DNA of 62,757 nucleotides, counting the filler, from Sanchytrium tribonematis (lineage: Eukaryota), in NCBI GenBank assembly GCA_018985235.1. It is 7 parts of 7 records of this genome, joined end to end, with 100 filler letters (N's around TTAATTAATTAA, not from the genome) between each part and the next. Parts side by side here need not be neighbours in the genome. Positions count along the whole stretch, not along the records: positions 5,758 to 11,409 come from JADGIG010000587.1; 6 more parts are not named here. One strand, given 5' to 3'. The notes below the pieces were generated by a model. The model worked only from the letters and a program-made list of their open reading frames with translations. It was not told where the DNA came from and did no database searches. Of the stretch, positions 1 to 62,757 are shown in pieces. Positions within the stretch are counted from its first letter, which is position 1, and each line of letters begins with the position of its first letter. The translations under genes were made by a program, and so were the position numbers.

Positions 1-123
1 CTCATGATGATTTTATAACTAATATAAATAGTAATTTGGGCTCTGCAATATCGCCTCACACAGCCAATATGTTTGTGAGTACCGATGTAGGTGCCAAAAT
101 CAAAATTAGGGAAGCAAAATAAA

Positions 124-1200
124 TTACTGCGTCTTGCACTCATTAACTTCTGGTTCCTCAATTTTTTGTCTCTTATTCGGCGAATCTTCATCATCGGTTT
201 TTCGAAGCATCTCAATCAGTTTTTCCTGTGCTTCCTTGCATTGATTGAGAGACTTAAGGTGCCTTTGTCTTAAGTTGGAGCACTCCAGGTTTAATTCATG
301 AACTTGTTTGTGAAGCATCCTATTTACCAACTCATGTTTATGCCCATAACCACTGCTCAAATAGTTTAATTCCCCATTGGGTAGTTTATCCTCTTTAAAA
401 ACTACCATTTCATCAATTTTGACTAGCTTGAGCTCGTCTAATGAAGTCGAGAGATCTAAAACTTTCATTTCTAGATCGTAAACTTCTTGATTGGATTTCA
501 TGGAATAAAGAGATTGTTGAGACCGCAGATGGCGGTATTGCCTCAGCAACTTATTATATTTTTGGCTCAATTCTAGTCTTTGATCCTCCAATTCGCTATA
601 TAATGTCGTGGTTTCTGTTCCATTGGGAATCTCAAGCATTTCCATCGAATCATCCATTTCATGTAAGTTGCCATATTGTTGTAGTTCTTTAATTTGCTTT
701 TCATACTCGTTAATTTTTTCATTCAACAAATCAATTTTAGTGTTCATCGCGGCTACTTCTTGATCATGGTGAGATATCATAGCGGATTTCTCATTTTTTA
801 AGTTTTCCAACTCCAAATTCGACTGATTCAGCCGATTTTGGAAGTCATCCACTACATTTTGCACACCACTTTCATGCTTTTGGTTAGAAAGCTTGAGATT
901 TTGCAACTCCTCAATTTTCTCATTCAATTTGGCTAGATCATTGTTTTTTTCAATTTGTACATTTTCCTTGTATTTTTCAAAGTCCTCGGATAGCTCCTGA
1001 TATTGAGATTTTAATGCAGTATTCTCAGATTTGTACTTTAACAATTCTCTTTCAGTTTTTTCCAAATTAGCTTGATATTTCGAATTCTTTTTGAGCAATT
1101 CATTGTTTTCTTTGTTACTTCCAATTTTAGGATGGATTGCTTGTTTTTCTAATGACTCTATTCTTTCAATCAACTTTTGACGAGTCCATCCATTAAACAT
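124..1200 (-). CDS. Coiled-coil protein, Spindly-like dynein adaptor with C-terminal CaaX motif
   Basis: Long coiled coil; TTLYSELEDQRLEL resembles Spindly NSLFAEVEDRR; ends in CKTQ*. Confidence 0.5.
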   Translation of the reverse strand: MFNGWTRQKLIERIESLEKQAIHPKIGSNKENNELLKKNSKYQANLEKTERELLKYKSENTALKSQYQELSEDFEKYKENVQIEKNNDLAKLNEKIEELQNLKLSNQKHESGVQNVVDDFQNRLNQSNLELENLKNEKSAMISHHDQEVAAMNTKIDLLNEKINEYEKQIKELQQYGNLHEMDDSMEMLEIPNGTETTTLYSELEDQRLELSQKYNKLLRQYRHLRSQQSLYSMKSNQEVYDLEMKVLDLSTSLDELKLVKIDEMVVFKEDKLPNGELNYLSSGYGHKHELVNRMLHKQVHELNLECSNLRQRHLKSLNQCKEAQEKLIEMLRKTDDEDSPNKRQKIEEPEVNECKTQ

Positions 1201-1245
1201 TCTAAAGCAAAAGGAGAAATTGTTATTTATTATTTTAAAAATGCT

Positions 1246-3916
1246 TTAGCTTAGTATGAATTTTGAAATCCCAAATAAGAGAATAAACACAATTATAAAC
1301 AAGGACGCAATTAAGTATTGTGTCATTGAAGTGCCCATATCGAGCCACGATCCCTCAGTTTTGATTTCAAAGAAGAATCTAATTGTTGTCAAATCCGAAA
1401 ATGCAATCGCTAGTAGATAAACGACAATTGGCTCAATTTTCCAGGATAGAGATATGGTGTATATGGTCAATGAAGACAAAATAAATGGAATAAGAATTTT
1501 GATCATCAGTAGAACACCCATCAGAAATGGGTCAAATTTTGTAGTAAATCGATATATCGATTCTAAAGAAAAGCTTCCAAAGCTTGCTATATTACCAATT
1601 GCAAAAAAACTTGCGTAGACTAACAATAACAAAAGCATTGCCAGTCTTAAATATAGTCTTGACTTGAGTGAAGAAGACTCACCTTTTTCTGAATAACTCT
1701 TTGATGCGTCTCGTTCAATTTGGAATAAGAAAAATAATGATAAAAATAGAGTGCCAAAGAATGCAGGCTCAAATTTTAAACTTAACAGTATGTAAATCGG
1801 CAAAAGACTTAAATAAATATTTAAGATTCTCTCTATCAAAGATACGTTACTTAATTTGCAAGACAATACAGTGATAATTGGAACTAGCAACGATAGCCAG
1901 CTAATGTATTTTTGATCTGAATTATTTGTTAAATATATTGAGATGAAAATGCAAACAAACTGGATTTTGGATATATTTTTACAGGAATTAGAAACCCTAA
2001 CAAACTTCATCGTAAAAACGCCACAAAGGCAAGCATAAATCGAGGACAAATTTCTATATTAAGAAAAATTACAAGTAATTTTGATCAATGTCGGATTGTA
2101 ATGGCAAAGTCGGAAATATTGAAAAAATTAAACATGCTCCGCAGAATATCGCAGTTTCTTTTTTTTGAGAGAACAGTAGCATCATAGGACCTAAGACGAG
2201 GTAAAAGTATGATATCGTGGTGCTATCTAAATACGATTGAGAAAGAGCAGCAACCCAAATTCCGCAAAATAAAATCTCCAAGAAATTCTTCAAGTCGAGT
2301 AGCTGCTTAATATTATGCCTCAAAGGTATCAAAATTGTCAGTAACGTCGCGATCAAAAGTATGTACATTGAAAATGACCAAGTTTCCGCTCTTAGACAAA
2401 TAAATAGAACAGTGACTGTCCAAAGAGTAATAGCAATATCTAAATCTTTATCACTGGCTTGTAGTTCTCCTATTGTGAGGTATTTCAATAACGTGCAGAG
2501 CATATAAATGATGTAGCCTGCGGTTATCAAAAGTTGAACTAGGCTTTTGTCATAGGTTTGATAATACTGTATTCCTTCCTTAACTGATTCTATCGATTGC
2601 AGCGTCTCAAAAATCGTTGAAGTTGTATTACTGGATAAAGAATGTGGTTTGAATTGCCAAAATCGAAGCCCAATACGTTTTTGTGTTTCCTTGTGAAGAT
2701 AAAGTGATTTCAATTGATTATAATTATCTATTAAAGCATTCAATCGTTTCTTTTTAGGAAGTAACTTGATAGGCACAACTCCCAAATTATTACTAGGAAC
2801 TGATGAGCCCAAAAGAATACCAATCAACGAAGCAATATCTATTTGATTTATACTTGTAGGTTGGGGAATGGATTTCGCAGTTATGTCATATTGTAATTTA
2901 TGGTCAAGAAGCCAACTTTCGTAAAAATCGAAATGTTTTTGCAATTCATGATCTGAATCAAAAATATCAGGTGAAATATTGCTACCCCAAATAACAAATG
3001 GTGTTTTAATGTTGTGTGGATCCGAGTCTCCATGAGAGCCTCTGTCAGACATGCCATGGTCAGCGGTATATATCCATGTAGTTTCATGATCTATTTTTTG
3101 AAATTCCTCGGCAGATTCTGTTGTACCATAAAATTCATTAAACAGTACCTCAATTTCTTCTAAATAAGCATCGACTTGTTTAACAGTATTTATATATTCC
3201 TTCGAATGTGGTCTGAAAGCATGACCAGCAGAATCAACCCCACAAAAATGAAAGAAAAACAGACTCTGGTGATACAGTTGAGTTTTTAAAGTCTCATTTG
3301 TCTCAGCTTTTTTGAATAAATTAAATACTCCATCGCGAACAAATTTGTTCATTTTCAAATAATCAGACTTGAAATCATATTCAGGGAATCCATCTATGTA
3401 GTGTTTATGATCTTGCCCTATCAAATGTCCATTAATAAGAGAAAGTTGCAAATGTGGTACATAGGTATGAGTAATTCCAAGATCACCAAAAAGATAAGCG
3501 TTAGTATTATTTAAAACGCAATCTACCTCTACTGGATTTTTGCTCCAACCACGAAGGACCGCACTGGGATCTTCTGTAATCCCACAAAAAATTGACATGT
3601 GCCCAGGTCTTGATTCTGTGGGTGCTTTACAAATACTGGTGCCATAGGCTCCTTTAAATATTTTAGAAAATACAAATGGCGAAATGATGTCACTTCCATT
3701 GTTAAAATGTGGATCATAGAATGTATCATGTCTCAAACCGTCTGCAATTGCCACTACAACTCTTTTTGATTGTTTGTTTTCTAACGGAATTGGCGGTATA
3801 TTGACAATGGGCGAAACGAAATAAATATCAAATATAGATAAAGCAAAAAGGATGTGGAGTATGATGCCAAGTGTGATCCATGACATGGAATTTGCCATCT
3901 TTAATAAATGATACAA
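1246..3916 (-). CDS. MCD4: GPI ethanolamine phosphate transferase 1 (PIG-N/Mcd4), 2 exons
   Basis: ADGLR, PTESRPGH, TADHGMSDRGSHG motifs and multi-TM C-terminus; ORFs joined in frame by intron 2054-2072; start may be 3898. Confidence 0.92.
2054..2072 (-). other. 19-nt spliceosomal intron (MCD4)
   Basis: gtaatttttcttaatatag; removal gives ...QNYLNLSSIY in frame. Confidence 0.85.
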
Positions 3917-4004
3917 AGGAGAAGCAACAAGAAATTAGCAAGTGCTTATGAGCTCGCAAAATCCAATTATTTAATAAGTTGACAATTGATTGCCCAAGAT
4001 AGAA

Positions 4005-4619
4005 TTAGTCTATTTTGAGGGATGCAACAATTTTGCTTTGAACATCTCCGAAATCAACCAATTTCGGCTCACCAAATACCTGAGTTTGAACGACTGATTG
4101 CAAAATTTGGGATTGGATGCCCAGGCTCAAGTCAAATACCATGTCGTTTATAACCAATTCACATTTGCCACTTTTTCGAACCTTGATTTCCCCTATGTGA
4201 CCATTTCCTTTCAATTTAGGAAGTGGTGGCATACTTAGGACATGAATTTGGTCAAAAAGGTCCTCAGAATTGGGATCATATCTATTAGTATTGTGTATCT
4301 TATGAAAATACTCCTTCAAAGGCATATCAGTCATCTCCAATTGTTTGTCAAATCTGAATTTAAGCAAGTCTATCTTTTCTTCCATCTTTGAGTCTTCTTG
4401 AAAATCCAATTTAACATCATCAATAGCCATTTGACTTTGAGAATAAACCTGTTTTTTATGATGCTTTTTATCTTCTAATTTTTTCATTCTATTTTCAAAT
4501 TCTTCTTTTCTATTCAATCGTTTTTCTTTCTGCTGCACACTAAGCTCTACATTTTCTACATTCCTTGGCTTAAATTTAGGTTTAAATTTAAATCCAGAAG
4601 GTGTATCTTCTGCAGTCAT
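4005..4619 (-). CDS. RPC53: RNA polymerase III subunit RPC4/RPC53-like
   Basis: N-terminal KFKPK; C-terminal GHIGEIKVRKSGKCELVINDMVFDLSLG. Confidence 0.75.
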   Translation of the reverse strand: MTAEDTPSGFKFKPKFKPRNVENVELSVQQKEKRLNRKEEFENRMKKLEDKKHHKKQVYSQSQMAIDDVKLDFQEDSKMEEKIDLLKFRFDKQLEMTDMPLKEYFHKIHNTNRYDPNSEDLFDQIHVLSMPPLPKLKGNGHIGEIKVRKSGKCELVINDMVFDLSLGIQSQILQSVVQTQVFGEPKLVDFGDVQSKIVASLKID

Positions 4620-4657
4620 TTATTTTGAAATGAATGCGTTCCCCTTTTTGACCAAAT

Positions 4658-5053
4658 TTATTGTCTCAATTTGATGTGTCTTGGCATTACAACTCTACAA
4701 TAGTTGATATATTTGTCGATGCTATCTACAATTGGATGTATCATAGATGGCTTGACCATGTGCGAATTCTCTCTGGCCCGAATTGTGTGTAAGTTGTATA
4801 TTGGGGTATCCACAATTGCTTGAATGCCAATATAATTTTGATCACCAATTGGTGCATAGATACATGCACCTGAATCAATAAAATTATTGTTCCCAATATT
4901 TGCCTGTACAATGGTATATTCAGAAATAACATTATTTTCTCCAATAATTATTGGACTAGGACCAGATATTCTAGCAGTTGGATGAACAATGCAATTGTTG
5001 CCAATGGTAACATTGCTTCCTATTGAAGCGTCTGCTGAAATTATTTTTGACAT
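4658..5053 (-). CDS. DCTN6: Dynactin subunit 6 (p27), left-handed beta-helix
   Basis: IGNNCIVHPTARI..PIIIGENNVISE hexapeptide repeats. Confidence 0.7.
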   Translation of the reverse strand: MSKIISADASIGSNVTIGNNCIVHPTARISGPSPIIIGENNVISEYTIVQANIGNNNFIDSGACIYAPIGDQNYIGIQAIVDTPIYNLHTIRARENSHMVKPSMIHPIVDSIDKYINYCRVVMPRHIKLRQ

Positions 5054-5075
5054 GTTAGAAAAATTTATTTAGGCC

Positions 5076-5657
5076 CTATAATGACTTTACAAAATCTATA
5101 AAATCTGATATTTTCTCAAGAGACTTTACGCCACGCTCTATTTCAACACCACTGCTAGTGTCAACTCCAATGCAATTCGACGTTTCGATCGCCTCTTTAA
5201 CATTATCGATATTTAATCCACCAGCAAGAATGAATGGAATATTTTTGGGTAGGCAATCCCATTTTATAGTACAGCCACTACCTGGAGAGACACCGTCAAT
5301 AAGATACATAATAGGCTTTCTTTTACATGCGGATTCATATCTAGCGATCGACGAAGGGTCTTTTACCGCTTTTATAACAGGAACGCTAACTAAGTCTACA
5401 AAATCAAAGTTTTCTTCTCCATGTAATTGAACTATATCCAAATCACAAAGTTTTACAATTTCTTCTATGTGAGCAAGAGTTTGATTCATAAAAACACCCA
5501 CTTTAAACGGATTTTTTCCCCATAAGCAATCAGATCGCTTCCTTAAATCAATTCTTCTAGAGTGTTGTAAAATTGAGGTGTTTGAAGCCAGATTAAACGA
5601 CGCCACGATCGAGGGTTTGACATAGCGCGGCGACGATTCAACAAATACAAATCCAAT
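5076..5657 (-). CDS. TRP1: Phosphoribosylanthranilate isomerase domain (5' truncated by contig end)
   Basis: IGFVFVESSPRYV, VGVFMNQ, VQLHGEE, LAGGLN, GVDTSSGVE; frame open to the linker. Confidence 0.9.
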   Translation of the reverse strand: MGFVFVESSPRYVKPSIVASFNLASNTSILQHSRRIDLRKRSDCLWGKNPFKVGVFMNQTLAHIEEIVKLCDLDIVQLHGEENFDFVDLVSVPVIKAVKDPSSIARYESACKRKPIMYLIDGVSPGSGCTIKWDCLPKNIPFILAGGLNIDNVKEAIETSNCIGVDTSSGVEIERGVKSLEKISDFIDFVKSL

Positions 5658-5757
5658 NNNNNNNNNNNNNNNNNNNNNNNNNNNNNNNNNNNNNNNNNNN
5701 NTTAATTAATTAANNNNNNNNNNNNNNNNNNNNNNNNNNNNNNNNNNNNNNNNNNNN
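5658..5757. other. Artificial contig linker
   Basis: N-run + TTAATTAATTAA (stops in six frames) + N-run, 100 nt. Confidence 0.97.
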
Positions 5758-6034
5758 TGTGAGCATTTATACAAATCTGGTTGTTTACTGTCACTTTCAA
5801 CTTTGGCTTTATATCCTTGTTTATGATTTGATCGCTTTCCTTTTGGACCATTTTCATAAGTTTTATGAGTCTTTTCTTCTCTTTTGCTGTGATTGTCTCG
5901 ATTTCTATTGCCATAGAATCCTTGACATGATTTAACAACAACCAGATGATGATGAAGCACAAGAAAGAGAAAGAATTACTTCACTTTTATATGAAATTAC
6001 TCAAGGATTTACTATAGTAGAAGATTCTGAAATA

Positions 6035-6463
6035 GTGAAACAATTACGTCAAAATGGTTCTTTAATTTCACTTGATTACAATTACATTAAATCTCAATGT
6101 CCATTTATGGAATATCATCCCCAAGAAAGTCTCACAATGACTGAAAATGAGGTAAATTTAAAAGATTTATTTAAGATGATAAGTTTTGATAATAATGGCT
6201 CTGAGTTCTTCGCAATCATTAGCAATGAGACAAACAGGTACATGATGGATTGGTATAGAGATTCCATATGTTTGCGATGGCTGATCCTAGAGCAGGATAC
6301 GTTTACAACAGTAGCACTGGGTAGTACAAATGTGACAACTGCAATTATTTATAAAATTATTTCACAAACAAGTAATTTGAGCAATGAGCATGTAATTATT
6401 ACGGATAATTACTATTCTACACTTGAATTAGCAGCTATATTAGACAGAACTGATGGACTTTGA
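6035..6463 (+). pseudogene. piggyBac-like transposase fragment
   Basis: HVIITDNYYSTLELA resembles the piggyBac catalytic DNxxT/S motif; short and degenerate. Confidence 0.5.
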
Positions 6464-6797
6464 ACTTTAAATTTGCATTTTTTAATCTCTCAATCTCAGC
6501 ATTAACATCAAAAACAGAGTCGCTAACACTTAACTTTGGCTGATAGCCATATTGACGATGGGAAGGCATAAAAATGTTTTGAATTTCGTTGGAATTCATT
6601 TTACAGAACAATGTTTGAACGTGTGACGAGATACCGATGTATCTGTAATGGCTGAAAAAATCTGTACCGTCTCCCTTTTTGTACAATCCAATCAAATCAC
6701 TACATTTCAATAGATCGGGTGTTATACCCATTACAAGACACAAATTAAAATTTTTTAAAAGCATTTCTTTAAATGAGTTCGAGGCATCCCGCAACAT
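6435..6797 (-). pseudogene. Degenerate non-LTR reverse transcriptase N-terminal fragment
   Basis: GITPDLLKCSDLIGLYKKGD...HYRYIGI resembles LINE RT P..WK..I.PIYKKGD...NYRPISL. Confidence 0.6.
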
Positions 6798-6939
6798 CTC
6801 TGAATCTATTTCGTCAGATTTACTAGATTTGCCTTTGGAAAGTGATTTTAAGGCGTTCTTGAGGTTATAATAATATATTTATTAAGAAGTGCTGTGGAAT
6901 TATAATGACGAGTCACATTCCGGTGCAGTAATGAGTCAA

Positions 6940-9900
6940 TTATTGTCTTTGATATTGTAGAGTTGTCATTTTCTTCATTGATTTTAATTGATTAATAACA
7001 ACTGCTTCTCTGGTGCTCTTTAAATTAAAGTAAATTTCATCCCTGGTTTTATAGTCTTCTAAATTACATTCTTCTGTGAAATGATCTAGATTTTTGAATT
7101 CACGAAAACATTTAATACATACAGCTTTCTGCGCGCCCATTGATTTCCGTGGTAGTGATCCCGTAAGAAAGTCATCAATCAAATTTTGCAAATGAGAGGG
7201 GCTCTTTGATGCAAGACGGAGAAGAGTCGAATCACTCTTAAAGTTGCTGGCTCTCAAGTTGTTTGGCTGATTGTCCCAATATTGCCTCATCACATCCAAA
7301 TTATCTGCTTTGACAGCCTTTTTATCCACAAAATCCATAGGAATCACAGACATTCCGATTGAATGCAAACAGTTTTGACTGGTAGACATGGTACATATCC
7401 ATGTAGTTATTAATATATTGATGGTAGCGGTACTTGTTTTTATGGATCAGTTTTATCATTTTTACGCGATGGTCTTCAAGTTTTTCAATTCCTTCCATCG
7501 AATAATTCTCAATCGAGTAGGTATATATGGGAATGAGTACAGAGTTGTAGAACAGTTTAAAGGCAGATTTAAAGCAGAGATACTTCTTAGTCCATGCAAT
7601 TGTTTTAATCGCCAGTTCAGCTTTTTGGAGTTTTGCAGCCACATCATTTATAAAATCAATACCATCAGCCGATAACAGCACTCCAAGATACTTCATATTA
7701 TGCTGCTTGCCAATGACACATCCAGATCTCAGTGTAATACTAGCAATAAATTGATTTGATGTAATATATTGATATTTATGTGGATTAATGCGGAAACCAT
7801 GAATAGAGAGTGCTGTTGAGATATTATCAGTAATATTCTTCAGAATGGCATTGGATTTAGCCACAATTATGCAGTCATCCGCGTAAAAGAAAAAGGAGTA
7901 ATTCTCAGTATTTGGAAATAATGTCATGATCTTGTCTAGAACAAATGCAAAAAGCATAGGAGATAGAGTACCCCCTTGTGGTGTACCTCTCTCAAATGCA
8001 ATTGATGTCCTATTTAGATCACGAGGTAGATTAAATCTTTGACCACAAATTATTGTCTTTAGCAAATTAAGATCATGATCAACAAGGACAGAAGAAAGAT
8101 GAGTATAAATATCACAGTGACGCATCATATCAAATGCACTTGATAAGTCCAGAGCAATTGCATGAACTTCACCCGTTTCTTGTTTAAATTCTTTCATTTT
8201 TTCTAACACGGATTTGATTTGTGTGCTGCAGGATCTCTGTTGAGTAAATCCATGTTGGCGGACAGACGGGAATAAAAGGAATCTATAGTGGTTGTAATAT
8301 AGAAGCTTTTGATATGTCTTGAAGGCAATACTGATAAGATTGATGGGGCGATACCTTCCCGCCTCAGAAGTGTTGCCAGACTTGAATATCTCGACCATGC
8401 TAGATACTTCCCAAGAAGATGGCACTGTTCATTCCAGATAGCAACGTATTATAAGGTGATGAAGTATGGTATACCCAATATCAGGTAGATGTTTGTAAGG
8501 CAGACTTGGAAGAGTATCGCCACTAATTTTAGTTGAGTTGGTATGTTTAAAGGTGGAGGTTACAGCGTCTAAATTAAATATACTGTTGGCTATGTTCAAT
8601 GTAGCGGGAGTAATGGCCGTCGCATGTGTTGGCCAATTTCTTTCATTTGATGAGAAATGATTTCGTTGAAATTGAATGGCATCTGCCAGGTCACACTTGG
8701 TCATAATTGTGTTTCTATTAGCAGATCTTCGTAGCCGCCACATCTCAATAAACGCTTTACTCGCATTTCCAGTGGAATTTTGAAGATATTCTTGAAAAGA
8801 ATTTCTATCAGATTCTCCCTTGTTCTTTCTCATTTTATTAGTTATTACTTTGATCTGAAGCTTTAATCGTGCTCTCTTTCCGTTACTAATATTACGCTTA
8901 TTTAGTTTGCGCTTCATTTTATCTTTTCTTCTTTGAAGTGAGTCTTGTTGGCGATCAAACTCATTTTCATACCTCGAGTCCGTAATTTTAATGGTACCAA
9001 GCTCTTTGGCAGCTGTTTTTTCGCAAATACGTGTGAAGTGCTCCCAAATTTCATCAATCGAGTGGTTTTGAATATTATTGTTTAATTTTTCAAACTTTGA
9101 TTTAATTTGAAGTTTCCATTGGTCTTTCTTGTGATTATCAGATTTCAGTAAATTCCATCTAATATTGCCCATAATTGATAGTGGTGCATCTAAGACCTTC
9201 TCAATCAATATGGGGAAATGATCACTGGCAGTAAAAATATTTCGCAGGATGAATACCTCGCTTGTTAAGGCAATATCCAGCTGATGACACCAAACCTGAT
9301 CATTGATACGACTTCCTTGCTTCATTGTAGATTCAAAAGGAGTGTTTTTACAGACATATGAGTTTTCAGCCATTAAAGCTGCAAAGTATCTACCAGATCT
9401 ATCATGGCTATTTTCTAAAGATTGGATGACCATATTGACATCCCCAATAAACAACGATTTATTGTTAAATCCGATTCTCATTTCATCCACTATGGGATCT
9501 AATCGATTTTTATATCTGGGCGGGATGTATGTGAATGAAAAAGCATGATTATGAATCTTAATGGTGTGTATAAACTTTGTATGATTATTAACAATACATA
9601 CATCCTCAATTGGACGTAATATGTAGACAGCCTGTCTATCACATTCCAATTCTCCATGAAACTTTAAGAGGGAATAATTTGGCAATTTGATATCTTTGGG
9701 AGCTCTATATTCAGTAATATGTATAATATGTGGATTGTTTGCATCAATTAGTCGATGGATTTCACCCTCCAATTGCCCTGACCGGGACCCTCTTCCATTA
9801 TAAGAAATCACTCTAAATCTGTCATGTTGATCAGCTACTGAGCATTCAGAGCTTAAATACTCCTCTTGAGCACCACCTCGCAACTTCAATAGTAATGTAA

Positions 9901-11409
9901 CACTATTAACATACTCATCTAATTTTTCAAATGGCTTCAGATCGCGATTTCTAGCAATAAATCGTGTGTCATTTAAATCGAATTTGTATCCAATTCTGCC
10001 CAATTGATAGACTAGATCACGCATACGAGGTACTCTATAAGTATACAAAGGTATTGTTGACTCATTAGGTAGCTTAATAAAGACAAGTCTATTCAATTTG
10101 GGTTTCTTGAAAATTGATCTGCAAGGGTCAAAGAATTCTCTCTTGCGTTTATTAGAGGAGCAGGATTGTGGTGCATTCAATGTATTTATTGATTGATAAT
10201 GCTTTTGTATCCATCTCTGCTCCTCTAATTTAATATATAAATACTTGATAATCTCTCTTGAGTAGTAAATAGCAATGTCAATGATTTGAGTACCCGGGAT
10301 GGTCAATATTTTGTGATACTTATCAATCATTACAGTATCACCTGATCCTAAATCATATTCAATTGATTCATATTGAATTTCAGCATTTGGGCAATTAAAG
10401 ATTTTCTCCATTTCAGAGGTAATGGTTGCATTTTTATCGGTAATAATCACTCTCACTGGTTCATAGACAACATCATACGTATCCGGGTTGACAAAACTGA
10501 TATTAAAATTGTACTTTTTGGGCAATTTAATTTCATCCAAATTCACTGCTAAATGAGGATCCCACATTGATGATGCTGCTACTCTCACTACTGTCAGATG
10601 ACGTATCTGGAGCATCTAATGTCAGTTTACGACTCGATATGGCACTGCTAACTTTAGATTTGTCTCTTTTAAATCTATTGACAGAATATCCAAAACACTT
10701 GCTTTTAATGAGATCAGCTTGTCCAAACAAGCAGATTCGACTAAAATCATAGCAAGATGAGCTGTAATCAGAGTGATGGACATCAAATAAACTTTCCTCG
10801 TGCATTCTTTGGTAATTTGATATTGGTATTGGTATTGCATAGAAAAATAGAGGTGGAAAAGCTGATTTCCTCCAAATACTGACCATCCAAAATTTCATTC
10901 AATTTGATTGGATCATAAATATGCTTCCATTTGGGTACAACAGGTACTTTCAGAGTGAGCTCATTCATGTCACTGAATGTATATTCATTAATAAATTCAC
11001 TTCCTCTTACCAATCCATATAAAATCAAAGATGGGGCACGCACTGAAACAATTTGATTAATCAATTTGTTAAGAGTAAACACTCTTTTAGCAACTGGCAA
11101 ACCAACAAAAGAAGAGTGATTATTCGTGTCCAGTCCGATTAATTGGTTTATCAATGTCTCTAGAAGTAGTTCAAAGTTCATTTCTGAAATTTCCGAGCAT
11201 CTGTTGAGTTCATTGGAAGTATGTTGTTCAGAAAGGGAATATGGAGATGTGCATCCAATGTGGGTATTTCCACTTGCCAACTGACTAATTAAAACCTCAT
11301 AAGACTTGATGTGATCTTCATTTGGGCAAATAAATTGAAATCCTTCTTCTTTCAACTTTAAAAGTAATTGTAGGAATTCAGATTCATTTTTGATCTTTGT
11401 TGTGATCTT
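6940..11409 (-). mobile_element. Degenerate non-LTR retrotransposon: unknown N-terminal region, ubiquitin-like domain, AP endonuclease, RT, CCHC knuckle
   Basis: APE motifs SYNGRG, TE, YIPP, GDVN, SDHFPI; RT motifs YRPINL, QHGF, LDLSSAFD, GTPQGGTLSP, YADD, KYLG; CIKC..H....C; in-frame TGA at 8429-8431 and probable frameshifts near 7330-7390, 10540 and 10790; 5' end cut by linker. Confidence 0.9.
9872..10090 (-). other. Ubiquitin-like domain within the retrotransposon ORF
   Basis: 73 aa RLVFIKLPNESTIPL...DTRFIARNRDLKPFEKLDEY...VTLLLKLRGG aligns by eye end to end with ubiquitin. Confidence 0.75.
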
Positions 11410-11509
11410 NNNNNNNNNNNNNNNNNNNNNNNNNNNNNNNNNNNNNNNNNNNNTTAATTAATTAANNNNNNNNNNNNNNNNNNNNNNNNNNNNNNNNNNN
11501 NNNNNNNNN
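11410..11509. other. Artificial contig linker
   Basis: Same 100-nt linker. Confidence 0.97.
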
Positions 11510-11632
11510 CTGGTCTATCTGGCTCAAATACCCACTGTGACGATATTTTAACACCAATTGTTAAATCAGTGCAAACCATATCAGAAATTGTATTTTCAAA
11601 GACAAGTGTAGATAAAAATTTCATGTTACAAA

Positions 11633-13022
11633 TTAATTCAATTTACTTTTTGGACTAAAGCCACCAGCTAAGTTTGCAACAAATCTTAAGGCTTTCAAAA
11701 CCATTCCATTACCTTCAACAAAGCCTACAGACTTATATTCAACATTCAATTTTTTTGCCAAAGTTTGTAGCTGTTTTCTAACAGTTCGCAGCCTATTTCG
11801 AGGCAGCCTAGGAAACACATGATGCGTTGTTTGAAACTGAAGACCACCATGTAACCAGTCCAACCAGGGAGAACATTCAACATCCATCGTAGTTCTTAGC
11901 ATTCTGTGAATCATGCTTTCATAATCTGGGGTATTTGTGTCCATCGCAAAGTGAGAAAGCGTGATTTGGACATGTAAAAGTGCAGTCAATGCGTGACAAA
12001 TTAAGGTATATACTAATTTTGTCCATAATCCAGGAATAAATGTAAGTAGATAGAAATACCAGGTGCCGAAGAGTCCCATACAAACAACTTCCAGCTTTCG
12101 ATGTTTAATTTTATCTTTTGTTAAAATTCCAGCTAAAAATACTAAGCTTTGAACATACAAATTAAATCGAGCAAACATTAAAACAATGTAATAAATCTAT
12201 GTAAATCAGGATTACGTAATGTTGATACTGGACAACAAACTGAGAAAGCCTATCGAAGGTCAGCTTGCGACCGTGGAAACTGCTGTAAATTGAGTTAAAA
12301 AACTCCGTTGTAACAGCAAAGAAAGGCAAATGCTGGATATCTGGATCGTGGTGAGGATCATTTGTAATAATATGATGTATATTATGCGAGTGTTTCCACC
12401 ATCCCATCGAAATACCTCCAAACAAGTCACCAATCAAAATGCCTATGACGTAATCAACCGGTTTATGCGTAACTCCGTAATGCCCCAAGTCGTGTCCCAC
12501 AAAGGCAATTTGATGCCAAAAAAACCCAAGAGCAAAAGCCGATAATATGTAATACTCGCAATAAATTAAATACAATGAAAAAGCTGCAAGAGAAACACAT
12601 TTAACTAATTCTCGATAATAAAATGAATAGTCAGTATTGTAAAGTCCTGCTTGCAACAGTTCCTTGTGCATATCAATCACAGCCTCTCTTTGTTCAGTCA
12701 TTTTAGTATCAGTATGTAACAAATCCAGCTGGTCTTGGATTCTACCTCTTTCTGCTTTAGAGTAGTTACATTTTTTGTTCCAAACAATTGCATTTTTCTG
12801 CAAGATCCCTACAGAATAATGCTTAAGATAAGATAAGGTCTGCTCGGGATGTAAAGTCATAAAATAATCGGTCATATCTTGATATTTGCCATGTTCAAGA
12901 GCAAGTCTGCCACCAGGGTGCCTATGCTTGAAGTCACCTATATCAATAACATAAGGGCTTACAAAGAGCCATTCAGTTTCGAAATCCGTCGTATCCAGCT
13001 TTTCATCCCATCGAGCAGACAT
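11633..13022 (-). CDS. Cytochrome b5-fused front-end desaturase (delta-8 sphingolipid / delta-6 family), 2 exons
   Basis: HPGG; His boxes HDLGH, HNIHH, QTTHH; intron 12197-12215. Confidence 0.9.
12197..12215 (-). other. 19-nt intron (desaturase)
   Basis: gtaatcctgatttacatag; gives QYQHY|IYYIVLMFARFNLY. Confidence 0.9.
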
Positions 13023-13179
13023 TTAAAATTTCAATGTTTCAAGCGAAATTGATTTTTGGCAAAAGTGATACCCCGGTGTTCCGCTTTATATGTTTGATAA
13101 AAAGAATTTATTCGCCTCTTCATGTTAATTAAATGAGGTTGGAAGATTCTCATATCATCAGGCCCTGATGAATAAATAT

Positions 13180-14764
13180 TTATTCCACTAATTTTAATCC
13201 TTCATCTGCTTTCACAATTCGAATAGTGTTTGTCTTGCCAGATCCTCCAGCCCAGCCATGAATTACCAAAACTAGATCATTGACTTTTAAGAGCTTACGC
13301 TCGATGGCCGTGGCGATTGCTTTTTGGAGACGTTCGTCCACCTGATTCTGCCATTCCTCTCCCTTTAATGGCCTGTCTTTCGGCATCTCATGAAGAACAG
13401 GATAGCAACCTCTATACAGATGACATTGTCTGGCGGTTGAAGCAGACTTTGTTACAGTAATAATTGGAACCTGAGGTCTATATTTAGCAACCAGTCGAGC
13501 GGTTGTACCCGTAGTGGTCAAAACCACAATGGCGGACACTTGCTGCTCGATGCAAGCGTTTACTGCCGAGCTAGCTATAGTCTCTGACGTTTCCAACATC
13601 ACTTTTTGACAACTTTGAATAGCCAAAAATAATGGGGGATAACAGACTGAACTTTCACCCTCAACGCAGAGCTGGTGCATCATTTTCACAGATTCTACAG
13701 GAAACTTTCCTTTGGCTGTTTCACCGCTAAGCATAACACAATCAGCACCATCCAAAACAGCATTTGCTACATCGCTGCATTCAGCTCTAGTCGGTCTCGG
13801 AGAATTTGTCATAGATTCCAACATCTGTGTGGCACAAATGACTGGCTTTCCAATAATGTTACATTTGGCGATCATCATTTTTTGAGCAACAAAAACTTTC
13901 TCTAATGGAATTTCCATACCCAAATCACCTAAATAAATGTTAATTACCTCTTGCTACCATCACACCATCAGTGACACCTAAAATTGCATCAAAGTTTTTA
14001 ATTCCTTGCTGATTCTCGATTTTCGAAATGACTTTGACATGTTTTCCACCTTCAGAAAGTAAATCTTTGATTGCCATAACATCATCTGCTCTTCTAATAA
14101 ATGACGCAAACACCATATCAATTTCTTTTTCAATACCAAACTTGATATCAGATATATCTTTCTCACTTAAAGCAGGAAGTTCCACATTTGTACCCGGCAA
14201 ATTGACATTCTTTCTTGATGTCAATGTATGTGTGTTAAGTGCTTTTGCTTTGAGATTTAAATCATCTACTTTTGACAAAATTTCTAGCGATAAATTACCA
14301 TCTTCGATATAGACTAAACTCCCAGGTTGCATATGACTAATTCCTTTGTAATCGATATAAATTTGCTTTTCACTGCAGTCATCCTTAAATTTGGAATCAG
14401 TTGTTAAAATAATATCTTGTCCTTTTTCGACTGTATAAGTACCATCGTCCTTGACTAAACCAGTTCTAATTTCTGGACCTTTTGTATCTAATGCAATAGC
14501 AATAACAACTTTAGGTCGTTGCGCCCTTGCCTTTTTAACATTCTCAATGGTCTGACCATGAAAATCATGATCGCCATGACTGAAATTCAATCTAGCAATA
14601 TTCATTCCAGCATCAATTAAACTCAAAATAAACTCGACAGAATTATTTTTGCCAATTGTGCATACAATGGCCGTTTTTCTATAATTTCCCATGCCTTCCA
14701 TGACATTAATATTTGCTGTCCACTCAAGTCTAGTTGAAATAGTTCCCTCTCTGCGTTTAGACAT
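13180..14764 (-). CDS. PYK1: Pyruvate kinase, 2 exons
   Basis: RLNFSHG, DTKGPEIRTG, spliced MVARGDLG, ATQMLESM; likely start MSKRRE at 14764. Confidence 0.97.
13929..13947 (-). other. 19-nt intron (pyruvate kinase)
   Basis: gtaattaacatttatttag; restores the invariant MVARGDLGMEIP exactly. Confidence 0.97.
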
Positions 14765-14803
14765 GTCAAATGGCAATCTCCTCGAAACCGCGATTGCAAT
14801 CAA

Positions 14804-15022
14804 ATGGGAAAATATATTGTTGTTTTGAAAAAAGGATCTGAAGCTCAATTAGGTCTAGTTAAAAAAGACTTGGAGTCCAAAGGCGGAAAAGTCACTAACA
14901 CTTTTGATGGAACGGTATTACTGGGGCACAGCGTAGATTTGCCGGATTCACATGTGGCAACTATGGAAAATCATCCACACATTGATTATATTGAAAAAGA
15001 TGGCGAAGTTAAAATTCAATAA
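14804..15022 (+). CDS. Stand-alone peptidase inhibitor I9 (POIA1/IB2-like)
   Basis: 72 aa; KYIVVLK...GGKV...IDYIEKDGEVKIQ. Confidence 0.8.
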   Translation: MGKYIVVLKKGSEAQLGLVKKDLESKGGKVTNTFDGTVLLGHSVDLPDSHVATMENHPHIDYIEKDGEVKIQ

Positions 15023-15032
15023 ACATTTATGC

Positions 15033-15536
15033 TCAAGTCAGTCGACATTTTTGAATTAGCTTTTCTATATTTTGCAAATTTTGAAGAATGTTAATTTTTT
15101 TCTCCAAGCTAGCTTTTAAACGATGCCTGGTAATTGTGTCTTCAGCCTGCTTTAAATTATCGAGTTCAGATTCTTCATATTTCTCAATTTTTTGTGTCAA
15201 GGTTTCTTGCAACTTTAACAAATTGCTTTTAAATTCAAGCAAATCTACATTGTAAGGCAAATTAACACCAAAACGATCATTAAACTCTTCCTTGAGATGA
15301 TTCTCTACAGAATTTATATCCAAAGCATTTATTTGCTTCACAATATTAATATTTTTCTGACCAAGGTGTAAATCTAAAAGATTTTGGTACTCTTCATTGA
15401 GAGAAACGGCTTGCCTTTCTAGCATTACAATCTTGTCACGAATTTTGCGCACCTTTGAGGTTTGCGCCTTTTCCAGTTTCAACTGCATATAATTTGATTG
15501 AATTACTTCAAACTTGGGAAGATCAAAGTCATGCAT
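15033..15536 (-). CDS. Hypothetical coiled-coil protein
   Basis: 167-aa ORF filling the intergenic space. Confidence 0.55.
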   Translation of the reverse strand: MHDFDLPKFEVIQSNYMQLKLEKAQTSKVRKIRDKIVMLERQAVSLNEEYQNLLDLHLGQKNINIVKQINALDINSVENHLKEEFNDRFGVNLPYNVDLLEFKSNLLKLQETLTQKIEKYEESELDNLKQAEDTITRHRLKASLEKKINILQNLQNIEKLIQKCRLT

Positions 15537-15666
15537 TAAGGGGATAATTTACGTCCGGATAATTGTTCTACTATCAGAACGGAAGTAAATTTCTTTCCAA
15601 GTTTAAGAAAACTGCGCTACTTTTGTACATGTTAAGATCGTGAAAAAGGAGTACAATAAAACAAGA

Positions 15667-16230
15667 ATGCGAAATTCTGAAATCTTACTTAACTGGCCAA
15701 ATTTAGTAGGTTACGTAAGAATATTGCTGTTATTGGGATTTCTTTTAACAGAACAAATAGAATTGTATATTGTGTCATACCTATTGGATGCACTTGATGG
15801 CTATTTGGCTAGAAAATATAATCAATGTACCCTTTTTGGAGCAACCTTAGATATGGTTGTCGATCGAATTTCCTCATCGGTGATATTGTTAACAAGACTC
15901 CAATCTTCTGTGAATTTATTTTATGTTCTTTTGGATTGGACCAGTCATTTTGTTCATATGCAAAGCGCTTTATTAAGCAAGTCCAAATCCCACAAAAATG
16001 TAGATTACAATTCTAAGCTATTGCATCTCTACTACTATAATCGGACAATTTTATTTTCTATTTGTTTTGGCTACGAGCTATTTAATATTTGCAACTTCAT
16101 TGGATGGAAACACGATTGGATTTACTACAGCAGTGGTATAATATTCTACTTAAAGCATTTGATTCATGCAGTGCAGCTTGGAAAGGCTTTAGAAGCAATT
16201 CTGCATATAGATTTGGCTAAAGCTGATTAA
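15667..16230 (+). CDS. PIS1: Phosphatidylinositol synthase
   Basis: PNLVGYVR, LDALDGYLARKYNQCTLFGATLDMVVDR, SHK. Confidence 0.9.
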   Translation: MRNSEILLNWPNLVGYVRILLLLGFLLTEQIELYIVSYLLDALDGYLARKYNQCTLFGATLDMVVDRISSSVILLTRLQSSVNLFYVLLDWTSHFVHMQSALLSKSKSHKNVDYNSKLLHLYYYNRTILFSICFGYELFNICNFIGWKHDWIYYSSGIIFYLKHLIHAVQLGKALEAILHIDLAKAD

Positions 16231-16273
16231 ATTGATGAAATAAAATATTTTAAGGCCATTTCAATTTCCATTT

Positions 16274-17854
16274 ATGGGCTTGAATCCACAAAATAACTGG
16301 GCAGAATCTCAGGCAAATGATGTGCGAGGCAAAGACAGATGGAAATATCATCATTATCGCGTGGATGAGACCGATTTAGAATTTTCACAACAATGCCAAG
16401 CTTTTCAAGCTGAGAAACTTGTAATACAAGATTCCGAAAACTATGCCTTAGAAGCCGTGCCTTGCGAAAATCATTCTTTACAAAAGGCAGATGTATTGGA
16501 AAGCTTGAAAGGCTGGGCTGACCAACTAAATTTCCCACTTAATGATTTTAATGTAGATGTAATCGTTTATTTGGCAGAACTAAAACGATGGAGGATGAAT
16601 ACAGGCTTGACCACCGTGGCCTCAGCGGAAATCGAAGAATGGGAAGCAAGGCAAAATCAATTGGCCGAGCTACATAAAATAAGGCAAAACAATCTTCATT
16701 CTGAGTTTATGAACTACCTTGAATATAAAACAGATGCTTATGAAACTCGAATAGCAAAAAGAAAATCGAAAAATCAATTAAGACTGCAATCGTTGAAAGA
16801 TAACTTAGTAAGCAAAAAAAATAAGCAATTGAATAAGCTTTGCCATTTTAACAAGAAAGATATCAAATGTTGGACTGAATTAAATCAAGCCAAACATTCA
16901 ATTGCAGAACCTAATTTAAAGCTCACTAGCGCAAAAAATTATTCAAACCTGCCTGATTTTCCAATTGAAGTCGAAAGATGCTTTGGGATTTCTAACAATA
17001 TTGAACAATTTGTATCAACTAATATCGCAAAAGATGGCGATAAGTTGGTAGAGATCAAATTGGATGGTCATGGTGATCGTGTTAATGTTGTACAGAAAGT
17101 ATTATCTGACGATGACCTTCAGATTTCAGCCTCAAAAGATATTTTTGAGTCTCAAGCTGCAATTAAATCGACTCTTTATAGAAAAAGATACAGTAGACTC
17201 TTTAAGAGGAAATACATTATAGATGCCATTAAAGCCAAGGACTGTGACTTTTCCTATACTTATGAATCAGATTCAGAGATTGACGAAATAGAAACTGAAG
17301 TTGATTTTAGTCTGGAACCAGTTTGCAGAGAAATCGATGTTGCAATCAAAAATGAATTACAATCAATTGAAATAGAAAAAGCGATAATTGCATTAGCCTC
17401 TGCCGCCACTGCAGAAAAATTAAAAAATGCTCAAATTGAATTTGAGCATCACTCGGAGAATGAAATCAACAACAGAATCAAACAGCAGAAGGAATTAGAA
17501 GAATCTCACCTTTATAGACAGCACGCCACCACTTTTGTCCAACAATGCTTACTTGGTTGTGCGCGCCATTTGGTTTTACAATATACTGAACAAAATTGTT
17601 TAATAGCCTTGAATGATCTGAGTGATAAATTAGTTAAAAATATCGATTTATCTGGAACATTAATTCAAAATTCTATCGTAAGCGGTCTCAATGAAAGAGT
17701 TATTGATAGTTATTTAAATGCTAAAAACAAGTTGGTAGAAAACACAATTAATTCTTGTTTTGGTACAACAATGTCACAACCTAGAAAAGAAGTGCAAATT
17801 GATAAAGAGAAAGTCAAAGATGCGGCCATGAAAGACCTAAAATCTTTAATATAA
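16274..17854 (+). CDS. Hypothetical protein, possibly divergent CFAP91/MAATS1-like
   Basis: 526-aa ORF; GKDRWKY and EIEEWEARQ segments are only weakly reminiscent. Confidence 0.3.
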   Translation: MGLNPQNNWAESQANDVRGKDRWKYHHYRVDETDLEFSQQCQAFQAEKLVIQDSENYALEAVPCENHSLQKADVLESLKGWADQLNFPLNDFNVDVIVYLAELKRWRMNTGLTTVASAEIEEWEARQNQLAELHKIRQNNLHSEFMNYLEYKTDAYETRIAKRKSKNQLRLQSLKDNLVSKKNKQLNKLCHFNKKDIKCWTELNQAKHSIAEPNLKLTSAKNYSNLPDFPIEVERCFGISNNIEQFVSTNIAKDGDKLVEIKLDGHGDRVNVVQKVLSDDDLQISASKDIFESQAAIKSTLYRKRYSRLFKRKYIIDAIKAKDCDFSYTYESDSEIDEIETEVDFSLEPVCREIDVAIKNELQSIEIEKAIIALASAATAEKLKNAQIEFEHHSENEINNRIKQQKELEESHLYRQHATTFVQQCLLGCARHLVLQYTEQNCLIALNDLSDKLVKNIDLSGTLIQNSIVSGLNERVIDSYLNAKNKLVENTINSCFGTTMSQPRKEVQIDKEKVKDAAMKDLKSLI

Positions 17855-17977
17855 TAAAACTTGGTATTTTGCGGGCCTTCTAAAAAACGTTGGTTTTGAC
17901 CAATCACTTTTTCAGAACACCTCATTGGTCAGAACTTGATTGATTAAAATAAATTCCCAGATCTCCCCTTCTACAAA

Positions 17978-18454
17978 ATGACATCGTACGAAAGAGTCCC
18001 AGATTATGAACAACCAAATTCTTCAGAGACTTCGCCTCAAGCTGTACAAGCCACTCCAACTACTCACCATTTGGGAACATCGACTCACGATGCCGTTTTT
18101 GCTGATTTACCCACGTATGACGATATAATAAAAGATCCGACTCCACAATATGAAGATGAAGGGCTAGAAATTGGTGATTTACCCACTCTTATTTTATCTG
18201 CTTTATGCACCATGGTATTTCAGTTAATTGGGTTCATGCTATGTTACATGTTTTCTACTTCTCATGCTAGTAGACTGGGTGCAATGGCTGGTCTAGGAAT
18301 TAATATTTTCCAATATGCAGTCTACTTTCGTGAACGTCATATGAGAGATCCCTATACTGCTGGTATTGCATATTTAATAATGCTTGGTGGAATTGCATTG
18401 ACAGCCGAAAGCCTGTTTTCTTTTATAAGACTTAGAAGGTTGCAGCAGAGATAA
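17978..18454 (+). CDS. BSD2: Bsd2/NDFIP-like Rsp5 adaptor
   Basis: DAVFADLPTY PY-like motif, FQLIGF...STSHASRLGAMAGLG, three TM segments. Confidence 0.75.
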   Translation: MTSYERVPDYEQPNSSETSPQAVQATPTTHHLGTSTHDAVFADLPTYDDIIKDPTPQYEDEGLEIGDLPTLILSALCTMVFQLIGFMLCYMFSTSHASRLGAMAGLGINIFQYAVYFRERHMRDPYTAGIAYLIMLGGIALTAESLFSFIRLRRLQQR

Positions 18455-18530
18455 TAAATATTTATACCAATCGTTGTACAGATTCCGCTGAAACTATGGA
18501 GTCAAATGTTTATGGTTTTCAAGCCCACCG

Positions 18531-19791
18531 ATGCTTGAAGTTTTACTATTTTCAATTTTAAATGGAATACTACTCATCCTAGTTCATTCGTTATCGTCAA
18601 AGAGACTTACAAATTCAGAATTGATCTTTCAAATTTTAACAGTTGCTTATACGATATCAATGGGGTTATATTTTGATTATGCAGACGCATGGTTGTCAGC
18701 ACTATCAATTTCAATTTTATTCGTTCCAGCAATAGCGATGATTAAATTAGGATATGTTGAATACCAACTACAAAATAGATATCACGAAAAAATGAAGTCG
18801 ATTACAAACGATTTATTTGAAATTAAGAAAAAGAATGAGTTTGCAGAAAATGACTTGGATCATCCGGTATTATATGTATCTAAAGTGATTCAATCAAATA
18901 ATGTGGTAGCTTTTAAAGCATCTTCACTTCTTAAATGGTCAGGCTCATTTATTTTGGTTTTACTCATAATTTTATTTAATGCTCCCTTTAGCGACAAGAG
19001 AAGTCAACATTTTGATTTTGAAAAGATTCTTGCTATCTACTCTGCTAGTGTTCTACTCTCGCTAATATTTCTATTCAAGACAATTAAAAAGAAGCAATTT
19101 GATTCACTTAAAAGGTCTCATTTTTTAATTACTGAAGTGTTTTTAGAATTGCTAATTTTCATTGCAATTATTTGTTTGTATGCTCTGAAATTAGATGGAT
19201 TGCGACTTCTCACATTGGGACACTTGACAATACATCACTTTGGAATATTTATGTTTTATATTCGGAATTTTCCACGTAAAAATGCCAACAGGCAAACACA
19301 GAAATATGAAGAGTTTGAATCATTGCTAGCAGACACCATCATGTACACCAAATTTAGACTTTATTGCTCCAGAATGAGAGATGAAAGAAAAATAATATTT
19401 CTGGAAGCGTACAAAGAATGTGAAAGCATGGCTTCTATCAATATAATGAAAGGATGTTCTTCATTTGCTGTTGCCTTGTCAGGCTTAGAATTGGCTCCAA
19501 AATCAAGCTCACTTGAGAGCATGAAGCAATCTGAGAAAAGAGTACAAAGACTTCACAACGCAACGTATGAAATTTATCAGCTTTTTCTCGACGAAGGCAA
19601 TTGACATTAATTTAGGGTCGCCTTACTTATTACGTGATGTTTCCACTAAAGAGATTAGTCTTGTTCGACAGAATCGCGAAACTTTAGATTTTACTTCTTT
19701 AAATCCAATTTATATTGAAGTTTGCAAATATTTGTATATCTGGCATTATGACAATTTTTTAGACCAGCAAGATTCGGAAGAGTATAATTAA
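18531..19791 (+). CDS. Multi-pass membrane protein with C-terminal RGS domain, 2 exons
   Basis: About 6-7 hydrophobic helices, then FESLL...KFRLYC...IIFL...IYQLFLDEGSPY; GC-AG intron 19597-19615. Confidence 0.65.
19597..19615 (+). other. 19-nt GC-AG intron
   Basis: gcaattgacattaatttag; joins FLDEG|SPYLL in frame. Confidence 0.8.
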
Positions 19792-19793
19792 AT

Positions 19794-21641
19794 CTATTTA
19801 TTATGCTTTTCAAATTCTTTTTTGAATGCTTGAGCATCCACTTTACCCAACTTGACTTTACAAATTACAGGGGTTTTTTCTCTGAACCAAGTAAAAATCA
19901 AAAGATCTAATTTCTCATTTTGTGAAGTGATTTTTAGCTCCATATCCTTATATATTCGGCAATTCAAAAAGAGATTTAGTTGATTTGTAGGCCTGTACAA
20001 GAGACGAACCAGTTTTTTGCCGCCTGGATTTTTAAGATCTTCAGGAGTCTCGCATATTCGTAGTTTTCCTTGCCCCCGACTTATAAATTCTTTTGTTTCG
20101 GTGTCATTATCGTAGTACTTGACATCAGCAGAAAACAGTTCCACGTCTTTTTCTTCTCCTTCGCCCTTATAAGAAACAGGTTCAACACTGATAACTTCTT
20201 CAGCAGATTCTAAATCGCCAGTTACTTCTGCCGTTTTTCCAAAATTAATTGGTGCGGAAAGTGTCGGAGCTTTGAGCATACTATCTTCTTTCACATTAAA
20301 ATTAGGCGAAGTACTTGTTTTCATTACTGCTGGTTTAAAAGAGAATTTAGGAACTAAATTGTTTGAATTTCCAATAGCTACTTCAGATTTTTCAGAATTT
20401 TTTGAGTCGCTAGTAAAAGGATTTGATGTTTTAGATTCGTCTTGACCAAATTTAAATTCCGATTTAATAGGGTTCATATTGCTCGCATTTAGTCCAAATT
20501 GAAAAGAAGAGGAATTCTTCTCTCCAAAAACATTCTTTGAAATTTCAGTTTGATTATCTCCTGTCTTGGGCTCACCAAATTTAAAAGTGGGTGCTTGAAC
20601 ATTAGTAGTTGAATTATTTTTAAATCCAAATGTAAATGGAGCCGGTGTTTTATTAGACCCCGTATGACCTACAGTAGTCTTGCTTTCTGGCTCCTGCCTA
20701 CTTGCCGCAAAACTGAATGGTTTTGATTCAGCTTCCGGATATTTCGAATTAAAGTTAAATGACTTTGTGCTCGGCGCCTTGGCTTCGGTATTATGATCAT
20801 CGTTTAAAGTTGAAGGCTGAGAAGTAAAAAGTTCTTTTGGTGTAGGGTCTTGTTTTAAGGGCGGATTGTTAAAAGAGAATGGATTTTGATCAGTTCCAAC
20901 CTTAGGTGCTACATAATTATTTCCAAATGAAAAAGTAGATTTGGGGGTATCTTCTTTCGGGACGCTAATTTGTTTAAATTCAGGGTCTTCCATTTTAGAA
21001 TGATTATTTTCGTGCGAAATTTTGGGCTTTTGAATCGAAAAAGAGGGTGTAAAAACCTTTTGAGATTCTGTTTTCGAATTCGATATCAACTTCACAGAAT
21101 TAAATGCCATAGATGGTTTGAACACAGAAACTTTTCTTTGATCTTCCATGGTGGTTGGAGATGAAAGCTGAAAAGACTTTTTTGGAGCGTTTGCTTCCTT
21201 TTTTGGTGCTTTAAAAGGGCTGTTCATTAAAAATCCGCCGTTAGGAGCGACATTATTACCAGCCGGATCAGCAAATGTTTGCTTCTTCGTAGCATTTGAT
21301 GAGTTTTGCTTCAGGAAGCCTTGAGGTTCCTCATCCGGTGCTGTTTGTCTTTTTTTGGATAAACTGTTCTCAATAGGTGTATTCACTTCAAAGCTACGTT
21401 TAAGATTATTCGGTGTCAAATTGCTTACATTAATGGGACTGTTTTCTGTGTAAACATTTTTGGGGGTTGCTATTTCTTCTTTTACTTCTTGCGAATTTTG
21501 AGGCGTGTGATCAACAACATTTTCCTCTTTTCTGATGTAACCAAGGTATTTTTCACAATATTTAGTCAAATCAGCATTTTTGTCCTGCTTGACAGCTAAT
21601 AGTATATGACTTAGGAAACTGGCATTCAGTTCATTTCTCAT
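19794..21641 (-). CDS. Nup2/Nup50-like FxFG nucleoporin with C-terminal Ran-binding domain
   Basis: FSFG, FTFG, FKFG, FQFG repeats; GEGEE..LF...RGQGKLR RanBD. Confidence 0.75.
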   Translation of the reverse strand: MRNELNASFLSHILLAVKQDKNADLTKYCEKYLGYIRKEENVVDHTPQNSQEVKEEIATPKNVYTENSPINVSNLTPNNLKRSFEVNTPIENSLSKKRQTAPDEEPQGFLKQNSSNATKKQTFADPAGNNVAPNGGFLMNSPFKAPKKEANAPKKSFQLSSPTTMEDQRKVSVFKPSMAFNSVKLISNSKTESQKVFTPSFSIQKPKISHENNHSKMEDPEFKQISVPKEDTPKSTFSFGNNYVAPKVGTDQNPFSFNNPPLKQDPTPKELFTSQPSTLNDDHNTEAKAPSTKSFNFNSKYPEAESKPFSFAASRQEPESKTTVGHTGSNKTPAPFTFGFKNNSTTNVQAPTFKFGEPKTGDNQTEISKNVFGEKNSSSFQFGLNASNMNPIKSEFKFGQDESKTSNPFTSDSKNSEKSEVAIGNSNNLVPKFSFKPAVMKTSTSPNFNVKEDSMLKAPTLSAPINFGKTAEVTGDLESAEEVISVEPVSYKGEGEEKDVELFSADVKYYDNDTETKEFISRGQGKLRICETPEDLKNPGGKKLVRLLYRPTNQLNLFLNCRIYKDMELKITSQNEKLDLLIFTWFREKTPVICKVKLGKVDAQAFKKEFEKHNK

Positions 21642-21715
21642 TTTGATTGTTTGACATGGGGTTTAAGCGAAAAAATATATAATTAGCAAATTGTAAAAGT
21701 CAAGCCACAGATTTT

Positions 21716-23870
21716 ATGGACAACTATGCGGTCCATCTCACAGACCATAATAATAATTCTTTAGATGAAGAAAGCGCGAAGGAAGAGATTGAAGCATTGG
21801 GATATGATTTCAAAGGAAATATTGCGAATTTAGATGGATATTATTTAATAGGTAAACCGCTACACAAAAGAGATTTGGATGACGCTACAGTAGAATCTGA
21901 GCTGTCTGATTCTAATAGAGTCAAATGGTTTGAAAAGCAGATTGGTAAAAAAAGAGAACACAGAGGAATGATGAATTTTAATGACGAGTTTTATTTGTCG
22001 AGTTGGCACTTGAACAAAGAGTTTGCCCCTCCCAATTTTCTGGGAACAGCCATAGATATGAATGTGGAACCAGTTTGGCAAAATTTTAAGCTTCATGGAA
22101 ATGGAATTAGATTAACTGTTGTTGATGATGGCATTGACTATAACCACTCTGATTTAAAACATTCATATGACGAGAGTGCTTCTAGGGATATTTTGATGAA
22201 TGTTGCAGACATAAAACCAAAAAATGAACTTTTGGACCATCACGGCACAAGATGTGCTGCAGAAATTGTTGGAATGCCAGGTAATAAAAAATGCGGAGTT
22301 GGGGTAGCATTCAATGCCAAATTAAGTGGTGTTACGATAATAGGAGATAAATATCCCACAGATTCAGACGAAGCAACTGCTTTTAAATATCATTTTGAGA
22401 CTCAAGATATATTTTCAATGTCTTGGGGGCCTAGTGACGATGGAACTCAAGTCGATGGTCCAGGAAGATTAGCTAGTCTTGCTTTAAAAGATGCGGTAGA
22501 AAAGGGGAGAAATGGGAAGGGCCTGATTTTTGTAATTGCTGCAGGAAATGGGGGCCAAACTATGGATAATTGCAATTACGATGGATATGTAAATTCCATA
22601 TATACAATTTCTATTGGAGCGGTAGATATCGCTGGTAAAAGGCCCTGGTATGGAGAAGAGTGTTCAGCTATCCATGTTGTTTTACCAGGTGGTGATCAAA
22701 CTAACCCCATTTATACATCAGACATTAATGAAAAGTGCACAAATGGACATTACGGTACCTCAGCAGCGGCGCCTCTAGCTTCAGGTGCTATAGCCTTGCT
22801 ATTAGAATATAGACCGGATTTATCTTGGAGAGATGTTCAATATCTTTTACTTTCAAGCACAATTAAAAACGATGACACCGACACTGAGTGGGTTAAAAAT
22901 GGTGCAAATATCTGGACTCATCCCAAATAGTATTTACAATTTATTTAGTGGGTTCGGTTTGCTGGATACCAATTACTTGATCAATAATGCTAAAAATTAT
23001 AATGTTTTGCGAGAGCAGCATTCATTTTCATTTTCCAACTCTACCCAAATCAAATTAGGACGATCTGCTATACCGTTGTTGATAGAAGTTAGAAATGTTT
23101 TAGGCATTCAGTCAATTGAACATGTGCAAGTGAAAATTGAAATTATCCATCCTAGAAGAGGCCAATTATCTTACTCATTAACTTCGCCTTCTGGTTTCAC
23201 ATCTCAGCTTGCTAAGCCTAGAATCAATGATAAGTCGGAACAGGGTCTCCCAAACTGGACATTTATGACTAATAGGCATTGGAAAGAGCCCCCCAATGGT
23301 GTCTGGACACTAAGTATTATTGATGAGGGAACTGGTGAAATAGCCAGTGATATATTAGATAGCAAAGAGGGTTTTCAAAGAAGTGCTGGTTACATCAAGG
23401 AATGGGAGCTAATATTATACGGTGAATGTGTTGACAAATATTGTGAGCAGCCCCAAATCCAAACGCCAGATGCCGCAAATTGGTTAGCTTTTGGGATTAC
23501 AGTCGCCATTTTTATATTAGTGGGATTTTCGGCTTTATTTTATTTTAAATATTTCAAGCATAGAAATCAAAATAAAAAGTATGCAGAAGTCGTTAAAAGC
23601 ATTAGTTCACATAACTTGAAAATACTTGATGAGGAAGACCAGATCAAATCTTCACCAATTGAAGTGCCAAAAGATTATCCTTTTAAAAAGCAGCAGAGTA
23701 GTAGCGCATTACCAAGATCGATTTCTACTGACAGTTTGAATACAAGGGAAAAGCGAGGTTATGTCACTGATGTCCCCATTTCACCACTGTCTCCCCTAAG
23801 TCGATCAGCCTCGGGAAACATTAGAAGAGATAACGAAAATCTACTAAAGCAATCTTTGAAAAATAAATAA
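21716..23870 (+). CDS. KEX2: Kexin/furin-like proprotein convertase, 2 exons
   Basis: VVDDG, HGTRCAAEI, GTSAAAP, P domain, TM segment; intron 22930-22948. Confidence 0.93.
22930..22948 (+). other. 19-nt intron (kexin)
   Basis: gtatttacaatttatttag; restores HPKYGFGLLD. Confidence 0.95.
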
Positions 23871-24032
23871 TCATCATTCAAATATGTCCCATTCTCTATA
23901 ATAATTTGACACATTTAAAAAATTAACCTGGTCAATAATTTGCTCGATCCCTAAATTCGAACGGAGTGTTTCTAAATTTTACGGACTTTAAATTGGGGGA
24001 TCAATATACGAATCGTAAACATATTTGTGTAA

Positions 24033-24356
24033 ATGAAAAGAGCAAATGAAAATATTATTAGGGACTATAAATGCGCACTCTGTGCAAAATTATTTAGTGA
24101 CAAGTCTAGCCTGCTGAGACATTCTAGAAATGTGCATTCTCCCAGTATTCCTTGTAAATACTGCGAAAAGAAATTAAAAATAATGAGATCTGATGCTTAC
24201 AGAACTCATTTGATTCGATGCAAAGCATTTTCAGAATCTTTAAATACTAATGATATAAAAATCATATATGAAAGAGCATATATCGAAAGCAGGCAGCAAA
24301 TATATCCAAATCAAAAGGCTAATGATGAATCTGTAGAATCAACTCCAAAAGTTTAG
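24033..24356 (+). CDS. Small C2H2 zinc-finger protein
   Basis: CALCAKLF..SSLLRHSRNVH; CKYC...H...C. Confidence 0.75.
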   Translation: MKRANENIIRDYKCALCAKLFSDKSSLLRHSRNVHSPSIPCKYCEKKLKIMRSDAYRTHLIRCKAFSESLNTNDIKIIYERAYIESRQQIYPNQKANDESVESTPKV

Positions 24357-24402
24357 TTTGTCAACCGATTTAAATAAATCATTAAATTTGTTCTTTTTCC
24401 GC

Positions 24403-25710
24403 ATGTATTTTTTAATGAAACAATTTGTCTTAATTTCCATTTTATGTTATATTAAATTTGGATTTCAATTCCAGCATTTAATGGCGGAGAAATGCGCCGA
24501 TGTCACATTTAAATTCAATTCTATTTTAAAATATGTTATTTCTGATTACACAAAAATCAAAAAAATATATCTGGATCATATTCCAGTAATTTTCCCAAAC
24601 AACAAAGATGCATACAATCCAGGCGTCATCCAGCTTCCCGGAAATTCTAAATACCCGTATTTAATGGTTGGCAGAAAACCTCCTTTAAATTCTTATGAGC
24701 CTGAAGGATTAGACCTAAAATACGGCGAGCCTGTGTATTGTTACGGAAAGGTGAAAAACAATCAGCTAATTTGCTTAACTCCTGAGAAGAAGGTCAATGC
24801 AAAAACGAATTGGAATGCGGTCAAGAATAGGCTGAAAAATGGGATTAAGGATGCCAGTTCAAAATATGATTATCAAGATCCAAGAGTTTTTTATGGTAAA
24901 TACGATAATAGGACAGAGATTTTTATAAGTTTTAGCTGTCCTAGCAATTATGATTATCAAGTAAGAACGACTTGTATCGGTTTGGCAATATCAGTAATTC
25001 CAGACTTGTTTGACATGTTACCACCTGATTATAGTACCAATGGCAATATTGAACTTTCGCATATAAACGTTAAAGGTTTAAAGGATAAGTATGTAAAAAA
25101 TCTTTCACCGATAAGCTCTGATTTTAAAATCATGATTTATAGTATTAAACCATTTATGATGATTAAGCATGCTTTGGAAAGTCAAGCAGATATTATATTT
25201 AAAGAAGAAGAGACACCAGAGTGCTTAAATTTTGAATCAAATCATTTGGATATTCACTTAGCGACAAATTCGTTACATATAGCACTCTGTGAAAGCCCGT
25301 GTAAACCAAAATTATCAGAAACTCGAGTCATGCTTATGCTTCATGTAAAAATTAATGTAGATGGTTTACATTATCCTGTCTACAAGCGTTTTTTGGCTTT
25401 TTTAGACCCAATTACTTACAAATTATTAAGAATTTCACCGTTCCTCGAGATAAAAGATTTTGAGTCCAAAGAGCTCATTTTTGATTCTAATATGAATTTT
25501 GCACCGAATCCGTTAGATTATGATCCACAAAATAGTGAATTTCATGGAATGACTTTAGGGTATCTAAATACTCAGATTATCCTAACTTTGGGCGTTGATT
25601 TGCGAAGACAAGGTCGCTTAGCCTATTTTACCGCGAAAGAAGCTTACTTGAATTCCTTTCCGTGTAATGGCGTTGTCGCAAATACTTTGTTAAAAGCAGA
25701 ATATCCATAA
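24403..25710 (+). CDS. Type II membrane/secreted protein, possible beta-propeller glycosyltransferase/hydrolase (GT91/GH130-like)
   Basis: N-terminal hydrophobic segment; YNPGVI, QDPRVF, KN motifs. Confidence 0.4.
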   Translation: MYFLMKQFVLISILCYIKFGFQFQHLMAEKCADVTFKFNSILKYVISDYTKIKKIYLDHIPVIFPNNKDAYNPGVIQLPGNSKYPYLMVGRKPPLNSYEPEGLDLKYGEPVYCYGKVKNNQLICLTPEKKVNAKTNWNAVKNRLKNGIKDASSKYDYQDPRVFYGKYDNRTEIFISFSCPSNYDYQVRTTCIGLAISVIPDLFDMLPPDYSTNGNIELSHINVKGLKDKYVKNLSPISSDFKIMIYSIKPFMMIKHALESQADIIFKEEETPECLNFESNHLDIHLATNSLHIALCESPCKPKLSETRVMLMLHVKINVDGLHYPVYKRFLAFLDPITYKLLRISPFLEIKDFESKELIFDSNMNFAPNPLDYDPQNSEFHGMTLGYLNTQIILTLGVDLRRQGRLAYFTAKEAYLNSFPCNGVVANTLLKAEYP

Positions 25711-25711
25711 T

Positions 25712-26277
25712 TTATTTTTTCTTTTGTGATTTTTTAATTTGGATTAAAAACCTCCTAAATGAGTCTTCTAGCAATATTTGGAAAACGCATTGGGCTGCTG
25801 CATCGTAAACTTTGTAGTAATCACCAATTTGCGTAGCAGAAGATACATTTCTAATCAATCTATATTAGAAAATGATTACAAATCCTTGACCGCTGATGGT
25901 AGATAAACTTGCATCTCGGCACTATCTACCACATATAAATAAAGAATAAAATTAGCCTTATTTTTGATATCCGCGAGCCTCAAAGGCTTGAGTGGTAAAA
26001 ATAATCGCCTAAATGCCACTACTTCTTCATAAAACTTGAGATTTTCGGCAGACTTTTCTTGCTCTAAGAATTGCATGAGCAAAAGCCTTCCAGTAGGATT
26101 ATTTAGAGTAAATTGGAGTTGATTTGATAAGGATTCCATGTGAAATAAAGATTTTTGGTATTCATTTATATTGCTAGATTTCAAGACCTGACTAATGCTT
26201 AAAGGAACCAAGATTGAATTTTTTCGATTTATAATATCCGATGAAAGCACGCTGCCCATTTTCTCTTTGTTGTACAT
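25712..26277 (-). CDS. Soluble RGS-domain protein, 2 exons
   Basis: FLEQEKSAENLKFY; spliced C-terminus VYDAAAQCVFQILLEDSFRRFL. Confidence 0.85.
25860..25879 (-). other. 20-nt intron (RGS protein)
   Basis: gtaatcattttctaatatag; adds the conserved RGS C-terminal helix in frame. Confidence 0.88.
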
Positions 26278-26309
26278 TTTTGGAATACTATTTGAATTTA
26301 CAATTTATT

Positions 26310-28230
26310 TCATAATCTTGTTTTCACGCCTATTCTCAATAAGAATTGCCCTTGATGTTTCTGCTGGATTTCGTTATTACTGACCATTTGGTGTATTGCC
26401 ATCACAATTGAATCATAATCATGTTTTGCTCGCTGTAATTCTGAAATCAAAACCGATTCTCTCATTTGCGCCCCCAAAGGCAATCTTTGATCGATGAATG
26501 AATGAATGGCATTTAAGGACGTTCTAGTTGGCTGCTTCAAGACTGTCTGAAGCGTTCTAAGGGTAGAGCATTTGAAAAGATTCAATGCTTCTCTTGCATG
26601 GTCCATGGTAACAACTTTAGACATTGCACATTTTGCTCTTGCCTCACTAAGTCTTACAAGGGCCTCTAAGTGACGAACTGTGAAAGGGATCATGCTTCTA
26701 GTTTGACTTTCTTTTTCTAGGTCATACATGTTTTGTCTCATTTGAACATATGTATCATGTAGAAAGGATGAAGCTTCTACGCTCATTGTTGGCGCAATTT
26801 GTTTTAGAAATTGAATCAATGGGGCTGCATCCGCTGATTCTCTAGTATTTTGATGAACATTTAAAACATGCATTGCGATTCTTATATCCTGCTCCACATC
26901 GTGTTTGTCTTTCAACCAAAATAATAAATCAAATCTACTTAATAGTGAAGACTTGAATTCGATTTGTGAAGCTGCAGATTTAGTATCTTGAATTCTACCA
27001 AACATAGGATTTGCTGCAGCAAGAACAGCTGCACGGGCATTCAAAACAGTAGATATACCTGCTTTGGAGATACTTAATGTTTGCTGTTCCATGGCTTCAT
27101 GAATGGAGACTCTATCTTCATCTCTCATCTTGTCAAATTCATCAATACATAAAACACCTTGATCTGCAAGGACCATCGCACCAGCTTCAAGATAAAATTG
27201 TCTATTTTTGTTTAATACAGCTGCAGTCAAGCCAGCTGCACTTGATCCCTTCCCACTCGTGAAAACAGCATGTGGTGCCAACTGTTGTGTTCTTTTTAAA
27301 AACTGAGATCTAAATGAGAATGAATTACTTGGCAACTCCTGGGTCTCCCATTAATAGGACATGAATATCGCCTCTCAGTCGCACGTCTGGAAGCGGTCGA
27401 GTTGTTCCTCCAACTAGAAGCAAAATAAGCGCCTTTTTTATATCTTCGTGGCCGAAAATAGAAGGAGCTATGCGGTTTGTTAATTCCTCGAAGTAATCCT
27501 TATGCTCGTAAATTGCCTCAACAGAAGCTTGAGCTGTTTGCTTGGTAATTCCTGTGCAACTCAAAACTGTAGAATGAACGGCATTGTTTTTAGATGGTTG
27601 AATTAAGTAGTATCCATGAATCATGCATTTGTCTCCAGGTTGAACAAAGTCGACAAGATGCTTGTCAGTAATTACAACACTCTGTTTGATTTCACTCTCT
27701 GCCAACTGAATTGTCAAGTATTGCACTTCTTCAAACAATGATTGAGTGTGGTGAATCACCATTGTATTCATTCCACAATCAGAATTTTCGCAATTGTATT
27801 GTTGGTCGTTGTTTTTTACAGTTTGGTTGCAAATGGAACAAATCCAGCAAAGAAGCCTGGGTTGAATAGCAGGCGAGTATACCTTTGTGATAAGACCTTT
27901 AATAGATAAGAACTTATGCAACTGGGATGTATCTTGCAAAAAAGCTGTTTCTTCCCCAGTATAATGGAAATGTAATTCGACTTTATCTGAGCATTTTTGT
28001 TGCAAGTATTTTCTCAAAATTTCATTGTTGATAAGTGAGTTGCACGAAACAAAATCACCGAAACCTAAATTTAAATCATCTGTTGTGATAAGCATAGGTT
28101 GGCTTGGGACCATTGGATTGAATTTTTCTAAAATCAATTGCATGAATGCGGCTTGGATATCACTTTGACAGATCGCGTCGATAAGCTGGGCGTCGTTTTG
28201 TGGGCCTGGTAATGTAGAAGCAACCTGCAT
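26310..28230 (-). CDS. MCM5: MCM5 replicative helicase subunit, 2 exons
   Basis: Spliced GDPGVAKSQFLK, TSGKGSSAAGLTA, IDEFDKM, SRFD. Confidence 0.9.
27310..27328 (-). other. 19-nt intron (MCM5)
   Basis: gtaattcattctcatttag; restores Walker A GDPGVAKSQ. Confidence 0.97.
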
Positions 28231-28281
28231 TTTTGCCACTGTTTGAAAAACTTTTAATTTTCATAATTTTCAGCCTAAGAA

Positions 28282-29511
28282 ATGAAACCATTTGAGTATA
28301 AATTAGTTTTAAATCTAGTTTACGATTTTCTTGAAGAAAATGATATAAAGACTATTGGGAGAAGCATAAACACTTATTTTCCGGAAAGAATCTGTAAGAC
28401 TTTGAAAATTGAAATTGAAAGTTATTATACATATTCGGGCGCGTTCAGATGTAGGATCAGAGTTAATGGATTATATTGGATTAAGGATGGATATAGAATT
28501 AAATTGAGGGATCTTGAGAGGTATCTCATGACTTATGGTCAGCATATCAAGGACTTGTATATATTTAATTTTTTGAGGCTTAAAGAAAATCAATATATGT
28601 TGTATGACGAATTGATAAACGAAATTTATATACTGATCAGATCACACTGTTCAAATCTAAAGAAGCTGACAACTTACCCATATCAAAGGCAAGCGATTCC
28701 TATAATCAATACAATATCTTCTCTAGAATTCTCATATGACAATTTTCGAGATGTGGTACTGCCTCTATTAAATTGCAGTTCTCTTAAATTTTACTTAAAA
28801 GACGATGAGGATAGCCCTGAAATTATTTTTAAAAGTATTATGGAGAAATCGAGTTTTTTGCAAAAATTATCAATCTCAGGAGATGACTGTTACCTTACTC
28901 TTGTCGACATCAACTGCATTTTACCCATTTTTAACATTTTGACAAAAGTGAAAACCTTAAAAGAACTAGACTGGACGTTATTTATACAGTTTTCGCGATT
29001 TGATGAATATTTACATATTCAAGAAAAATTGTTAAACTTGCAAAGTTACATATTAAAAATTGAACGGGATTTCGAGGACGCTCTTGAGGAATACATAATT
29101 GAGTCCTGTTTAATTCCTGTTATGTCGGAAAAGTTGGAATTCGATGCATCTAAAATTACAGCAGGTGCTAAAAAGTCGATTCTGAGATACATCAACGCGA
29201 GTGAAATATCTCACTTGGAATTGCCTTACTTAGAAACATTTGAAATATACAATGACATTTCTCTGACATCCCTGCTTTATTTTAAGTGTAAGACTGGACT
29301 TTCTTCAATCATTCTACCAAAATTTAAGAGAATTGCAATAATTGAAGGGATATTTATTGAGGAAATTAATGGTTGCTTTAACGGAGATTACGTCATACTG
29401 TATTTAGAAAGAGACACTAACATGACTGAGTTTAAAAATTATAGCCAAATAGGAAATTTTAAGCAGGCAAATCGGCTAACAAAAATTTACGGAAAGGGGG
29501 CTCTAATCTGA
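28282..29511 (+). CDS. Hypothetical protein with RNI/LRR-like repeats
   Basis: CSNLKKL, FLQKLSI, TLKELD patterns. Confidence 0.45.
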   Translation: MKPFEYKLVLNLVYDFLEENDIKTIGRSINTYFPERICKTLKIEIESYYTYSGAFRCRIRVNGLYWIKDGYRIKLRDLERYLMTYGQHIKDLYIFNFLRLKENQYMLYDELINEIYILIRSHCSNLKKLTTYPYQRQAIPIINTISSLEFSYDNFRDVVLPLLNCSSLKFYLKDDEDSPEIIFKSIMEKSSFLQKLSISGDDCYLTLVDINCILPIFNILTKVKTLKELDWTLFIQFSRFDEYLHIQEKLLNLQSYILKIERDFEDALEEYIIESCLIPVMSEKLEFDASKITAGAKKSILRYINASEISHLELPYLETFEIYNDISLTSLLYFKCKTGLSSIILPKFKRIAIIEGIFIEEINGCFNGDYVILYLERDTNMTEFKNYSQIGNFKQANRLTKIYGKGALI

Positions 29512-30633
29512 TTGCCGCTGGCTGAGAAGTTTTTCCCTATTTAAAAAGTAGTCTGATGGAATAGAGGAAATGATTGGAATGAGTCTTTTTTGTTTTGGCA
29601 AAGCCAAATTCACACTTATTTCTGTAGCTGAATAACTCTCAAACTCTTGTTTTTTTGTCGCAACTGAATTCCAAATTGAATGGCGCTTCATAAATAATGA
29701 TAAATTGTTGGATCGCCTTAAAAAATTAGAAATTTTTCCCATAAAAGTTGATATTCCCTCAACATTTCTACTATACTTCGGATAAAGGTGTTGACTCTGA
29801 GGTGAGATGTTTTCTTGATAGTCAGTAGCTAATAGATCCAAATAAGCGGAAACTTTATAAATACCTTCTAATACGAAGTCGTAAAATTTTTGATTTGATA
29901 AAAGTCCTTTGAAATGTTCAAATTGGCTGCTTAAAACAAAATTTTCGCTTCTCTGCGATCTACACTTTTTAATAATAACGTTATAAATAAAAAATGATCT
30001 CTTTAAGAAAATATCAATCTCATCCTGGCTTATTTCTTCTCCGGTGGCTATGTAATTACAATTAATATTCTCTATTTGATTCATCAATTTCCACAAAGTA
30101 ACATAAACTTTAAATACTCCGGGTGCTCTTAAGTGCTTTTCATCTAATGTAAATACATCTTGAGGCTTCGTAGAAGATAATCCAACATCAACTTCAAAGT
30201 TAAATGCAACTTCTGTCCTAAGTAATTTGCGATTTTTGATCAAATAGTCAAAGAAAGAATATGCGTCAGATGGTCTTAAATTATCAAAATAATCAATTAC
30301 ATAAACGCTTTGCTTCACTCTGCTAGTAATTGCATATTCTTCAGACTTTGTATATATAAATCTTATCAACTCTAATAATTCTACTATTCCTGGATCTTCA
30401 TTATTTTCTTTCATTAAATTTAAAGCGCTGTCTGAGATAGCTTGGTATTTCTTCTCGTCCACTATGTCTATAAAATCAGGTTCGCAAAGAATTTGCAATA
30501 GCTCCTTTCTCTTTGACGGCCATATGGAATAAAGGTAAAATATCTGGTCAGTATGTCGAATATCACTGGTAAGTATATTTTTCAGGTCCATATCATTGCG
30601 AATAGCTTCGATTAGTGAATTTTGATCATTCAT
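29503..30633 (-). CDS. Hypothetical protein, possibly divergent THOC1/Hpr1
   Basis: FKVYVTLWKL, LLSNQKFYDFVL and IWNS resemble THOC1 blocks; start placed at MNDQ to avoid overlap. Confidence 0.4.
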   Translation of the reverse strand: MNDQNSLIEAIRNDMDLKNILTSDIRHTDQIFYLYSIWPSKRKELLQILCEPDFIDIVDEKKYQAISDSALNLMKENNEDPGIVELLELIRFIYTKSEEYAITSRVKQSVYVIDYFDNLRPSDAYSFFDYLIKNRKLLRTEVAFNFEVDVGLSSTKPQDVFTLDEKHLRAPGVFKVYVTLWKLMNQIENINCNYIATGEEISQDEIDIFLKRSFFIYNVIIKKCRSQRSENFVLSSQFEHFKGLLSNQKFYDFVLEGIYKVSAYLDLLATDYQENISPQSQHLYPKYSRNVEGISTFMGKISNFLRRSNNLSLFMKRHSIWNSVATKKQEFESYSATEISVNLALPKQKRLIPIISSIPSDYFLNREKLLSQRQSD

Positions 30634-30663
30634 TGTTTTCAAAATCCCCGTTTGTGTAAAGTT

Positions 30664-31480
30664 ATGTTCCGCTCCAAGACATTGCTTTCCAGCTGGGAGT
30701 ACATTCAAACAAAATCTGTAAACAAAGTCGGTGTTGTAACTTTGCATCGCCCAAAAGCGCTAAATGCTTTGTGTACTCCACTTTTTAACGAATTGATCAA
30801 AAGCTTGCGAGATTTTGACCATGATCCAAATATTGGAAGTATCGTATTGACAGGAAGCAAAAAAGCCTTTGCAGCTGGTGCAGATATTAAAGAAATGAAG
30901 GATACGAATGGCATTCAAAATTACAAATCCGATTTTCTTGGCTTTTGGCAAGATATAGGTATTCTCAATTCATTTAGCAAAAATTAGGAAACCGATTATT
31001 TCAGCGGTTAATGGATATTGTCTGGGCGGTGGTTGTGAATTAGCGCAACTCACAGATATCATATATGCTGGAGATTCTGCTATGTTTGGTCAACCTGAAA
31101 TTAAACTAGGTACAATTCCAGGCGCAGGAGGTACCCAGAGACTCACAAGAGCTATTGGAAAGTATAAAGCTATGGAGTTGGTACTCACTGGCAGAATGAT
31201 GAATGCACAAGAAGCATACCAAGCCGGATTAGTTGCAAGAGTATTTAAATCGGATGAATTATTTGACAAGACTATGGAACTTGCTCAAGAGATTGCCAGC
31301 TTTTCAAAGCCTGTTACAATGATGGCAAAAGAAAGTGTCAATAAGGCCTTTGAAACCACACTGACTGAGGGATTAATTTTTGAACGCAGATTATTTCACT
31401 CTACCTTTTCCACTGAGGACCAGAAAGAAGGAATGGCCGCGTTTGCTGAAAAACGAAAGCCCCATTTTAAAGATCAATAA
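30664..31480 (+). CDS. ECHS1: Mitochondrial enoyl-CoA hydratase, 2 exons
   Basis: [41 protein letters not shown]. Confidence 0.95.
30959..30977 (+). other. 19-nt intron (enoyl-CoA hydratase)
   Basis: gtattctcaattcatttag; gives [12 protein letters not shown]. Confidence 0.93.
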
Positions 31481-31524
31481 TAAACTTCATTATTGAATTT
31501 GGGAAAAGGGAAACACCAGGAGAA

Positions 31525-33393
31525 ATGCTAACAGACAAAGTTGGCGAACTCGTAAAATTGGTTAATACGGCGACATTTCCACCCAATTTAAAAATTAATG
31601 AGCTTATTTTGGCGATAGTCAGTAAGGTTCAGCAGAGATTAAATCTAGAAAAAACGGATTTCAGGGAAAAATCTTTTTCCTCGAAATTCCCATTCACTGA
31701 TATTTTAGACGAGCTTCTATTACTACATTTAAAAAAAGATCTCAAACGCAATAACTATCACTTTATTCCAAAATTGACTCATAAATACAATGCAAGAACT
31801 GAATGGCTTGCTCCTATTTCATCCGACTCTAAGCAAAGGTATCCACATCCCTACAGGTTCGAAATTCAAAATATTAAATATCCAGAATTCAACATAGTGG
31901 AAGTAATAAAAAGTGGACCCATGGGAGATTCTCAATATATAAATAGGAAGAGTCAAGTAGAAAAGTTGCTTGAAGATCTGAAGAAGGTCGATGAAATTGC
32001 TATTGATTTGGAGCACCATAGCGACGAAAGTTATTTAGGCTTGACTTGTCTTATGCAAATATCTACGAGATCAGCAGATTACATTGTAGATACAATTGAA
32101 CTCCGAGACGATTTGCAGATATTAAACGAGGTTTTCACAGACCCAAAAGTCACTAAAGTATTGCATGGAGCAGCTAGTGATATTATATGGCTTCAAAGAG
32201 ATCTTGGCTTGTATATTGTGAATTTATTTGACTCCTTTCATGCATGTAAGCTATTGAATTTTCCAAAAAGATCGCTGAGTTATCTCTTAAAATTCTATTG
32301 CAACTATAATACCGATAAATCATATCAACGTGCGGACTGGAGAACCCGTCCACTTCCTGCTAAGATGCTCTCTTACGCGCAATCTGACACTCATTTTCTA
32401 CTGGAAATATACGATCGCCTTAAGAATGCTCTCATAGAAAAGTCTTTGCTAAAGGAATGCCTCAAGCAGTCTGAAAGCACCTCTTTAACTGAATTCTACA
32501 TTGAAGAATACGACTATGAAAATGGACTAAACTGTGGTTGGAAAAGTGGACTTAACAAATTCACATCCAAGAGTCGAAATGTGAACTTTGCAAACATACA
32601 TCTATATAAAGAAATTCATTACTGGAGAGATCGTATAGCACGACAGGTGGATGTCAGTCCGCCCTATTTGATATCAAATTGGATTTTAGAAAATATAGCT
32701 GCAGGTTTACCAAATAGCATGATCAAACTTAAAGCTTGTTTTAAGAATAAAATGTCTGACTCCGTAAAAAAGCACGTCGATGAGCTTTTTGAAGTTGTCT
32801 TGCATGCATCTGAGTGTCAGAAATATATTAAAATAGATGCAGAGGTTCCAATCTCTAATTCAATTCCAACACATACAATTTTTACTTCAGCAAATGTAAA
32901 TGTGAACCCCAAAGCTTACCAACTAAAAAGCGATTCATCAATTAAAACGATTGATTTTGAACATTTTAAGAAAATCACTCCATCGAAAGTAATGGACTCC
33001 ATTATCGAAGATTATAGATCCAGCACGTGCAATCAGGAAAAATCAGACTTAAAGAAGCCCAACCTAAGCAAAATCGCATCCGGTGAGCCAAGTATGGGCG
33101 CATTGGATGATATTATTTCATTGAACTCAGAGAAAGATTTAAAAAGAAAGAGCGAGACTAGTTTGAAAACGAAAATTGATCCATTCAGCAAATTGGAGGT
33201 GCTTGATGTCAAACGACAAAAAACTTCAAACAATAAGAAATCTAAACGGTCTAAACTCATAAGTACAAATCAAGTTCAAATAATTACGGAGAAAGATCCC
33301 AATCCAATTGAAATTAATAACAAAAAGCCGAAAATTAAAAAGAGAAAGTATATGGGCAAGGACGAAAAGCAAAAAATATTTAAAAGTAAATAA
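31525..33393 (+). CDS. RRP6: Exosome 3'-5' exonuclease Rrp6
   Basis: HPYRFEI, IAIDLEHH, LMQISTR, ADWRTRPL, HRDC region. Confidence 0.93.
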   Translation: MLTDKVGELVKLVNTATFPPNLKINELILAIVSKVQQRLNLEKTDFREKSFSSKFPFTDILDELLLLHLKKDLKRNNYHFIPKLTHKYNARTEWLAPISSDSKQRYPHPYRFEIQNIKYPEFNIVEVIKSGPMGDSQYINRKSQVEKLLEDLKKVDEIAIDLEHHSDESYLGLTCLMQISTRSADYIVDTIELRDDLQILNEVFTDPKVTKVLHGAASDIIWLQRDLGLYIVNLFDSFHACKLLNFPKRSLSYLLKFYCNYNTDKSYQRADWRTRPLPAKMLSYAQSDTHFLLEIYDRLKNALIEKSLLKECLKQSESTSLTEFYIEEYDYENGLNCGWKSGLNKFTSKSRNVNFANIHLYKEIHYWRDRIARQVDVSPPYLISNWILENIAAGLPNSMIKLKACFKNKMSDSVKKHVDELFEVVLHASECQKYIKIDAEVPISNSIPTHTIFTSANVNVNPKAYQLKSDSSIKTIDFEHFKKITPSKVMDSIIEDYRSSTCNQEKSDLKKPNLSKIASGEPSMGALDDIISLNSEKDLKRKSETSLKTKIDPFSKLEVLDVKRQKTSNNKKSKRSKLISTNQVQIITEKDPNPIEINNKKPKIKKRKYMGKDEKQKIFKSK

Positions 33394-33394
33394 A

Positions 33395-34009
33395 CTATTT
33401 ACTCGACAAGTACGCTCGGAATTTAACATCTTCATAGATGTTTTCAGGGTTCGCAATTATGAGGAAAGCTGTTTCACTGAGCTTCGGCTGTTGGTAAGGA
33501 ATTTTTTCCAAGTCAAAAACTTTTTTTCTAATGGGTGTCTCGACCTCTTTCACTTCAGGAGATTTCTCATCAACTTCTTCTTTTACTTCATTAGTAGGAG
33601 ATACAACAGGTGCTGCAGTCGGGTATTGATAGTACTGCGCGTAGTACTGCATATAAGGCGACTGAACAATCTTTCTTTTCTTGATAGCTGGACGGATCGG
33701 CTCTGCAAATCCCAATGGTAGGTCCATATTTCGTTGATTCGCCCTTTTCTCAATTAAAGCAAATGGCACACCTTCTAAACCATGAATTTCCAAATCAGTT
33801 TTACACCTATCTGGGAGAGAAAATGGAACACTGGTCATCTCTCGTTTATGGACACTCAAATAATGTAGAGACAATGCAGTAGCTGTATTTAGTCTTTTTT
33901 GACACTCTTGACACTTAAAATGTTTGGCTCTTTGGTGTTGAATTAATATTTTCTCATCCGTAAAATCCCGATCGCAATAATAGCAAAAAGGCGGCATGTT
34001 TCCTTTCAT
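33395..34009 (-). CDS. BuGZ/ZNF207-like zinc-finger protein
   Basis: PFCYYCDRDFTDEKILIQHQRAKHFKC, EIHGLEGVP. Confidence 0.85.
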   Translation of the reverse strand: MKGNMPPFCYYCDRDFTDEKILIQHQRAKHFKCQECQKRLNTATALSLHYLSVHKREMTSVPFSLPDRCKTDLEIHGLEGVPFALIEKRANQRNMDLPLGFAEPIRPAIKKRKIVQSPYMQYYAQYYQYPTAAPVVSPTNEVKEEVDEKSPEVKEVETPIRKKVFDLEKIPYQQPKLSETAFLIIANPENIYEDVKFRAYLSSK

Positions 34010-34033
34010 TTTGATGTTTCAGTGGAGAAATAT

Positions 34034-34555
34034 TTATTTTTGTTCTAGTTCTTTGAGATATTGCTTTCGAATGGGTAGATTTTCGGAATCGGGTGATCTA
34101 TTGTGCGGGATCCACTTAGGATTTAATTCAAATAATCGTAGAGCTTTGATGTATAGATTCTCATCAATTGTAAAACGATGATAAATACCAGCTGGAATAA
34201 TTATAAAATCTCCCTTTTCAACCATAATTCGAATCCATTTATCACCACTTTTAACGTCGCGTACATCGAAATATCCTTTTCCTTCAATGATAAATCGGAT
34301 TTCAGCATCTTCGTGCAGGTGTTCTTCAAAAAACTTGTTCATCATTTCTTTCGGGGTCTTATCAGTCAAATGGACGATATCGTGGGCAGGGTAGATGTCA
34401 AGATATTCATTAATCATCTCATTCACCACATCAGGCGTCATCTCAAATTTTTTGCACTTTATACCAAGTGCAGTTAAATGATCCATAGAAACGTCTTCAC
34501 CTTTATGAGGCATAGTAAACGGCTCGTCGCTGTTTAAGAACTCGTATGCTATCAT
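34034..34555 (-). CDS. ADI1: Acireductone dioxygenase
   Basis: [21 protein letters not shown]. Confidence 0.95.
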
Positions 34556-34772
34556 GAGTTGTTTCCCCCTTGCACCTTCTGATCTATCATGGGGATTATC
34601 AGTTGACTGGGCAAGTAGTCGTAATTTTTAAAACTTGAAAGATTTCTATTTTTGTCAATCTATTTACTTTGTGAAACCGCAAAAGTCATCCATCATTTGC
34701 GTCCAACCCGTGTGACTAAATTTTGTGACTGAAACATTTTTTTTACGTCAGAAAACATTTTCGAGGTTTATT

Positions 34773-35429
34773 ATGTTATCAAGTATAGTGCAAAATATAT
34801 GCAATTGCTTTGGTACTGCTAAGGTTCAAGAAACAAAATTAATCACCCAACAAACTGAAGCGCATGTAGATCAAAAACAAATTATTCGAAGTCAACAATT
34901 GCTCTTACCTTCTGCCACTTCGAATAAGAAAACCTTAATTATTGATTTAGATGAGACTCTTGTACACGCTTCATTTTCACCCATTGATAACCCAGATATA
35001 ATAGTAGAAGTGGAGCTTGATAAAATTACCCACCAAGTTTATGTTTTATTGCGGCCGTATGCTCGCGAATTTATAATTGAAATGGCCAAATTATACGAGC
35101 TGGTTATATTTACTGCTAGCTTATCCAAATATGCAGACCCCGTAGTTGATTTCATTGATACGATGCAGCTTATTAATTATCGACTTTATCGACATCATTG
35201 CACGTACCACAATGGAATTTATGTCAAGGACTTGGCTCAGTTGAATAGGAGTTTGGAAAAGGTCATCATTATTGACAATTCGCCAGCAAGTTATGCCTTC
35301 CATCCTAGTAATGCTATTGGAGTTACGAGCTGGTTCTCTGATAAATCTGATACCGAACTGAAGCAATTAACTACGCTGCTTAAGGATTTATCTAATGTGA
35401 ACGATGTGAGAACAATTTTGAAAAAATAA
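34773..35429 (+). CDS. CTD small phosphatase (Psr1/SCP family)
   Basis: DLDETLVH, YVKDL, IIDNSPASY; N-terminal Cys pair. Confidence 0.9.
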   Translation: MLSSIVQNICNCFGTAKVQETKLITQQTEAHVDQKQIIRSQQLLLPSATSNKKTLIIDLDETLVHASFSPIDNPDIIVEVELDKITHQVYVLLRPYAREFIIEMAKLYELVIFTASLSKYADPVVDFIDTMQLINYRLYRHHCTYHNGIYVKDLAQLNRSLEKVIIIDNSPASYAFHPSNAIGVTSWFSDKSDTELKQLTTLLKDLSNVNDVRTILKK

Positions 35430-35460
35430 ACATATTCTTGTATAATTTTAAAACTTGGAG

Positions 35461-35775
35461 ATGCTTTGTCTGAATAACAAGTTGATTCGAGGCGAAGGGA
35501 TATGTGATAAAAAAGGTTTGTATAACGGGGACGCTCTTTATTCTAATAACCCGCGCAAGGTACAATTATACATTTTAGACGATGAGTTGTTATATGCTGA
35601 TTCCATTAATATTGATGGTCAAATTGAAGAAGTACATCCACTTTTGGCCCCTTTGCCAAGACTATTTAATCCACAGCCTAACAAGGAACAAAGCGGCGGT
35701 ATAAAATGGTACTGGTGGCTACTGTTGGGATGGTTTGTGCTCAATATTTTGGGAGGAGCATCGGCTGCCAAATAA
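35461..35775 (+). CDS. Small membrane protein, possibly EMC10-like
   Basis: C-terminal KWYWWLLLGWFVLNILGG TM segment. Confidence 0.35.
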   Translation: MLCLNNKLIRGEGICDKKGLYNGDALYSNNPRKVQLYILDDELLYADSINIDGQIEEVHPLLAPLPRLFNPQPNKEQSGGIKWYWWLLLGWFVLNILGGASAAK

Positions 35776-35817
35776 ATTTCCCACAAATTTAAAATCAAAC
35801 TTTTGTGGCTTGTTTTA

Positions 35818-37305
35818 ATGACTCTTAGTAAACATTTTGTTACTGCTCCTGATATTGAGCGCGCACAAGTTAAGAACCTACAAGCATATCAGTATAAGAA
35901 ATTATTATCACAAATTATTACAGTGTCTTCGTATTCAGTGACATTGCTTGGCTCATTTTACTCAAGAGCCGAGATAGCAAGTGAAAATCTGGGAGAGCTA
36001 TATAAGAGACTTTCCAAGTTAGAACAGGCCCTGCCTAATATTCAAGATAGACTTATTGCCGAGCCATTTCATTTGGGCGAAGCCGAAAAACCACAACCTA
36101 CGCTGATTAGTTCTTCATTCTTAAGTAAAGAATCAAGGCCAATGGAAATGATGGCTGTATATGAAAAATGCAAAAAGCCACCAGAATTACACAAACTGGA
36201 CCAGTTTAGAAGTGATGGTAAAACTTGTATGCAGTTTTACTCGAATCCTAACTTTTTTGTTGAGGAATGGAAAAAAGTTATCGAAAAAGAGAACGAGGAA
36301 AAGAAGAAGAAGCGAAAAGAGAAAAAAGCACTTAAAGCTGAGAAAAACAAAAATGTATCCGCTGATGCTAATGAAATGGATCACAGGGTCGTCCCAGCAG
36401 CATTGGATGGTTCGCCTCAGGCAAATATAAGTGTTGAATATGAGAGCGACAAAAACATGAGTCCTGAAAATGACTACGTTATTGTCGAGGCTAACAATGA
36501 GCCAGCACCATTGCCTGAAGCAGACGAGGAATTTGATCCTGAAAAGTTATTTAGCACTATAGACGATTTGATTCCAGGACTTGCCGGAATAGGGTTGTCT
36601 GAATCACCCGTAGACCCAATTCCTATGATGCAAGCTGCTCCATTCCAACCGCCTCAATTTGGAATGGGTGTACCTCAACCATTTCAAATGCCTCCTCCTG
36701 CAGTGGTAAATTTAAGACAAACCAGTAATTTACAACGATCATCGCAAGAAAATCTGGTTGCCCCAACCCCTGTTCCGTTTGTTCAGTTAAAGCCTGTGCA
36801 AAATATCCCACCTCCTCAATTAAATCACGCGCCTGTTGCACCAACATTTAACCCACCTACGTTAAATATACAAAGTCAGCAACTACCTCCCCCACCACAG
36901 ATGACTCCGCAACAGATACCCAGACCTCAATCGGGAATTGCTCAGCTACCAAATCAAGTTCCAGCTCCTCAATTTAATAATGCTCCACCTTCACCAATGG
37001 CAAACATTGCCCCCCCTCCCCCTGGACCTCCAGTAGATCTACCGACATCCAAACCATTTGCTCCTCCTGCATTAAGAAAGGTGGAGAAAGTAGAACAGCC
37101 AGCCAAACCATCAGTTGGACGTGATGGAATGTTGGGAGAAATTAAAACTGGAGCTTTCGCGCTAAAAAAAGTTGCAGCCTCTCAGGCTCCAGCTCCTGTC
37201 AAAAAAGAAGATACTACTGTCGCAGGTATATTGATGCGAAGGGTCGCCTTGGAGATGAGCGATTCGGATGGTGATGATCATGACGATGACGAAGAATGGG
37301 ACTAA
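35818..37305 (+). CDS. WAVE/SCAR actin nucleation-promoting factor
   Basis: WHD end (FYSNPNFFVEEWK), basic region, polyproline, WH2 GRDGMLGEIKTG..LKKV, C region VAGILMRR, acidic ...EEWD*. Confidence 0.9.
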   Translation: MTLSKHFVTAPDIERAQVKNLQAYQYKKLLSQIITVSSYSVTLLGSFYSRAEIASENLGELYKRLSKLEQALPNIQDRLIAEPFHLGEAEKPQPTLISSSFLSKESRPMEMMAVYEKCKKPPELHKLDQFRSDGKTCMQFYSNPNFFVEEWKKVIEKENEEKKKKRKEKKALKAEKNKNVSADANEMDHRVVPAALDGSPQANISVEYESDKNMSPENDYVIVEANNEPAPLPEADEEFDPEKLFSTIDDLIPGLAGIGLSESPVDPIPMMQAAPFQPPQFGMGVPQPFQMPPPAVVNLRQTSNLQRSSQENLVAPTPVPFVQLKPVQNIPPPQLNHAPVAPTFNPPTLNIQSQQLPPPPQMTPQQIPRPQSGIAQLPNQVPAPQFNNAPPSPMANIAPPPPGPPVDLPTSKPFAPPALRKVEKVEQPAKPSVGRDGMLGEIKTGAFALKKVAASQAPAPVKKEDTTVAGILMRRVALEMSDSDGDDHDDDEEWD

Positions 37306-37343
37306 GAAACAATAAATTCTAAATATAATTTAATAACTTCGTA

Positions 37344-37365
37344 CAAGAAATTTCGAAATTTCTTG
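37344..37365. promoter_or_regulatory. Perfect 22-bp palindrome with two GAAnnTTC dyads upstream of CCT3
   Basis: caagaaatttcgaaatttcttg, ending 17 bp before the ATG. Confidence 0.5.
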
Positions 37366-37382
37366 GTTAGAAACTCGGAGAA

Positions 37383-39039
37383 ATGTCTGCACCTGTCGTT
37401 GTCATCAATACTGGAACTGAAAGAACCAAAGGAAGGAAAGCCCAATTGTCATGTATTCAGGCTAGTGGAGCTGTCGCATCAATTATCAAAAGTTGCCTTG
37501 GACCTAAGGCAATGTTGAAAATGTTGTTGGATCCAATGGGCAATGTTGTACTTACTAATGATGGTAATGCCATACTTAGAGAGTGTGAAGTCACTCATCC
37601 TGCAGCAAAGTCAATTATTGAGCTAGCAAGAACTCAGGACGAAGAAGTTGGAGATGGTACAACAAGTGTAATTATCTTGGCTAATGAATTGTTGCAGGTA
37701 GCTCAACAACATTTAAAATTGCATCCAATTGTTATCATCAATGCTTATAGAATGGCTTTGGAAGATGGATTGGCGTTGCTGGAAAAAATTGCGCAACCTT
37801 TAGATCTTAAAGATACTGAGAAATGTCAACAGATTATCAAATCCAGCATCGGAACCAAATTTGGAAGTAGATTCGATAAGCTTATCTGCGATATTGCTTG
37901 GAAAGCAGTCAATATCGTCAAAGAAACTGTATTTGGAGAAACAAGCGTTGAAATCAAACGATTTGTGAGGATTGAAAAAATTCCTGGTGGTTCTTTAACT
38001 GAATCAAGAATCTTGAACGGAGTTTGCCTAAACAAAGATGTTACCCACCCTAAAATGAGAAGGGAGATCAAAAATCCTCGAATTGTTTTGTTGGACTGCA
38101 CTTTAGAATATAAGAAAGGGGAATCGCAAACAAACATCGAGATTAGCAAGGAAGCCGACTGGAAGAAGTATTTGGAAATTGAGGAAGAGCAGATTAAAAA
38201 AATATGTGATGAGATTTCCAGAGTAAAGCCAGATCTTGTAATTACGGAAAAAGGAGTTTCTGGTAATTTGAATTTACTTAGATCTTGCACAGCATTACTT
38301 GCTGAAAAATAACATCACAGCAATCAGAAGAGTGAAAAAAACAGACAATGTCAGACTAGCTAGAGTTACTGGAGCCAGAGTCGTCAATAGACCCGAGGAA
38401 CTAACTGAGCAAGACGTAGGAACTGCATGTGGTATTTTTAAAGTGGAACAAATTGGTGATGAGTACTTCACATTTTTAGAAGAATGTAAAGACCCGAAAG
38501 CTTGTACCATAATTTTAAGAGGTCCAGCAAAGGACATCATTAACGAATTCGAAAGAAATGTTCAAGACGCTTTATGCGTTGCCAGAAATATTGTTTTGGA
38601 CCCATTCCTATGTCCGGGTGGCGGGGCAACTGAAATGGCTTTGTCAGTTGAGTTGGCTAAAAAAGCTTCTACAATTGAAGGGACTGAACAGTATCCTTAT
38701 GCGTCTGTTTCGGATGCTTTGGAGGCAATTCCAAAGGTTTTAGCCTCAAACTCCGGTGCAAAGCCTATTCAAATTATATCTGATTTGAAAGAGAAATATG
38801 CAGCTGGGGAGCAGTTTGGATTTGATGGCAACAAGGTTAAAGTCGTTTCTACGAAGGAATTGGGTATCTGGGAACCAAAAAGTGTGAAAGTGCAAACCTT
38901 AAAAACAGCAATTGAAGCATCTTGCATGCTTCTGAGAGTTGATGACATTGTGAGTGGTATTGCTAAAAAACCAAAGGGAAATCCGTCCGTGGAAGAGAAT
39001 GAGGCTGCTATGGAAGCTGCTGCTGCAAATGAGCAATGA
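37383..39039 (+). CDS. CCT3: T-complex protein 1 subunit gamma, 2 exons
   Basis: GDGTTSV, LEYKKGESQT, spliced TEKGVSDLAQHYL. Confidence 0.97.
38263..38281 (+). other. 19-nt intron (CCT3)
   Basis: gtaatttgaatttacttag; restores EKGVSDLAQHYL exactly. Confidence 0.97.
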
Positions 39040-39082
39040 GAAATAAATATCCTCCGTCAACTAGTGGCTTGGCCAATTTTTG

Positions 39083-39529
39083 ATGTTATATTTTCTACTG
39101 GTGATAAACAAACAGGGAAAAACAAGGCTTTCAAAATTCTATACTCCTGTCGATGGCGCAGAAAGACTTTCCATTATCCAAGAAGTTCAGAAAAGTGTAG
39201 CACCAAGGGATTCAAAATCTCAAAGTAATTTTGTAGAATTTCAATGGAAACCGAATCAAACGATCAAGTTGATTTATAAAAGATACGCTGGTTTATTTTT
39301 TATATTTGGAGTAGATAAAGACGCTAACGAATTATCAATTTTGGAAATGATTCACTTTTTTGTGGAAACTTTGGACCAATTTTTCGGAAATGTTTGTGAA
39401 TTAGATTTAATATTTAATTTTTACAAGGTATATCACGTTTTAGATGAAGTTTTTCTCGGTGGCGAATTTCAAGAAATGTCCAAGCCATTAATTTTAGCAC
39501 GATTGACCCAATTGTCAAGACTTCAATAA
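39083..39529 (+). CDS. APS2: AP-2 complex sigma subunit
   Basis: NKQGKTRL, YKRYAGLFF, NVCELDLIFNFYKVY. Confidence 0.85.
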   Translation: MLYFLLVINKQGKTRLSKFYTPVDGAERLSIIQEVQKSVAPRDSKSQSNFVEFQWKPNQTIKLIYKRYAGLFFIFGVDKDANELSILEMIHFFVETLDQFFGNVCELDLIFNFYKVYHVLDEVFLGGEFQEMSKPLILARLTQLSRLQ

Positions 39530-39904
39530 ATTGTTTCAAATATACTTTAAATGTGGTGTCCTGTATACAAGATGGCCATCAGAGGAACAATCTTGAAAAT
39601 ATATTTACTTCAAATATGTACAAAATAAATTGGATTTTTAAAACATGGCCTTGTTTTTCAAAGCTGTGGCAAAAAAATCTCGTTTTATATTTTCAATGGT
39701 CGTGTCTTCCTGATTCAGACAAGTTCGCAAAGTCATTTTGAGGCTCTTGCCACTATAGCCTAGGGACACTAAATAAGAAAGCGGATATTCATAAAGTGCC
39801 TCTATTCCTATGTTACGCACCAAGACTCGCTTTCTTAAGTCGCACTGAGCCTGATTTCTCTTGTTAGATATTGCAACCAGTTCTCGCTGTAGCTCAAAAC
39901 GATT

Positions 39905-40004
39905 NNNNNNNNNNNNNNNNNNNNNNNNNNNNNNNNNNNNNNNNNNNNTTAATTAATTAANNNNNNNNNNNNNNNNNNNNNNNNNNNNNNNNNNNNNNNN
40001 NNNN
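39905..40004. other. Artificial contig linker
   Basis: Same 100-nt linker. Confidence 0.97.
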
Positions 40005-41008
40005 GGATATCAAATATATTTCGAGGATTTCAGTCTTACAATGAATCTATGGACATTATCGACATCACAACCGACTCGTTCGAAATGAGAATTTACTCGT
40101 CGAAATCAAAGGCTATTAAAATGGTCGATGCTCAGCCAAGAACAATAGATCTTTACACTATGAAATTACCACAGTTGGATTTCACAGCAACGATGGTATC
40201 AATTATGGAATGTCAAAATTGTAAGAATATTCGCTGCAGCCTGTCAAAGTCTCACATTCTACAATTTAATCTTCCTGAATCCTTAAATCAATCTATAGAG
40301 GAACTTGCGAAGCAAATCACGGAAAAAGGACAAACTCGAATTGGAATAAGTTTGCAAGAATTATTTAAGTCATATGTCAAGCCGGAAATAATCGAAGACG
40401 TTCATTGTGAATATTGTACAATTCAGGATACTTTGAAATACCTGGAGGGTTTACTTGTAGATAATAGTCAGGAAGTCGTAAATGAATCTAACTCTTTGTT
40501 GAACAGCATCAAATGCTTCCCAGATACTGCTAGTATTGAAGACATTGACAAATTTATCAACGATAAAGCAGTGACCGATCATTTGTGGATAAACAAGGGC
40601 TACAAACATAGAAGACAACTTACACTGGGTCATCTTCCCAAGATACTGATAATCCAGTGTATGCGCAGCCAGTATACCAGTTTTGGTGAGCGGAAAAATA
40701 CAACTTTTGTATCGTTTCCTTTTGAACTGAGTCTGCATGAAATTGAACCCTTTTTATTTGCAAATTGCCTTAAGAAAGACAACAAGGTAGTTTCTATGGC
40801 CGAAAGTACTTACTGCCTCAAAAGTGTTGTGGAACATCAAGGTATCCACAATTATGGACACTATATCAGTTACAAATTTAATGTAAGTAATGATAAATGG
40901 TATCTTGTTAGCGACGATCAAGTCTTAGAAACTGATGCTACAACTGTCAGTTTGGCTGAGGCTTATCTCCTAATCTACGAAATGAGGTCTAAAACTGCCG
41001 ATAGCTAA
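40005..41008 (+). CDS. USP-family ubiquitin C-terminal hydrolase (5' truncated)
   Basis: LPKILIIQ, VSFP, His box VVEHQG...GHY, W..VSD, AYLLIYE. Confidence 0.85.
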
Positions 41009-41012
41009 TTTA

Positions 41013-42825
41013 TTAATACGGTCGTATTGCTCTTGGCTGGTAAGCTCGATTTCCTCTACTACGTGGACGTGCTCCTCTTGAATACGAACGATTTGGGGTA
41101 TAATTGCCAGTAGGATTTAATTCTTTGGTTGGATAGGACCCATCTTGACGATTCCATGACAAATTTTGTTTTGAGTTGTTAGATTTGAGATATTCTTTGG
41201 ACGTAGGTGTTTGTGATGGAAATGGTTTTCCAACGATTTTTAGACTTCCTCTTCCTCGCCCACGACCTCTTCCACCTCGCCCTCTTCCTCTGCCCCTCAT
41301 TGAGGGAGCAAATTGATTTGCAAAGTCTTTCAAGCCGACATCTTTTCGTCGTTTCATTTGATCGGCCTCCCTCTGAAGAGTGTTTTCATCATTTCCAGCT
41401 TCTTCGGGTGTGATGGCATCATGTTTTAATAAATTTAATCTTTGATACAAACTATATTTACCATTTTTGATAAGATCTGTGTCAAGATCAACATGTGAAT
41501 TGTTACTCTTGCTAATCATATGTAATTTCATTTTTTGAATCTCTTTGTCGTCTTCCTGATTTTGTTTTAAATAGCCAACTAGAAACCCTACTTGAAAGGC
41601 TTTAGTTAAGCTGTCATTCCCACTTAATTAAATAAAGTTACCTATATGCAGAATTTTCGATATTTTCCGTAATGTTCACATAAGATGCAATATCCAGTTC
41701 GGCAGCTGTAAGAAGTCGCTTTGTTTGATTCTCGCTCAATTTTAAATTATCCCTGTTATAAACCTCCGCAGCTTGCCATGAATTTTGAAATAAGCCAAGT
41801 TTTCCAGATTCCTTAAATTCATCATAGGCGGAAATATTAATTTCATTCGATTCTCCTGTTGCGTACGGCAACACGGCACCAGCAAATTTGAGGTAAAAGT
41901 TACTCACCTTTTTAGCAGTAGTTTCATCGCATTGTCCAAGAATCCTTGAATTAAAAGGATTGAAAACATGACTATCATTATTAAGAGGCTCAGTCCTAAG
42001 CAACCCATTATTTTTCCTAATATGAGGTGCGTTGAATCCAAATCTATTCTCGATCTGGTTTTCAGTTTGATGCCATTGAAAATCGACTTTAAGTTGTTTT
42101 TCTTCAATTTGCTGAAAGTTGGTCTCACAGTAAACTGCATATAATCGAAGCAAATGATTTCTATGAGACACGCCCAAATTGCTGTGAATATATTCTTTGA
42201 TGTCGCTTATTTTAAAATATGACAAATCTGTTAGCCATGTTTGAAATGACTCTGGCAACTCGATAAATAAATCATTAAATAGACAAGCAATCTCATTAGT
42301 TCCGTTGTAAGTGAATATCTTGGGGGTATCCGAGGAGCCAAGTATCCCAATAATTTGAGTAAATAAGCCTTGTATTCCAACTCGACCGTGTTCTTTTAAA
42401 CCAGGGTAATATCTAAGGCCATAAAGAACATGGAGATTTAAATCCATGCCCATTTTTTGCAGATATTCTCTATTTTTGCCATTGACAATAGTCTTTTCAC
42501 TAGGGTGTAATCGAAATAGATAATTTGATACTTCAAATGTATCGTCAACTTTTTTCCAAAAGGACACAGTCCAATTGTAAATGCAGGCATATGTGGCAAT
42601 GTATTTTAATGCTATATATTTTGCGTCTCTATCGTCTTTTGAATGAAATTTTGCTGGTTGGCCAAATGTGGAATAGTCGGTTTTCATTACACAATAATCG
42701 CATTCTTTAGCAGATTGTTGAATTATGCTACAAATTTCATCCCCCCAATTTCGACTATCTATGACTGTGTAAGGGATTTCCTTAAAAGGTTGCATGGCTT
42801 TACTCTTTTTCACAAATGAAATCAT
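41013..42825 (-). CDS. Divergent CAF1-family (TOE1/PARN-like) protein with RG-rich tail, 2 exons
   Basis: IPYTVIDSRNW...DYCVMKTDYSTFG and YLQKMGMDLN resemble TOE1/PARN; ORFs joined in frame by intron 41623-41641. Confidence 0.55.
41623..41641 (-). other. 19-nt intron (CAF1-like gene)
   Basis: gtaactttatttaattaag; links SAYS|GNDS into the downstream RG-rich ORF with no stops. Confidence 0.8.
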
Positions 42826-43015
42826 CTTGTGGGAAATTGTTTCGCAAATATTCTCCGCGGCGATTAATTTATCCTATAATGTAAATTCTGAAATCCGTCA
42901 TAATAAATTGCCGAAACTGTCATCGCTTGATCCAAATGAAAAATTAATTTTTAAAAAATCAGTTGGAGACGAGATGTTGAAATATTAAGGGGTGTTTTGA
43001 CTATTAGCTTTTAAA

Positions 43016-43926
43016 ATGGTTGAGAAAAAATCTTTGAATTGGACAAATTTAGCCGTTGGTGGATTTATACAAATAATGGAAGTCTCCACATTAGGCCAGC
43101 CATTTGAAGTTTTAAAAACTCACATGGCTGCTAATCGTGGAGATAACTTACGAACAGCCATAAAAAAGACATATCAAAGAGGAGGAGTTTTTGGTTATTG
43201 GCAAGGACTCATTCCCTGGGCTTGGATTGAGGCCGGAACAAAAGGCGCTGTGCTTCTATTTGCTTCTTATGAGGTGGAGTCATTTTTACAAACTTTTGGT
43301 GTTAATAAAACTGCAGCCTCGATGACAGGGGGTGCAGTGGGTGGTATTGCTCAAGCATATACAACTATGGGATTTTGCACATTTATGAAAACTGTAGAAG
43401 TAACGAGACATAAAGATGGTCGTGGAACGTTGGAAATTGCGGCTCAAGTTTGGAAAAAAGAAGGATGGAAAGGGATGAATAAAGGCGTTAGTGCAGTCGC
43501 GCTTAGACAGATGACCAATTGGGGTAGCAGATTTGGAATCTCAAGATTTGTTGAATCGGTTATGAAAGGTGAGCAAAAGGACAGGAAGCTATCAAGACCA
43601 GAAAAAATTCTTTCAAGTGCGATCGGAGGTGCTTTGGCATGTTGGAATCAACCCTTTGAAGTTATCAGAGTGGAAATGCAGAGTCAATCTAAGGACCCAT
43701 CCTTAAAAAATTATGGATTTACGGCAACTGCAAAAGATATATATCAAAAAAATGGTATATGGGGATTTTATAGAGGCGTAACTCCTCGTGTTTGTCTTGG
43801 CGTTTATCTTACTATATGCATGGTAGTCCAATTTTAATTTAGGTTTTTGGAGGCGATGAAGCCAAAGCGAAAATTGCAGAGTGGCAAAAGTCCAAAAAAG
43901 AAGCAGAATCTAAGAAAGTGATTTAA
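43016..43926 (+). CDS. YHM2: Mitochondrial citrate/oxoglutarate carrier Yhm2, 2 exons
   Basis: EVSTLGQPFEVLKT, QGLIPWAWIEA, RQMTNWGSR. Confidence 0.9.
43823..43842 (+). other. 20-nt intron (YHM2)
   Basis: gtagtccaattttaatttag; gives TICMVFGGDEAK; a 17-nt alternative donor at 43826 is also in frame. Confidence 0.8.
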
Positions 43927-45357
43927 TAAAATTGCAATATTAATGCATACCAAATTATTGTGGATAACGCACTCCCTGTGTTTTCTGTAGTTTCAGTTGA
44001 AAGTTGTTGTAATTTAGGAATAACGCTTTTGTTCTTCTTCACGTCAAACACAGGTTGCTGAGTCATATTACCAACGTACATTTTAATATAATTCAATTGG
44101 CCTTCCATATATCTCGCATGTTCTGGATTCATGCCTAACTTTTTGTAATCTTTATCAGTAATATTATTATTTACAGCTACAAAAGAGTCATTTCCAAAAT
44201 AATTTCCAATATAAGAGACTGAGTAATTCCACTTGTCGTCTGCTGTAATGTTACTGATTGAATAAATATCGTGCAATCCTTCGAAGACTTCCACTTTGAC
44301 CTTTTCGTGTAATTGCTCAACTTCAATTTCTTCGATTTCTTCAATATCCTCAAAAGATTCTGTGGAAGTCGCCTCTGCTTCTGATTCTTCAACGTCAACA
44401 GTAGGCATTGGCGCAATAGGCAAATCAATAACTTCGCTTGTGCTATTTCCAACAGTGACGTTTGTTATATCGCCAGTTTCATTATCATCTCTTTTATAAA
44501 CTCGATGACTTTGCATTTTCGGCATCATCTTTGCGCTAGGAAATGTGCCTTCATATTTAACGCACCTATTTTTCATCAGAAGTACGTCAATTATTTTGGT
44601 ATTGAAGATAGGGAGTGGCGCATTTTTCCACCAAGGTGTAAATCGCTGCGCAGTCCATATATCGTGAACATATTGGTATAGAGATAATAAAAAGTCGACA
44701 AAGGCATGATGGAAATAAAATGATGCATCATTGTTACCTAAATAAATTAAAAGTACTGTAGCTAACGCCCATATCACCACCAAAATGCATGTGTAACAAA
44801 ACATGAGGACCATTTTCCAACAACTTTGAGAAATACTCAATTCCATAAGGTGTAGCAATAATGCTTGCAATGGTGCTAGTACCAGAAGGCAAAATATCCT
44901 TTCTATATCTTCTTGAAATGCAGTGCTTAAATGGATATCCTACAGTATTATATTCAAATACACCACCTTTAACACAACCATTTCTATCAACTGTACCTAA
45001 ATACTCGTCTGTAAATAAATTGTTTTTGTCGAAATTCCATTTTAATTTATCGCTGTCTTTGGCCCAATTCCAATATGGCAAAGTCACAGTTTTATCAATT
45101 TTTATCATTTCATTTTCAAAATTATATAGAAACTCTCTATGCCAATATAAAAAATACATATTATTGTGAAATCTACTGAAAAATTTGCTATGCATTTCCG
45201 AATATTTTCGCATAATGCCTCTTTCTTTCATAACATTGAAAACTTTCTTCACTTTTTGCCATTCTGGTTTTGACAAAGATCTAATCTCTTTTCTTATTCT
45301 AGGATTAGAGCACCCTACTTTGACTTGAGCAATTAAAATAACGATCAACAGTAACAT
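43923..45357 (-). CDS. Secreted tyrosinase (type-3 copper), possibly GPI-anchored, 2 exons
   Basis: Signal peptide; RIRKEIR, H...FLYWHR, LPYWNW, PHVLLH, spliced SNNDASFYFHHAFVD; hydrophobic C-terminus. Confidence 0.88.
44738..44756 (-). other. 19-nt intron (tyrosinase)
   Basis: gtacttttaatttatttag; restores CuB-site spacing. Confidence 0.92.
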
Positions 45358-45418
45358 TGTGAAAAATTTCCCCTGATCAAGTTTGGAAAGATTTTGCATA
45401 CCCCCTTTTCATTACACA

Positions 45419-45629
45419 ATGATTACAACCAAAGTAGGAAGCATTGCTTCTGAAGGTATTTTAGAATTTGCAAAACAGCTGCTGTTTGAAAAGAAAGTTG
45501 TAGCCATCCCTACCGAAACCGTGTATGGTTTAGCTGCAAAATTATATAGTGAAAGCATATTAAAAATTTTTGAAATTAAACAAAGACCCAGTGATAATCC
45601 TCTTATTGTTCATGTGTATGATAAAGAAG
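45419..45629 (+). CDS. SUA5: Threonylcarbamoyl-AMP synthase Sua5 (3' truncated)
   Basis: VAIPTETVYGLAA, KQRPSDNPLIVHV. Confidence 0.92.
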
Positions 45630-45729
45630 NNNNNNNNNNNNNNNNNNNNNNNNNNNNNNNNNNNNNNNNNNNNTTAATTAATTAANNNNNNNNNNNNNNN
45701 NNNNNNNNNNNNNNNNNNNNNNNNNNNNN
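45630..45729. other. Artificial contig linker
   Basis: Same 100-nt linker. Confidence 0.97.
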
Positions 45730-45730
45730 A

Positions 45731-45964
45731 GATATTATAACAACTCTTGCGTTTGATAGAGCCGGTAGTTTACTCACTAGTGGATCCATAGATGGTAGTG
45801 TATGCATTTGGGATATGAATATTTCTTCAGGAAATGCTTTAACTTTACCACTCAAAATATTATACACTAAAGCAACTCCACTGTTAAATTTAACGTTTAC
45901 AAAACGAAATTTACTCATGGCTGTCGGGTCTTTTTGTCCAGAGCTACTCAAATATGAGAAGTAA
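45731..45964 (+). CDS. TAF5: TFIID subunit 5 C-terminus (5' truncated; not in ORF track)
   Basis: Hand translation: LAFDRAGSLLTSGSIDGSVCIWD...YTKATPLLNLTFTKRNLLMAVG. Confidence 0.8.
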   Translation, partial: DIITTLAFDRAGSLLTSGSIDGSVCIWDMNISSGNALTLPLKILYTKATPLLNLTFTKRNLLMAVGSFCPELLKYEK

Positions 45965-45974
45965 ATTTATTTCT

Positions 45975-48009
45975 TTAATATCTGAGTCCTAATTCCTTAT
46001 TGATTTGTCGTAATCTTTCTTTCAAGTAAGCGACGTTGTCAAGTTTATCTTGCAGTTGTTTAATTTCGTTTTCAATTGAAGTTTCTTCCTCTTCAGTGCC
46101 AATTTTGTTAAATTGCCAAGTTTTTTGGTCCCCTACCAGATTCAATAAATGTCCATGATATTTAAATAGTGCAGGTCTATGACTGACAGTGATCAAAGTC
46201 ATGCCCTTGTCCTTCAAAGTTTTATAGATCAGACCTTCAACATCTGAACTGACTGCAGAACTACATTCATCTAAAATAACATACTTTGGAAGATGGTAAA
46301 ACAAACGGCAAAGGTTCACTCTCTGCTTTTCTCCTCCACTAAAAACATCTTTCCAATCTTTGATGGTATCAAACCCGCCTTCTCTATTCTCCAAATAGCC
46401 TAAATGAACTAAATCTAGAATTTCTTGCAGATCAGAATCTGTCACACCTTTTTCAATCATATCTTCCTTGCTATGTGGATATATCAATTGATCCCTCAAT
46501 GAACCTATACTTAGATAAGCGCGCTGAGGGATATACATGATAGTATTTTTAGACGGTCTCCTTAATTCACCTTCAAATAATGGCCATAATTGACGAATAA
46601 CCCTAACAATTGAGGTTTTCCCACTACCATTTGGCCTAAGTCAAATCAAATTACCCTGTAATAAGTGTATGTTCACCCGGTTGGACTCTAAAGGATAAAT
46701 TTTCTAAAATCAATTCTCCTCCCTTTCCAGATGAACTAGGTATTACAATTTGTGCATTTTTAAATTCAAATCCATCGGCATCAAACGAAATTAATCCCTT
46801 GGCATTTGCATTTAAATATTGCTCATCCTGGTGTTTTGGATCAATATTATAAACCCCTTCATGAAGTTCATGAAGAACTTGGTAAGCAGTAAAAATTCGC
46901 TGTAAATAACCTCCGACCTCCAGCATGTCTTTGTAAGCATACATGATACGTCCTCCAGCATCTCCTAAACTCAGCATTAATCTCTTAGCAATAACAAATT
47001 GACTACTAGCACTTCCGATCTCGTCTTCATCGTCATGTGAAGGTGTCTTTCCGGCATATTCTTGAAAAAATACAGGTATACCACAAACAAGGAGTGCTGC
47101 TGCACTCCATTCGTACTTGACAAATATATCCTCGACCATGTTGTACGGGCCCTTGTATTTTAAAATTTTATGAATGTGTCTCTGCAATTTGTCATACGCT
47201 TGATTCAGCATAGATTGCTCAATTTTCTCACCATCATAAAAACAGATTTCTTCTGCATTCGTTATCAACCTAGTGTGAGCAGCACGATAGGAGCCCTCAA
47301 GATGAGCTTGCTGAGCTGCTAATTTTCCAAATGAAGGTGAAATATATCTTAAAACTCGAGCTGTGACCATGTAATTCAAGAATAAACCAATGGTACCAGT
47401 ATTTCCAATAGTATTTTTTAATTGCCAGCTAAATAATATCATGTCTAGAACTGGTTTACAAAGATTTGAATATAAGCTTGTGATTGCATCACAAAATTTT
47501 GCGATATCTGTTGTTAGATACTGATCAATGCTTTCAATGCGATTGTCAAAGTTCCCAATTTTGTAAAAGGAAAGGTTGTCGTCGAGGTATACTTTTAGTG
47601 CGTAGTTTGTTAAATTCAAACGCATTCCCATGCTTAATCTAGATTGCAAGAATTTAATTTTTGCATTAGTGTAACTGCAGGGAACAGCCAAGGCACACCA
47701 AATGAATAGAGAATATAAAAATTGGCTTAATTTTCCTTTCACTAACGATTTCACAATTTTTCCATCCAGCCTAGTTATAACAAGACTCAACCATGTTCTC
47801 AGTATTAAAAATAATGAATGTAAACTCAGAGTGTAGATATCTTGTTTATGTAACGCAATTTTTAATAAATTGAGCAATTGCTTGTAAGAAGTTAATTTTT
47901 TGTTCAAAAACAACGACGATTTCAATTTAGGATCTAAATCTCTTTTGAATCTTACTAAAGAAGCCAGTGCTAGAACGCCAACAGCAATAGTGGAGTTTCT
48001 TACCGACAT
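45975..48009 (-). CDS. PXA1: Peroxisomal ABCD half-transporter (Pxa1-like), 2 exons
   Basis: NAEEICFYDG, spliced Walker A GPNGSGKT, YIPQRAY, FSGGEKQR, LDECSSAVS. Confidence 0.9.
46636..46654 (-). other. 19-nt intron (ABCD)
   Basis: gtaatttgatttgacttag; restores LITGPNGSGKT. Confidence 0.97.
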
Positions 48010-48073
48010 CTTGAAAACGATAAAACTTGGGGTTCATATAAGTCTGAAATCGATTTGAATTTATTTTAATTAA

Positions 48074-49447
48074 TTATAATTGTACATGCCCGTCTTCAAT
48101 CACGTAGTAGCCGTACCCACCAATTCTTTTGGCATATTGGTATAATTGCTCATCCTCTGTGGACATGTCAAATTCGATTGAAGGTTCATCTTGATTGGAA
48201 TGGTTCAAACTGGACGAAGATTTTTCAAGCTGCCTAATTTTTGGAATTAAGTTTTTAAGTGAGCCTTCTTCATCTTCTTCTTTGACATAAGCAAAATCAT
48301 CATCAAAATGCACAATAACATTTCGTTCCGTTTTCTCTTCGTCTTTCGGTAGTCTCGATCGCCTTCTTTGCAGTCTTCTCTGTTTTGAAATGTGGATCCG
48401 CTTCTCTGCTTCAGTGAATGCGTCGCTTTTATAAACTTTATTTATATTTTGAATATCTAGAACTACGTCATGGAATCCAATCGCATCTTTTAGGGCGTAT
48501 TGTAATGGAAATCTAGTGGAAAAGAAAGGTAAAGTTGTTTTGGTATATTCTCGGATTATTTGTTGAGGTTCTTCTTGGGGTACTGTGATTTCTTTATAGT
48601 GAATTAAAACCATTTCTGCCAAAGTTTTTGGATGAAAAATAAAATAAAAGACGATCCCAAAAATTGTGTACTCAAATATTTCAACAGCAGCCAATAAGAC
48701 ATACCCATCGCATTCATTTGTTGCAATTATAATATTGACTGCATCACAAGCTATTTTAACGATTGCATCTGGAATAAAATTGACAGCGAATCTTTGCCAA
48801 AATAAAATACCAATTAAGCTTTTAAGAATAAGGAACACTTTTGCATAATTTGGGTGCACAAAATTGATCAGTTTTAGAAAGCTTGCAAGCTTGTATAGGC
48901 AATACATGATTGATACATTTTGAATAAATATGATTAAATAGTAGATTGTCGAAACAAATGAGAAATGAGTAGTGTCACTAGTGCATTCAATTAGTAACTG
49001 AATAATTGAGCTAAAGGGCATGCACACGCAATATTGAAAAATGCCAAACTTTATCGAAAGGAATTCGTGTATAATATAATCACTAAGTAATACAACAGAA
49101 TCATTATGTATCAACAAATTCGAACGGATCATTGGCATGCCTTGAATCTCTCCCTTTTCTTTGATGAATCTTAAGTGATAATAATTCCTTTCATTCCCTA
49201 AGCAATACACAATAAATCTGAAATAGTAAAATAATACAAATGACTCGTAAGTGTCACGCACCAGATTACAAAATATTGAAGAATCGGGATAATAAAATCG
49301 TATAAAACTTAATATGCTATACAACGGAATAATTAAAACAATTCTTAGTGAGAGCCTTTGGATATATGGAAAATAATAGTGCTTTAGCTGATATATTGCC
49401 AGTATGAGGAATAAGAGACAATTCAATAGGAGGAGCAAATACAACAT
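48074..49447 (-). CDS. TMEM184/OST-alpha family transporter
   Basis: QRLSLRIVLIIPLYS, RDTYESF, KFGIFQY, FWQ. Confidence 0.85.
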   Translation of the reverse strand: MLYLLLLLNCLLFLILAIYQLKHYYFPYIQRLSLRIVLIIPLYSILSFIRFYYPDSSIFCNLVRDTYESFVLFYYFRFIVYCLGNERNYYHLRFIKEKGEIQGMPMIRSNLLIHNDSVVLLSDYIIHEFLSIKFGIFQYCVCMPFSSIIQLLIECTSDTTHFSFVSTIYYLIIFIQNVSIMYCLYKLASFLKLINFVHPNYAKVFLILKSLIGILFWQRFAVNFIPDAIVKIACDAVNIIIATNECDGYVLLAAVEIFEYTIFGIVFYFIFHPKTLAEMVLIHYKEITVPQEEPQQIIREYTKTTLPFFSTRFPLQYALKDAIGFHDVVLDIQNINKVYKSDAFTEAEKRIHISKQRRLQRRRSRLPKDEEKTERNVIVHFDDDFAYVKEEDEEGSLKNLIPKIRQLEKSSSSLNHSNQDEPSIEFDMSTEDEQLYQYAKRIGGYGYYVIEDGHVQL

Positions 49448-49566
49448 GATTTGTTTTAAAAATTTAACTACTTAAGTTTATAAAGTAATACAATAACTAA
49501 ATTAGTTTAGGTATTTCGAAGCGAAAATTTTATAACTTATCTGGAAAGTAGGAGACGGTCAATCTT

Positions 49567-49581
49567 TGAAAATTCTAGAAA
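49567..49581. promoter_or_regulatory. Heat shock element upstream of AHA1
   Basis: tGAAaaTTCtaGAAa is a perfect nGAAnnTTCnnGAAn, 33 bp before the ATG. Confidence 0.7.
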
Positions 49582-49614
49582 TTTGATTTTCTCCGTTCAA
49601 AACAATCAGTAATC

Positions 49615-50427
49615 ATGAATCTCTCAAATCATCAATACTCAAACCAATGGCACTGGACTGACAAAGACATCAGTCCTCATTTTAAAAAAAGCATAACAGA
49701 AAATTTGGAGAAAATCAATTCAAAAATTGACAATTGTAAAACTGTAGAAGCAGTATTGCATCGAAGAAAGGGGAAACTTTACTTGATCTACGAGGTCGTG
49801 TTAGATGGTACATCCGCGAATGGAAATACATTCTCAATTAACGAGTGGGATCATGACACTCCTTTGGAAGACACTTTGTCTTGCCAAAATAAAGACGATC
49901 GTGCCAAAATTCTATCCTCTTTGAAAGATTTAGACGAGGAACTGAAAAAGGTCCATGGAAAAGACTTGGGTGTTGAGCTGGAAAATAGTTCCGAAAGTGC
50001 CAAGCCAGTTTCATTACAAGGTGATGGGGGATCAAAATCAACAGCTTCAACTGACTCGCCATTAATGAGCATCGCTGTTAAGGACAAGTTCTATTGCGGA
50101 GACCAGCAATTTGTGGACTTATTCGTGAAGCCTGAATTAATGAGAATGTGGAGTCGAAATGCACTTGAGGTAGTCTGCGAGTCTCCTTTAGAAGGAAAAT
50201 TCGGTCATGTTCACTTTAAAAACGTCAAACACACAGTTCACAAGGATAATGCAGTTATTACAATGGATTGGAAATTGAGCAATTGGAAGACTTTTACGCA
50301 TTGTAAAGTTACTAAAAATGGCGCAGAAGTGCAAGCTACGTTGAATTGTCAGGATAAAGAAATGGTCTCTCAAATTTGGAGAGAGCGATACTTCTTCGCA
50401 ATGAAATCTATCTTTGGGTATTCCTGA
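49615..50427 (+). CDS. AHA1: Hsp90 co-chaperone Aha1
   Basis: NQWHWTDKD, RRKGKL..YE, C-terminal AHSA1-like W.ERYF..MKSIFG. Confidence 0.8.
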   Translation: MNLSNHQYSNQWHWTDKDISPHFKKSITENLEKINSKIDNCKTVEAVLHRRKGKLYLIYEVVLDGTSANGNTFSINEWDHDTPLEDTLSCQNKDDRAKILSSLKDLDEELKKVHGKDLGVELENSSESAKPVSLQGDGGSKSTASTDSPLMSIAVKDKFYCGDQQFVDLFVKPELMRMWSRNALEVVCESPLEGKFGHVHFKNVKHTVHKDNAVITMDWKLSNWKTFTHCKVTKNGAEVQATLNCQDKEMVSQIWRERYFFAMKSIFGYS

Positions 50428-50528
50428 TCCAATAAAATTTTATCCTGGAATTCTCTGGAATTTTGATTGGAACTGCCTCGATTCTTCCGTGATGAATAAA
50501 TAGCAAGCCGTCTTAACAATTTATCAAA

Positions 50529-50855
50529 ATGATCTTATATTCAACTTACTCGCCTGAATTTCAACTAAGAGAAAAGCGATTTGACAATGCTCGTGTTCAA
50601 ATGAAAACTGAAGAGGATTATTACAAGTACTATGTAGATTTACCTGGTTACTTGAAAGATAATGTTGACTTGGAAGTGAAGGATCAAGCTATTCACTTAA
50701 AAGCTACAGATGAGAAACGCCCAGAAGTTGAAAAGACATTTTCATTGGAAAGGGATGCGGATAAAACAAATGTCACTGCCAAGTTGGAAAATGGGGTATT
50801 AGAAGTATTCGTAGTTCGAACTCCAGCATACAACAAGAAGGTTTCAATTGAATAA
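50529..50855 (+). CDS. Small heat shock protein (Hsp20/alpha-crystallin)
   Basis: VDLPG, AKLENGVLEV, C-terminal VSI. Confidence 0.88.
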   Translation: MILYSTYSPEFQLREKRFDNARVQMKTEEDYYKYYVDLPGYLKDNVDLEVKDQAIHLKATDEKRPEVEKTFSLERDADKTNVTAKLENGVLEVFVVRTPAYNKKVSIE

Positions 50856-50926
50856 ATTATTTTATGCAAAACAATATGCGGTCTAAAACCTGCTTATATA
50901 TTTTTACTACTCTCTAAATTGTAAAC

Positions 50927-51091
50927 ATGATGAACCGAAGTTTCGCTGCATTAAGATATTTATCAAAGGAAGCTACAAAGCAATCCTCCAAGAAATCAGT
51001 GAAGAAGCAGCCCAAAGAATGGTCTCAAAATCTTGCCACTGATAGCGAGGAGGCAGTTAAAGCTGATAGACAAGAAATCCCTAAAAAATAA
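50927..51091 (+). CDS. 54-aa probable mitochondrial microprotein (below ORF-track cutoff)
   Basis: MMNRSFAALRYLSK...EWSQNLATDSEEAVKADRQEIPKK*; TATATA upstream; stop inside AATAAA. Confidence 0.6.
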   Translation: MMNRSFAALRYLSKEATKQSSKKSVKKQPKEWSQNLATDSEEAVKADRQEIPKK

Positions 51092-51349
51092 ATTATAATG
51101 CTTTATTTCTGTCAAATTGTAGCGCGTAGTAAATTTCGAAAAGGCGTACTGCAACTTACTCAGATAAATAAGAATCTCTCAAGTCTTCAGTATATTGAGT
51201 TTGAGTGTACTCTGAATCCCTCAAACTACTCAAATCTGAAAATATAGTATTAGTCATATTTTCAGTAAATAAAGTATTCGAGTTATCTCCTTTGTACTCA
51301 GTGCTTTGATCTGCAGTGTATTCTGTATTTTCATCATTTGTGTAAATTG

Positions 51350-51449
51350 NNNNNNNNNNNNNNNNNNNNNNNNNNNNNNNNNNNNNNNNNNNNTTAATTA
51401 ATTAANNNNNNNNNNNNNNNNNNNNNNNNNNNNNNNNNNNNNNNNNNNN
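51350..51449. other. Artificial contig linker
   Basis: Same 100-nt linker. Confidence 0.97.
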
Positions 51450-52647
51450 TGAAAAGGTACATGGGCTAGGGAAAAAATGAAAATTTGGCTACATTACTTT
51501 ATATTACCAGTCCTTGAAAATGATCGTTCATTTCAATCAACTTTGGAGAAGGATAAGTACACAAGCTTGATATTGCTTCAAATGGGCTCGAAGTAATAAT
51601 AAATTTTGTATTGGGAAGTAATTCAGAAAGTTTTGCAAGTTTGGATATAAAGATATTATACATATCATCCGGAAACAATTCCAGCTCTTTAAGGGAATCT
51701 TCATGAACAAATGGGCCATTAAAAATAGCATAATCGGGTTTCTTTGATGCAATTTCTTGAATAGCTGAGTCAAAAGCAATCAATCCTCGAGAGTTTCCAA
51801 ATGGGCCAGAAGCAATGGAAACTATATTATTCGTTGGAGACTCGGGAAAATTTTTGTACATGGGAATCTTTGGATGTAAAATACTTTTGACTTGAAAAGA
51901 TCTTCCAGAAGTGTTTTTGCCAATTAAACCACAAATCTGACCACTAAATATTGAATCTGCAAATTTCCAGAAAGATAGGTCGGCTTTCAAATCCATAAAT
52001 TCTAAGGAACAAACCCCTCTACCCAGATCAGAAGGACATATCAGGCAGGCTTGCTTCTCTTTAGATTGCGGAGTGTCATCATTGATATCGTCTGTAGCAG
52101 GTAAAATTAATATTCTTCCAAATGTGAGGACATCTTCTTGAGATATCGAGTCTACAGGTGCGAGCTCAATTTCAAAATTATTGTCTTTCGCTTTCTTTGA
52201 AAATACATTTTCAAAATCTAAATAAGCGTTATCTAATTCCTCTGCAAACATTTCTCGGTCAGAATCAGCTGTGATAAAAAAAGCTTTATACAGTTCTACT
52301 TCATCGATGGGTGCCGTCAGTGTCCCAGGAATTCTGCTTTCAGAATAGTCTATTTCACCCAACCGGTAAATAACCTCACCTCGATTGACTGAAGAAACAT
52401 GACCTTCACTTGACATTCCGCTTATAAGAAGTGAAATCCCACCAGAAGATATATCTTTAGGTGGGTTATTTTGTGGTTTTTTTCGTTTAATTTGATTATA
52501 CAATATTGTTCTGAAAGATTGAAGCCTAGAATCGGTAAGCTCACTGACATTTATGCCATTATTCAAAGCATATGACTGCCAAGTAGCATCAAATTCGTCT
52601 CTTGTAATGCCTAAATTTTGGCAACATTCTTGAATTGCAATTTCCAT
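51450..52647 (-). CDS. POL12: DNA polymerase alpha subunit B (3' truncated), at least 2 exons
   Basis: SQEDV..FGRI, SIFSGQI..LIGKNTSG, ASGPF, NGPFV; spliced LPNFHFFPSPCTF. Confidence 0.8.
51489..51507 (-). other. 19-nt intron (POL12)
   Basis: gtaatataaagtaatgtag. Confidence 0.82.
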
Positions 52648-52687
52648 TGTTGCAAAAACAAACTGGACCTCCTTGAAGTCAATTCTA

Positions 52688-53557
52688 ATGAGTGTCAAAA
52701 CTGTCAAACAATCTGAAAAACCACTACCATTCCATCTTCAATTCTTTGCAGGAGGTATAGCGGGTGTATCTGAAATTTTAACGATGTATCCTCTCGATAC
52801 CGTAAAAACTAGAAGTCAATTGTCCAAAACGGGGTCTCCACCAATTATTCAGACACTAAAAGAAATTGTTAAAAAGGAAGGTTTTGGAAGACTATATAAG
52901 GGAATAGCCGCTCCAATTTTTATAGAAGCGCCCAAAAGAGCAATCAAATTTAGTGCAAATGATCAATATAAGCAATTATATGCGGATCATTTCGCTAATA
53001 AGCAACTTTTATCAATAGCCACTGGTGTATCCGCTGGTTGCACTGAAGCGTTTGTTGTTGTTCCTTTTGAATTAGTCAAAATTCGACTACAAGATAAAAA
53101 TACAATTTATAAAAATACTCAAGAATGCATTAAAGCAATCTACAAAACTGAAGGCCCGTTGGCCTTTTTTAATGGTCTTGAGGCTACCTTGTGGCGTCAT
53201 GCTACGTGGAATGGTGGATATTTTGGCGTAATTCACTCTATAAAGAGCATTTTACCCGAGGCTGAGACTAAAGAAGGCGATTTGTTCAGAAATTTTATTG
53301 CTGGTGCACTTGGTGGAACCTTTGGCACTATGCTTAATACTCCTTTTGATGTTGTCAAGTCTCGTATTCAAAATCAAAAGCCTGGTGATAAAACATACGG
53401 ATGGACTTTACCTGGGCTTGTAAAGGTTGCAAAAGAAGAAGGTCCTGGCGCATTGTACAAAGGATTCTTACCAAAAGTTTTGCGGCTTGGACCTGGTGGT
53501 GGTATTTTGTTGACAGTGTATGCGATAATGTCAGACGTTTTGCGCCCTTACGCTTAA
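52688..53557 (+). CDS. ODC1: Mitochondrial 2-oxodicarboxylate carrier
   Basis: MYPLDTVKTR, EAPKRAIKF, WNGGYFG, RLGPGGG. Confidence 0.9.
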   Translation: MSVKTVKQSEKPLPFHLQFFAGGIAGVSEILTMYPLDTVKTRSQLSKTGSPPIIQTLKEIVKKEGFGRLYKGIAAPIFIEAPKRAIKFSANDQYKQLYADHFANKQLLSIATGVSAGCTEAFVVVPFELVKIRLQDKNTIYKNTQECIKAIYKTEGPLAFFNGLEATLWRHATWNGGYFGVIHSIKSILPEAETKEGDLFRNFIAGALGGTFGTMLNTPFDVVKSRIQNQKPGDKTYGWTLPGLVKVAKEEGPGALYKGFLPKVLRLGPGGGILLTVYAIMSDVLRPYA

Positions 53558-53583
53558 TAAATTGTTCCTCCGTGCTTCAAATA

Positions 53584-53946
53584 ATGCGAATTTTAAATCC
53601 TTACAATCAAGTCAATTCCAAAAAACTCAACACTGAGTACATAAACTCTACCGAGAGTAAACTGCCAACCGCAAATTATGAAGACACAAAGGCGGAGGTC
53701 CAAAAAGTAATCACGACTATTGAGAAAGCTACGAACCAGAAAAAATCTACAAAGAAAGCCGGAAAACCCAGTGGAAAATCCTTCGATCATTTACATTCAC
53801 AAGCTTTAATTGATGAGGTCCGTGATTTGAGAAAGCGATTAAATCCTAGAAACGCAGAAATTCCGACTGAATTTTTAGATTATTTAAAATGTTTGGATAT
53901 GGGAAATAGCTGTAAAAAAGAGTTGGAAGCCATTTTGTCAAAATAA
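53584..53946 (+). CDS. Hypothetical protein
   Basis: 120-aa ORF from first non-overlapping ATG; stop inside AATAAA. Confidence 0.5.
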   Translation: MRILNPYNQVNSKKLNTEYINSTESKLPTANYEDTKAEVQKVITTIEKATNQKKSTKKAGKPSGKSFDHLHSQALIDEVRDLRKRLNPRNAEIPTEFLDYLKCLDMGNSCKKELEAILSK

Positions 53947-53975
53947 AATAATTTCAAAATTCGGTCTGAAAGGAG

Positions 53976-54665
53976 ATGGATTTAGAAAATTTGTTTGTTG
54001 AAGAGGACGTTGAAAGAAAAATTGAATATCTCAATCGAGAAGTAAAATGCGGAAAGCTGACATTTTCTGCTACAGTTATAAGCCATCATCCACTTTGGGC
54101 TCATTATATTTATAATTCGGCATTGGAATTGTCAAAATATTTGCAAAACCAAGAACATTTAGTACGTAATAAGAAAGTCCTTGAACTAGGTGCAGGTGTT
54201 GGTGTGCCCTCCATGACAGCTGATTATCTTGGTGCATTTGTCACAGTCACCGATTATCCCGATCACGAACTGCTAGAAATGCTGCGGATGAATTTTAAAA
54301 GCAGAGAAAATTGTTCTGTTCGGGGATTACTATGGGGTGATGCGTTAAATGATAAATTTGATGTTATTTTGATGGCAGATTTAGTTTTTAATCATTCAGA
54401 ACAGGACAAATTGCTAAGAACTGCAAAAAAGTCTCTTGCACATGAGGGAGTTGTGTTGGTATTTTTTACTTCCCACAGACCTTGGCTAAGAGAAAAGGAT
54501 CTTGAATTTTTCAAAAAGGCCGTTATACACGGCTTTGCGGTAAAAGAACTATTTAGGATTGAACACTTGAATCCGGTTTTCCCAGAAGATAGTACTCGGG
54601 ACAAATCTGAAAAAGACTACGAACTTCGAAGTAGCGTAGATGCTTATGAATTGTGGATTGAATAA
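53976..54665 (+). CDS. EFM7: Family-16 protein methyltransferase (Efm7/Nnt1)
   Basis: HHPLWAH, VLELGAG, TDYPD, ADLVFNH, HRPWL. Confidence 0.85.
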   Translation: MDLENLFVEEDVERKIEYLNREVKCGKLTFSATVISHHPLWAHYIYNSALELSKYLQNQEHLVRNKKVLELGAGVGVPSMTADYLGAFVTVTDYPDHELLEMLRMNFKSRENCSVRGLLWGDALNDKFDVILMADLVFNHSEQDKLLRTAKKSLAHEGVVLVFFTSHRPWLREKDLEFFKKAVIHGFAVKELFRIEHLNPVFPEDSTRDKSEKDYELRSSVDAYELWIE

Positions 54666-54668
54666 AAT

Positions 54669-55034
54669 TTAATTAAGAAACTCAACTCCACTATTATCAT
54701 TTTCAAAGTATATATCTTGCTGAAATAATTGAAGTTGATTTAATTTCCACGCGATTAAGGCAATCATGGGTACTTGAGCAAAAGCGAACAATACCTTGTG
54801 GGAACTGTCTAGTACAGCTATAGTCTTGAATCCTTTGATAGTGTTTATAATCAACATTGAGAGAAATCCAATGGTAAAGATATTCAGAGTACCTCCCATC
54901 ATCCATAGCATAAATCCCTGCATAGGCAATTGCTTAGGACCCTGGTAAACAATCTGTTTTTGCTGCTCCAAAGTTAAGCCTGCAGAAGCTTCTGTCAATT
55001 TGGCAGGTTGCAAGTTAAGTGGCAATTTCTCCAT
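54669..55034 (-). CDS. EMC4: ER membrane protein complex subunit 4
   Basis: PKQLPMQGFMLWMMGGTLNIFTI. Confidence 0.75.
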   Translation of the reverse strand: MEKLPLNLQPAKLTEASAGLTLEQQKQIVYQGPKQLPMQGFMLWMMGGTLNIFTIGFLSMLIINTIKGFKTIAVLDSSHKVLFAFAQVPMIALIAWKLNQLQLFQQDIYFENDNSGVEFLN

Positions 55035-55068
55035 TGTTTGACATAATAACAAAACAAGGCGTTGGCGA

Positions 55069-56494
55069 ATGTTGTCCTCCTTGAAATTAAAAATGTCACT
55101 GGTACAAATTCAAAAATTAACTAAACCGAGTTTGGTCATCTGCGCAAAACAAAATGTTGAGTTGCTCTCATCGTACTTACAAAAACCAATTCCAGAAATA
55201 AAGGTCAATCAAGTAGAGATTATAAACGAGCAAAAAGTGGTTTTATTTGATAACAAATTATCCAGAAATCTGGGTCTCTTCAGGGTTGATCAATTTGAAA
55301 AACAACTTGGACATGTCGGTGAAAACAAAGAAGTTCTTGTGGTTGTCCCTAATAGATCTTGGTTGGCTCCGACAGCAATATCTGTTGCCAGATATTTTCC
55401 AAAATTTACTAGAAAGACAGACAAGAAATCTCAGGAAATGATCAACTTAGACATTGCTGTAGTGGAGAATGGTAAATATGAACTTTTATCTCAGTCAAGT
55501 CAAAAAGAATCAATTTCAAACTACATTGAATCTACTCAATTAGCCGCAGAGCTTGTGGATACACCACCAAACGAACTGTATACTACCTCTTATGTGGAAA
55601 GAGTGAGGGATCTTTTCAAGGGTTTACCGGTAGAAATCAACGAAATTATGGGCGAAACTCTAAAAGAAAAAGGATACGGTGGACTTTGGAATGTTGGCAA
55701 AGCTGCTGTTTATCCACCAGTGCTACTCACTATTTCTTACAAAGGAAATAAATCTTCAGAAGATAGTGTTGCTCTTGTTGGAAAAGGAATTGTGTATGAC
55801 GCAGGTAATATTATATAATTTAGGCGGTCTTTCTATAAAAGGAACTGCAAATATGTGTTCTATGAAAAGCGACATGGGTGGATCTGCTGCTTGTGTTGGT
55901 GCCTTGCTCAATATTGTCAAATCTAAAGTCCCAAAAAATGTACATGCTGTTCTCTGTTTGGCTGAAAATGCCGTCGATTCTCATAGTTATAAAAATGATG
56001 ATGTATTCACATTGTATAGCGGAAAAACTGTCGAAATTAATAACACTGATGCTGAAGGGAGACTAGTTTTAGCTGATGGAGTTGCACACGCTAGTAAGAA
56101 CTTGAAGGCCAATGTAATTGTGGACATCGCCACTTTGACTGGAGCGCAAATGGTGGCCACAGGAATGAATCATGCTGGTTTATTGTCTAATGAAGCAGAA
56201 CTGGAGGCTCATTTTATAGAGGCAGGAAAAGCTGTTGGAGAACTTCTTCATCCTTTATTATATTGCCCAGAGCTTTTGATGTCTGAATTTGATTCAAAAA
56301 TTGCAGACTTTAAAAATAGCGTTAAAGACAGAATGAACGCGTCCAGTTCTTGTGCTGGTCATTTCGTTGAGTCCAACATAGTCGGAAGTTCAAGATGGGT
56401 GCATTTAGATATCGCTGGACCTTCTTTCAAAAGTGACCGTGGTACTGGATTTGGTAGTGCACTTTTATTTCAAGCGGTCTCTACTTTGAAATAA
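55069..56494 (+). CDS. M17 leucyl aminopeptidase, NPEPL1-like, 2 exons
   Basis: Spliced VGKGIVYDAGGLSIK, MKSDMGG, NTDAEGRL, KNSVKDR. Confidence 0.92.
55805..55823 (+). other. 19-nt intron (aminopeptidase)
   Basis: gtaatattatataatttag; restores YDAGGLSIK. Confidence 0.96.
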
Positions 56495-57053
56495 GTAAAT
56501 CAAGCCTAGATTTTAATTCATTTAATGGAAAAATTTCAAATTCTGGAACTTTTCCGTACTCATGTAATATGCTCAGGTCAATTGACGGCGATAAATACCG
56601 TTTCGATTTTGCCGTGGCGTGTATTCCGTTTCTCAGCAATGCATCATTCAAAAGGAAATTTCTTTTATCTCTTGCATCTCTGGAAGAATCATAAATCATA
56701 AAATTTTCATTGTAAATTCCAGAATGTTTCGGGAATACCCAAAATTTAATATTTTTTAAACACTTGAGATGAATTGAAATTTTAAAATTTTGAAAAATAT
56801 CGTGTTCTGCGGTAATAATTTTCTCGCAAATTTTGCAAGAATTATAGCTTTCGAGACCCTTTAAACTTTTACGAGTTGTATCGAAGAAGTTTTTTATATT
56901 ATCCTGAAGGTAAATATGTTTAACGCATCTTGTAAAATTATCATTCAAATCTAGGTACTGAGCCACATATCGTATAGCAGCACTGCTATTGTTATTGTAT
57001 TTGGTCAAAAATATATGTAAAATCTCTGAAAAATCGGTATATTGCCAAACAAA
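56481..57053 (-). CDS. Hypothetical protein, probably 5' truncated
   Basis: ORF of at least 175 aa with CKIC...HLKC; overlaps the aminopeptidase 3' end by 14 bp. Confidence 0.4.
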   Translation of the reverse strand, partial: FVWQYTDFSEILHIFLTKYNNNSSAAIRYVAQYLDLNDNFTRCVKHIYLQDNIKNFFDTTRKSLKGLESYNSCKICEKIITAEHDIFQNFKISIHLKCLKNIKFWVFPKHSGIYNENFMIYDSSRDARDKRNFLLNDALLRNGIHATAKSKRYLSPSIDLSILHEYGKVPEFEIFPLNELKSRLDLLISK

Positions 57054-57153
57054 NNNNNNNNNNNNNNNNNNNNNNNNNNNNNNNNNNNNNNNNNNNNTTA
57101 ATTAATTAANNNNNNNNNNNNNNNNNNNNNNNNNNNNNNNNNNNNNNNNNNNN
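57054..57153. other. Artificial contig linker
   Basis: Same 100-nt linker. Confidence 0.97.
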
Positions 57154-57548
57154 GGAAAGCATAAAATGATGATTGTGATTTCGCATGTCATTTCAAGGAG
57201 ATTTGCCAAAAAATATTTTAAATAAATTTTATTCTATTTGAATATCTGATTAAAAAATCAATATTTTTTGCAGTACTTTTGGAAATGAAATATCAAATAG
57301 AATTGCTTATTTATATCAATCACCTATTTTAGACTGCCTCTAAAGAAGTTGAGTGTCTCAAAGTTTGAGTACACGACGAGTCATGATTTTACAAAAATAT
57401 ATTATGACGAATCAAAAATCACTCACTCTAAATTTGAGTTGTGGAAAACAAAAAACACGTGTTTATCGTCGTAGGGCTGCACGTGTTTTATTCGATTTGT
57501 TTGTATTTGCCAAATTGGCCTTTATAAAGCAATTTTCTCCAAATAGAT

Positions 57549-58769
57549 ATGACAAAAGATTCAACATTACAGCGCGACTTAATAAATTATATCCTATTAC
57601 AAATCACAGATCATCCTGAAAATCAACATGAATCATTCTCCATCCTCATTTGTGACCAAGCAGAATCTCAAGAGATGTTGCGATACCGTTTTCCCAGCTT
57701 ATACAAAATCAGTCTCAGTGATGATGATTTAGCAAGTGGATTATTTAGAATTGCGCCTGGTAGAGTCGAATTTATCAAGGAAACAAAAGATATTGCCAAT
57801 TCACAATTTGGCAAGATTACTGAAACATCTATTCCAGAAGTCGTTGGTGTGTACCACTGTGCTGTGAGACATTGCAAAGAGAATGAATATGGTGCAGCAA
57901 TCCAAATTGGTCATTTAATTGAATTGCCAAGTTTTCACTCTTTCAGTCACACGGAAGATATCTCTGTAATTTCTGCAAGAGTCACAAAAATAAAGAATTG
58001 GGCGCATGAAATTACACCTACTAAAGGAGATGGTAAATCAATGACTGACGAATATTACTTAAAGCGTGCAGAATGTCTTGTATTTGAATATGGCATAACT
58101 GTCATCTCAAAATCAAGTCATGAAAAGAAGTTTGATTTCAAACTAAGCATACCTGATGTTATTTCAGATGTCAAAGTAGGTTTAGAGTATAAAAAAGGCA
58201 AATCTAAATTAATTCATTGTTCATTTGCCAAAAGAATTCAATATGTTAAATATACATTTGATTTATTGAGTCAAAATGAACTTGGAAGTGCGTTAAAATC
58301 ATCTCCTTTGAAAGTGTTTGATGCAATTTCCAATCTATTTCAAATTGGAAGCAGTGAAAACATACCAAACCAAGCCATTATGCAACATGCCACAGCAGGG
58401 CCAGCTTCATCAATTACCGCCAAGTTTAAAATCGGTAAAAATGCAGCATTAATCCAATTTATGAAAATTAATAATAAAAAATACCAAATTCGATGCAACG
58501 ATAAAATATTAAAAATGAAAGAAATTGATGCTTGGAATATTTGTGTAAATGACAATCACTTTCAAATCTCTGCAAATGGATATTATTTGACCATTGAAAA
58601 CAACAAATTGGCACTTGAATTAAAATCCACTCAAAATCACTTTAATTGGCTTATTCTTCCATGTGCCAAATTAGAAGCCAAAGACCATTCGACTAATAAA
58701 AACAAGAGAGCAAATTGTAGTGATATTGAGCAGTCGCCACAAAAGAAGAAATTAAGAATCGGACAATAA
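57549..58769 (+). CDS. Hypothetical protein with C-terminal NLS-like motif
   Basis: 406-aa ORF ending PQKKKLRIGQ; stop inside AATAAA. Confidence 0.55.
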   Translation: MTKDSTLQRDLINYILLQITDHPENQHESFSILICDQAESQEMLRYRFPSLYKISLSDDDLASGLFRIAPGRVEFIKETKDIANSQFGKITETSIPEVVGVYHCAVRHCKENEYGAAIQIGHLIELPSFHSFSHTEDISVISARVTKIKNWAHEITPTKGDGKSMTDEYYLKRAECLVFEYGITVISKSSHEKKFDFKLSIPDVISDVKVGLEYKKGKSKLIHCSFAKRIQYVKYTFDLLSQNELGSALKSSPLKVFDAISNLFQIGSSENIPNQAIMQHATAGPASSITAKFKIGKNAALIQFMKINNKKYQIRCNDKILKMKEIDAWNICVNDNHFQISANGYYLTIENNKLALELKSTQNHFNWLILPCAKLEAKDHSTNKNKRANCSDIEQSPQKKKLRIGQ

Positions 58770-58795
58770 ATAATTGAAAATCAACTTATTTATTT

Positions 58796-59617
58796 TTAAA
58801 TTTGTTGAAATAATGAATGTGCTACAGATGGTGCCCAGTCACTTTGAGATGCATGAGATTGCAATACTCTATATTTTTGACCATTATAATCAATAATTTG
58901 ACCAGTTTGGTACTGTTTGAAATTACCATCCCAATTACCTGCTTCTCCACCAGTTGAACCTTGTTGGGCACCACCTTGATGATGTTGTTGCTGTTGTTGT
59001 TGCTCTTCACGCTGTCTGCGTTGTTCTTCAGTCTCACCTTGTTGTTGTTGTTGTTGTTCTTGCTGTTTTTGTTCCATTTCTTGTTTTTCTTGAGGATTAA
59101 AATGCTCATAAGCTTTCTTTCCCAAGAATCCTGCACCAATACCACCTAATACAGCACCAGCACCCAATAAACCATCTTTCATGTTGGCAGATTTGTTGAT
59201 TTTATGAACCAATTGTTTCAACTCCTCATCGAATTGACTAGAATATTCTTGCTCATTTGGCAATCCATTTGGTCTTCCTTGCTTTCCAATGTTTAATAAA
59301 ACACGTCCTTGTTGTTCTCCTTTGACATTGAATAATTTAAACCATCCATTAGCAACATCAGGCATTTGATTTAAATCTATCGCACACGCAGTCATGACAG
59401 AATCACCACCTTTATCAGCATCTTTATGAAGCACGTAAAGCATATTGTGGTTGCCATCCATGTTGAAATGTGCATTATCCCAAGATGGGTCACTGCCAGA
59501 AGATTTCTTAGTTTTTTGAGATTCTTGACCGTATTTTAATTCAATGTATGGATCTCCTTTTCCAAATCTATCACCAGATGGGAGTTGAGTAGCACGTACG
59601 ACTGCAATAAAGACCAT
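58796..59617 (-). CDS. C2 domain, Gly-rich helix, polyQ linker, CBM5/12 chitin-binding module
   Basis: DRFGKGDPYI...DPSWD C2; W...YQTGQIIDYNGQKYRVLQSHASQSDWAP CBM. Confidence 0.75.
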   Translation of the reverse strand: MVFIAVVRATQLPSGDRFGKGDPYIELKYGQESQKTKKSSGSDPSWDNAHFNMDGNHNMLYVLHKDADKGGDSVMTACAIDLNQMPDVANGWFKLFNVKGEQQGRVLLNIGKQGRPNGLPNEQEYSSQFDEELKQLVHKINKSANMKDGLLGAGAVLGGIGAGFLGKKAYEHFNPQEKQEMEQKQQEQQQQQQGETEEQRRQREEQQQQQQHHQGGAQQGSTGGEAGNWDGNFKQYQTGQIIDYNGQKYRVLQSHASQSDWAPSVAHSLFQQI

Positions 59618-59854
59618 TTTTGAGTGATTTGGGGCATGTTTGTATTTATAGTGATGATGACGTCATTTTAGATTAAAAGGGGATACATGTGCGTGATCTG
59701 TGTAAGTTTTGGCGAATCTACTGTTTGGCATGGATCACCTGGAGTATCCTGTGCACGGCACTCAAAACAGATTATGATTTGCAAATTATTATGGCGTGTA
59801 TTTTACCACATCAAAATAACTGTTAATGTGGCTTGACCATTCTGGACACGAATC

Positions 59855-61213
59855 ATGAAAATTCTTCATTTTTTATTTTTCGTGATATATGCCACAGATT
59901 GTGATTCAACTATGGATTTCTTTAAATATTTGAATATGCATCTCACAGATCCACAAATATTCAATTTAATCCCGCAAAATTGTTGTAATTTCACAAGTCC
60001 ATCCAATTTAAGCAGCAAGGTATCCATTCTCTGTGCTTCAAATACAGTCACATCTATTCAATTATTCTATTTGAATCTAAATGGGACATTAAATGCGACC
60101 AGTTTACCAAATTATCTCACAAATCTCCAGATTTCGAATTCCAAATTATCCTCTAAAGTCCCTGATATTCTCCCCGATTCTTTAATTACATTGAATCTAT
60201 TGGGTAATCGTCTATATGGATCCATTCCATCTACTCTTCCATCCAATTTAATCAATTTATACTTGCAATCAAATCAATTAAATGGATCCATTTCAAATCT
60301 CCCAAATTCACTCAGCTTGTTTTACGCGCATACGAATCAGTTCAGTGGATCCATCAACAATCTACCAGACTCATCAACCCGTGTAAACTTGGATAATAAT
60401 CAATTTAGTGGCAATATTGATAAAATGCCATCTCGAATCATTTGGTATTCTGTGAGCAATAATTTGCTATCTGGCGAACTAATGCAGAATTGGCCCATAT
60501 CCCTACAATCATTTTATGTCGATGATAATCAATTTAATGGCACATTACCCGTCCAGTTATTACAGCAACTTGCCACTTTGTATATTTACAAAAATCAATT
60601 TTCTGGTTGTTTGAGTGTCCCATTGGCCTGCACCACTTGTTTTTTATACAAGAATCAATTAAAAGGACCTATTACATTTAAAGATATTTCGTATAATTTG
60701 ATTACAAATTTAACTGTTTATGATTCCTCTGATTTAAGCACTTGTATTATTAATGATAATCCATTGTTAAATGCAACTGAAATGTATACTTTACCATCTA
60801 GATGTGGTAAAACTAATTTATTTGCAGATACAGGTTATTTTTGTCCTGTCATTTCTGTAAAAAGCAGTTTTACAAATTCAACTCAATTTAAAACACCTCA
60901 AAGTACTATTGAAGAGGCAATAATTAAAACAAGGCCAATTATTAAAAGAACAACACCTGCTATTACATTTCTTGAATCTAATACAAAGACTATTTGGCGA
61001 AATGAAACATTTTACAGTTCTGCAGTTACGATTAATTTGAAATGGAATGGAGCGATGCCAAAATCAGAATTGAAATTGAATAACTTACAATTTATGAGAA
61101 TTGGGATTGATTTATTGATCATTGGATTTCTTATTGCTAAAACACCTGTCAGTAGAAGAAAACCGAGAAAGGCAACAAGAAGTAGTTATGGGATGACTGG
61201 TGCAAGTCATTAA
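59855..61213 (+). CDS. Secreted/membrane leucine-rich repeat receptor-like protein
   Basis: Signal peptide, NCC cap, repeated LxxNxLxGSIxxLP, S/T stalk, hydrophobic segment then basic tail. Confidence 0.85.
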   Translation: MKILHFLFFVIYATDCDSTMDFFKYLNMHLTDPQIFNLIPQNCCNFTSPSNLSSKVSILCASNTVTSIQLFYLNLNGTLNATSLPNYLTNLQISNSKLSSKVPDILPDSLITLNLLGNRLYGSIPSTLPSNLINLYLQSNQLNGSISNLPNSLSLFYAHTNQFSGSINNLPDSSTRVNLDNNQFSGNIDKMPSRIIWYSVSNNLLSGELMQNWPISLQSFYVDDNQFNGTLPVQLLQQLATLYIYKNQFSGCLSVPLACTTCFLYKNQLKGPITFKDISYNLITNLTVYDSSDLSTCIINDNPLLNATEMYTLPSRCGKTNLFADTGYFCPVISVKSSFTNSTQFKTPQSTIEEAIIKTRPIIKRTTPAITFLESNTKTIWRNETFYSSAVTINLKWNGAMPKSELKLNNLQFMRIGIDLLIIGFLIAKTPVSRRKPRKATRSSYGMTGASH

Positions 61214-61225
61214 ATCAGATTAATA

Positions 61226-61263
61226 AATTTACAACAAATTTACTAGCAAAGCCATTAAAATCA
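61226..61263. repeat. 38-bp direct repeat, copy 1 (copy 2 at 62568-62605)
   Basis: aatttacaaca(a/t)atttactagcaaagccattaaaatca, one mismatch. Confidence 0.9.
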
Positions 61264-62451
61264 AATGACCATTGAAGTAGGCAAATAGCTGCTTGATTTG
61301 CTCACTAATGTGCCAGCAGGAGGGAGCGAGGCTGCACTCTCAGGGGATCCATCAGATGGTCCATCAGTTTGCTGCTCATTTGGACTGCCAGGATTATTTC
61401 CATGATGCTCAGAAGTACTCCATGTTTTACTTGTCATTTTCGAGATGGTTTTTGAGTAGCTATGAGAATGCCATGTCGTTGAGACGCTCTGGGATTGACT
61501 GAGTACTGTTACACTGCTGTACTTGCTAGTGCTTGATTGAAACCCCCACTTTTTTGCAGTAGTAGTTTGATGGCAATGCTCAGAAGACCATCCATGGCAT
61601 TCTAAGCCATGGCACACATAGACACCTGTCACTGTGATATTTTTCAACTCACTATATTGTGCAAATCGGTAATTTATATAAGTGGCATTTTCATATTCTA
61701 ATCTCACGCCATTTTTAAGCTGATTTAAAGTCACAATGTACAATCCGCCCTTGTCATCTGTCACATCAACTCCCCAAAAAGATGTGTCATACACCTCATA
61801 TTCCTCTGCTGTAAATTGACCGTCTTCCACTGTCAAAAATACACGCGTATTTTGAGGATTTCCAGTTAATGGAGATCCGTCTTGAGTCAAATTGGCTGTA
61901 AATTTACTTGTATAATCAATTTCAATTTCTGTCTGTTTCTCTCTACATTCTACATTGGAATAATCAAACTCGTCGAAATAAGTAGAATCACAAACACGGA
62001 AACCTTGACAAGAATCCAAATCAGTCTTTCCTGGTTGACAAATTTCGAGTCTGGATACTTTTAGATTGGGTGTATATGTCGAATTCGAAGAATTGAAGTG
62101 TACATTTAAATAATAAGCGGAAAATGTTAATTCTGTTAAATTCACGCGAATGCCCGATTTCAAGTCTTCAATGGTCGGTAACGGGTCAAAGTCAGAGCAA
62201 TCTGCTCCACAAAGTTGAAATTGAAGCACGTCAATGCTGGAGTCACTTGTCACGTCCAAATATAAATCATATTCTCCATCAGCAATATAATTTGGGTTGT
62301 GTTTCTTGTCTTCAAAGAAATAACTAATAGAAGATTGACTAAACTTTGTAATGAGTTCACTGTTGACAATGATTGGATTCGTCTCACAATTTGATAGAGC
62401 AACAAAATCGGAATTGGATTTTTGGCCCAAGACTAGGAAATGGAAGAACAT
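61261..62451 (-). CDS. Secreted Cys-containing protein with Ser/Thr-rich tail
   Basis: Short N-terminal hydrophobic stretch; two similar internal units (LKSGIRVN / LKNGVRLE). Confidence 0.6.
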   Translation of the reverse strand: MFFHFLVLGQKSNSDFVALSNCETNPIIVNSELITKFSQSSISYFFEDKKHNPNYIADGEYDLYLDVTSDSSIDVLQFQLCGADCSDFDPLPTIEDLKSGIRVNLTELTFSAYYLNVHFNSSNSTYTPNLKVSRLEICQPGKTDLDSCQGFRVCDSTYFDEFDYSNVECREKQTEIEIDYTSKFTANLTQDGSPLTGNPQNTRVFLTVEDGQFTAEEYEVYDTSFWGVDVTDDKGGLYIVTLNQLKNGVRLEYENATYINYRFAQYSELKNITVTGVYVCHGLECHGWSSEHCHQTTTAKKWGFQSSTSKYSSVTVLSQSQSVSTTWHSHSYSKTISKMTSKTWSTSEHHGNNPGSPNEQQTDGPSDGSPESAASLPPAGTLVSKSSSYLPTSMVI

Positions 62452-62570
62452 TTTGAGAAAAGAGAAGTGGCGTGTTTAAATAGAATCACGCTACAGATAT
62501 TAACCAATCAAGTGATATTCTGAGTATGGGCTGGTACAAGATACTAAAAATAGAAGCAAAAGTTTCGAAT

Positions 62571-62757
62571 TTACAACATATTTACTAGCAAAGCCATTAA
62601 AATCATTTCCAAATAGCCACTTGCATTTGTAGTTTGTGTTGCCAATGCTGATTTAATCTCATCTGTGTGTGAAGATGCCCATTCTAATACTTTTGGATCT
62701 ACAGTGTATGCGACAGTCTTGGTGCTAGTTACATTCTAAATAAATATAAATGACCAT
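62571..62757 (-). CDS. 3' end of a probable GPI-anchored surface protein (partial)
   Basis: Hand translation NVTSTKTVAY...TTNASGYLEMILMALLVNML*, preceded by candidate intron 62736-62754. Confidence 0.55.
62736..62754 (-). other. Candidate 19-nt intron
   Basis: gtcatttatatttatttag fits the 3' consensus; upstream exon lies almost entirely outside the window. Confidence 0.55.

What the first reader, a model, noticed from the sequence alone, without database searches (positions are those of the whole stretch)
2054..62754. Near fixed-length 19-nt (rarely 20-nt) spliceosomal introns throughout a fungal nuclear genome
Seen: 16 introns on six of the seven contigs. The 19-nt ones are 2054-2072, 12197-12215, 13929-13947, 19597-19615, 22930-22948, 27310-27328, 30959-30977, 38263-38281, 41623-41641, 44738-44756, 46636-46654, 51489-51507, 55805-55823 and 62736-62754 (tentative). 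The 20-nt ones are 25860-25879 and 43823-43842. Several restore invariant motifs to the residue (PK MVARGDLG, MCM GDPGVAKSQ, ABC GPNGSGKT, CCT3 GVSDLAQH, LAP YDAGGL, kexin KYGFG). I found no longer intron and at most one per gene. Known: introns this small occur in chlorarachniophyte nucleomorphs (about 18-21 nt) and heterotrich ciliates (15-16 nt); typical fungal introns are much longer, and microsporidian ones are generally somewhat longer. Inference: an independent origin of a ruler-like miniature splicing system in a gene-rich zoosporic fungus. Default gene finders would misannotate these genes as split or pseudogenised. I cannot check whether this has already been reported for this organism.
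Basis: partly seen in the sequence, partly recalled or inferred. Interest (0 to 1): 0.93.

Follow-up and report, generated by a model that had tools for sequence, protein, structure and literature searches.

The report
Nineteen-base introns in sanchytrid fungi
In this sanchytrid (a member of a group of fungi that parasitise algae), at least fourteen genes are each interrupted by a 19- or 20-base piece with intron-type ends, and cutting it out in the computer restores one unbroken protein; these pieces are likely the shortest typical spliceosomal introns known in fungi, although no RNA was available to show the splicing itself.

Summary
Confirmed. All 16 segments are present: 14 of 19 nt and 2 of 20 nt; 15 GT-AG, 1 GC-AG; all 16 have T at -8, A at -6 and a pyrimidine at -5. 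Removal gives one stop-free frame in all 14 complete genes, gap-free against 117/117 PK, 118/119 CCT3 and 36/36 desaturase homologues. The organism is a sanchytrid: CCT3 groups 100/100 with Amoeboradix gromovi (86% identical). The CCT3 intron sits at the same codon and phase as 34-63-nt introns in 8 of 70 other loci, so it is likely an old intron that shrank. Read-through tails of relatives' mis-called proteins decode to 19 nt (unnamed sanchytrid CCT3, 15/15 residues) and 20 nt (A. gromovi desaturase, 6/6). Best reading: U2-type introns with the branch point fused to the 3' end, converging on Stentor's layout. Not shown: splicing (no RNA holder listed), lariats, snRNAs, genome-wide absence of longer introns. 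Five paper searches naming sanchytrids, or tiny introns in fungi, found no report; subscription journals were not searchable. The scan had no earlier sanchytrid note, only 26-30-nt introns in Rozella. New variant of a known kind.

The parts
2054..2072 (-). 19-nt GT-AG intron, phase 2, PigN/MCD4 (877 aa joined)
   Evidence: Pfam PigN halves 1-189 and 200-456; A. gromovi MCD4 listed as two ORFs on one contig
12197..12215 (-). 19-nt GT-AG intron, phase 0, cytochrome-b5 fatty-acid desaturase (456 aa)
   Evidence: 36 of 36 homologues tested cross the junction without a gap; the A. gromovi orthologue decodes to a 20-nt intron at the same site
13929..13947 (-). 19-nt GT-AG intron, phase 1, pyruvate kinase (521 aa)
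   Evidence: 117 of 117 spanning homologues gap-free; P0003 and P0004 break at the same codon, P0002 is continuous
19597..19615 (+). 19-nt GC-AG intron, phase 1, membrane protein with weak RGS-like C-terminus (413 aa)
   Evidence: frame restored; leave-one-out score 12.4; RGS match weak, E 0.084; no homologue across the junction
22930..22948 (+). 19-nt GT-AG intron, phase 2, kexin-like protease (711 aa)
   Evidence: S8 domain upstream, P-domain downstream; frame and motif restored
25860..25879 (-). 20-nt GT-AG intron, phase 2, RGS-domain protein (181 aa)
   Evidence: RGS profile 5-73 of 117 ends at the break; exon 2 alone has no Pfam hit; present without gaps in run X1
27310..27328 (-). 19-nt GT-AG intron, phase 2, MCM5 (633 aa), inside the Walker A motif
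   Evidence: Pfam MCM halves meet at profile position 70|70; present in X1
30959..30977 (+). 19-nt GT-AG intron, phase 1, enoyl-CoA hydratase (265 aa)
   Evidence: Pfam ECH_1 halves 4-84 and 83-251; present in X1
38263..38281 (+). 19-nt GT-AG intron, phase 1, CCT3 (545 aa); position shared with other fungi
   Evidence: Pfam 263|263; 118 of 119 spanning homologues gap-free; same site holds 34-63-nt introns in 8 of 70 loci; P0243 decodes to 19 nt; A. gromovi continuous
41623..41641 (-). 19-nt GT-AG intron (ends AAG), phase 2, CAF1-family ribonuclease (597 aa)
   Evidence: frame restored; leave-one-out score 11.0; no homologue across the junction
43823..43842 (+). 20-nt GT-AG intron, phase 0, mitochondrial carrier (296 aa)
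   Evidence: carrier repeat match 6-75 of 96 ends just before the break; frame restored
44738..44756 (-). 19-nt GT-AG intron, phase 1, tyrosinase (485 aa)
   Evidence: Pfam halves 7-193 and 193-212
46636..46654 (-). 19-nt GT-AG intron, phase 2, ABCD transporter (671 aa), at the Walker A motif
   Evidence: exon 2 starts at ABC_tran profile position 19; both A. gromovi ABCD genes listed as two ORFs each
51489..51507 (-). 19-nt GT-AG intron, phase 0, DNA polymerase alpha B subunit; exon 2 cut by the contig end
   Evidence: lowest leave-one-out score, 9.5
55805..55823 (+). 19-nt GT-AG intron, phase 1, M17 leucine aminopeptidase (468 aa)
   Evidence: Pfam M17 halves 2-92 and 86-309; frame restored
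62736..62754 (-). tentative 19-nt GT-AG intron before a 54-codon frame; only 3 bases of upstream sequence in the window
   Evidence: motif fits, leave-one-out score 16.9; context; no homologue

Best explanation
The segments are 19-20-base GT/GC...AG insertions whose removal restores conserved proteins, and they are most likely major-class (U2-type) spliceosomal introns that shrank in the sanchytrid lineage. Inferred mechanism: the 5' site (GUAAU) and a branch motif (yUnAy, with the predicted branch A six bases from the end) are separated by only about two free bases. The branch point is fused to the 3' AG with no polypyrimidine tract, so the first step would give a 14-base (15-base) lariat loop with a 5-base tail, and the AG would be chosen by its fixed distance from the branch A. 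The extra base of the 20-nt forms lies between the 5' site and the branch motif. Length would be bounded below by room for U6 and U2 pairing and above by compaction or by loss of factors for distant 3' sites. Slu7 and Prp18, which yeast does not need at short branch-to-AG distances, are not annotated in A. gromovi. Shown: anatomy, frame restoration, shared position, 19/20-nt length in relatives. Inferred: splicing, the branch A, the distance rule, factor loss.
For: Ends and motif; T-8/A-6/Y-5 in 16 of 16, against 25 of 337 GT-N15-AG segments in the window, a count that includes the listed ones. Gap-free junctions. CCT3 position shared with 34-63-nt GT-AG introns in 8 of 70 loci, which fall among ascomycete-side fungi in the tree. 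Relatives: P0243 (83-85% identical to the window and to A. gromovi) decodes to 19 nt with 15 of 15 exon-2 residues, next best 4 of 17; A. gromovi P0294 decodes to 20 nt with 6 of 6, next best 2 (window controls gave 19 nt). Exact presence/absence among sanchytrids (A. gromovi CCT3 and P0002 PK continuous) is the pattern expected of precise intron loss. A. gromovi annotation lists PRP8, SF3B1, U1-70K, U2AF35, U2AF65, an SF1-like KH protein, BRR2, PRP22, ISY1, DBR1, YJU2/CCDC94 and CWC25. Stentor's branch A is also at -6. Slu7/Prp18 are not needed below 7-9 nt in yeast; SLU7 and PRP18 have 0 hits by KEGG id, KOG id and name in the stored supplement.
Against: No transcript of this organism was seen, so excision and its efficiency are unshown; microsporidian short introns are spliced at under 20%. 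No snRNA lies in the window and no whole genome was held. The spliceosome inventory is of a relative, from an eggNOG table that annotates only about half of the proteins and was cut when stored, so missing Slu7/Prp18 is weak; C. merolae lacks both despite long branch-to-AG distances. +5 is T, not the G that pairs with canonical U6 ACAGAGA (recalled). Several frame-compatible longer GT-AG alternatives exist at the same breaks; they are excluded by homology only where homologues were aligned. P0002 could be a transcript contig rather than an intronless gene. P0242 fits 20 nt but its length is not fixed; lengths for P0003 and P0004 cannot be decoded.
Confidence: 0.88

Rival explanations
1. They are true tiny spliceosomal introns but only the short mode of a broader distribution; longer introns exist elsewhere in the genome and no distance rule operates.
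For: Only 62 kb were examined. Microsporidia mix ~25-nt introns with a 76-nt class. One 21-nt candidate lies at 49485-49505 upstream of an Aha1-like gene. Matrix hits at other lengths exist, about 0.3-0.5 per length.
Against: All 14 complete interrupted genes are mended by 19 or 20 nt. The longer frame-joining hits reuse a listed site, join separate genes or fall inside open frames (read from the coordinates, not all tested with homologues). Both decodable introns in relatives are 19 or 20 nt.
Confidence: 0.25
2. The segments are removed or skipped without the spliceosome, by Ire1/tRNA-type cutting and ligation or by ribosomal bypassing.
For: Fungal HAC1 introns of about 19-20 nt are cut by Ire1 (recalled; the paper asked for was not held). 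No RNA evidence here.
Against: 0 of 15 testable introns have a CNG^CNG junction. All have GT/GC-AG ends and a branch motif, occur in all three phases, and the CCT3 one sits at a position held by ordinary GT-AG introns in other fungi.
Confidence: 0.03
3. Assembly or amplification artefacts, or pseudogene frameshifts.
For: Run X1 may be the window's own sample, so its agreement is not independent (tool note).
Against: X1's separately assembled contigs carry four of the introns with no gaps at depth about 170-200. Other species break at the same codons with decodable 19/20-nt inserts. The 14 genes have no other stop or shift and include CCT3, MCM5 and PK.
Confidence: 0.01
4. Recent insertions of one intron-making mobile element (introner).
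For: The 19-nt segments share 10-17 of 19 positions pairwise, mean 13.2; the window holds a retroelement.
Against: All 14 differ, and the shared letters are mostly the splice signals in an AT-rich background; junction repeats are only 0-4 bases. The CCT3 position is shared with distant fungi and two introns are shared across sanchytrids.
Confidence: 0.04

Closest known systems
Stentor coeruleus 15-16-nt introns (Nuadthaisong et al. 2022, PMC9505925; section 2.1 and passages read)
   Same: Two-length distribution, GUAAU-type 5' end, AU-rich, branch A at -6 with a 5-nt tail, mostly one intron per gene in a minority of genes.
   Different: Ciliate; 15/16 nt with a 10-11-nt loop, against 19/20 nt with a predicted 14-15-nt loop; Stentor's branch region has no strong consensus whereas here T at -8 is invariant; Stentor introns are 5'-biased, here none of 14 lies in the first third of the coding sequence; Stentor is free-living.
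Mikrocytid 16-17-nt introns (PMC10245619; abstract and passages read)
   Same: Parasite, narrow length (217 of 224 at 16 nt), conserved sequence.
   Different: Rhizarian; strongly reduced spliceosome (17-19 proteins); no introns in metabolic or transporter genes, whereas here PK, ECH, LAP, ABCD and a carrier have them; RNA-verified there.
Chlorarachniophyte nucleomorph 18-21-nt introns (as described in PMC10245619, passage; primary paper not read)
   Same: Nearly the same length.
   Different: Relic endosymbiont nucleus, about 800 introns in 300 genes; here a main nucleus with at most one intron per gene in the window.
Microsporidian and rozellid short introns (Whelan et al., PMC6349667; passages read)
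   Same: Closest relatives with short GT-AG introns: E. cuniculi ~25 nt, R. allomycis ~30 nt in S23.
   Different: Longer, few, often 5'-biased in ribosomal protein genes, poorly spliced, with a separate long class; a different branch of Holomycota.
Myxobolid and dicyemid ultra-short introns (PMC13644364; parts 1-2 of 3 read)
   Same: Opisthokont parasites; conserved intron positions shrunk; U2AF kept.
   Different: Median 22-27 nt with a spread, weak signals and a branch position that moves with length; here fixed at -6.

Membership tests
U2-type spliceosomal intron | GT (or GC) ... AG ends | tested here: met
   15 GT-AG, 1 GC-AG
U2-type spliceosomal intron | branch-point motif near the 3' end (yUnAy; consensus recalled) | tested here: met
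   T-8, A-6, Y-5 in 16 of 16; full motif in 14 of 16; sequence level only
U2-type spliceosomal intron | removal restores a conserved reading frame exactly | tested here: met
   14 of 14 complete genes stop-free; gap-free in 117/117, 118/119 and 36/36 homologues
U2-type spliceosomal intron | position homologous to ordinary introns of other eukaryotes | tested here: met
   CCT3 only: 8 of 70 loci; the other 15 positions were not tested outside sanchytrids
U2-type spliceosomal intron | excised from mRNA through a lariat | not testable with these tools
   no RNA run was available to lay
U2-type spliceosomal intron | genome encodes snRNAs and core spliceosomal proteins | tested here: inconclusive
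   core proteins annotated in the relative A. gromovi; no snRNA in the window; own genome not held
Tiny fixed-length intron systems (Stentor, mikrocytid, nucleomorph type) | all or nearly all introns within 1-3 bases of one length under 22 nt | tested here: inconclusive
   16 of 16 in the window and 2 of 2 decodable in relatives are 19-20 nt; genome-wide not testable
U12-type intron | GTATCCTT/ATATCCTT 5' end and TCCTTAAC branch site (motifs recalled) | tested here: not met
   none of the 16 sequences printed has them
Ire1-spliced HAC1/XBP1 intron | CNG^CNG at both cut sites (motif recalled) | tested here: not met
   0 of 15 testable
Introner element | near-identical copies at new positions with target-site repeats | tested here: not met
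   14 distinct 19-mers, junction repeats 0-4 bases, shared CCT3 position

The most novel reading that the evidence does not exclude
The whole phylum Sanchytriomycota runs a ruler-like spliceosome that handles only 19-20-nt introns with a fixed -6 branch point and has shed the distance-dependent second-step factors Slu7 and Prp18: the shortest intron system in opisthokonts, reached by shrinking ancestral introns, independently of ciliates, mikrocytids and nucleomorphs, and hidden so far because the published sanchytrid proteomes were called without an intron model.
Probability: 0.4. Interest if true: 0.88.

Novelty: new variant of a known kind. Interest (0 to 1): 0.78.

Why it matters
Introns under about 22 nt with almost no length spread were reported, in the papers I read, only for heterotrich ciliates, mikrocytids and nucleomorphs. 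A case in fungi puts the minimal-intron problem in the same kingdom as yeast, where the spliceosome is best understood, and where orthologous introns of normal size exist at the same position for comparison. The match to Stentor's -6 branch point suggests a physical floor on how U6, U2 and the 3' site can be packed, testable by placing these introns in yeast reporters. Practically, sanchytrid proteomes called with TransDecoder on contigs contain split and truncated genes (shown here for A. gromovi), which can inflate protein counts and bias gene-loss and phylogenomic inferences for this phylum.

Tried and rejected
No whole genome was held, so no genome-wide histogram or snRNA search. Sequencing-run search: one DNA holder, no RNA holder listed; this is no evidence on expression. 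A second read-laying gave no result, so only 4 of the 16 introns were checked against X1. The metagenome scan returned 80 CCT3 loci at 55-66% identity, none sanchytrid-like, from 23 of 64 parts of the collection. Rfam: 0 matches in the window. Raw GT-AG length counts and frame-joining without a donor filter do not show the 19-nt peak. Pfam scans of the short second exons at 19618, 25715, 43843 and 62574 gave no supporting family. Same-frame ORF pairs at 1245/1246, 8428/8429 and 35775/35776 were inspected for stop-codon reassignment and read as gene boundaries or retroelement decay; all 14 joined genes read through under the standard code. Tails of P0003, P0004 and P0247 end too early to give a length. 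Paper searches with no report of these introns. The HAC1 paper was not held.


Full report
The observation. The window is seven contigs joined by N-linkers, 35% G+C and densely coding. Aligned from the 3' end, all 16 have T at -8, A at -6 and a pyrimidine at -5; from the 5' end 15 have A at +3 and 15 have T at +5. Fourteen lie in genes whose two ends are in the window, and in each the removal gives a single stop-free frame. Pfam matches to the two halves meet at the break in CCT3 (263|263), MCM5 (70|70), tyrosinase (193|193), ECH (84|83), PK, LAP and PigN. Where homologues were at hand the joined junction aligned without a gap in 117 of 117 spanning PK proteins (119 given), 118 of 119 CCT3 proteins (120 given) and 36 of 36 desaturases (the first 36 non-sanchytrid hits of 149).

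Chance. Raw GT..AG segments show no excess at 19 nt, and joining frames is not by itself selective. With a generic G[TC]A..YAG filter, 19 nt gives 10 frame-joining hits and no other length from 10 to 120 more than 4. A splice-site matrix, which carries no length information, trained on half of the introns finds 4 and 7 held-out 19-nt hits against 0.27 and 0.5 per other length. The scan found no further strong 19- or 20-nt intron in a gene and no 18- or 21-nt segment at score 14, so in-frame forms were not simply overlooked. Six members are weaker: 62736 and 51489 at contig ends, and 19597, 25860, 41623 and 43823 without a homologue across the junction.

The organism. CCT3 exon 1 is 86% identical to Amoeboradix gromovi (EukProt) and 68% or less to every other named hit in that search; the two group at 100/100 on a long branch. 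PK and desaturase are neighbours in both, and MCM5 and CCT3 share a contig in both. The window is therefore a sanchytrid other than A. gromovi; the species is not fixed by my calls. Unnamed ENA proteins add further close lineages. The single-gene tree does not place sanchytrids within fungi; for that I rely on Galindo et al. 2021 (PMC8371127; sections 6 and 18, passages and supplement searches read), which makes them a phylum of algal parasites, sister to Blastocladiomycota, with 10.5-11.2-Mb genomes.

Other genomes. Of 80 CCT3 loci from metagenomes, 70 show both flanking motifs; 8 of these carry a GT-AG intron of 34-63 nt at exactly the window's codon and phase, and 62 are continuous (many may be transcripts). 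The eight fall on the ascomycete side of the tree, and a chytrid-like protein also stops at this site (P0247). The window's 19-nt piece is thus most likely an old intron that shrank. Gene callers that ignore introns read into the intron and on into exon 2 in a shifted frame, and that tail fixes the length. P0243 decodes to 19 nt with 15 of 15 exon-2 residues (next best 4 of 17); A. gromovi desaturase P0294 decodes to 20 nt with 6 of 6 (next best 2), at the site where the window has 19; the window's own tails return 19 as controls. P0242 fits 20 nt without fixing it; PK proteins P0003 and P0004 break at the window's codon but stop too soon to decode. A. gromovi CCT3 and PK protein P0002 are continuous. 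Run X1's contigs carry four of the introns without gaps, though X1 may be the window's own sample.

How it likely works. The anatomy is GUAAU, about two free bases, a yUnAy motif, then three bases and AG. The predicted branch A is at position 14 of 19 or 15 of 20, always six from the end, as in Stentor. I infer major-class splicing with a fused branch point and 3' site, a 14-15-base lariat loop and AG choice by distance. The A. gromovi annotation lists PRP8, SF3B1, U1-70K, both U2AF subunits, an SF1-like protein, BRR2, PRP22, ISY1, CWC25, YJU2 and DBR1, but no SLU7 or PRP18 by KEGG id, KOG id or name. Reviews state that these two factors are not needed in yeast below 7-9 nt between branch and AG (PMC10158995, PMC3392075; passages). 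This fits but is weak: only about half of the proteins are annotated, the file was cut when stored, and C. merolae lacks both factors with long distances. Splicing itself, its efficiency, the branch nucleotide and the snRNAs are all unshown. I put U2-type introns at 0.88, and the fuller ruler-and-factor-loss picture for the phylum at about 0.4.

What is known. Tiny narrow-length introns are described for Stentor (15-16 nt), mikrocytids (16-17 nt) and nucleomorphs (18-21 nt). In opisthokonts I found E. cuniculi at about 25 nt, Rozella at about 30 nt and myxozoans at a median of 22-27 nt. A survey of 644 fungal genomes (PMC8476143; passages) gave no such case in the passages shown. In the sanchytrid genome paper 'intron' occurs once, in a reference title, and 'splic' not at all; ORFs were called with TransDecoder on contigs; nine supplementary files showed no discussion of introns, one scanned PDF could not be searched and one spreadsheet was cut. 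Searches pairing sanchytrid, Sanchytrium, Amoeboradix or Sanchytriomycota with intron or splic listed 2, 8, 6 and 4 papers; I searched the text of two of them and saw the others only as listings, none about this. Most subscription journals are outside the library, so a prior mention cannot be excluded. The scan's own notes hold nothing on sanchytrids and mention 26-30-nt introns in Rozella, which I did not check.

Verdict. The feature is real and shared across sanchytrids. It works like the tiny-intron systems of Stentor and mikrocytids and meets every sequence-level test for U2-type introns; the RNA-level tests could not be run. It is a new variant of a known kind, apparently the first under 22 nt in fungi. 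Interest 0.78.

Noticed in passing
window, 14 complete intron-bearing genes: The intron lies at 0.37-0.91 of the coding length in all 14; none is in the first third, the opposite of the 5' bias reported for Stentor and microsporidia. By simple arithmetic 0.63^14 is about 0.002 under a uniform model; the motif scan found no missed 5' introns, but short first exons are harder to see.
   Followed up: partly
window:49485-49505 +: 21-nt GT-AG segment, matrix score 13.3, in the spacer upstream of an Aha1-like gene; possible untranslated-region intron or chance (A instead of a pyrimidine at -5).
   Followed up: partly
window:6435-10615 -: Reverse-transcriptase element, probably a non-LTR retrotransposon (RVT_1 at 7325-8428), in several pieces; its contig is the only one without an intron.
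   Followed up: no
L066:2622-2658 and L074:3947-3983: Two related fungal loci on the ascomycete side of the tree carry a 34-nt intron at the CCT3 site, another short-intron lineage.
   Followed up: no
P0002-P0004, P0242, P0243 (ENA): Unnamed sanchytrid-like lineages in public assemblies. They share a one-residue deletion near the PK N-terminus and a two-residue deletion in CCT3 that could serve as markers.
   Followed up: partly
window:11633-14764 and 26310-39039: Gene neighbourhoods conserved with A. gromovi: desaturase beside PK, and MCM5 on the same contig as CCT3.
   Followed up: partly
window:25000-39900: Run X1 differs from the window at 18 single-base places, none inside an intron, and breaks into small contigs at 28885-29962; heterozygosity, strain difference or a repeat.
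   Followed up: no
A. gromovi annotation (PMC8371127, supplement file 4): PigN/MCD4 and both ABCD transporters are each listed as two ORFs on one contig, as expected if they carry uncalled introns; SLU7 and PRP18 are not listed.
   Followed up: partly
window:31471-34018: Very tight packing: the Rrp6-like gene ends at 33393 and a zinc-finger gene on the other strand ends at 33395; many spacers are under 100 bases.
   Followed up: no

What the first reader, a model, noticed from the sequence alone, without database searches (positions are those of the whole stretch)
9200..10090. LINE polyprotein with a ubiquitin-like domain ending LRGG directly before the AP endonuclease
Seen: RLVFIKLPNESTIPL...DTRFIARNRDLKPFEKLDEYVNSVTLLLKLRGG (10090-9872) parallels ubiquitin (QIFVKTLTGKTITL...QRLIFAGKQLEDGRTLSDY...LHLVLRLRGG). 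The APE motif RVISYN starts about 18 aa later, in frame. Known: host DUBs cleave linear fusions after LRGG, pestiviruses use inserted ubiquitin as a processing signal, and some LINEs carry 2A-like peptides at this same pre-APE position. Inference: a retrotransposon family that uses a captured Ubl and a host deubiquitinase to release APE-RT (new N-terminus Ala) from a long single polyprotein. The released fragment would also end in a conjugatable GG.
Basis: partly seen in the sequence, partly recalled or inferred. Interest (0 to 1): 0.78.

Follow-up and report, generated by a model that had tools for sequence, protein, structure and literature searches.

The report
Jumping gene carrying a ubiquitin cut-site
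This is a broken copy of a fungal jumping gene (a LINE) whose family keeps a much-changed ubiquitin-like domain ending in Gly-Gly just before its DNA-cutting enzyme, likely so that a host ubiquitin-trimming protease cuts the working enzyme free from one long protein, a trick known from some RNA viruses.

Summary
Window 10090-9872 (minus strand) encodes 73 aa ending KLRGG, 19 residues before the APE endonuclease of a decayed LINE. Alone it hits no ubiquitin in Pfam or PDB. In 11 of 11 family members that cover the spot, the only Gly-Gly upstream of APE ends a matching domain (median 23% identity). Their profile finds ubiquitin across the PDB (E 4e-4 to 3e-3 for monomers). AlphaFold gives a beta-grasp fold (pLDDT 84.5) whose top Foldseek match is ubiquitin. 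The conserved tail is [RK]-x-[L/R]-G-G, not LRGG (1 of 11), and the residue after it varies. Best reading, inferred: a host deubiquitinase cuts after GG and frees APE-RT, doing the job that 2A peptides do at this position in other LINEs. Cleavage is untested, and ubiquitin's Ile44 surface is not kept. This copy is dead (stop, frameshifts). Seven paper searches found no description. The scan's earlier notes report related LINE-ubiquitin layouts on other DNA (unchecked).

The parts
9872..10090 (-). Divergent ubiquitin-like (beta-grasp) domain, 73 aa, ending K-L-R-G-G
   Evidence: Family profile hits ubiquitin over its full length; AF2 pLDDT 84.5, beta-beta-alpha-beta-beta; Foldseek top match ubiquitin E 1.1e-5, TM 0.72; VIA Z 9.4, rmsd 2.4-2.5 over 73-76 residues to ubiquitin chains
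9869..9877 (-). Gly-Gly and the next residue (Ala): predicted cleavage site GG|A
   Evidence: Gly-Gly is the only GG upstream of APE in 11 of 11 members and is invariant in the whole-protein alignment A1; cleavage is inferred
9815..9871 (-). 19-aa acidic linker between GG and APE (14-102 aa, acidic, in relatives)
9203..9814 (-). APE-type (EEP) endonuclease with N, E, Y, D-x-N, D and SDH motifs present
   Evidence: Motifs located. No Pfam or PDB hit for the window's own domain. It aligns at 41% (E 1.9e-72) to P0038, which passes the Pfam PF14529 cut-off; P0006 passes PF03372
8429..8431 (-). In-frame TGA that breaks this copy between APE and RT
   Evidence: Sequence; one contig of run X1 covers it without differences (7619-8771); relatives read through with C, Q or G; TGA is a normal stop in host ORFs (8 of 48 long ORFs)
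7325..8428 (-). Non-LTR reverse transcriptase (YADD at 7885) and thumb
   Evidence: Pfam RVT_1 E 7.6e-33; best PDB hits R2 and L1 ORF2p; 50% identical to intact P0002
6940..7368 (-). C-terminal domain in a shifted frame (frameshift near 7349-7368) with a C-x2-C-x7-H-x4-C knuckle at 7119-7066; stop at 6942-6940
   Evidence: tblastn of P0002 and P0040 switches frame here; motif position
6868..6939 (-). Short 3' UTR ending in AATAAA and a TA-rich run; likely 3' end of the element
   Evidence: Sequence; loose ends of other contigs at 6854 and 6865; inference
10276..10516 (-). Conserved upstream domain shared with P0002, P0003, P0042, P0048, P0053; possibly a second beta-grasp domain without GG (lead only)
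   Evidence: blastp links E 1e-3 to 1e-17; ESM Atlas 0.84-0.87 to Rad60-SLD/ubiquitin clusters for the P0002 copy, under the 0.9 line; no hhalign match to ubiquitin
10563..10808 (-). Upstream coding piece in another frame, joined to the Ubl frame in a sister copy
   Evidence: P0051 (about 90% identical) reads through both pieces; 1-nt difference at 10561 in an X1 contig
10786..11406 (-). Further upstream coding piece (207 aa), cut by the contig end; likely the same long ORF
   Evidence: An X1 contig carries about 224 extra bases at 10812, which would put the frames in register (record 7; my arithmetic, inserted bases not seen); no family or significant blast hit
6435..6878 (-). Fragment of a second, different LINE RT, probably the target into which this element inserted
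   Evidence: blastp best hit 28% to P0007, E 4e-11, outside the Ubl family; no Pfam hit; loose ends in X1

Best explanation
This is a dead copy of an APE-type LINE family of sanchytrid-type fungi that carries a divergent ubiquitin-fold domain ending in Gly-Gly in front of its endonuclease, and in intact elements a host deubiquitinase likely cuts after the Gly-Gly to release the endonuclease-reverse transcriptase from one long precursor. Shown: the fold, the ubiquitin ancestry, the invariant GG, a basic residue at ubiquitin position 72, and continuous frames through the site in intact relatives. Inferred: (1) the precursor is made as one protein; (2) a USP-type DUB binds the domain and cuts GG|X; (3) because the surface is degenerate and the tail is often x-L-G-G, only one or a few tolerant DUBs would do so, as for FUBI; (4) the cut separates an N-terminal part from an APE-RT that starts with a small residue and an acidic linker, doing the job that separate ORFs or 2A peptides do in other LINEs.
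For: GG is the single GG upstream of APE in 11 of 11 members. The domain is otherwise at median 23% pairwise identity, and GG gives the only invariant columns (segments were cut at the GG, so and alignment A1 are the unbiased tests). Per-protein chance of such a GG is 0.06-0.26 (kin are not independent). Position 72 is R/K in 10 of 11; core hydrophobic positions are kept. PMC4822132 (passages): DUBs depend heavily on tail residues P6-P1, and USP21 binds Arg72 through an invariant Glu. No member has Pro after GG (0 of 11); that Pro blocks DUB cleavage is recalled. Precedent for a divergent Ubl cut by selected host DUBs: FUBI, 36% identical to ubiquitin, RXLGG tail, cut by USP16/USP36 (PMC10611586 passages and section 10; PMC8354635 passages). 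[RK]xLGG occurs in 6 of 11 members. Precedent in a polyprotein: pestivirus ubiquitin inserts cut by cellular hydrolases (PMC8310069 passages). Precedent for the position: 2A peptides directly upstream of APE in single-ORF LINEs (PMC3708506 passages); P0032 (Tbingi) shows such a motif there.
Against: No cleavage was tested. Identity to ubiquitin is only 13-24%, and the Ile44 patch residues (L8, I44, H68, V70) and K48 vary freely. PMC10611586 section 10 shows that a changed Ile44 patch and a non-polar residue before GG shut out most USPs. The window's own domain scores only 8.0 bits against a profile of the other ten, and 1.7 bits without the tail. The tail varies (LPGG, GCGG in two members). 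7 of the 11 sequences are the window or come from one species' data set. A more abundant sister copy (P0051; X1 depth 263 at 10200-10328) leaves the element's sequence at 10200 and stops before the Ubl. Only P0006 and P0042 show long continuous upstream frames; P0002 and P0003 start about 260-280 residues before the GG end.
Confidence: 0.6

Rival explanations
1. The domain is not cut. It works as a ubiquitin-like docking module or fusion degron that targets ORF2p to the proteasome, Cdc48 or ubiquitin-binding partners and keeps its level low.
For: Structural neighbours include uncleaved UBL domains (TINCR Z 10.6, BAT3 9.4, OASL 9.6, Dsk2 8.8). The divergent surface fits poorly with standard DUB binding. 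A possible second Ubl without GG lies upstream.
Against: Uncleaved UBL domains usually lose the GG (recalled), whereas GG and the basic P5 are the best-kept features here. The Ile44 patch that ubiquitin receptors bind is what has decayed.
Confidence: 0.14
2. The site is cut, but by a protease of the element itself (an OTU, ULP or Josephin-type domain in the unassigned N-terminal part) or by a host ULP rather than a DUB.
For: The 600-800 upstream residues of P0006 and P0042 have no assigned domain. A private protease would explain free drift of the Ubl surface. An earlier scan note reports a dinoflagellate LINE with its own OTU and LRGG sites (e1-7625591, unchecked). NeSL elements carry Ulp1 (recalled). 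ESM Atlas also lists Rad60-SLD clusters.
Against: Pfam, NCBIfam and PDB sequence searches find no protease in P0006, P0042, P0048, P0051 or the window's upstream pieces. The block next to the Ubl has no invariant Cys or His. P0002 and P0003 have only about 200 residues before the Ubl. The sequence profile picks ubiquitin, not SUMO.
Confidence: 0.14
3. The GG is kept because the released N-terminal piece is activated by the host E1 and conjugated to targets; release of APE-RT is a by-product.
For: GG plus R/K at position 72, the residue that separates ubiquitin from NEDD8.
Against: Surface residues needed by E1 and E2 are not kept, the Ubl would carry a long N-terminal extension, and nothing tested here bears on conjugation.
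Confidence: 0.07
4. The domain is a functionless relic of an old ubiquitin capture, or the GG is only a flexible hinge.
For: Low sequence conservation; the window copy is dead; a sister copy lacks the domain.
Against: Fold core, GG and basic P5 are kept across elements whose RTs are only 34-50% identical, while the linker after GG varies from 14 to 102 aa.
Confidence: 0.05

Closest known systems
2A-bearing single-ORF LINEs (L1Tc, Ingi, some CR1, L2, Rex1, Crack; PMC3708506, PMC3894237)
   Same: A short processing element in the N-terminal region, often right before APE, that splits one ORF into two products.
   Different: 2A is a ribosome-skipping peptide of 18-30 aa, 40-80 aa from the N-terminus. 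Here it is a folded 73-aa ubiquitin domain with up to about 790 residues before it, predicted to be cut after translation; no NPGP motif lies in the linkers.
Ubiquitin inserts of cytopathic pestiviruses (BVDV Osloss, CP Rit; PMC8310069, PMC13517609)
   Same: Ubiquitin inside a mobile element's polyprotein, directly before the replicative enzyme, cut by host hydrolases.
   Different: Those are sporadic, recent captures of near-intact ubiquitin. This one is fixed across a whole family and has drifted to 13-24% identity.
FUBI-eS30 (FAU) processed by USP36/USP16 (PMC8354635, PMC10611586)
   Same: Divergent ubiquitin-like domain fused N-terminally to a functional protein, with a basic P5 and often Leu before GG.
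   Different: FUBI is a host ribosomal-protein leader at the very N-terminus. The family profile prefers ubiquitin, FUBI is absent from the 60 rows shown, and the model has 9% identity to FUBI in 8bs3 (Z 8.6). A shared tail is a likeness, not shown ancestry.
APE-type LINEs in general (human L1 ORF2p; fungal Tad and L1 clades, recalled)
   Same: APE, RT and C-terminal CCHC knuckle in this order; 3' A/T-rich end.
   Different: The Ubl-GG module and a long fused upstream region. The RT forms its own long-stemmed group (8 rows, SH-aLRT 100, stem 1.8) apart from 31 other RTs; clade name not established.
Protease-bearing non-LTR elements (NeSL with Ulp1, Dualen with Josephin; recalled)
   Same: Link between a LINE polyprotein and the ubiquitin/SUMO protease world.
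   Different: Those carry the protease; this family carries the substrate-like domain, and no protease was found.

Membership tests
APE-type non-LTR retrotransposon (LINE) | APE endonuclease N-terminal to RT | tested here: met
   Motifs in order; homologue P0038 (41%, E 1.9e-72) and P0006 pass Pfam cut-offs; the window's domain alone has no Pfam or PDB hit
APE-type non-LTR retrotransposon (LINE) | Non-LTR-type RT | tested here: met
   RVT_1 E 7.6e-33; nearest solved structures R2 and L1 ORF2p
APE-type non-LTR retrotransposon (LINE) | C-terminal CCHC knuckle and A-rich 3' end | tested here: met
   Knuckle at 7119-7066; AATAAA and TA-rich run before the next element; read from the sequence
APE-type non-LTR retrotransposon (LINE) | Target-site duplication and 5' end | not testable with these tools
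   The contig ends at 11409 inside the element; no whole genome is held
Named LINE clade (Tad, L1, Ingi, CR1 and others) | RT groups with reference members of the clade | tested here: inconclusive
   Quick tree of 39 RTs (P0038, P0039, P0041, P0042 left out for lack of a long RT): the family is one group, sister unresolved, almost no labelled references
Processed ubiquitin-like proteins (ubiquitin, NEDD8, FUBI type) | Beta-grasp fold | tested here: met
Processed ubiquitin-like proteins (ubiquitin, NEDD8, FUBI type) | Gly-Gly at ubiquitin positions 75-76 | tested here: met
   11 of 11, in register with ubiquitin
Processed ubiquitin-like proteins (ubiquitin, NEDD8, FUBI type) | Proteolytic processing after GG | not testable with these tools
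   Needs an experiment
Processed ubiquitin-like proteins (ubiquitin, NEDD8, FUBI type) | E1-dependent conjugation | not testable with these tools
   Needs an experiment
Ubiquitin proper | Near-invariant sequence with LRLRGG tail and Ile44 patch | tested here: not met
   13-24% identity; tail and patch vary; no Pfam PF00240 hit for 0 of 11 members
FUBI | RXLGG tail and fusion to ribosomal protein eS30 | tested here: not met
   Window tail is KLRGG; strict RxLGG in 4 of 11; the fusion partner is APE-RT
2A-bearing LINEs | DxExNPGP motif before APE | tested here: not met
   Absent from the 11 tails and linkers printed
Protease-encoding LINEs (Ulp1, OTU, Josephin) | Papain-fold protease domain in the ORF | tested here: inconclusive
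   No hit in Pfam, NCBIfam or PDB sequence searches; upstream regions were not folded and the window's 5' end is missing

The most novel reading that the evidence does not exclude
A fungal LINE lineage captured host ubiquitin long ago and remodelled it into a private processing signal: fold, Arg72 and Gly-Gly kept, signalling surface shed, tail often FUBI-like. One selective host deubiquitinase then licenses maturation of the endonuclease-reverse transcriptase, so retrotransposition depends on, and can be timed or placed by, a host DUB. This would be a third way, beside two ORFs and 2A skipping, for LINEs to split their protein.
Probability: 0.4. Interest if true: 0.8.

Novelty: new variant of a known kind. 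Interest (0 to 1): 0.66.

Why it matters
How LINEs make and limit their endonuclease-reverse transcriptase is a standing question; the known answers are reinitiation on a second ORF and 2A skipping. A family-wide ubiquitin-derived GG site at the same border points to host proteolysis as another answer and names a host factor class that could gate transposition. It is directly testable with a GG versus AA reporter in yeast. It also offers a natural set of very divergent ubiquitin folds for asking what a DUB minimally needs. The window copy itself is dead, and the family is so far seen in one named fungal species plus four unnamed contigs, which limits the reach.

Tried and rejected
Single-sequence tests of the 73 aa found no ubiquitin in Pfam or PDB. 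A 4-sequence profile also failed; 11 sequences were needed. Pfam scans of each of the 11 segments gave only RBD and YceI at E 0.14. Single-sequence AlphaFold of Ubl+APE was useless (pLDDT 29.7). Word-index searches with the 728-aa ORF found only itself and nothing among shorter proteins. Metagenome scans found no family member (118 pattern matches, none confirmed; 56 distant RT loci at 20-35%). The family Ubl profile found nothing in those 56 loci, the 31 distant LINE proteins or the rest of the window (best E 0.13). My motif regex located the APE start in only 4 of those 31 proteins (1 of 4 had a GG upstream), so that control is uninformative. A second copy in run X1 keeps LRGG with a synonymous change among 6 listed of 9 differences in 127 bases; too few changes to show selection, so not counted. 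No RNA holder listed. The upstream domain as a second ubiquitin: ESM scores under 0.9, no hhalign match; left as a lead. A by-eye likeness between the window's 5' piece and P0042 was not confirmed by blastp. TGA readthrough or recoding at 8429 rejected: TGA ends 8 of 48 long ORFs in the window and relatives have ordinary residues there. No complex prediction was run, since the responsible DUB is unknown. The careful RT tree did not finish; the quick one was used. Paper searches without a description of this layout: 0 papers; listings off-topic; PMC10318531 has no transposon terms. The library lacks most subscription journals and Repbase Reports.
Full report
Setting. The window is a gene-dense, AT-rich eukaryotic sequence made of contigs joined by artificial N-linkers; the finding lies on a 5.65 kb contig between linkers at 5658-5757 and 11410-11509. 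No whole genome is held. Of 15 relatives looked up, 10 are filed by EukProt under Sanchytrium tribonematis, among them P0051, about 90% identical to the window's upstream part. I infer a sanchytrid fungus as host.

The observation. The quoted 73 aa lie at 10090-9872 on the minus strand, in a frame open from 10615 to 8429. LRGG is at 9883-9872, the only LRGG in the window's six frames. RVISYN follows after 19 residues, and the other APE motifs are present in order. Downstream lie a non-LTR RT (Pfam RVT_1 E 7.6e-33; R2 and L1 ORF2p as nearest structures), a CCHC knuckle at 7119-7066 and a short A/T-rich 3' end. The copy is dead: TGA at 8431-8429, a frameshift near 7349-7368, and frameshifts upstream. 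Contigs of the one public run that holds this DNA confirm the stop and show pieces of other copies; 88 contigs were laid, 41 of them 99% or more alike.

One sequence is not enough. The 73 aa alone hit nothing in Pfam and no ubiquitin in PDB. The ESM Atlas gave ubiquitin and Rad60-SLD clusters at 0.90-0.91, below unnamed clusters at 0.92: a lead. An RT search (36 hits, five at 34-50% identity) and a full HMMER search with Ubl+APE (18 hits) gave the family. Eleven sequences, the window included, cover the region before APE. The others start inside APE or later (P0004, P0005, P0040, P0044-P0047, P0049, P0052) or end before it (P0051, P0054); P0050 and P0055 were dropped as near-copies of P0053. 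In 11 of 11 there is exactly one Gly-Gly upstream of APE, even in 968 and 796 upstream residues (P0006, P0042), and it ends a segment that aligns with the window's domain. GG is also invariant in an unguided whole-protein alignment of four members.

It is ubiquitin-derived. The 11-segment profile, run on 177,635 PDB sequences, gave 232 hits at E<=10. All 60 shown are ubiquitin, polyubiquitin, ubiquitin-ribosomal fusions or engineered variants (one 79-aa chain is labelled Uba1), with monomers at E 4e-4 to 9e-3 and profile positions 6-77 on ubiquitin 2-76. Controls, using 95 distinct ubiquitins read from viral contigs: median 18.1 bits, against a maximum of 5.5 for 101 GG-ending decoys and 14.6 for 1000 shuffles that keep the tail. 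Without the last 8 residues: 13.9 against 5.2 and 7.1. hhalign gives probability 92.5%, E 4.8e-7, falling to 74% without the tail. Against this, the window's own segment scores only 8.0 bits on a profile of the other ten. AlphaFold with the 11-row alignment gives pLDDT 84.5 and a beta-beta-alpha-beta-beta order. Foldseek's top rows are ubiquitin (E 1.1e-5, TM about 0.7). The wide VIA search lists beta-grasp proteins at the top: TINCR Z 10.6, ISG15 9.8, ubiquitin chains 9.4-9.7 (rmsd 2.4-2.7 over 73-76 residues), FUBI 8.6, SUMO 7.9-8.7; these are largely tied, so the fold does not pick the parent, while the sequence profile picks ubiquitin.

What is conserved. On ubiquitin numbering, core hydrophobic positions are kept, position 72 is R or K in 10 of 11, and G75-G76 in 11 of 11. 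Position 74 is Leu in 7, Arg in 2, Pro and Cys in one each. L8, I44, K48, H68 and V70 vary. Identity to ubiquitin is 13-24% and within the family median 23%, against 40% for the start of APE. The residue after GG is Ser 4, Ala 2, Thr 2, Phe 2, Asn 1, never Pro, and an acidic linker of 14-102 aa follows.

One long ORF. P0006 runs 1952 aa from far upstream through Ubl, APE, RT and knuckle; P0042 has 704 residues up to the GG end; P0002 and P0003 are intact from about 260-280 residues before it. For the window, P0051 joins the two frames either side of 10561, and an X1 contig with about 224 extra bases at 10812 would put the 5' frame in register (inserted bases not seen). P0051 and an abundant X1 contig leave the element's sequence at 10200, before the Ubl: a rearranged sister that lacks the domain. 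The upstream regions have no assigned domain and no detected protease. I do not know whether the EukProt records are transcripts, so I claim nothing on expression.

Mechanism. Keeping the fold, the basic P5 and the GG while shedding the signalling surface is the pattern expected of a protease substrate. PMC4822132 (passages) says DUBs depend heavily on tail residues P6-P1 and that USP21 binds Arg72. PMC10611586 (passages and section 10) and PMC8354635 (passages) show that FUBI, 36% identical to ubiquitin with an RXLGG tail, is cut off its fusion partner by USP16/USP36 while other USPs are shut out. That both supports feasibility and warns that cleavage here would need a tolerant DUB; this domain is further from ubiquitin than FUBI is. 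PMC8310069 and PMC13517609 (passages) give the pestivirus precedent. PMC3708506 (passages) and PMC3894237 (first third of the text) place 2A peptides before APE in single-ORF LINEs. I put host-DUB cleavage at 0.6, an uncut docking or degron module at 0.14, an element-encoded or ULP protease at 0.14, conjugation as the purpose at 0.07, and a relic at 0.05. Recalled and untested: Pro after GG blocks DUBs; uncleaved UBL domains lose GG; NeSL and Dualen carry Ulp1 and Josephin proteases; fungal clade names.

Novelty. Seven searches of the paper library found no description of a ubiquitin-GG module before APE in a LINE; the library lacks most subscription journals and Repbase, and I opened no supplements, of which the RT reference set of PMC3708506 bears on the clade. 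Earlier notes of this scan describe related layouts on other DNA: a dinoflagellate LINE with OTU and LRGG sites, RLE-type elements with Ubls after the endonuclease, and a domesticated LINE nuclease with a front Ubl. They are unchecked and are not counted as support. Verdict: real feature, new variant of a known kind, mechanism inferred, interest 0.66.

Noticed in passing
window 6435-6878 (-): Fragment of a second, unrelated LINE RT directly after this element's 3' end; contigs of run X1 continue it in both directions elsewhere (loose ends at 6448, 6465, 6854, 6865), so this looks like a nested insertion.
   Followed up: partly
window 9884-10047: One X1 contig (depth 52) joins 10047 back to 9884 with 5 bases between: a likely tandem duplication of most of the Ubl in another copy, out of frame.
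   Followed up: no
window 10200; P0051: A more abundant sister copy leaves the element's sequence at 10200 and stops soon after, before the Ubl; possibly a deleted, non-autonomous derivative.
   Followed up: partly
window 10276-10516 (-); P0002 residues 48-140: A conserved domain upstream of the Ubl-GG may be a second beta-grasp without GG (ESM 0.84-0.87; no hhalign support).
   Followed up: partly
window 40007-41008 (+): Host USP-family deubiquitinase gene fragment cut by a contig join (Pfam UCH E 1.1e-25); no link to the LINE is shown. My note gave the wrong strand; it is plus.
   Followed up: partly
P0032 residues 68-90: An Ingi element of Perkinsela among the RT hits has a 2A-like motif directly before its APE, the same position as the Ubl-GG here.
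   Followed up: no
window 5658-5757, 11410-11509, 39905-40004, 45630-45729, 51350-51449, 57054-57153: Six artificial contig joins (44 N, a 12-base all-frame-stop linker, 44 N); genes either side are not neighbours.
   Followed up: yes
window 7694-8657 and 8813-8974: X1 contigs at half depth (about 53) skip these stretches: internally deleted copies or alleles of the element.
   Followed up: no

Follow-up and report, generated by a model that had tools for sequence, protein, structure and literature searches.

Probable introns of near-fixed length (19-20 nt) with a predicted branch adenosine close to the 3' splice site in DNA of likely sanchytrid origin

How a spliceosome might grip both ends of an intron only 19 nucleotides long, and where within so short a sequence branching would occur, is the question raised by the pyruvate kinase gene in the DNA considered here, a stretch of 62,757 nucleotides analysed as a whole and hereafter called the window. 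The insert that interrupts this gene reads gtaattaacatttatttag on the minus strand, and it belongs to a curated set of 16 that agree with it in length to within one nucleotide and in the design of their 3' ends. The account argued for below is that these inserts are probably, to judge from their sequence, spliceosomal introns of the U2 type whose length has shrunk to an almost constant value, with a predicted branch adenosine at -6 (counted back from the intron's 3' end) and the AG three bases on.

At the pyruvate kinase locus the evidence for an intron comes from the protein. Once the insert is removed the Pfam PK profile is joined at 247|249, and the spliced product of 521 amino acids aligns with 74% identity across 517 columns to P0005, an uninterrupted ENA protein. 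Because P0005 fixes the junction, 16-nt alternative introns at this locus were dropped. P0005 runs through the site without a break, which would mean that it derives from a spliced transcript or that this close relative has lost the intron. In two further relatives, P0122 and P0123, the open reading frames end 3 and 2 codons past the intron site. Distant pyruvate kinases returned by the related-locus search, one in viral contigs and five in JGI metagenomes (34-43%), were not used.

Most of the remaining introns emerged from a scan blind to the 3' motif, in which GT..AG pairs 12-60 nt apart were accepted when they joined two frames of at least 60 codons each. Lengths peaked at 19 nt with 15 candidates, 11 of which carried T-N-A-Y-N-W-AG. 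Of the four without it, one in the M17 gene and one in the tyrosinase gene represent alternative junctions, and the last two, +24333-24351 and -10584-10602, have no homology support either way. A further two 19-mers and two 20-mers came in once shorter ORFs were allowed and the motif was applied. The curated set (Table 1) comprises 14 introns of 19 nt and two of 20 nt from six of the seven contigs, with 15 GT-AG pairs and one GC-AG candidate. Five of the 16 (RGS, mitochondrial carrier, Pol alpha B, window edge and GC-AG) were chosen with the motif in view and are to that extent circular, whereas eight junctions are set without it: pyruvate kinase, MCM5, CCT gamma, M17, enoyl-CoA hydratase, PIG-N, tyrosinase and the ABCD transporter. 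Pfam profiles join in register across six, codon-exact for pyruvate kinase, MCM5, CCT gamma and M17 and by short extrapolation for enoyl-CoA hydratase and PIG-N. Raw counts of GTA...TNAYNWAG, chance matches included, stand at 16 for length 19, 6 for length 20 and 0-4 for each other length from 13 to 40, and no supported intron of another length was found in the scans of 12-60 nt.

Table 1. Introns of the curated set and pyruvate kinase exons, in window coordinates
Feature	Position	Strand	Support or remark
19-nt intron, PIG-N gene	2054..2072	-	Pfam PigN register by extrapolation; motif-blind match
19-nt intron, cytochrome b5-fused fatty acid desaturase	12197..12215	-	motif-blind match
Pyruvate kinase exon 2	13180..13928	-	Pfam PK and alignment of spliced product
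19-nt GT-AG intron, phase 1, pyruvate kinase	13929..13947	-	predicted branch A at 13934
Pyruvate kinase exon 1	13948..14764	-	Pfam PK and alignment of spliced product
19-nt GC-AG intron candidate, unknown-family gene	19597..19615	+	joins 368 + 57 open codons
19-nt intron, kexin-like protease	22930..22948	+	motif-blind match; S8 and P domains flank
20-nt intron, RGS-domain gene	25860..25879	-	RGS stops at profile 73/117 at junction
19-nt intron, MCM5	27310..27328	-	Pfam MCM 69|71
19-nt intron, enoyl-CoA hydratase	30959..30977	+	Pfam ECH_1 pieces in register (short extrapolation)
19-nt intron, CCT gamma chaperonin	38263..38281	+	Pfam Cpn60 262|264; site shared with 19-nt intron of P0243
19-nt intron, CAF1-family nuclease gene	41623..41641	-	motif-blind; joins 410 + 202 open codons
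20-nt intron, mitochondrial carrier	43823..43842	+	third carrier repeat incomplete at junction; 27 codons after
19-nt intron, tyrosinase	44738..44756	-	junction as in uninterrupted A. gromovi P0361; Pfam flanks
19-nt intron, ABCD transporter	46636..46654	-	Walker A motif restored; motif-blind match
19-nt intron, DNA polymerase alpha subunit B	51489..51507	-	410 open codons upstream
19-nt intron, M17 leucine aminopeptidase	55805..55823	+	Pfam M17 90|92
19-nt intron candidate, window edge	62736..62754	-	54 open codons after; upstream exon outside window

The members of the set differ in how well they are anchored. A single Pfam domain spans both sides of the desaturase intron, its register inexact; no Pfam domain crosses the junction in the CAF1-family gene; the RGS gene continues for 48 codons downstream of its junction without a Pfam match; and the contig ends 13 codons downstream of the Pol alpha B intron. 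The candidate at the window edge is the least secure of all. At the 19.6-kb frame break, where the gene has no homologue, a 16-nt GT-AG pair at 19565-19580 that lacks the motif restores the frame too; the 19-nt GC-AG intron, which has an AAG|GC context and the same branch motif as the other introns, is likely and is the preferred account. Several matches were set aside. The perfect motif match at +5054-5072 lies antisense over the stop of a PRAI gene and the start of a hexapeptide gene, both on the minus strand, and is attributed to chance; at +39478-39497 the AP sigma domain is complete already (1-141 of 142); +55768-55786 (M17) and -44762-44780 (tyrosinase) are disfavoured by profile or orthologue continuity; and +49069, -33586, +8446 and +23698 are antisense to or inside uninterrupted ORFs, or lack frames open on both sides.

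Relatives provide a small but independent set of introns, read from protein only, in that their ORF-called proteins run into introns whose sequence can be decoded from the read-through tails; for CCT gamma, lengths of 12-30 were tried. As a positive control, P0241, the CCT gamma model of the window itself, can be decoded only to 19 nt. For P0243 (CCT gamma, 85% identity) 19 nt is likewise the sole solution among 12-30, carrying Y(-9), T(-5) and T or A at -8, its decoding leaving base -6 free. In P0242 (87% identity) lengths below 20 are excluded, and a length of 20 nt requires T(-8), A(-6) and T(-5), longer lengths being allowed as well. The tails of P0122 and P0123 are too short for an intron length; in P0123 (an ENA pyruvate kinase, 70% identity) the intron would be 16 nt long if the stop is the T-N-A of positions -8 to -6, and longer ones are equally allowed. 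The A. gromovi tyrosinase P0361 has no break at the window's site, its frame being broken 15 codons into the window's second exon. Of seven solutions compatible with its tail the best is a 19-nt phase-0 intron with 17/24 identities, which forces C(-9), A(-7), A(-6) and Y(-5); a rival 19-nt solution has T(-6), 13/24 identities and a deleted copper-binding histidine pair. The two tyrosinase genes carry 19-nt introns at sites about 16 codons apart, and the difference suggests recent intron gain, loss or both. Separately, a search for sequencing runs containing the window listed one of DNA, X1, and none of RNA; X1, which is possibly the window's own source, aligns to window 11600-31500 with no insertion or deletion and with 17 single-base differences, clustered at 18812-19075, 27231-28061 and 29882-29932 and none in introns; these suggest allelic or strain variation.

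Aligned at their 3' ends, the introns bear out the original prediction that T(-8), A(-6) and Y(-5) are invariant, each being present in 16/16 of the curated set; the exact 16 on which that prediction drew may differ, the curated set having lost +5054-5072 and gained the GC-AG candidate on the plus strand, and the seven terminal octamers it listed are all present here. Its statement that length varies only on the 5' side stands insofar as the motif is tied to the 3' end in both 20-mers, the added base lying somewhere between +5 and -9, and it extends no further than those two 20-mers. At other positions, W(-3) occurs in 16/16, Y(-9) in 14/16, A(-10) in 9/16 and a purine at -7 in 8/16, with C at -9 in two introns and at -5 in three. 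The donor is GTAAT-like, with T(+5) in 15/16, G(+5) in none and +6 to +8 variable. A donor without G+5 weakens the usual pairing with U1 and U6, and heterotrich introns share the feature.

Intron interiors are 35% A and 53% T. Shuffling bases within introns never produced an invariant A column in 100,000 trials for all 16 introns; for the eight with junctions set by homology or a conserved motif it did so 31 times in 100,000. No invariant T-N-A pair appeared in 100,000 trials for either set. Neither the T column nor the Y column alone is significant in the eight fixed introns (20,937 and 56,811 of 100,000 shuffles). Among 324 background GT..AG 19-mers, 98 have A(-6) and 12 have T-N-A-Y. Because of these counts A(-6) is taken as a firm signal and T(-8) as firm jointly with it. 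The invariant spacing, with three bases between the A and the AG and no pyrimidine tract, holds in 16/16, use of that A as the branch being predicted, and lengths of 19-20 nt fall within a narrow class of up to about 21 nt. GT-AG or GC-AG ends, together with a conserved reading frame restored on removal, fit the U2 type. Positions -9, -7 and -5 are too variable for a strict WCTRAC branch consensus. U12-type introns have an RTATCCTT 5' site and a TCCTTAAC branch site, from which the GTAAT 5' site of these introns departs.

That branching takes place at A(-6) is itself likely. The adenosine stands in the sequence W-Y-T-N-A-Y, fits the U2 sequence GUAGUA with wobble pairs, and occupies the register of Yarrowia and the heterotrichs; a lariat loop of 14-15 nt, as originally proposed, follows by arithmetic. 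BBP/SF1 and then U2 GUAGUA, a sequence described as conserved across eukaryotes (PMC13685798), would read W-Y-T-N-A-Y, with T(-8) pairing with an A of U2, Y(-9) and Y(-5) pairing or wobbling with G, and A(-6) bulging out. Against the conserved U2 sequence Y-T-N-A-Y would pair mainly through T(-8), with wobble pairs at -9 and -5 (in a set differing by one intron), and the modelled helix is weak, since a purine at -7 and A(-10) are found in about half of the introns. The lariat would consist of the 14-15 nt loop and a 5-nt tail, its acceptor chosen by the fixed branch-to-AG spacing and not by a pyrimidine tract. An AG inside the Pol alpha B intron, at -10/-9, lies upstream of the A at which branching is predicted and would be skipped. 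Most introns, in the set differing by one, hold further TNAY matches in more 5' positions. An Rfam search of the window gave no matches, U1, U2 and U6 RNAs included.

Bound to an intron, U1 has a footprint that reaches +8, and that of U2 starts at -11. In a 19-mer, where -11 is also +9, the two would abut, and with G+5 absent from 16/16 introns U1 binding would be weak and brief, so that the U1 and U2 snRNPs would act in turn, with largely conventional early factors. The original argument that the loop is too small for simultaneous binding in the canonical manner finds support in human extracts, in which about 50 nt are needed from the 5' site to the branch and 35 nt abolishes assembly (PMC6692369); taken with the abutting footprints, this need makes binding in turn more plausible than a canonical A complex. 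The further claim that such crowding implies remodelled early assembly is a conjecture: Stentor, with a loop of 10-11 nt, retains all five snRNAs, U1 proteins, U2AF and SF3b in the published account, and early factors are listed for the sanchytrid A. gromovi.

The strongest competing reading extends the preferred one and does not exclude it. It keeps the branch at -6 and supposes a materially remodelled spliceosome, in which U1 would hand over to U6 in the absence of Prp28, U1C and Prp39, and neither Slu7 nor Prp18 would serve the second step; this is possible but unlikely. The protein repertoire can be gauged in A. gromovi, whose published eggNOG table (PMC8371127), in the part available, lists U1-70K, two U1A/U2B'' entries, Luc7, Prp40 and BBP/SF1; U2AF65, U2AF35, Prp5, SF3B1-4 and PHF5A; and SF3a60, Prp8, Cwc25 and Isy1. 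The U2AF, SF1, SF3b and U1 proteins whose presence the original prediction proposed to check are thus listed for this relative, from ORF-only models, and wholesale loss of early factors is not supported. Eight factors have no entry in that part of the table, namely Prp28/DDX23, U1C, Prp39, SF3B14, Slu7, Prp18, Smu1 and RED (sought by KOG/KO identifiers and, for some, names), while about 16 others were found. The missing Prp28, U1C, Slu7 and Prp18 entries are a weak lead to a subtler change, and they are coherent insofar as Slu7 is reported to be dispensable where the branch lies no more than 9 nt from the 3' splice site (PMC10158995); the lack of G+5 in every intron points the same way. The absences are weak, however, because the A. 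gromovi models (92% complete, about half of them unannotated; PMC8371127) are ORF-only and so would miss intron-split genes, and because the search went by KOG/KO identifiers; moreover, U1-70K, Luc7 and Prp40 are listed, and heterotrichs are described as retaining core machinery at still shorter loops. A bolder form, more doubtful again, holds that introns of 19-20 nt (perhaps 16 nt in one relative) are the shortest in fungi across the phylum and that the factors were shed as redundant or impossible: Slu7 and Prp18 owing to the fusion of branch and AG, and Prp28, U1C and Prp39 because U1 cannot stay beside U2. If that were true, sanchytrids would possess a U1-containing spliceosome lacking a Prp28-driven hand-over.

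A quite different reading takes T-N-A-Y for a 3' splice-site word read by protein, or for a spacing signal, with branching promiscuous or elsewhere, as proposed for nucleomorph introns that show no branch site. It would account for the weak complementarity to U2 outside -9, -8 and -5 and for the other TNAY matches that most introns contain, and it has a precedent in the 18-21 nt introns of the Bigelowiella nucleomorph, reported to splice well with no discernible branch A (PMC6009652). It is nonetheless improbable, for the invariant A holds exactly the place that it has in the Y-T-N-A-Y of branch sites and in the fused site of Yarrowia, the alternative TNAY matches shift in position or overlap the 5' splice site, and C-C-N-A-A-Y, as decoded from A. 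gromovi, is nearer the canonical branch sequence. A last reading, in which assembly frameshifts, pseudogene lesions or chance GT..AG pairs picked for their motif account for the inserts, is very improbable indeed: five of the 16 were chosen with the motif in view, +5054-5072 is a perfect match by chance and background 19-mers with T-N-A-Y do occur (12/324), but the motif-blind scan has a sharp 19-nt peak, essential genes are joined in register, the frames of relatives (70-87% identity) are broken at matching codons, and X1, though it may be the window's own source, has no indels over 11600-31500.

The DNA that carries these introns is likely sanchytrid, though not that of A. gromovi, an assignment made because the pyruvate kinase tree, the tyrosinase match and the base composition agree. 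The tree, a quick maximum-likelihood estimate from 29 proteins chosen from 240 matches with no named sanchytrid row, places the window and three ENA proteins on a long branch (SH-aLRT 100) that is sister to four Blastocladiomycota (96). Among 1.84 billion representatives the best match to the tyrosinase exon is P0361, Amoeboradix gromovi in EukProt, at 70%, the next matches lying at 28-36%. The window is gene-dense, eukaryotic in character and uses the standard code; its G+C is about 35%, ranging over 0.32-0.41 by 2-kb segments, against 34.6-36.3% published for sanchytrids.

In its parts the intron architecture is already known, and it is the lineage that appears to be new, such introns being apparently unrecorded for a whole fungal phylum; among the matches listed, judged by title and with most subscription papers outside the search, no prior report of sanchytrid introns was found. 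The closest parallel lies in the heterotrich ciliates. As the original prediction noted, they place an A near -6, and the same register is described for Stentor coeruleus (PMC9505925) and Blepharisma undulans (PMC13685798), the latter with the intron consensus GTAAWWTTTATWTAG, which fits T-N-A-Y-N-W-AG. Heterotrich introns of 15-16 nt resemble those of the window in their GTAA start without G+5, AT-richness, near-fixed length, predicted A(-6) and 5-nt tail, and the steric problem is already discussed there (PMC9505925, PMC13685798). The window introns differ in being 4 nt longer, in a loop of 14-15 as against 10-11 nt, and in a length that is mostly 3n+1 and not 3n. Because the host is a fungus, they would have evolved independently. 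This would be a separate, fungal origin of the heterotrich style of tiny intron, with the same A(-6) and the same loss of G+5, and such convergence suggests a common lower limit, physical in nature, on what the spliceosome can handle.

Other systems share some of these features, to the extent that the available portions of the cited papers describe them. Yarrowia, Trichomonas, Giardia and Spironucleus also lack a pyrimidine tract and fix the branch-to-AG distance (PMC2483917, PMC6679479); in Yarrowia lipolytica the spacer between branch point and AG is 2 nt, and its ACTAAC-AC-AG places T, A and C at -8, -6 and -5 as in the window (PMC2483917). All four differ in that their motifs are strict (ACTAAC-type), their 5' sites extended and most of their introns longer, whereas the motif of the window is degenerate. 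Introns of the Bigelowiella nucleomorph have the same modal length of 19 nt and are AT-rich, but have no discernible branch A and reside, several per gene, in an organelle remnant genome (PMC6009652). The parasite Mikrocytos mackini has uniform ultrasmall introns of conserved sequence, as here, yet it is a rhizarian with shorter introns (16-17 nt) and a reduced spliceosome in which no U1 snRNA was reported as found (PMC10245619), in contrast to the U1 proteins listed for A. gromovi. Microsporidia and Rozella, like the host of the window, are early-diverging fungi or relatives, parasitic, with short introns, roughly 25-35 nt long in Encephalitozoon and close to 30 nt in Rozella; microsporidian introns are few and poorly spliced, and the Rozella examples have no branch motif (PMC6349667, PMC2483917). 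That sanchytrid introns are the shortest in fungi is a lead; the available part of PMC8476143 gave no minimum fungal intron length.

There are practical consequences for annotation. Published sanchytrid proteomes are described as TransDecoder predictions from genomic contigs (PMC8371127), and each of the three EukProt models examined at intron sites (P0121, P0241 and A. gromovi P0361) terminates within such an intron or shortly past it. Because ORFs were called on contigs and the inspected models end at introns, gene counts, domain architectures and gene-loss lists for the phylum may be affected. Re-annotation would be cheap, and would yield both a genome-wide intron set and a test of whether loss of Slu7/Prp18 and of Prp28/U1C goes with the architecture.

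The window also has features unconnected with splicing. It consists of seven contigs joined by identical N-padded linkers at 5658-5757, 11410-11509, 39905-40004, 45630-45729, 51350-51449 and 57054-57153, and since the contigs were joined end to end, genes on either side of a linker are not real neighbours. On the minus strand at 6943-10615 a likely retroelement comprises a long ORF and, after it, a reverse-transcriptase ORF (Pfam RVT_1) interrupted by frame breaks, and the contig that carries it has none of the tiny introns. At 58799-59662, again on the minus strand, a gene encodes a protein in which a C2 domain is N-terminal and a CBM5/12 carbohydrate-binding module C-terminal.
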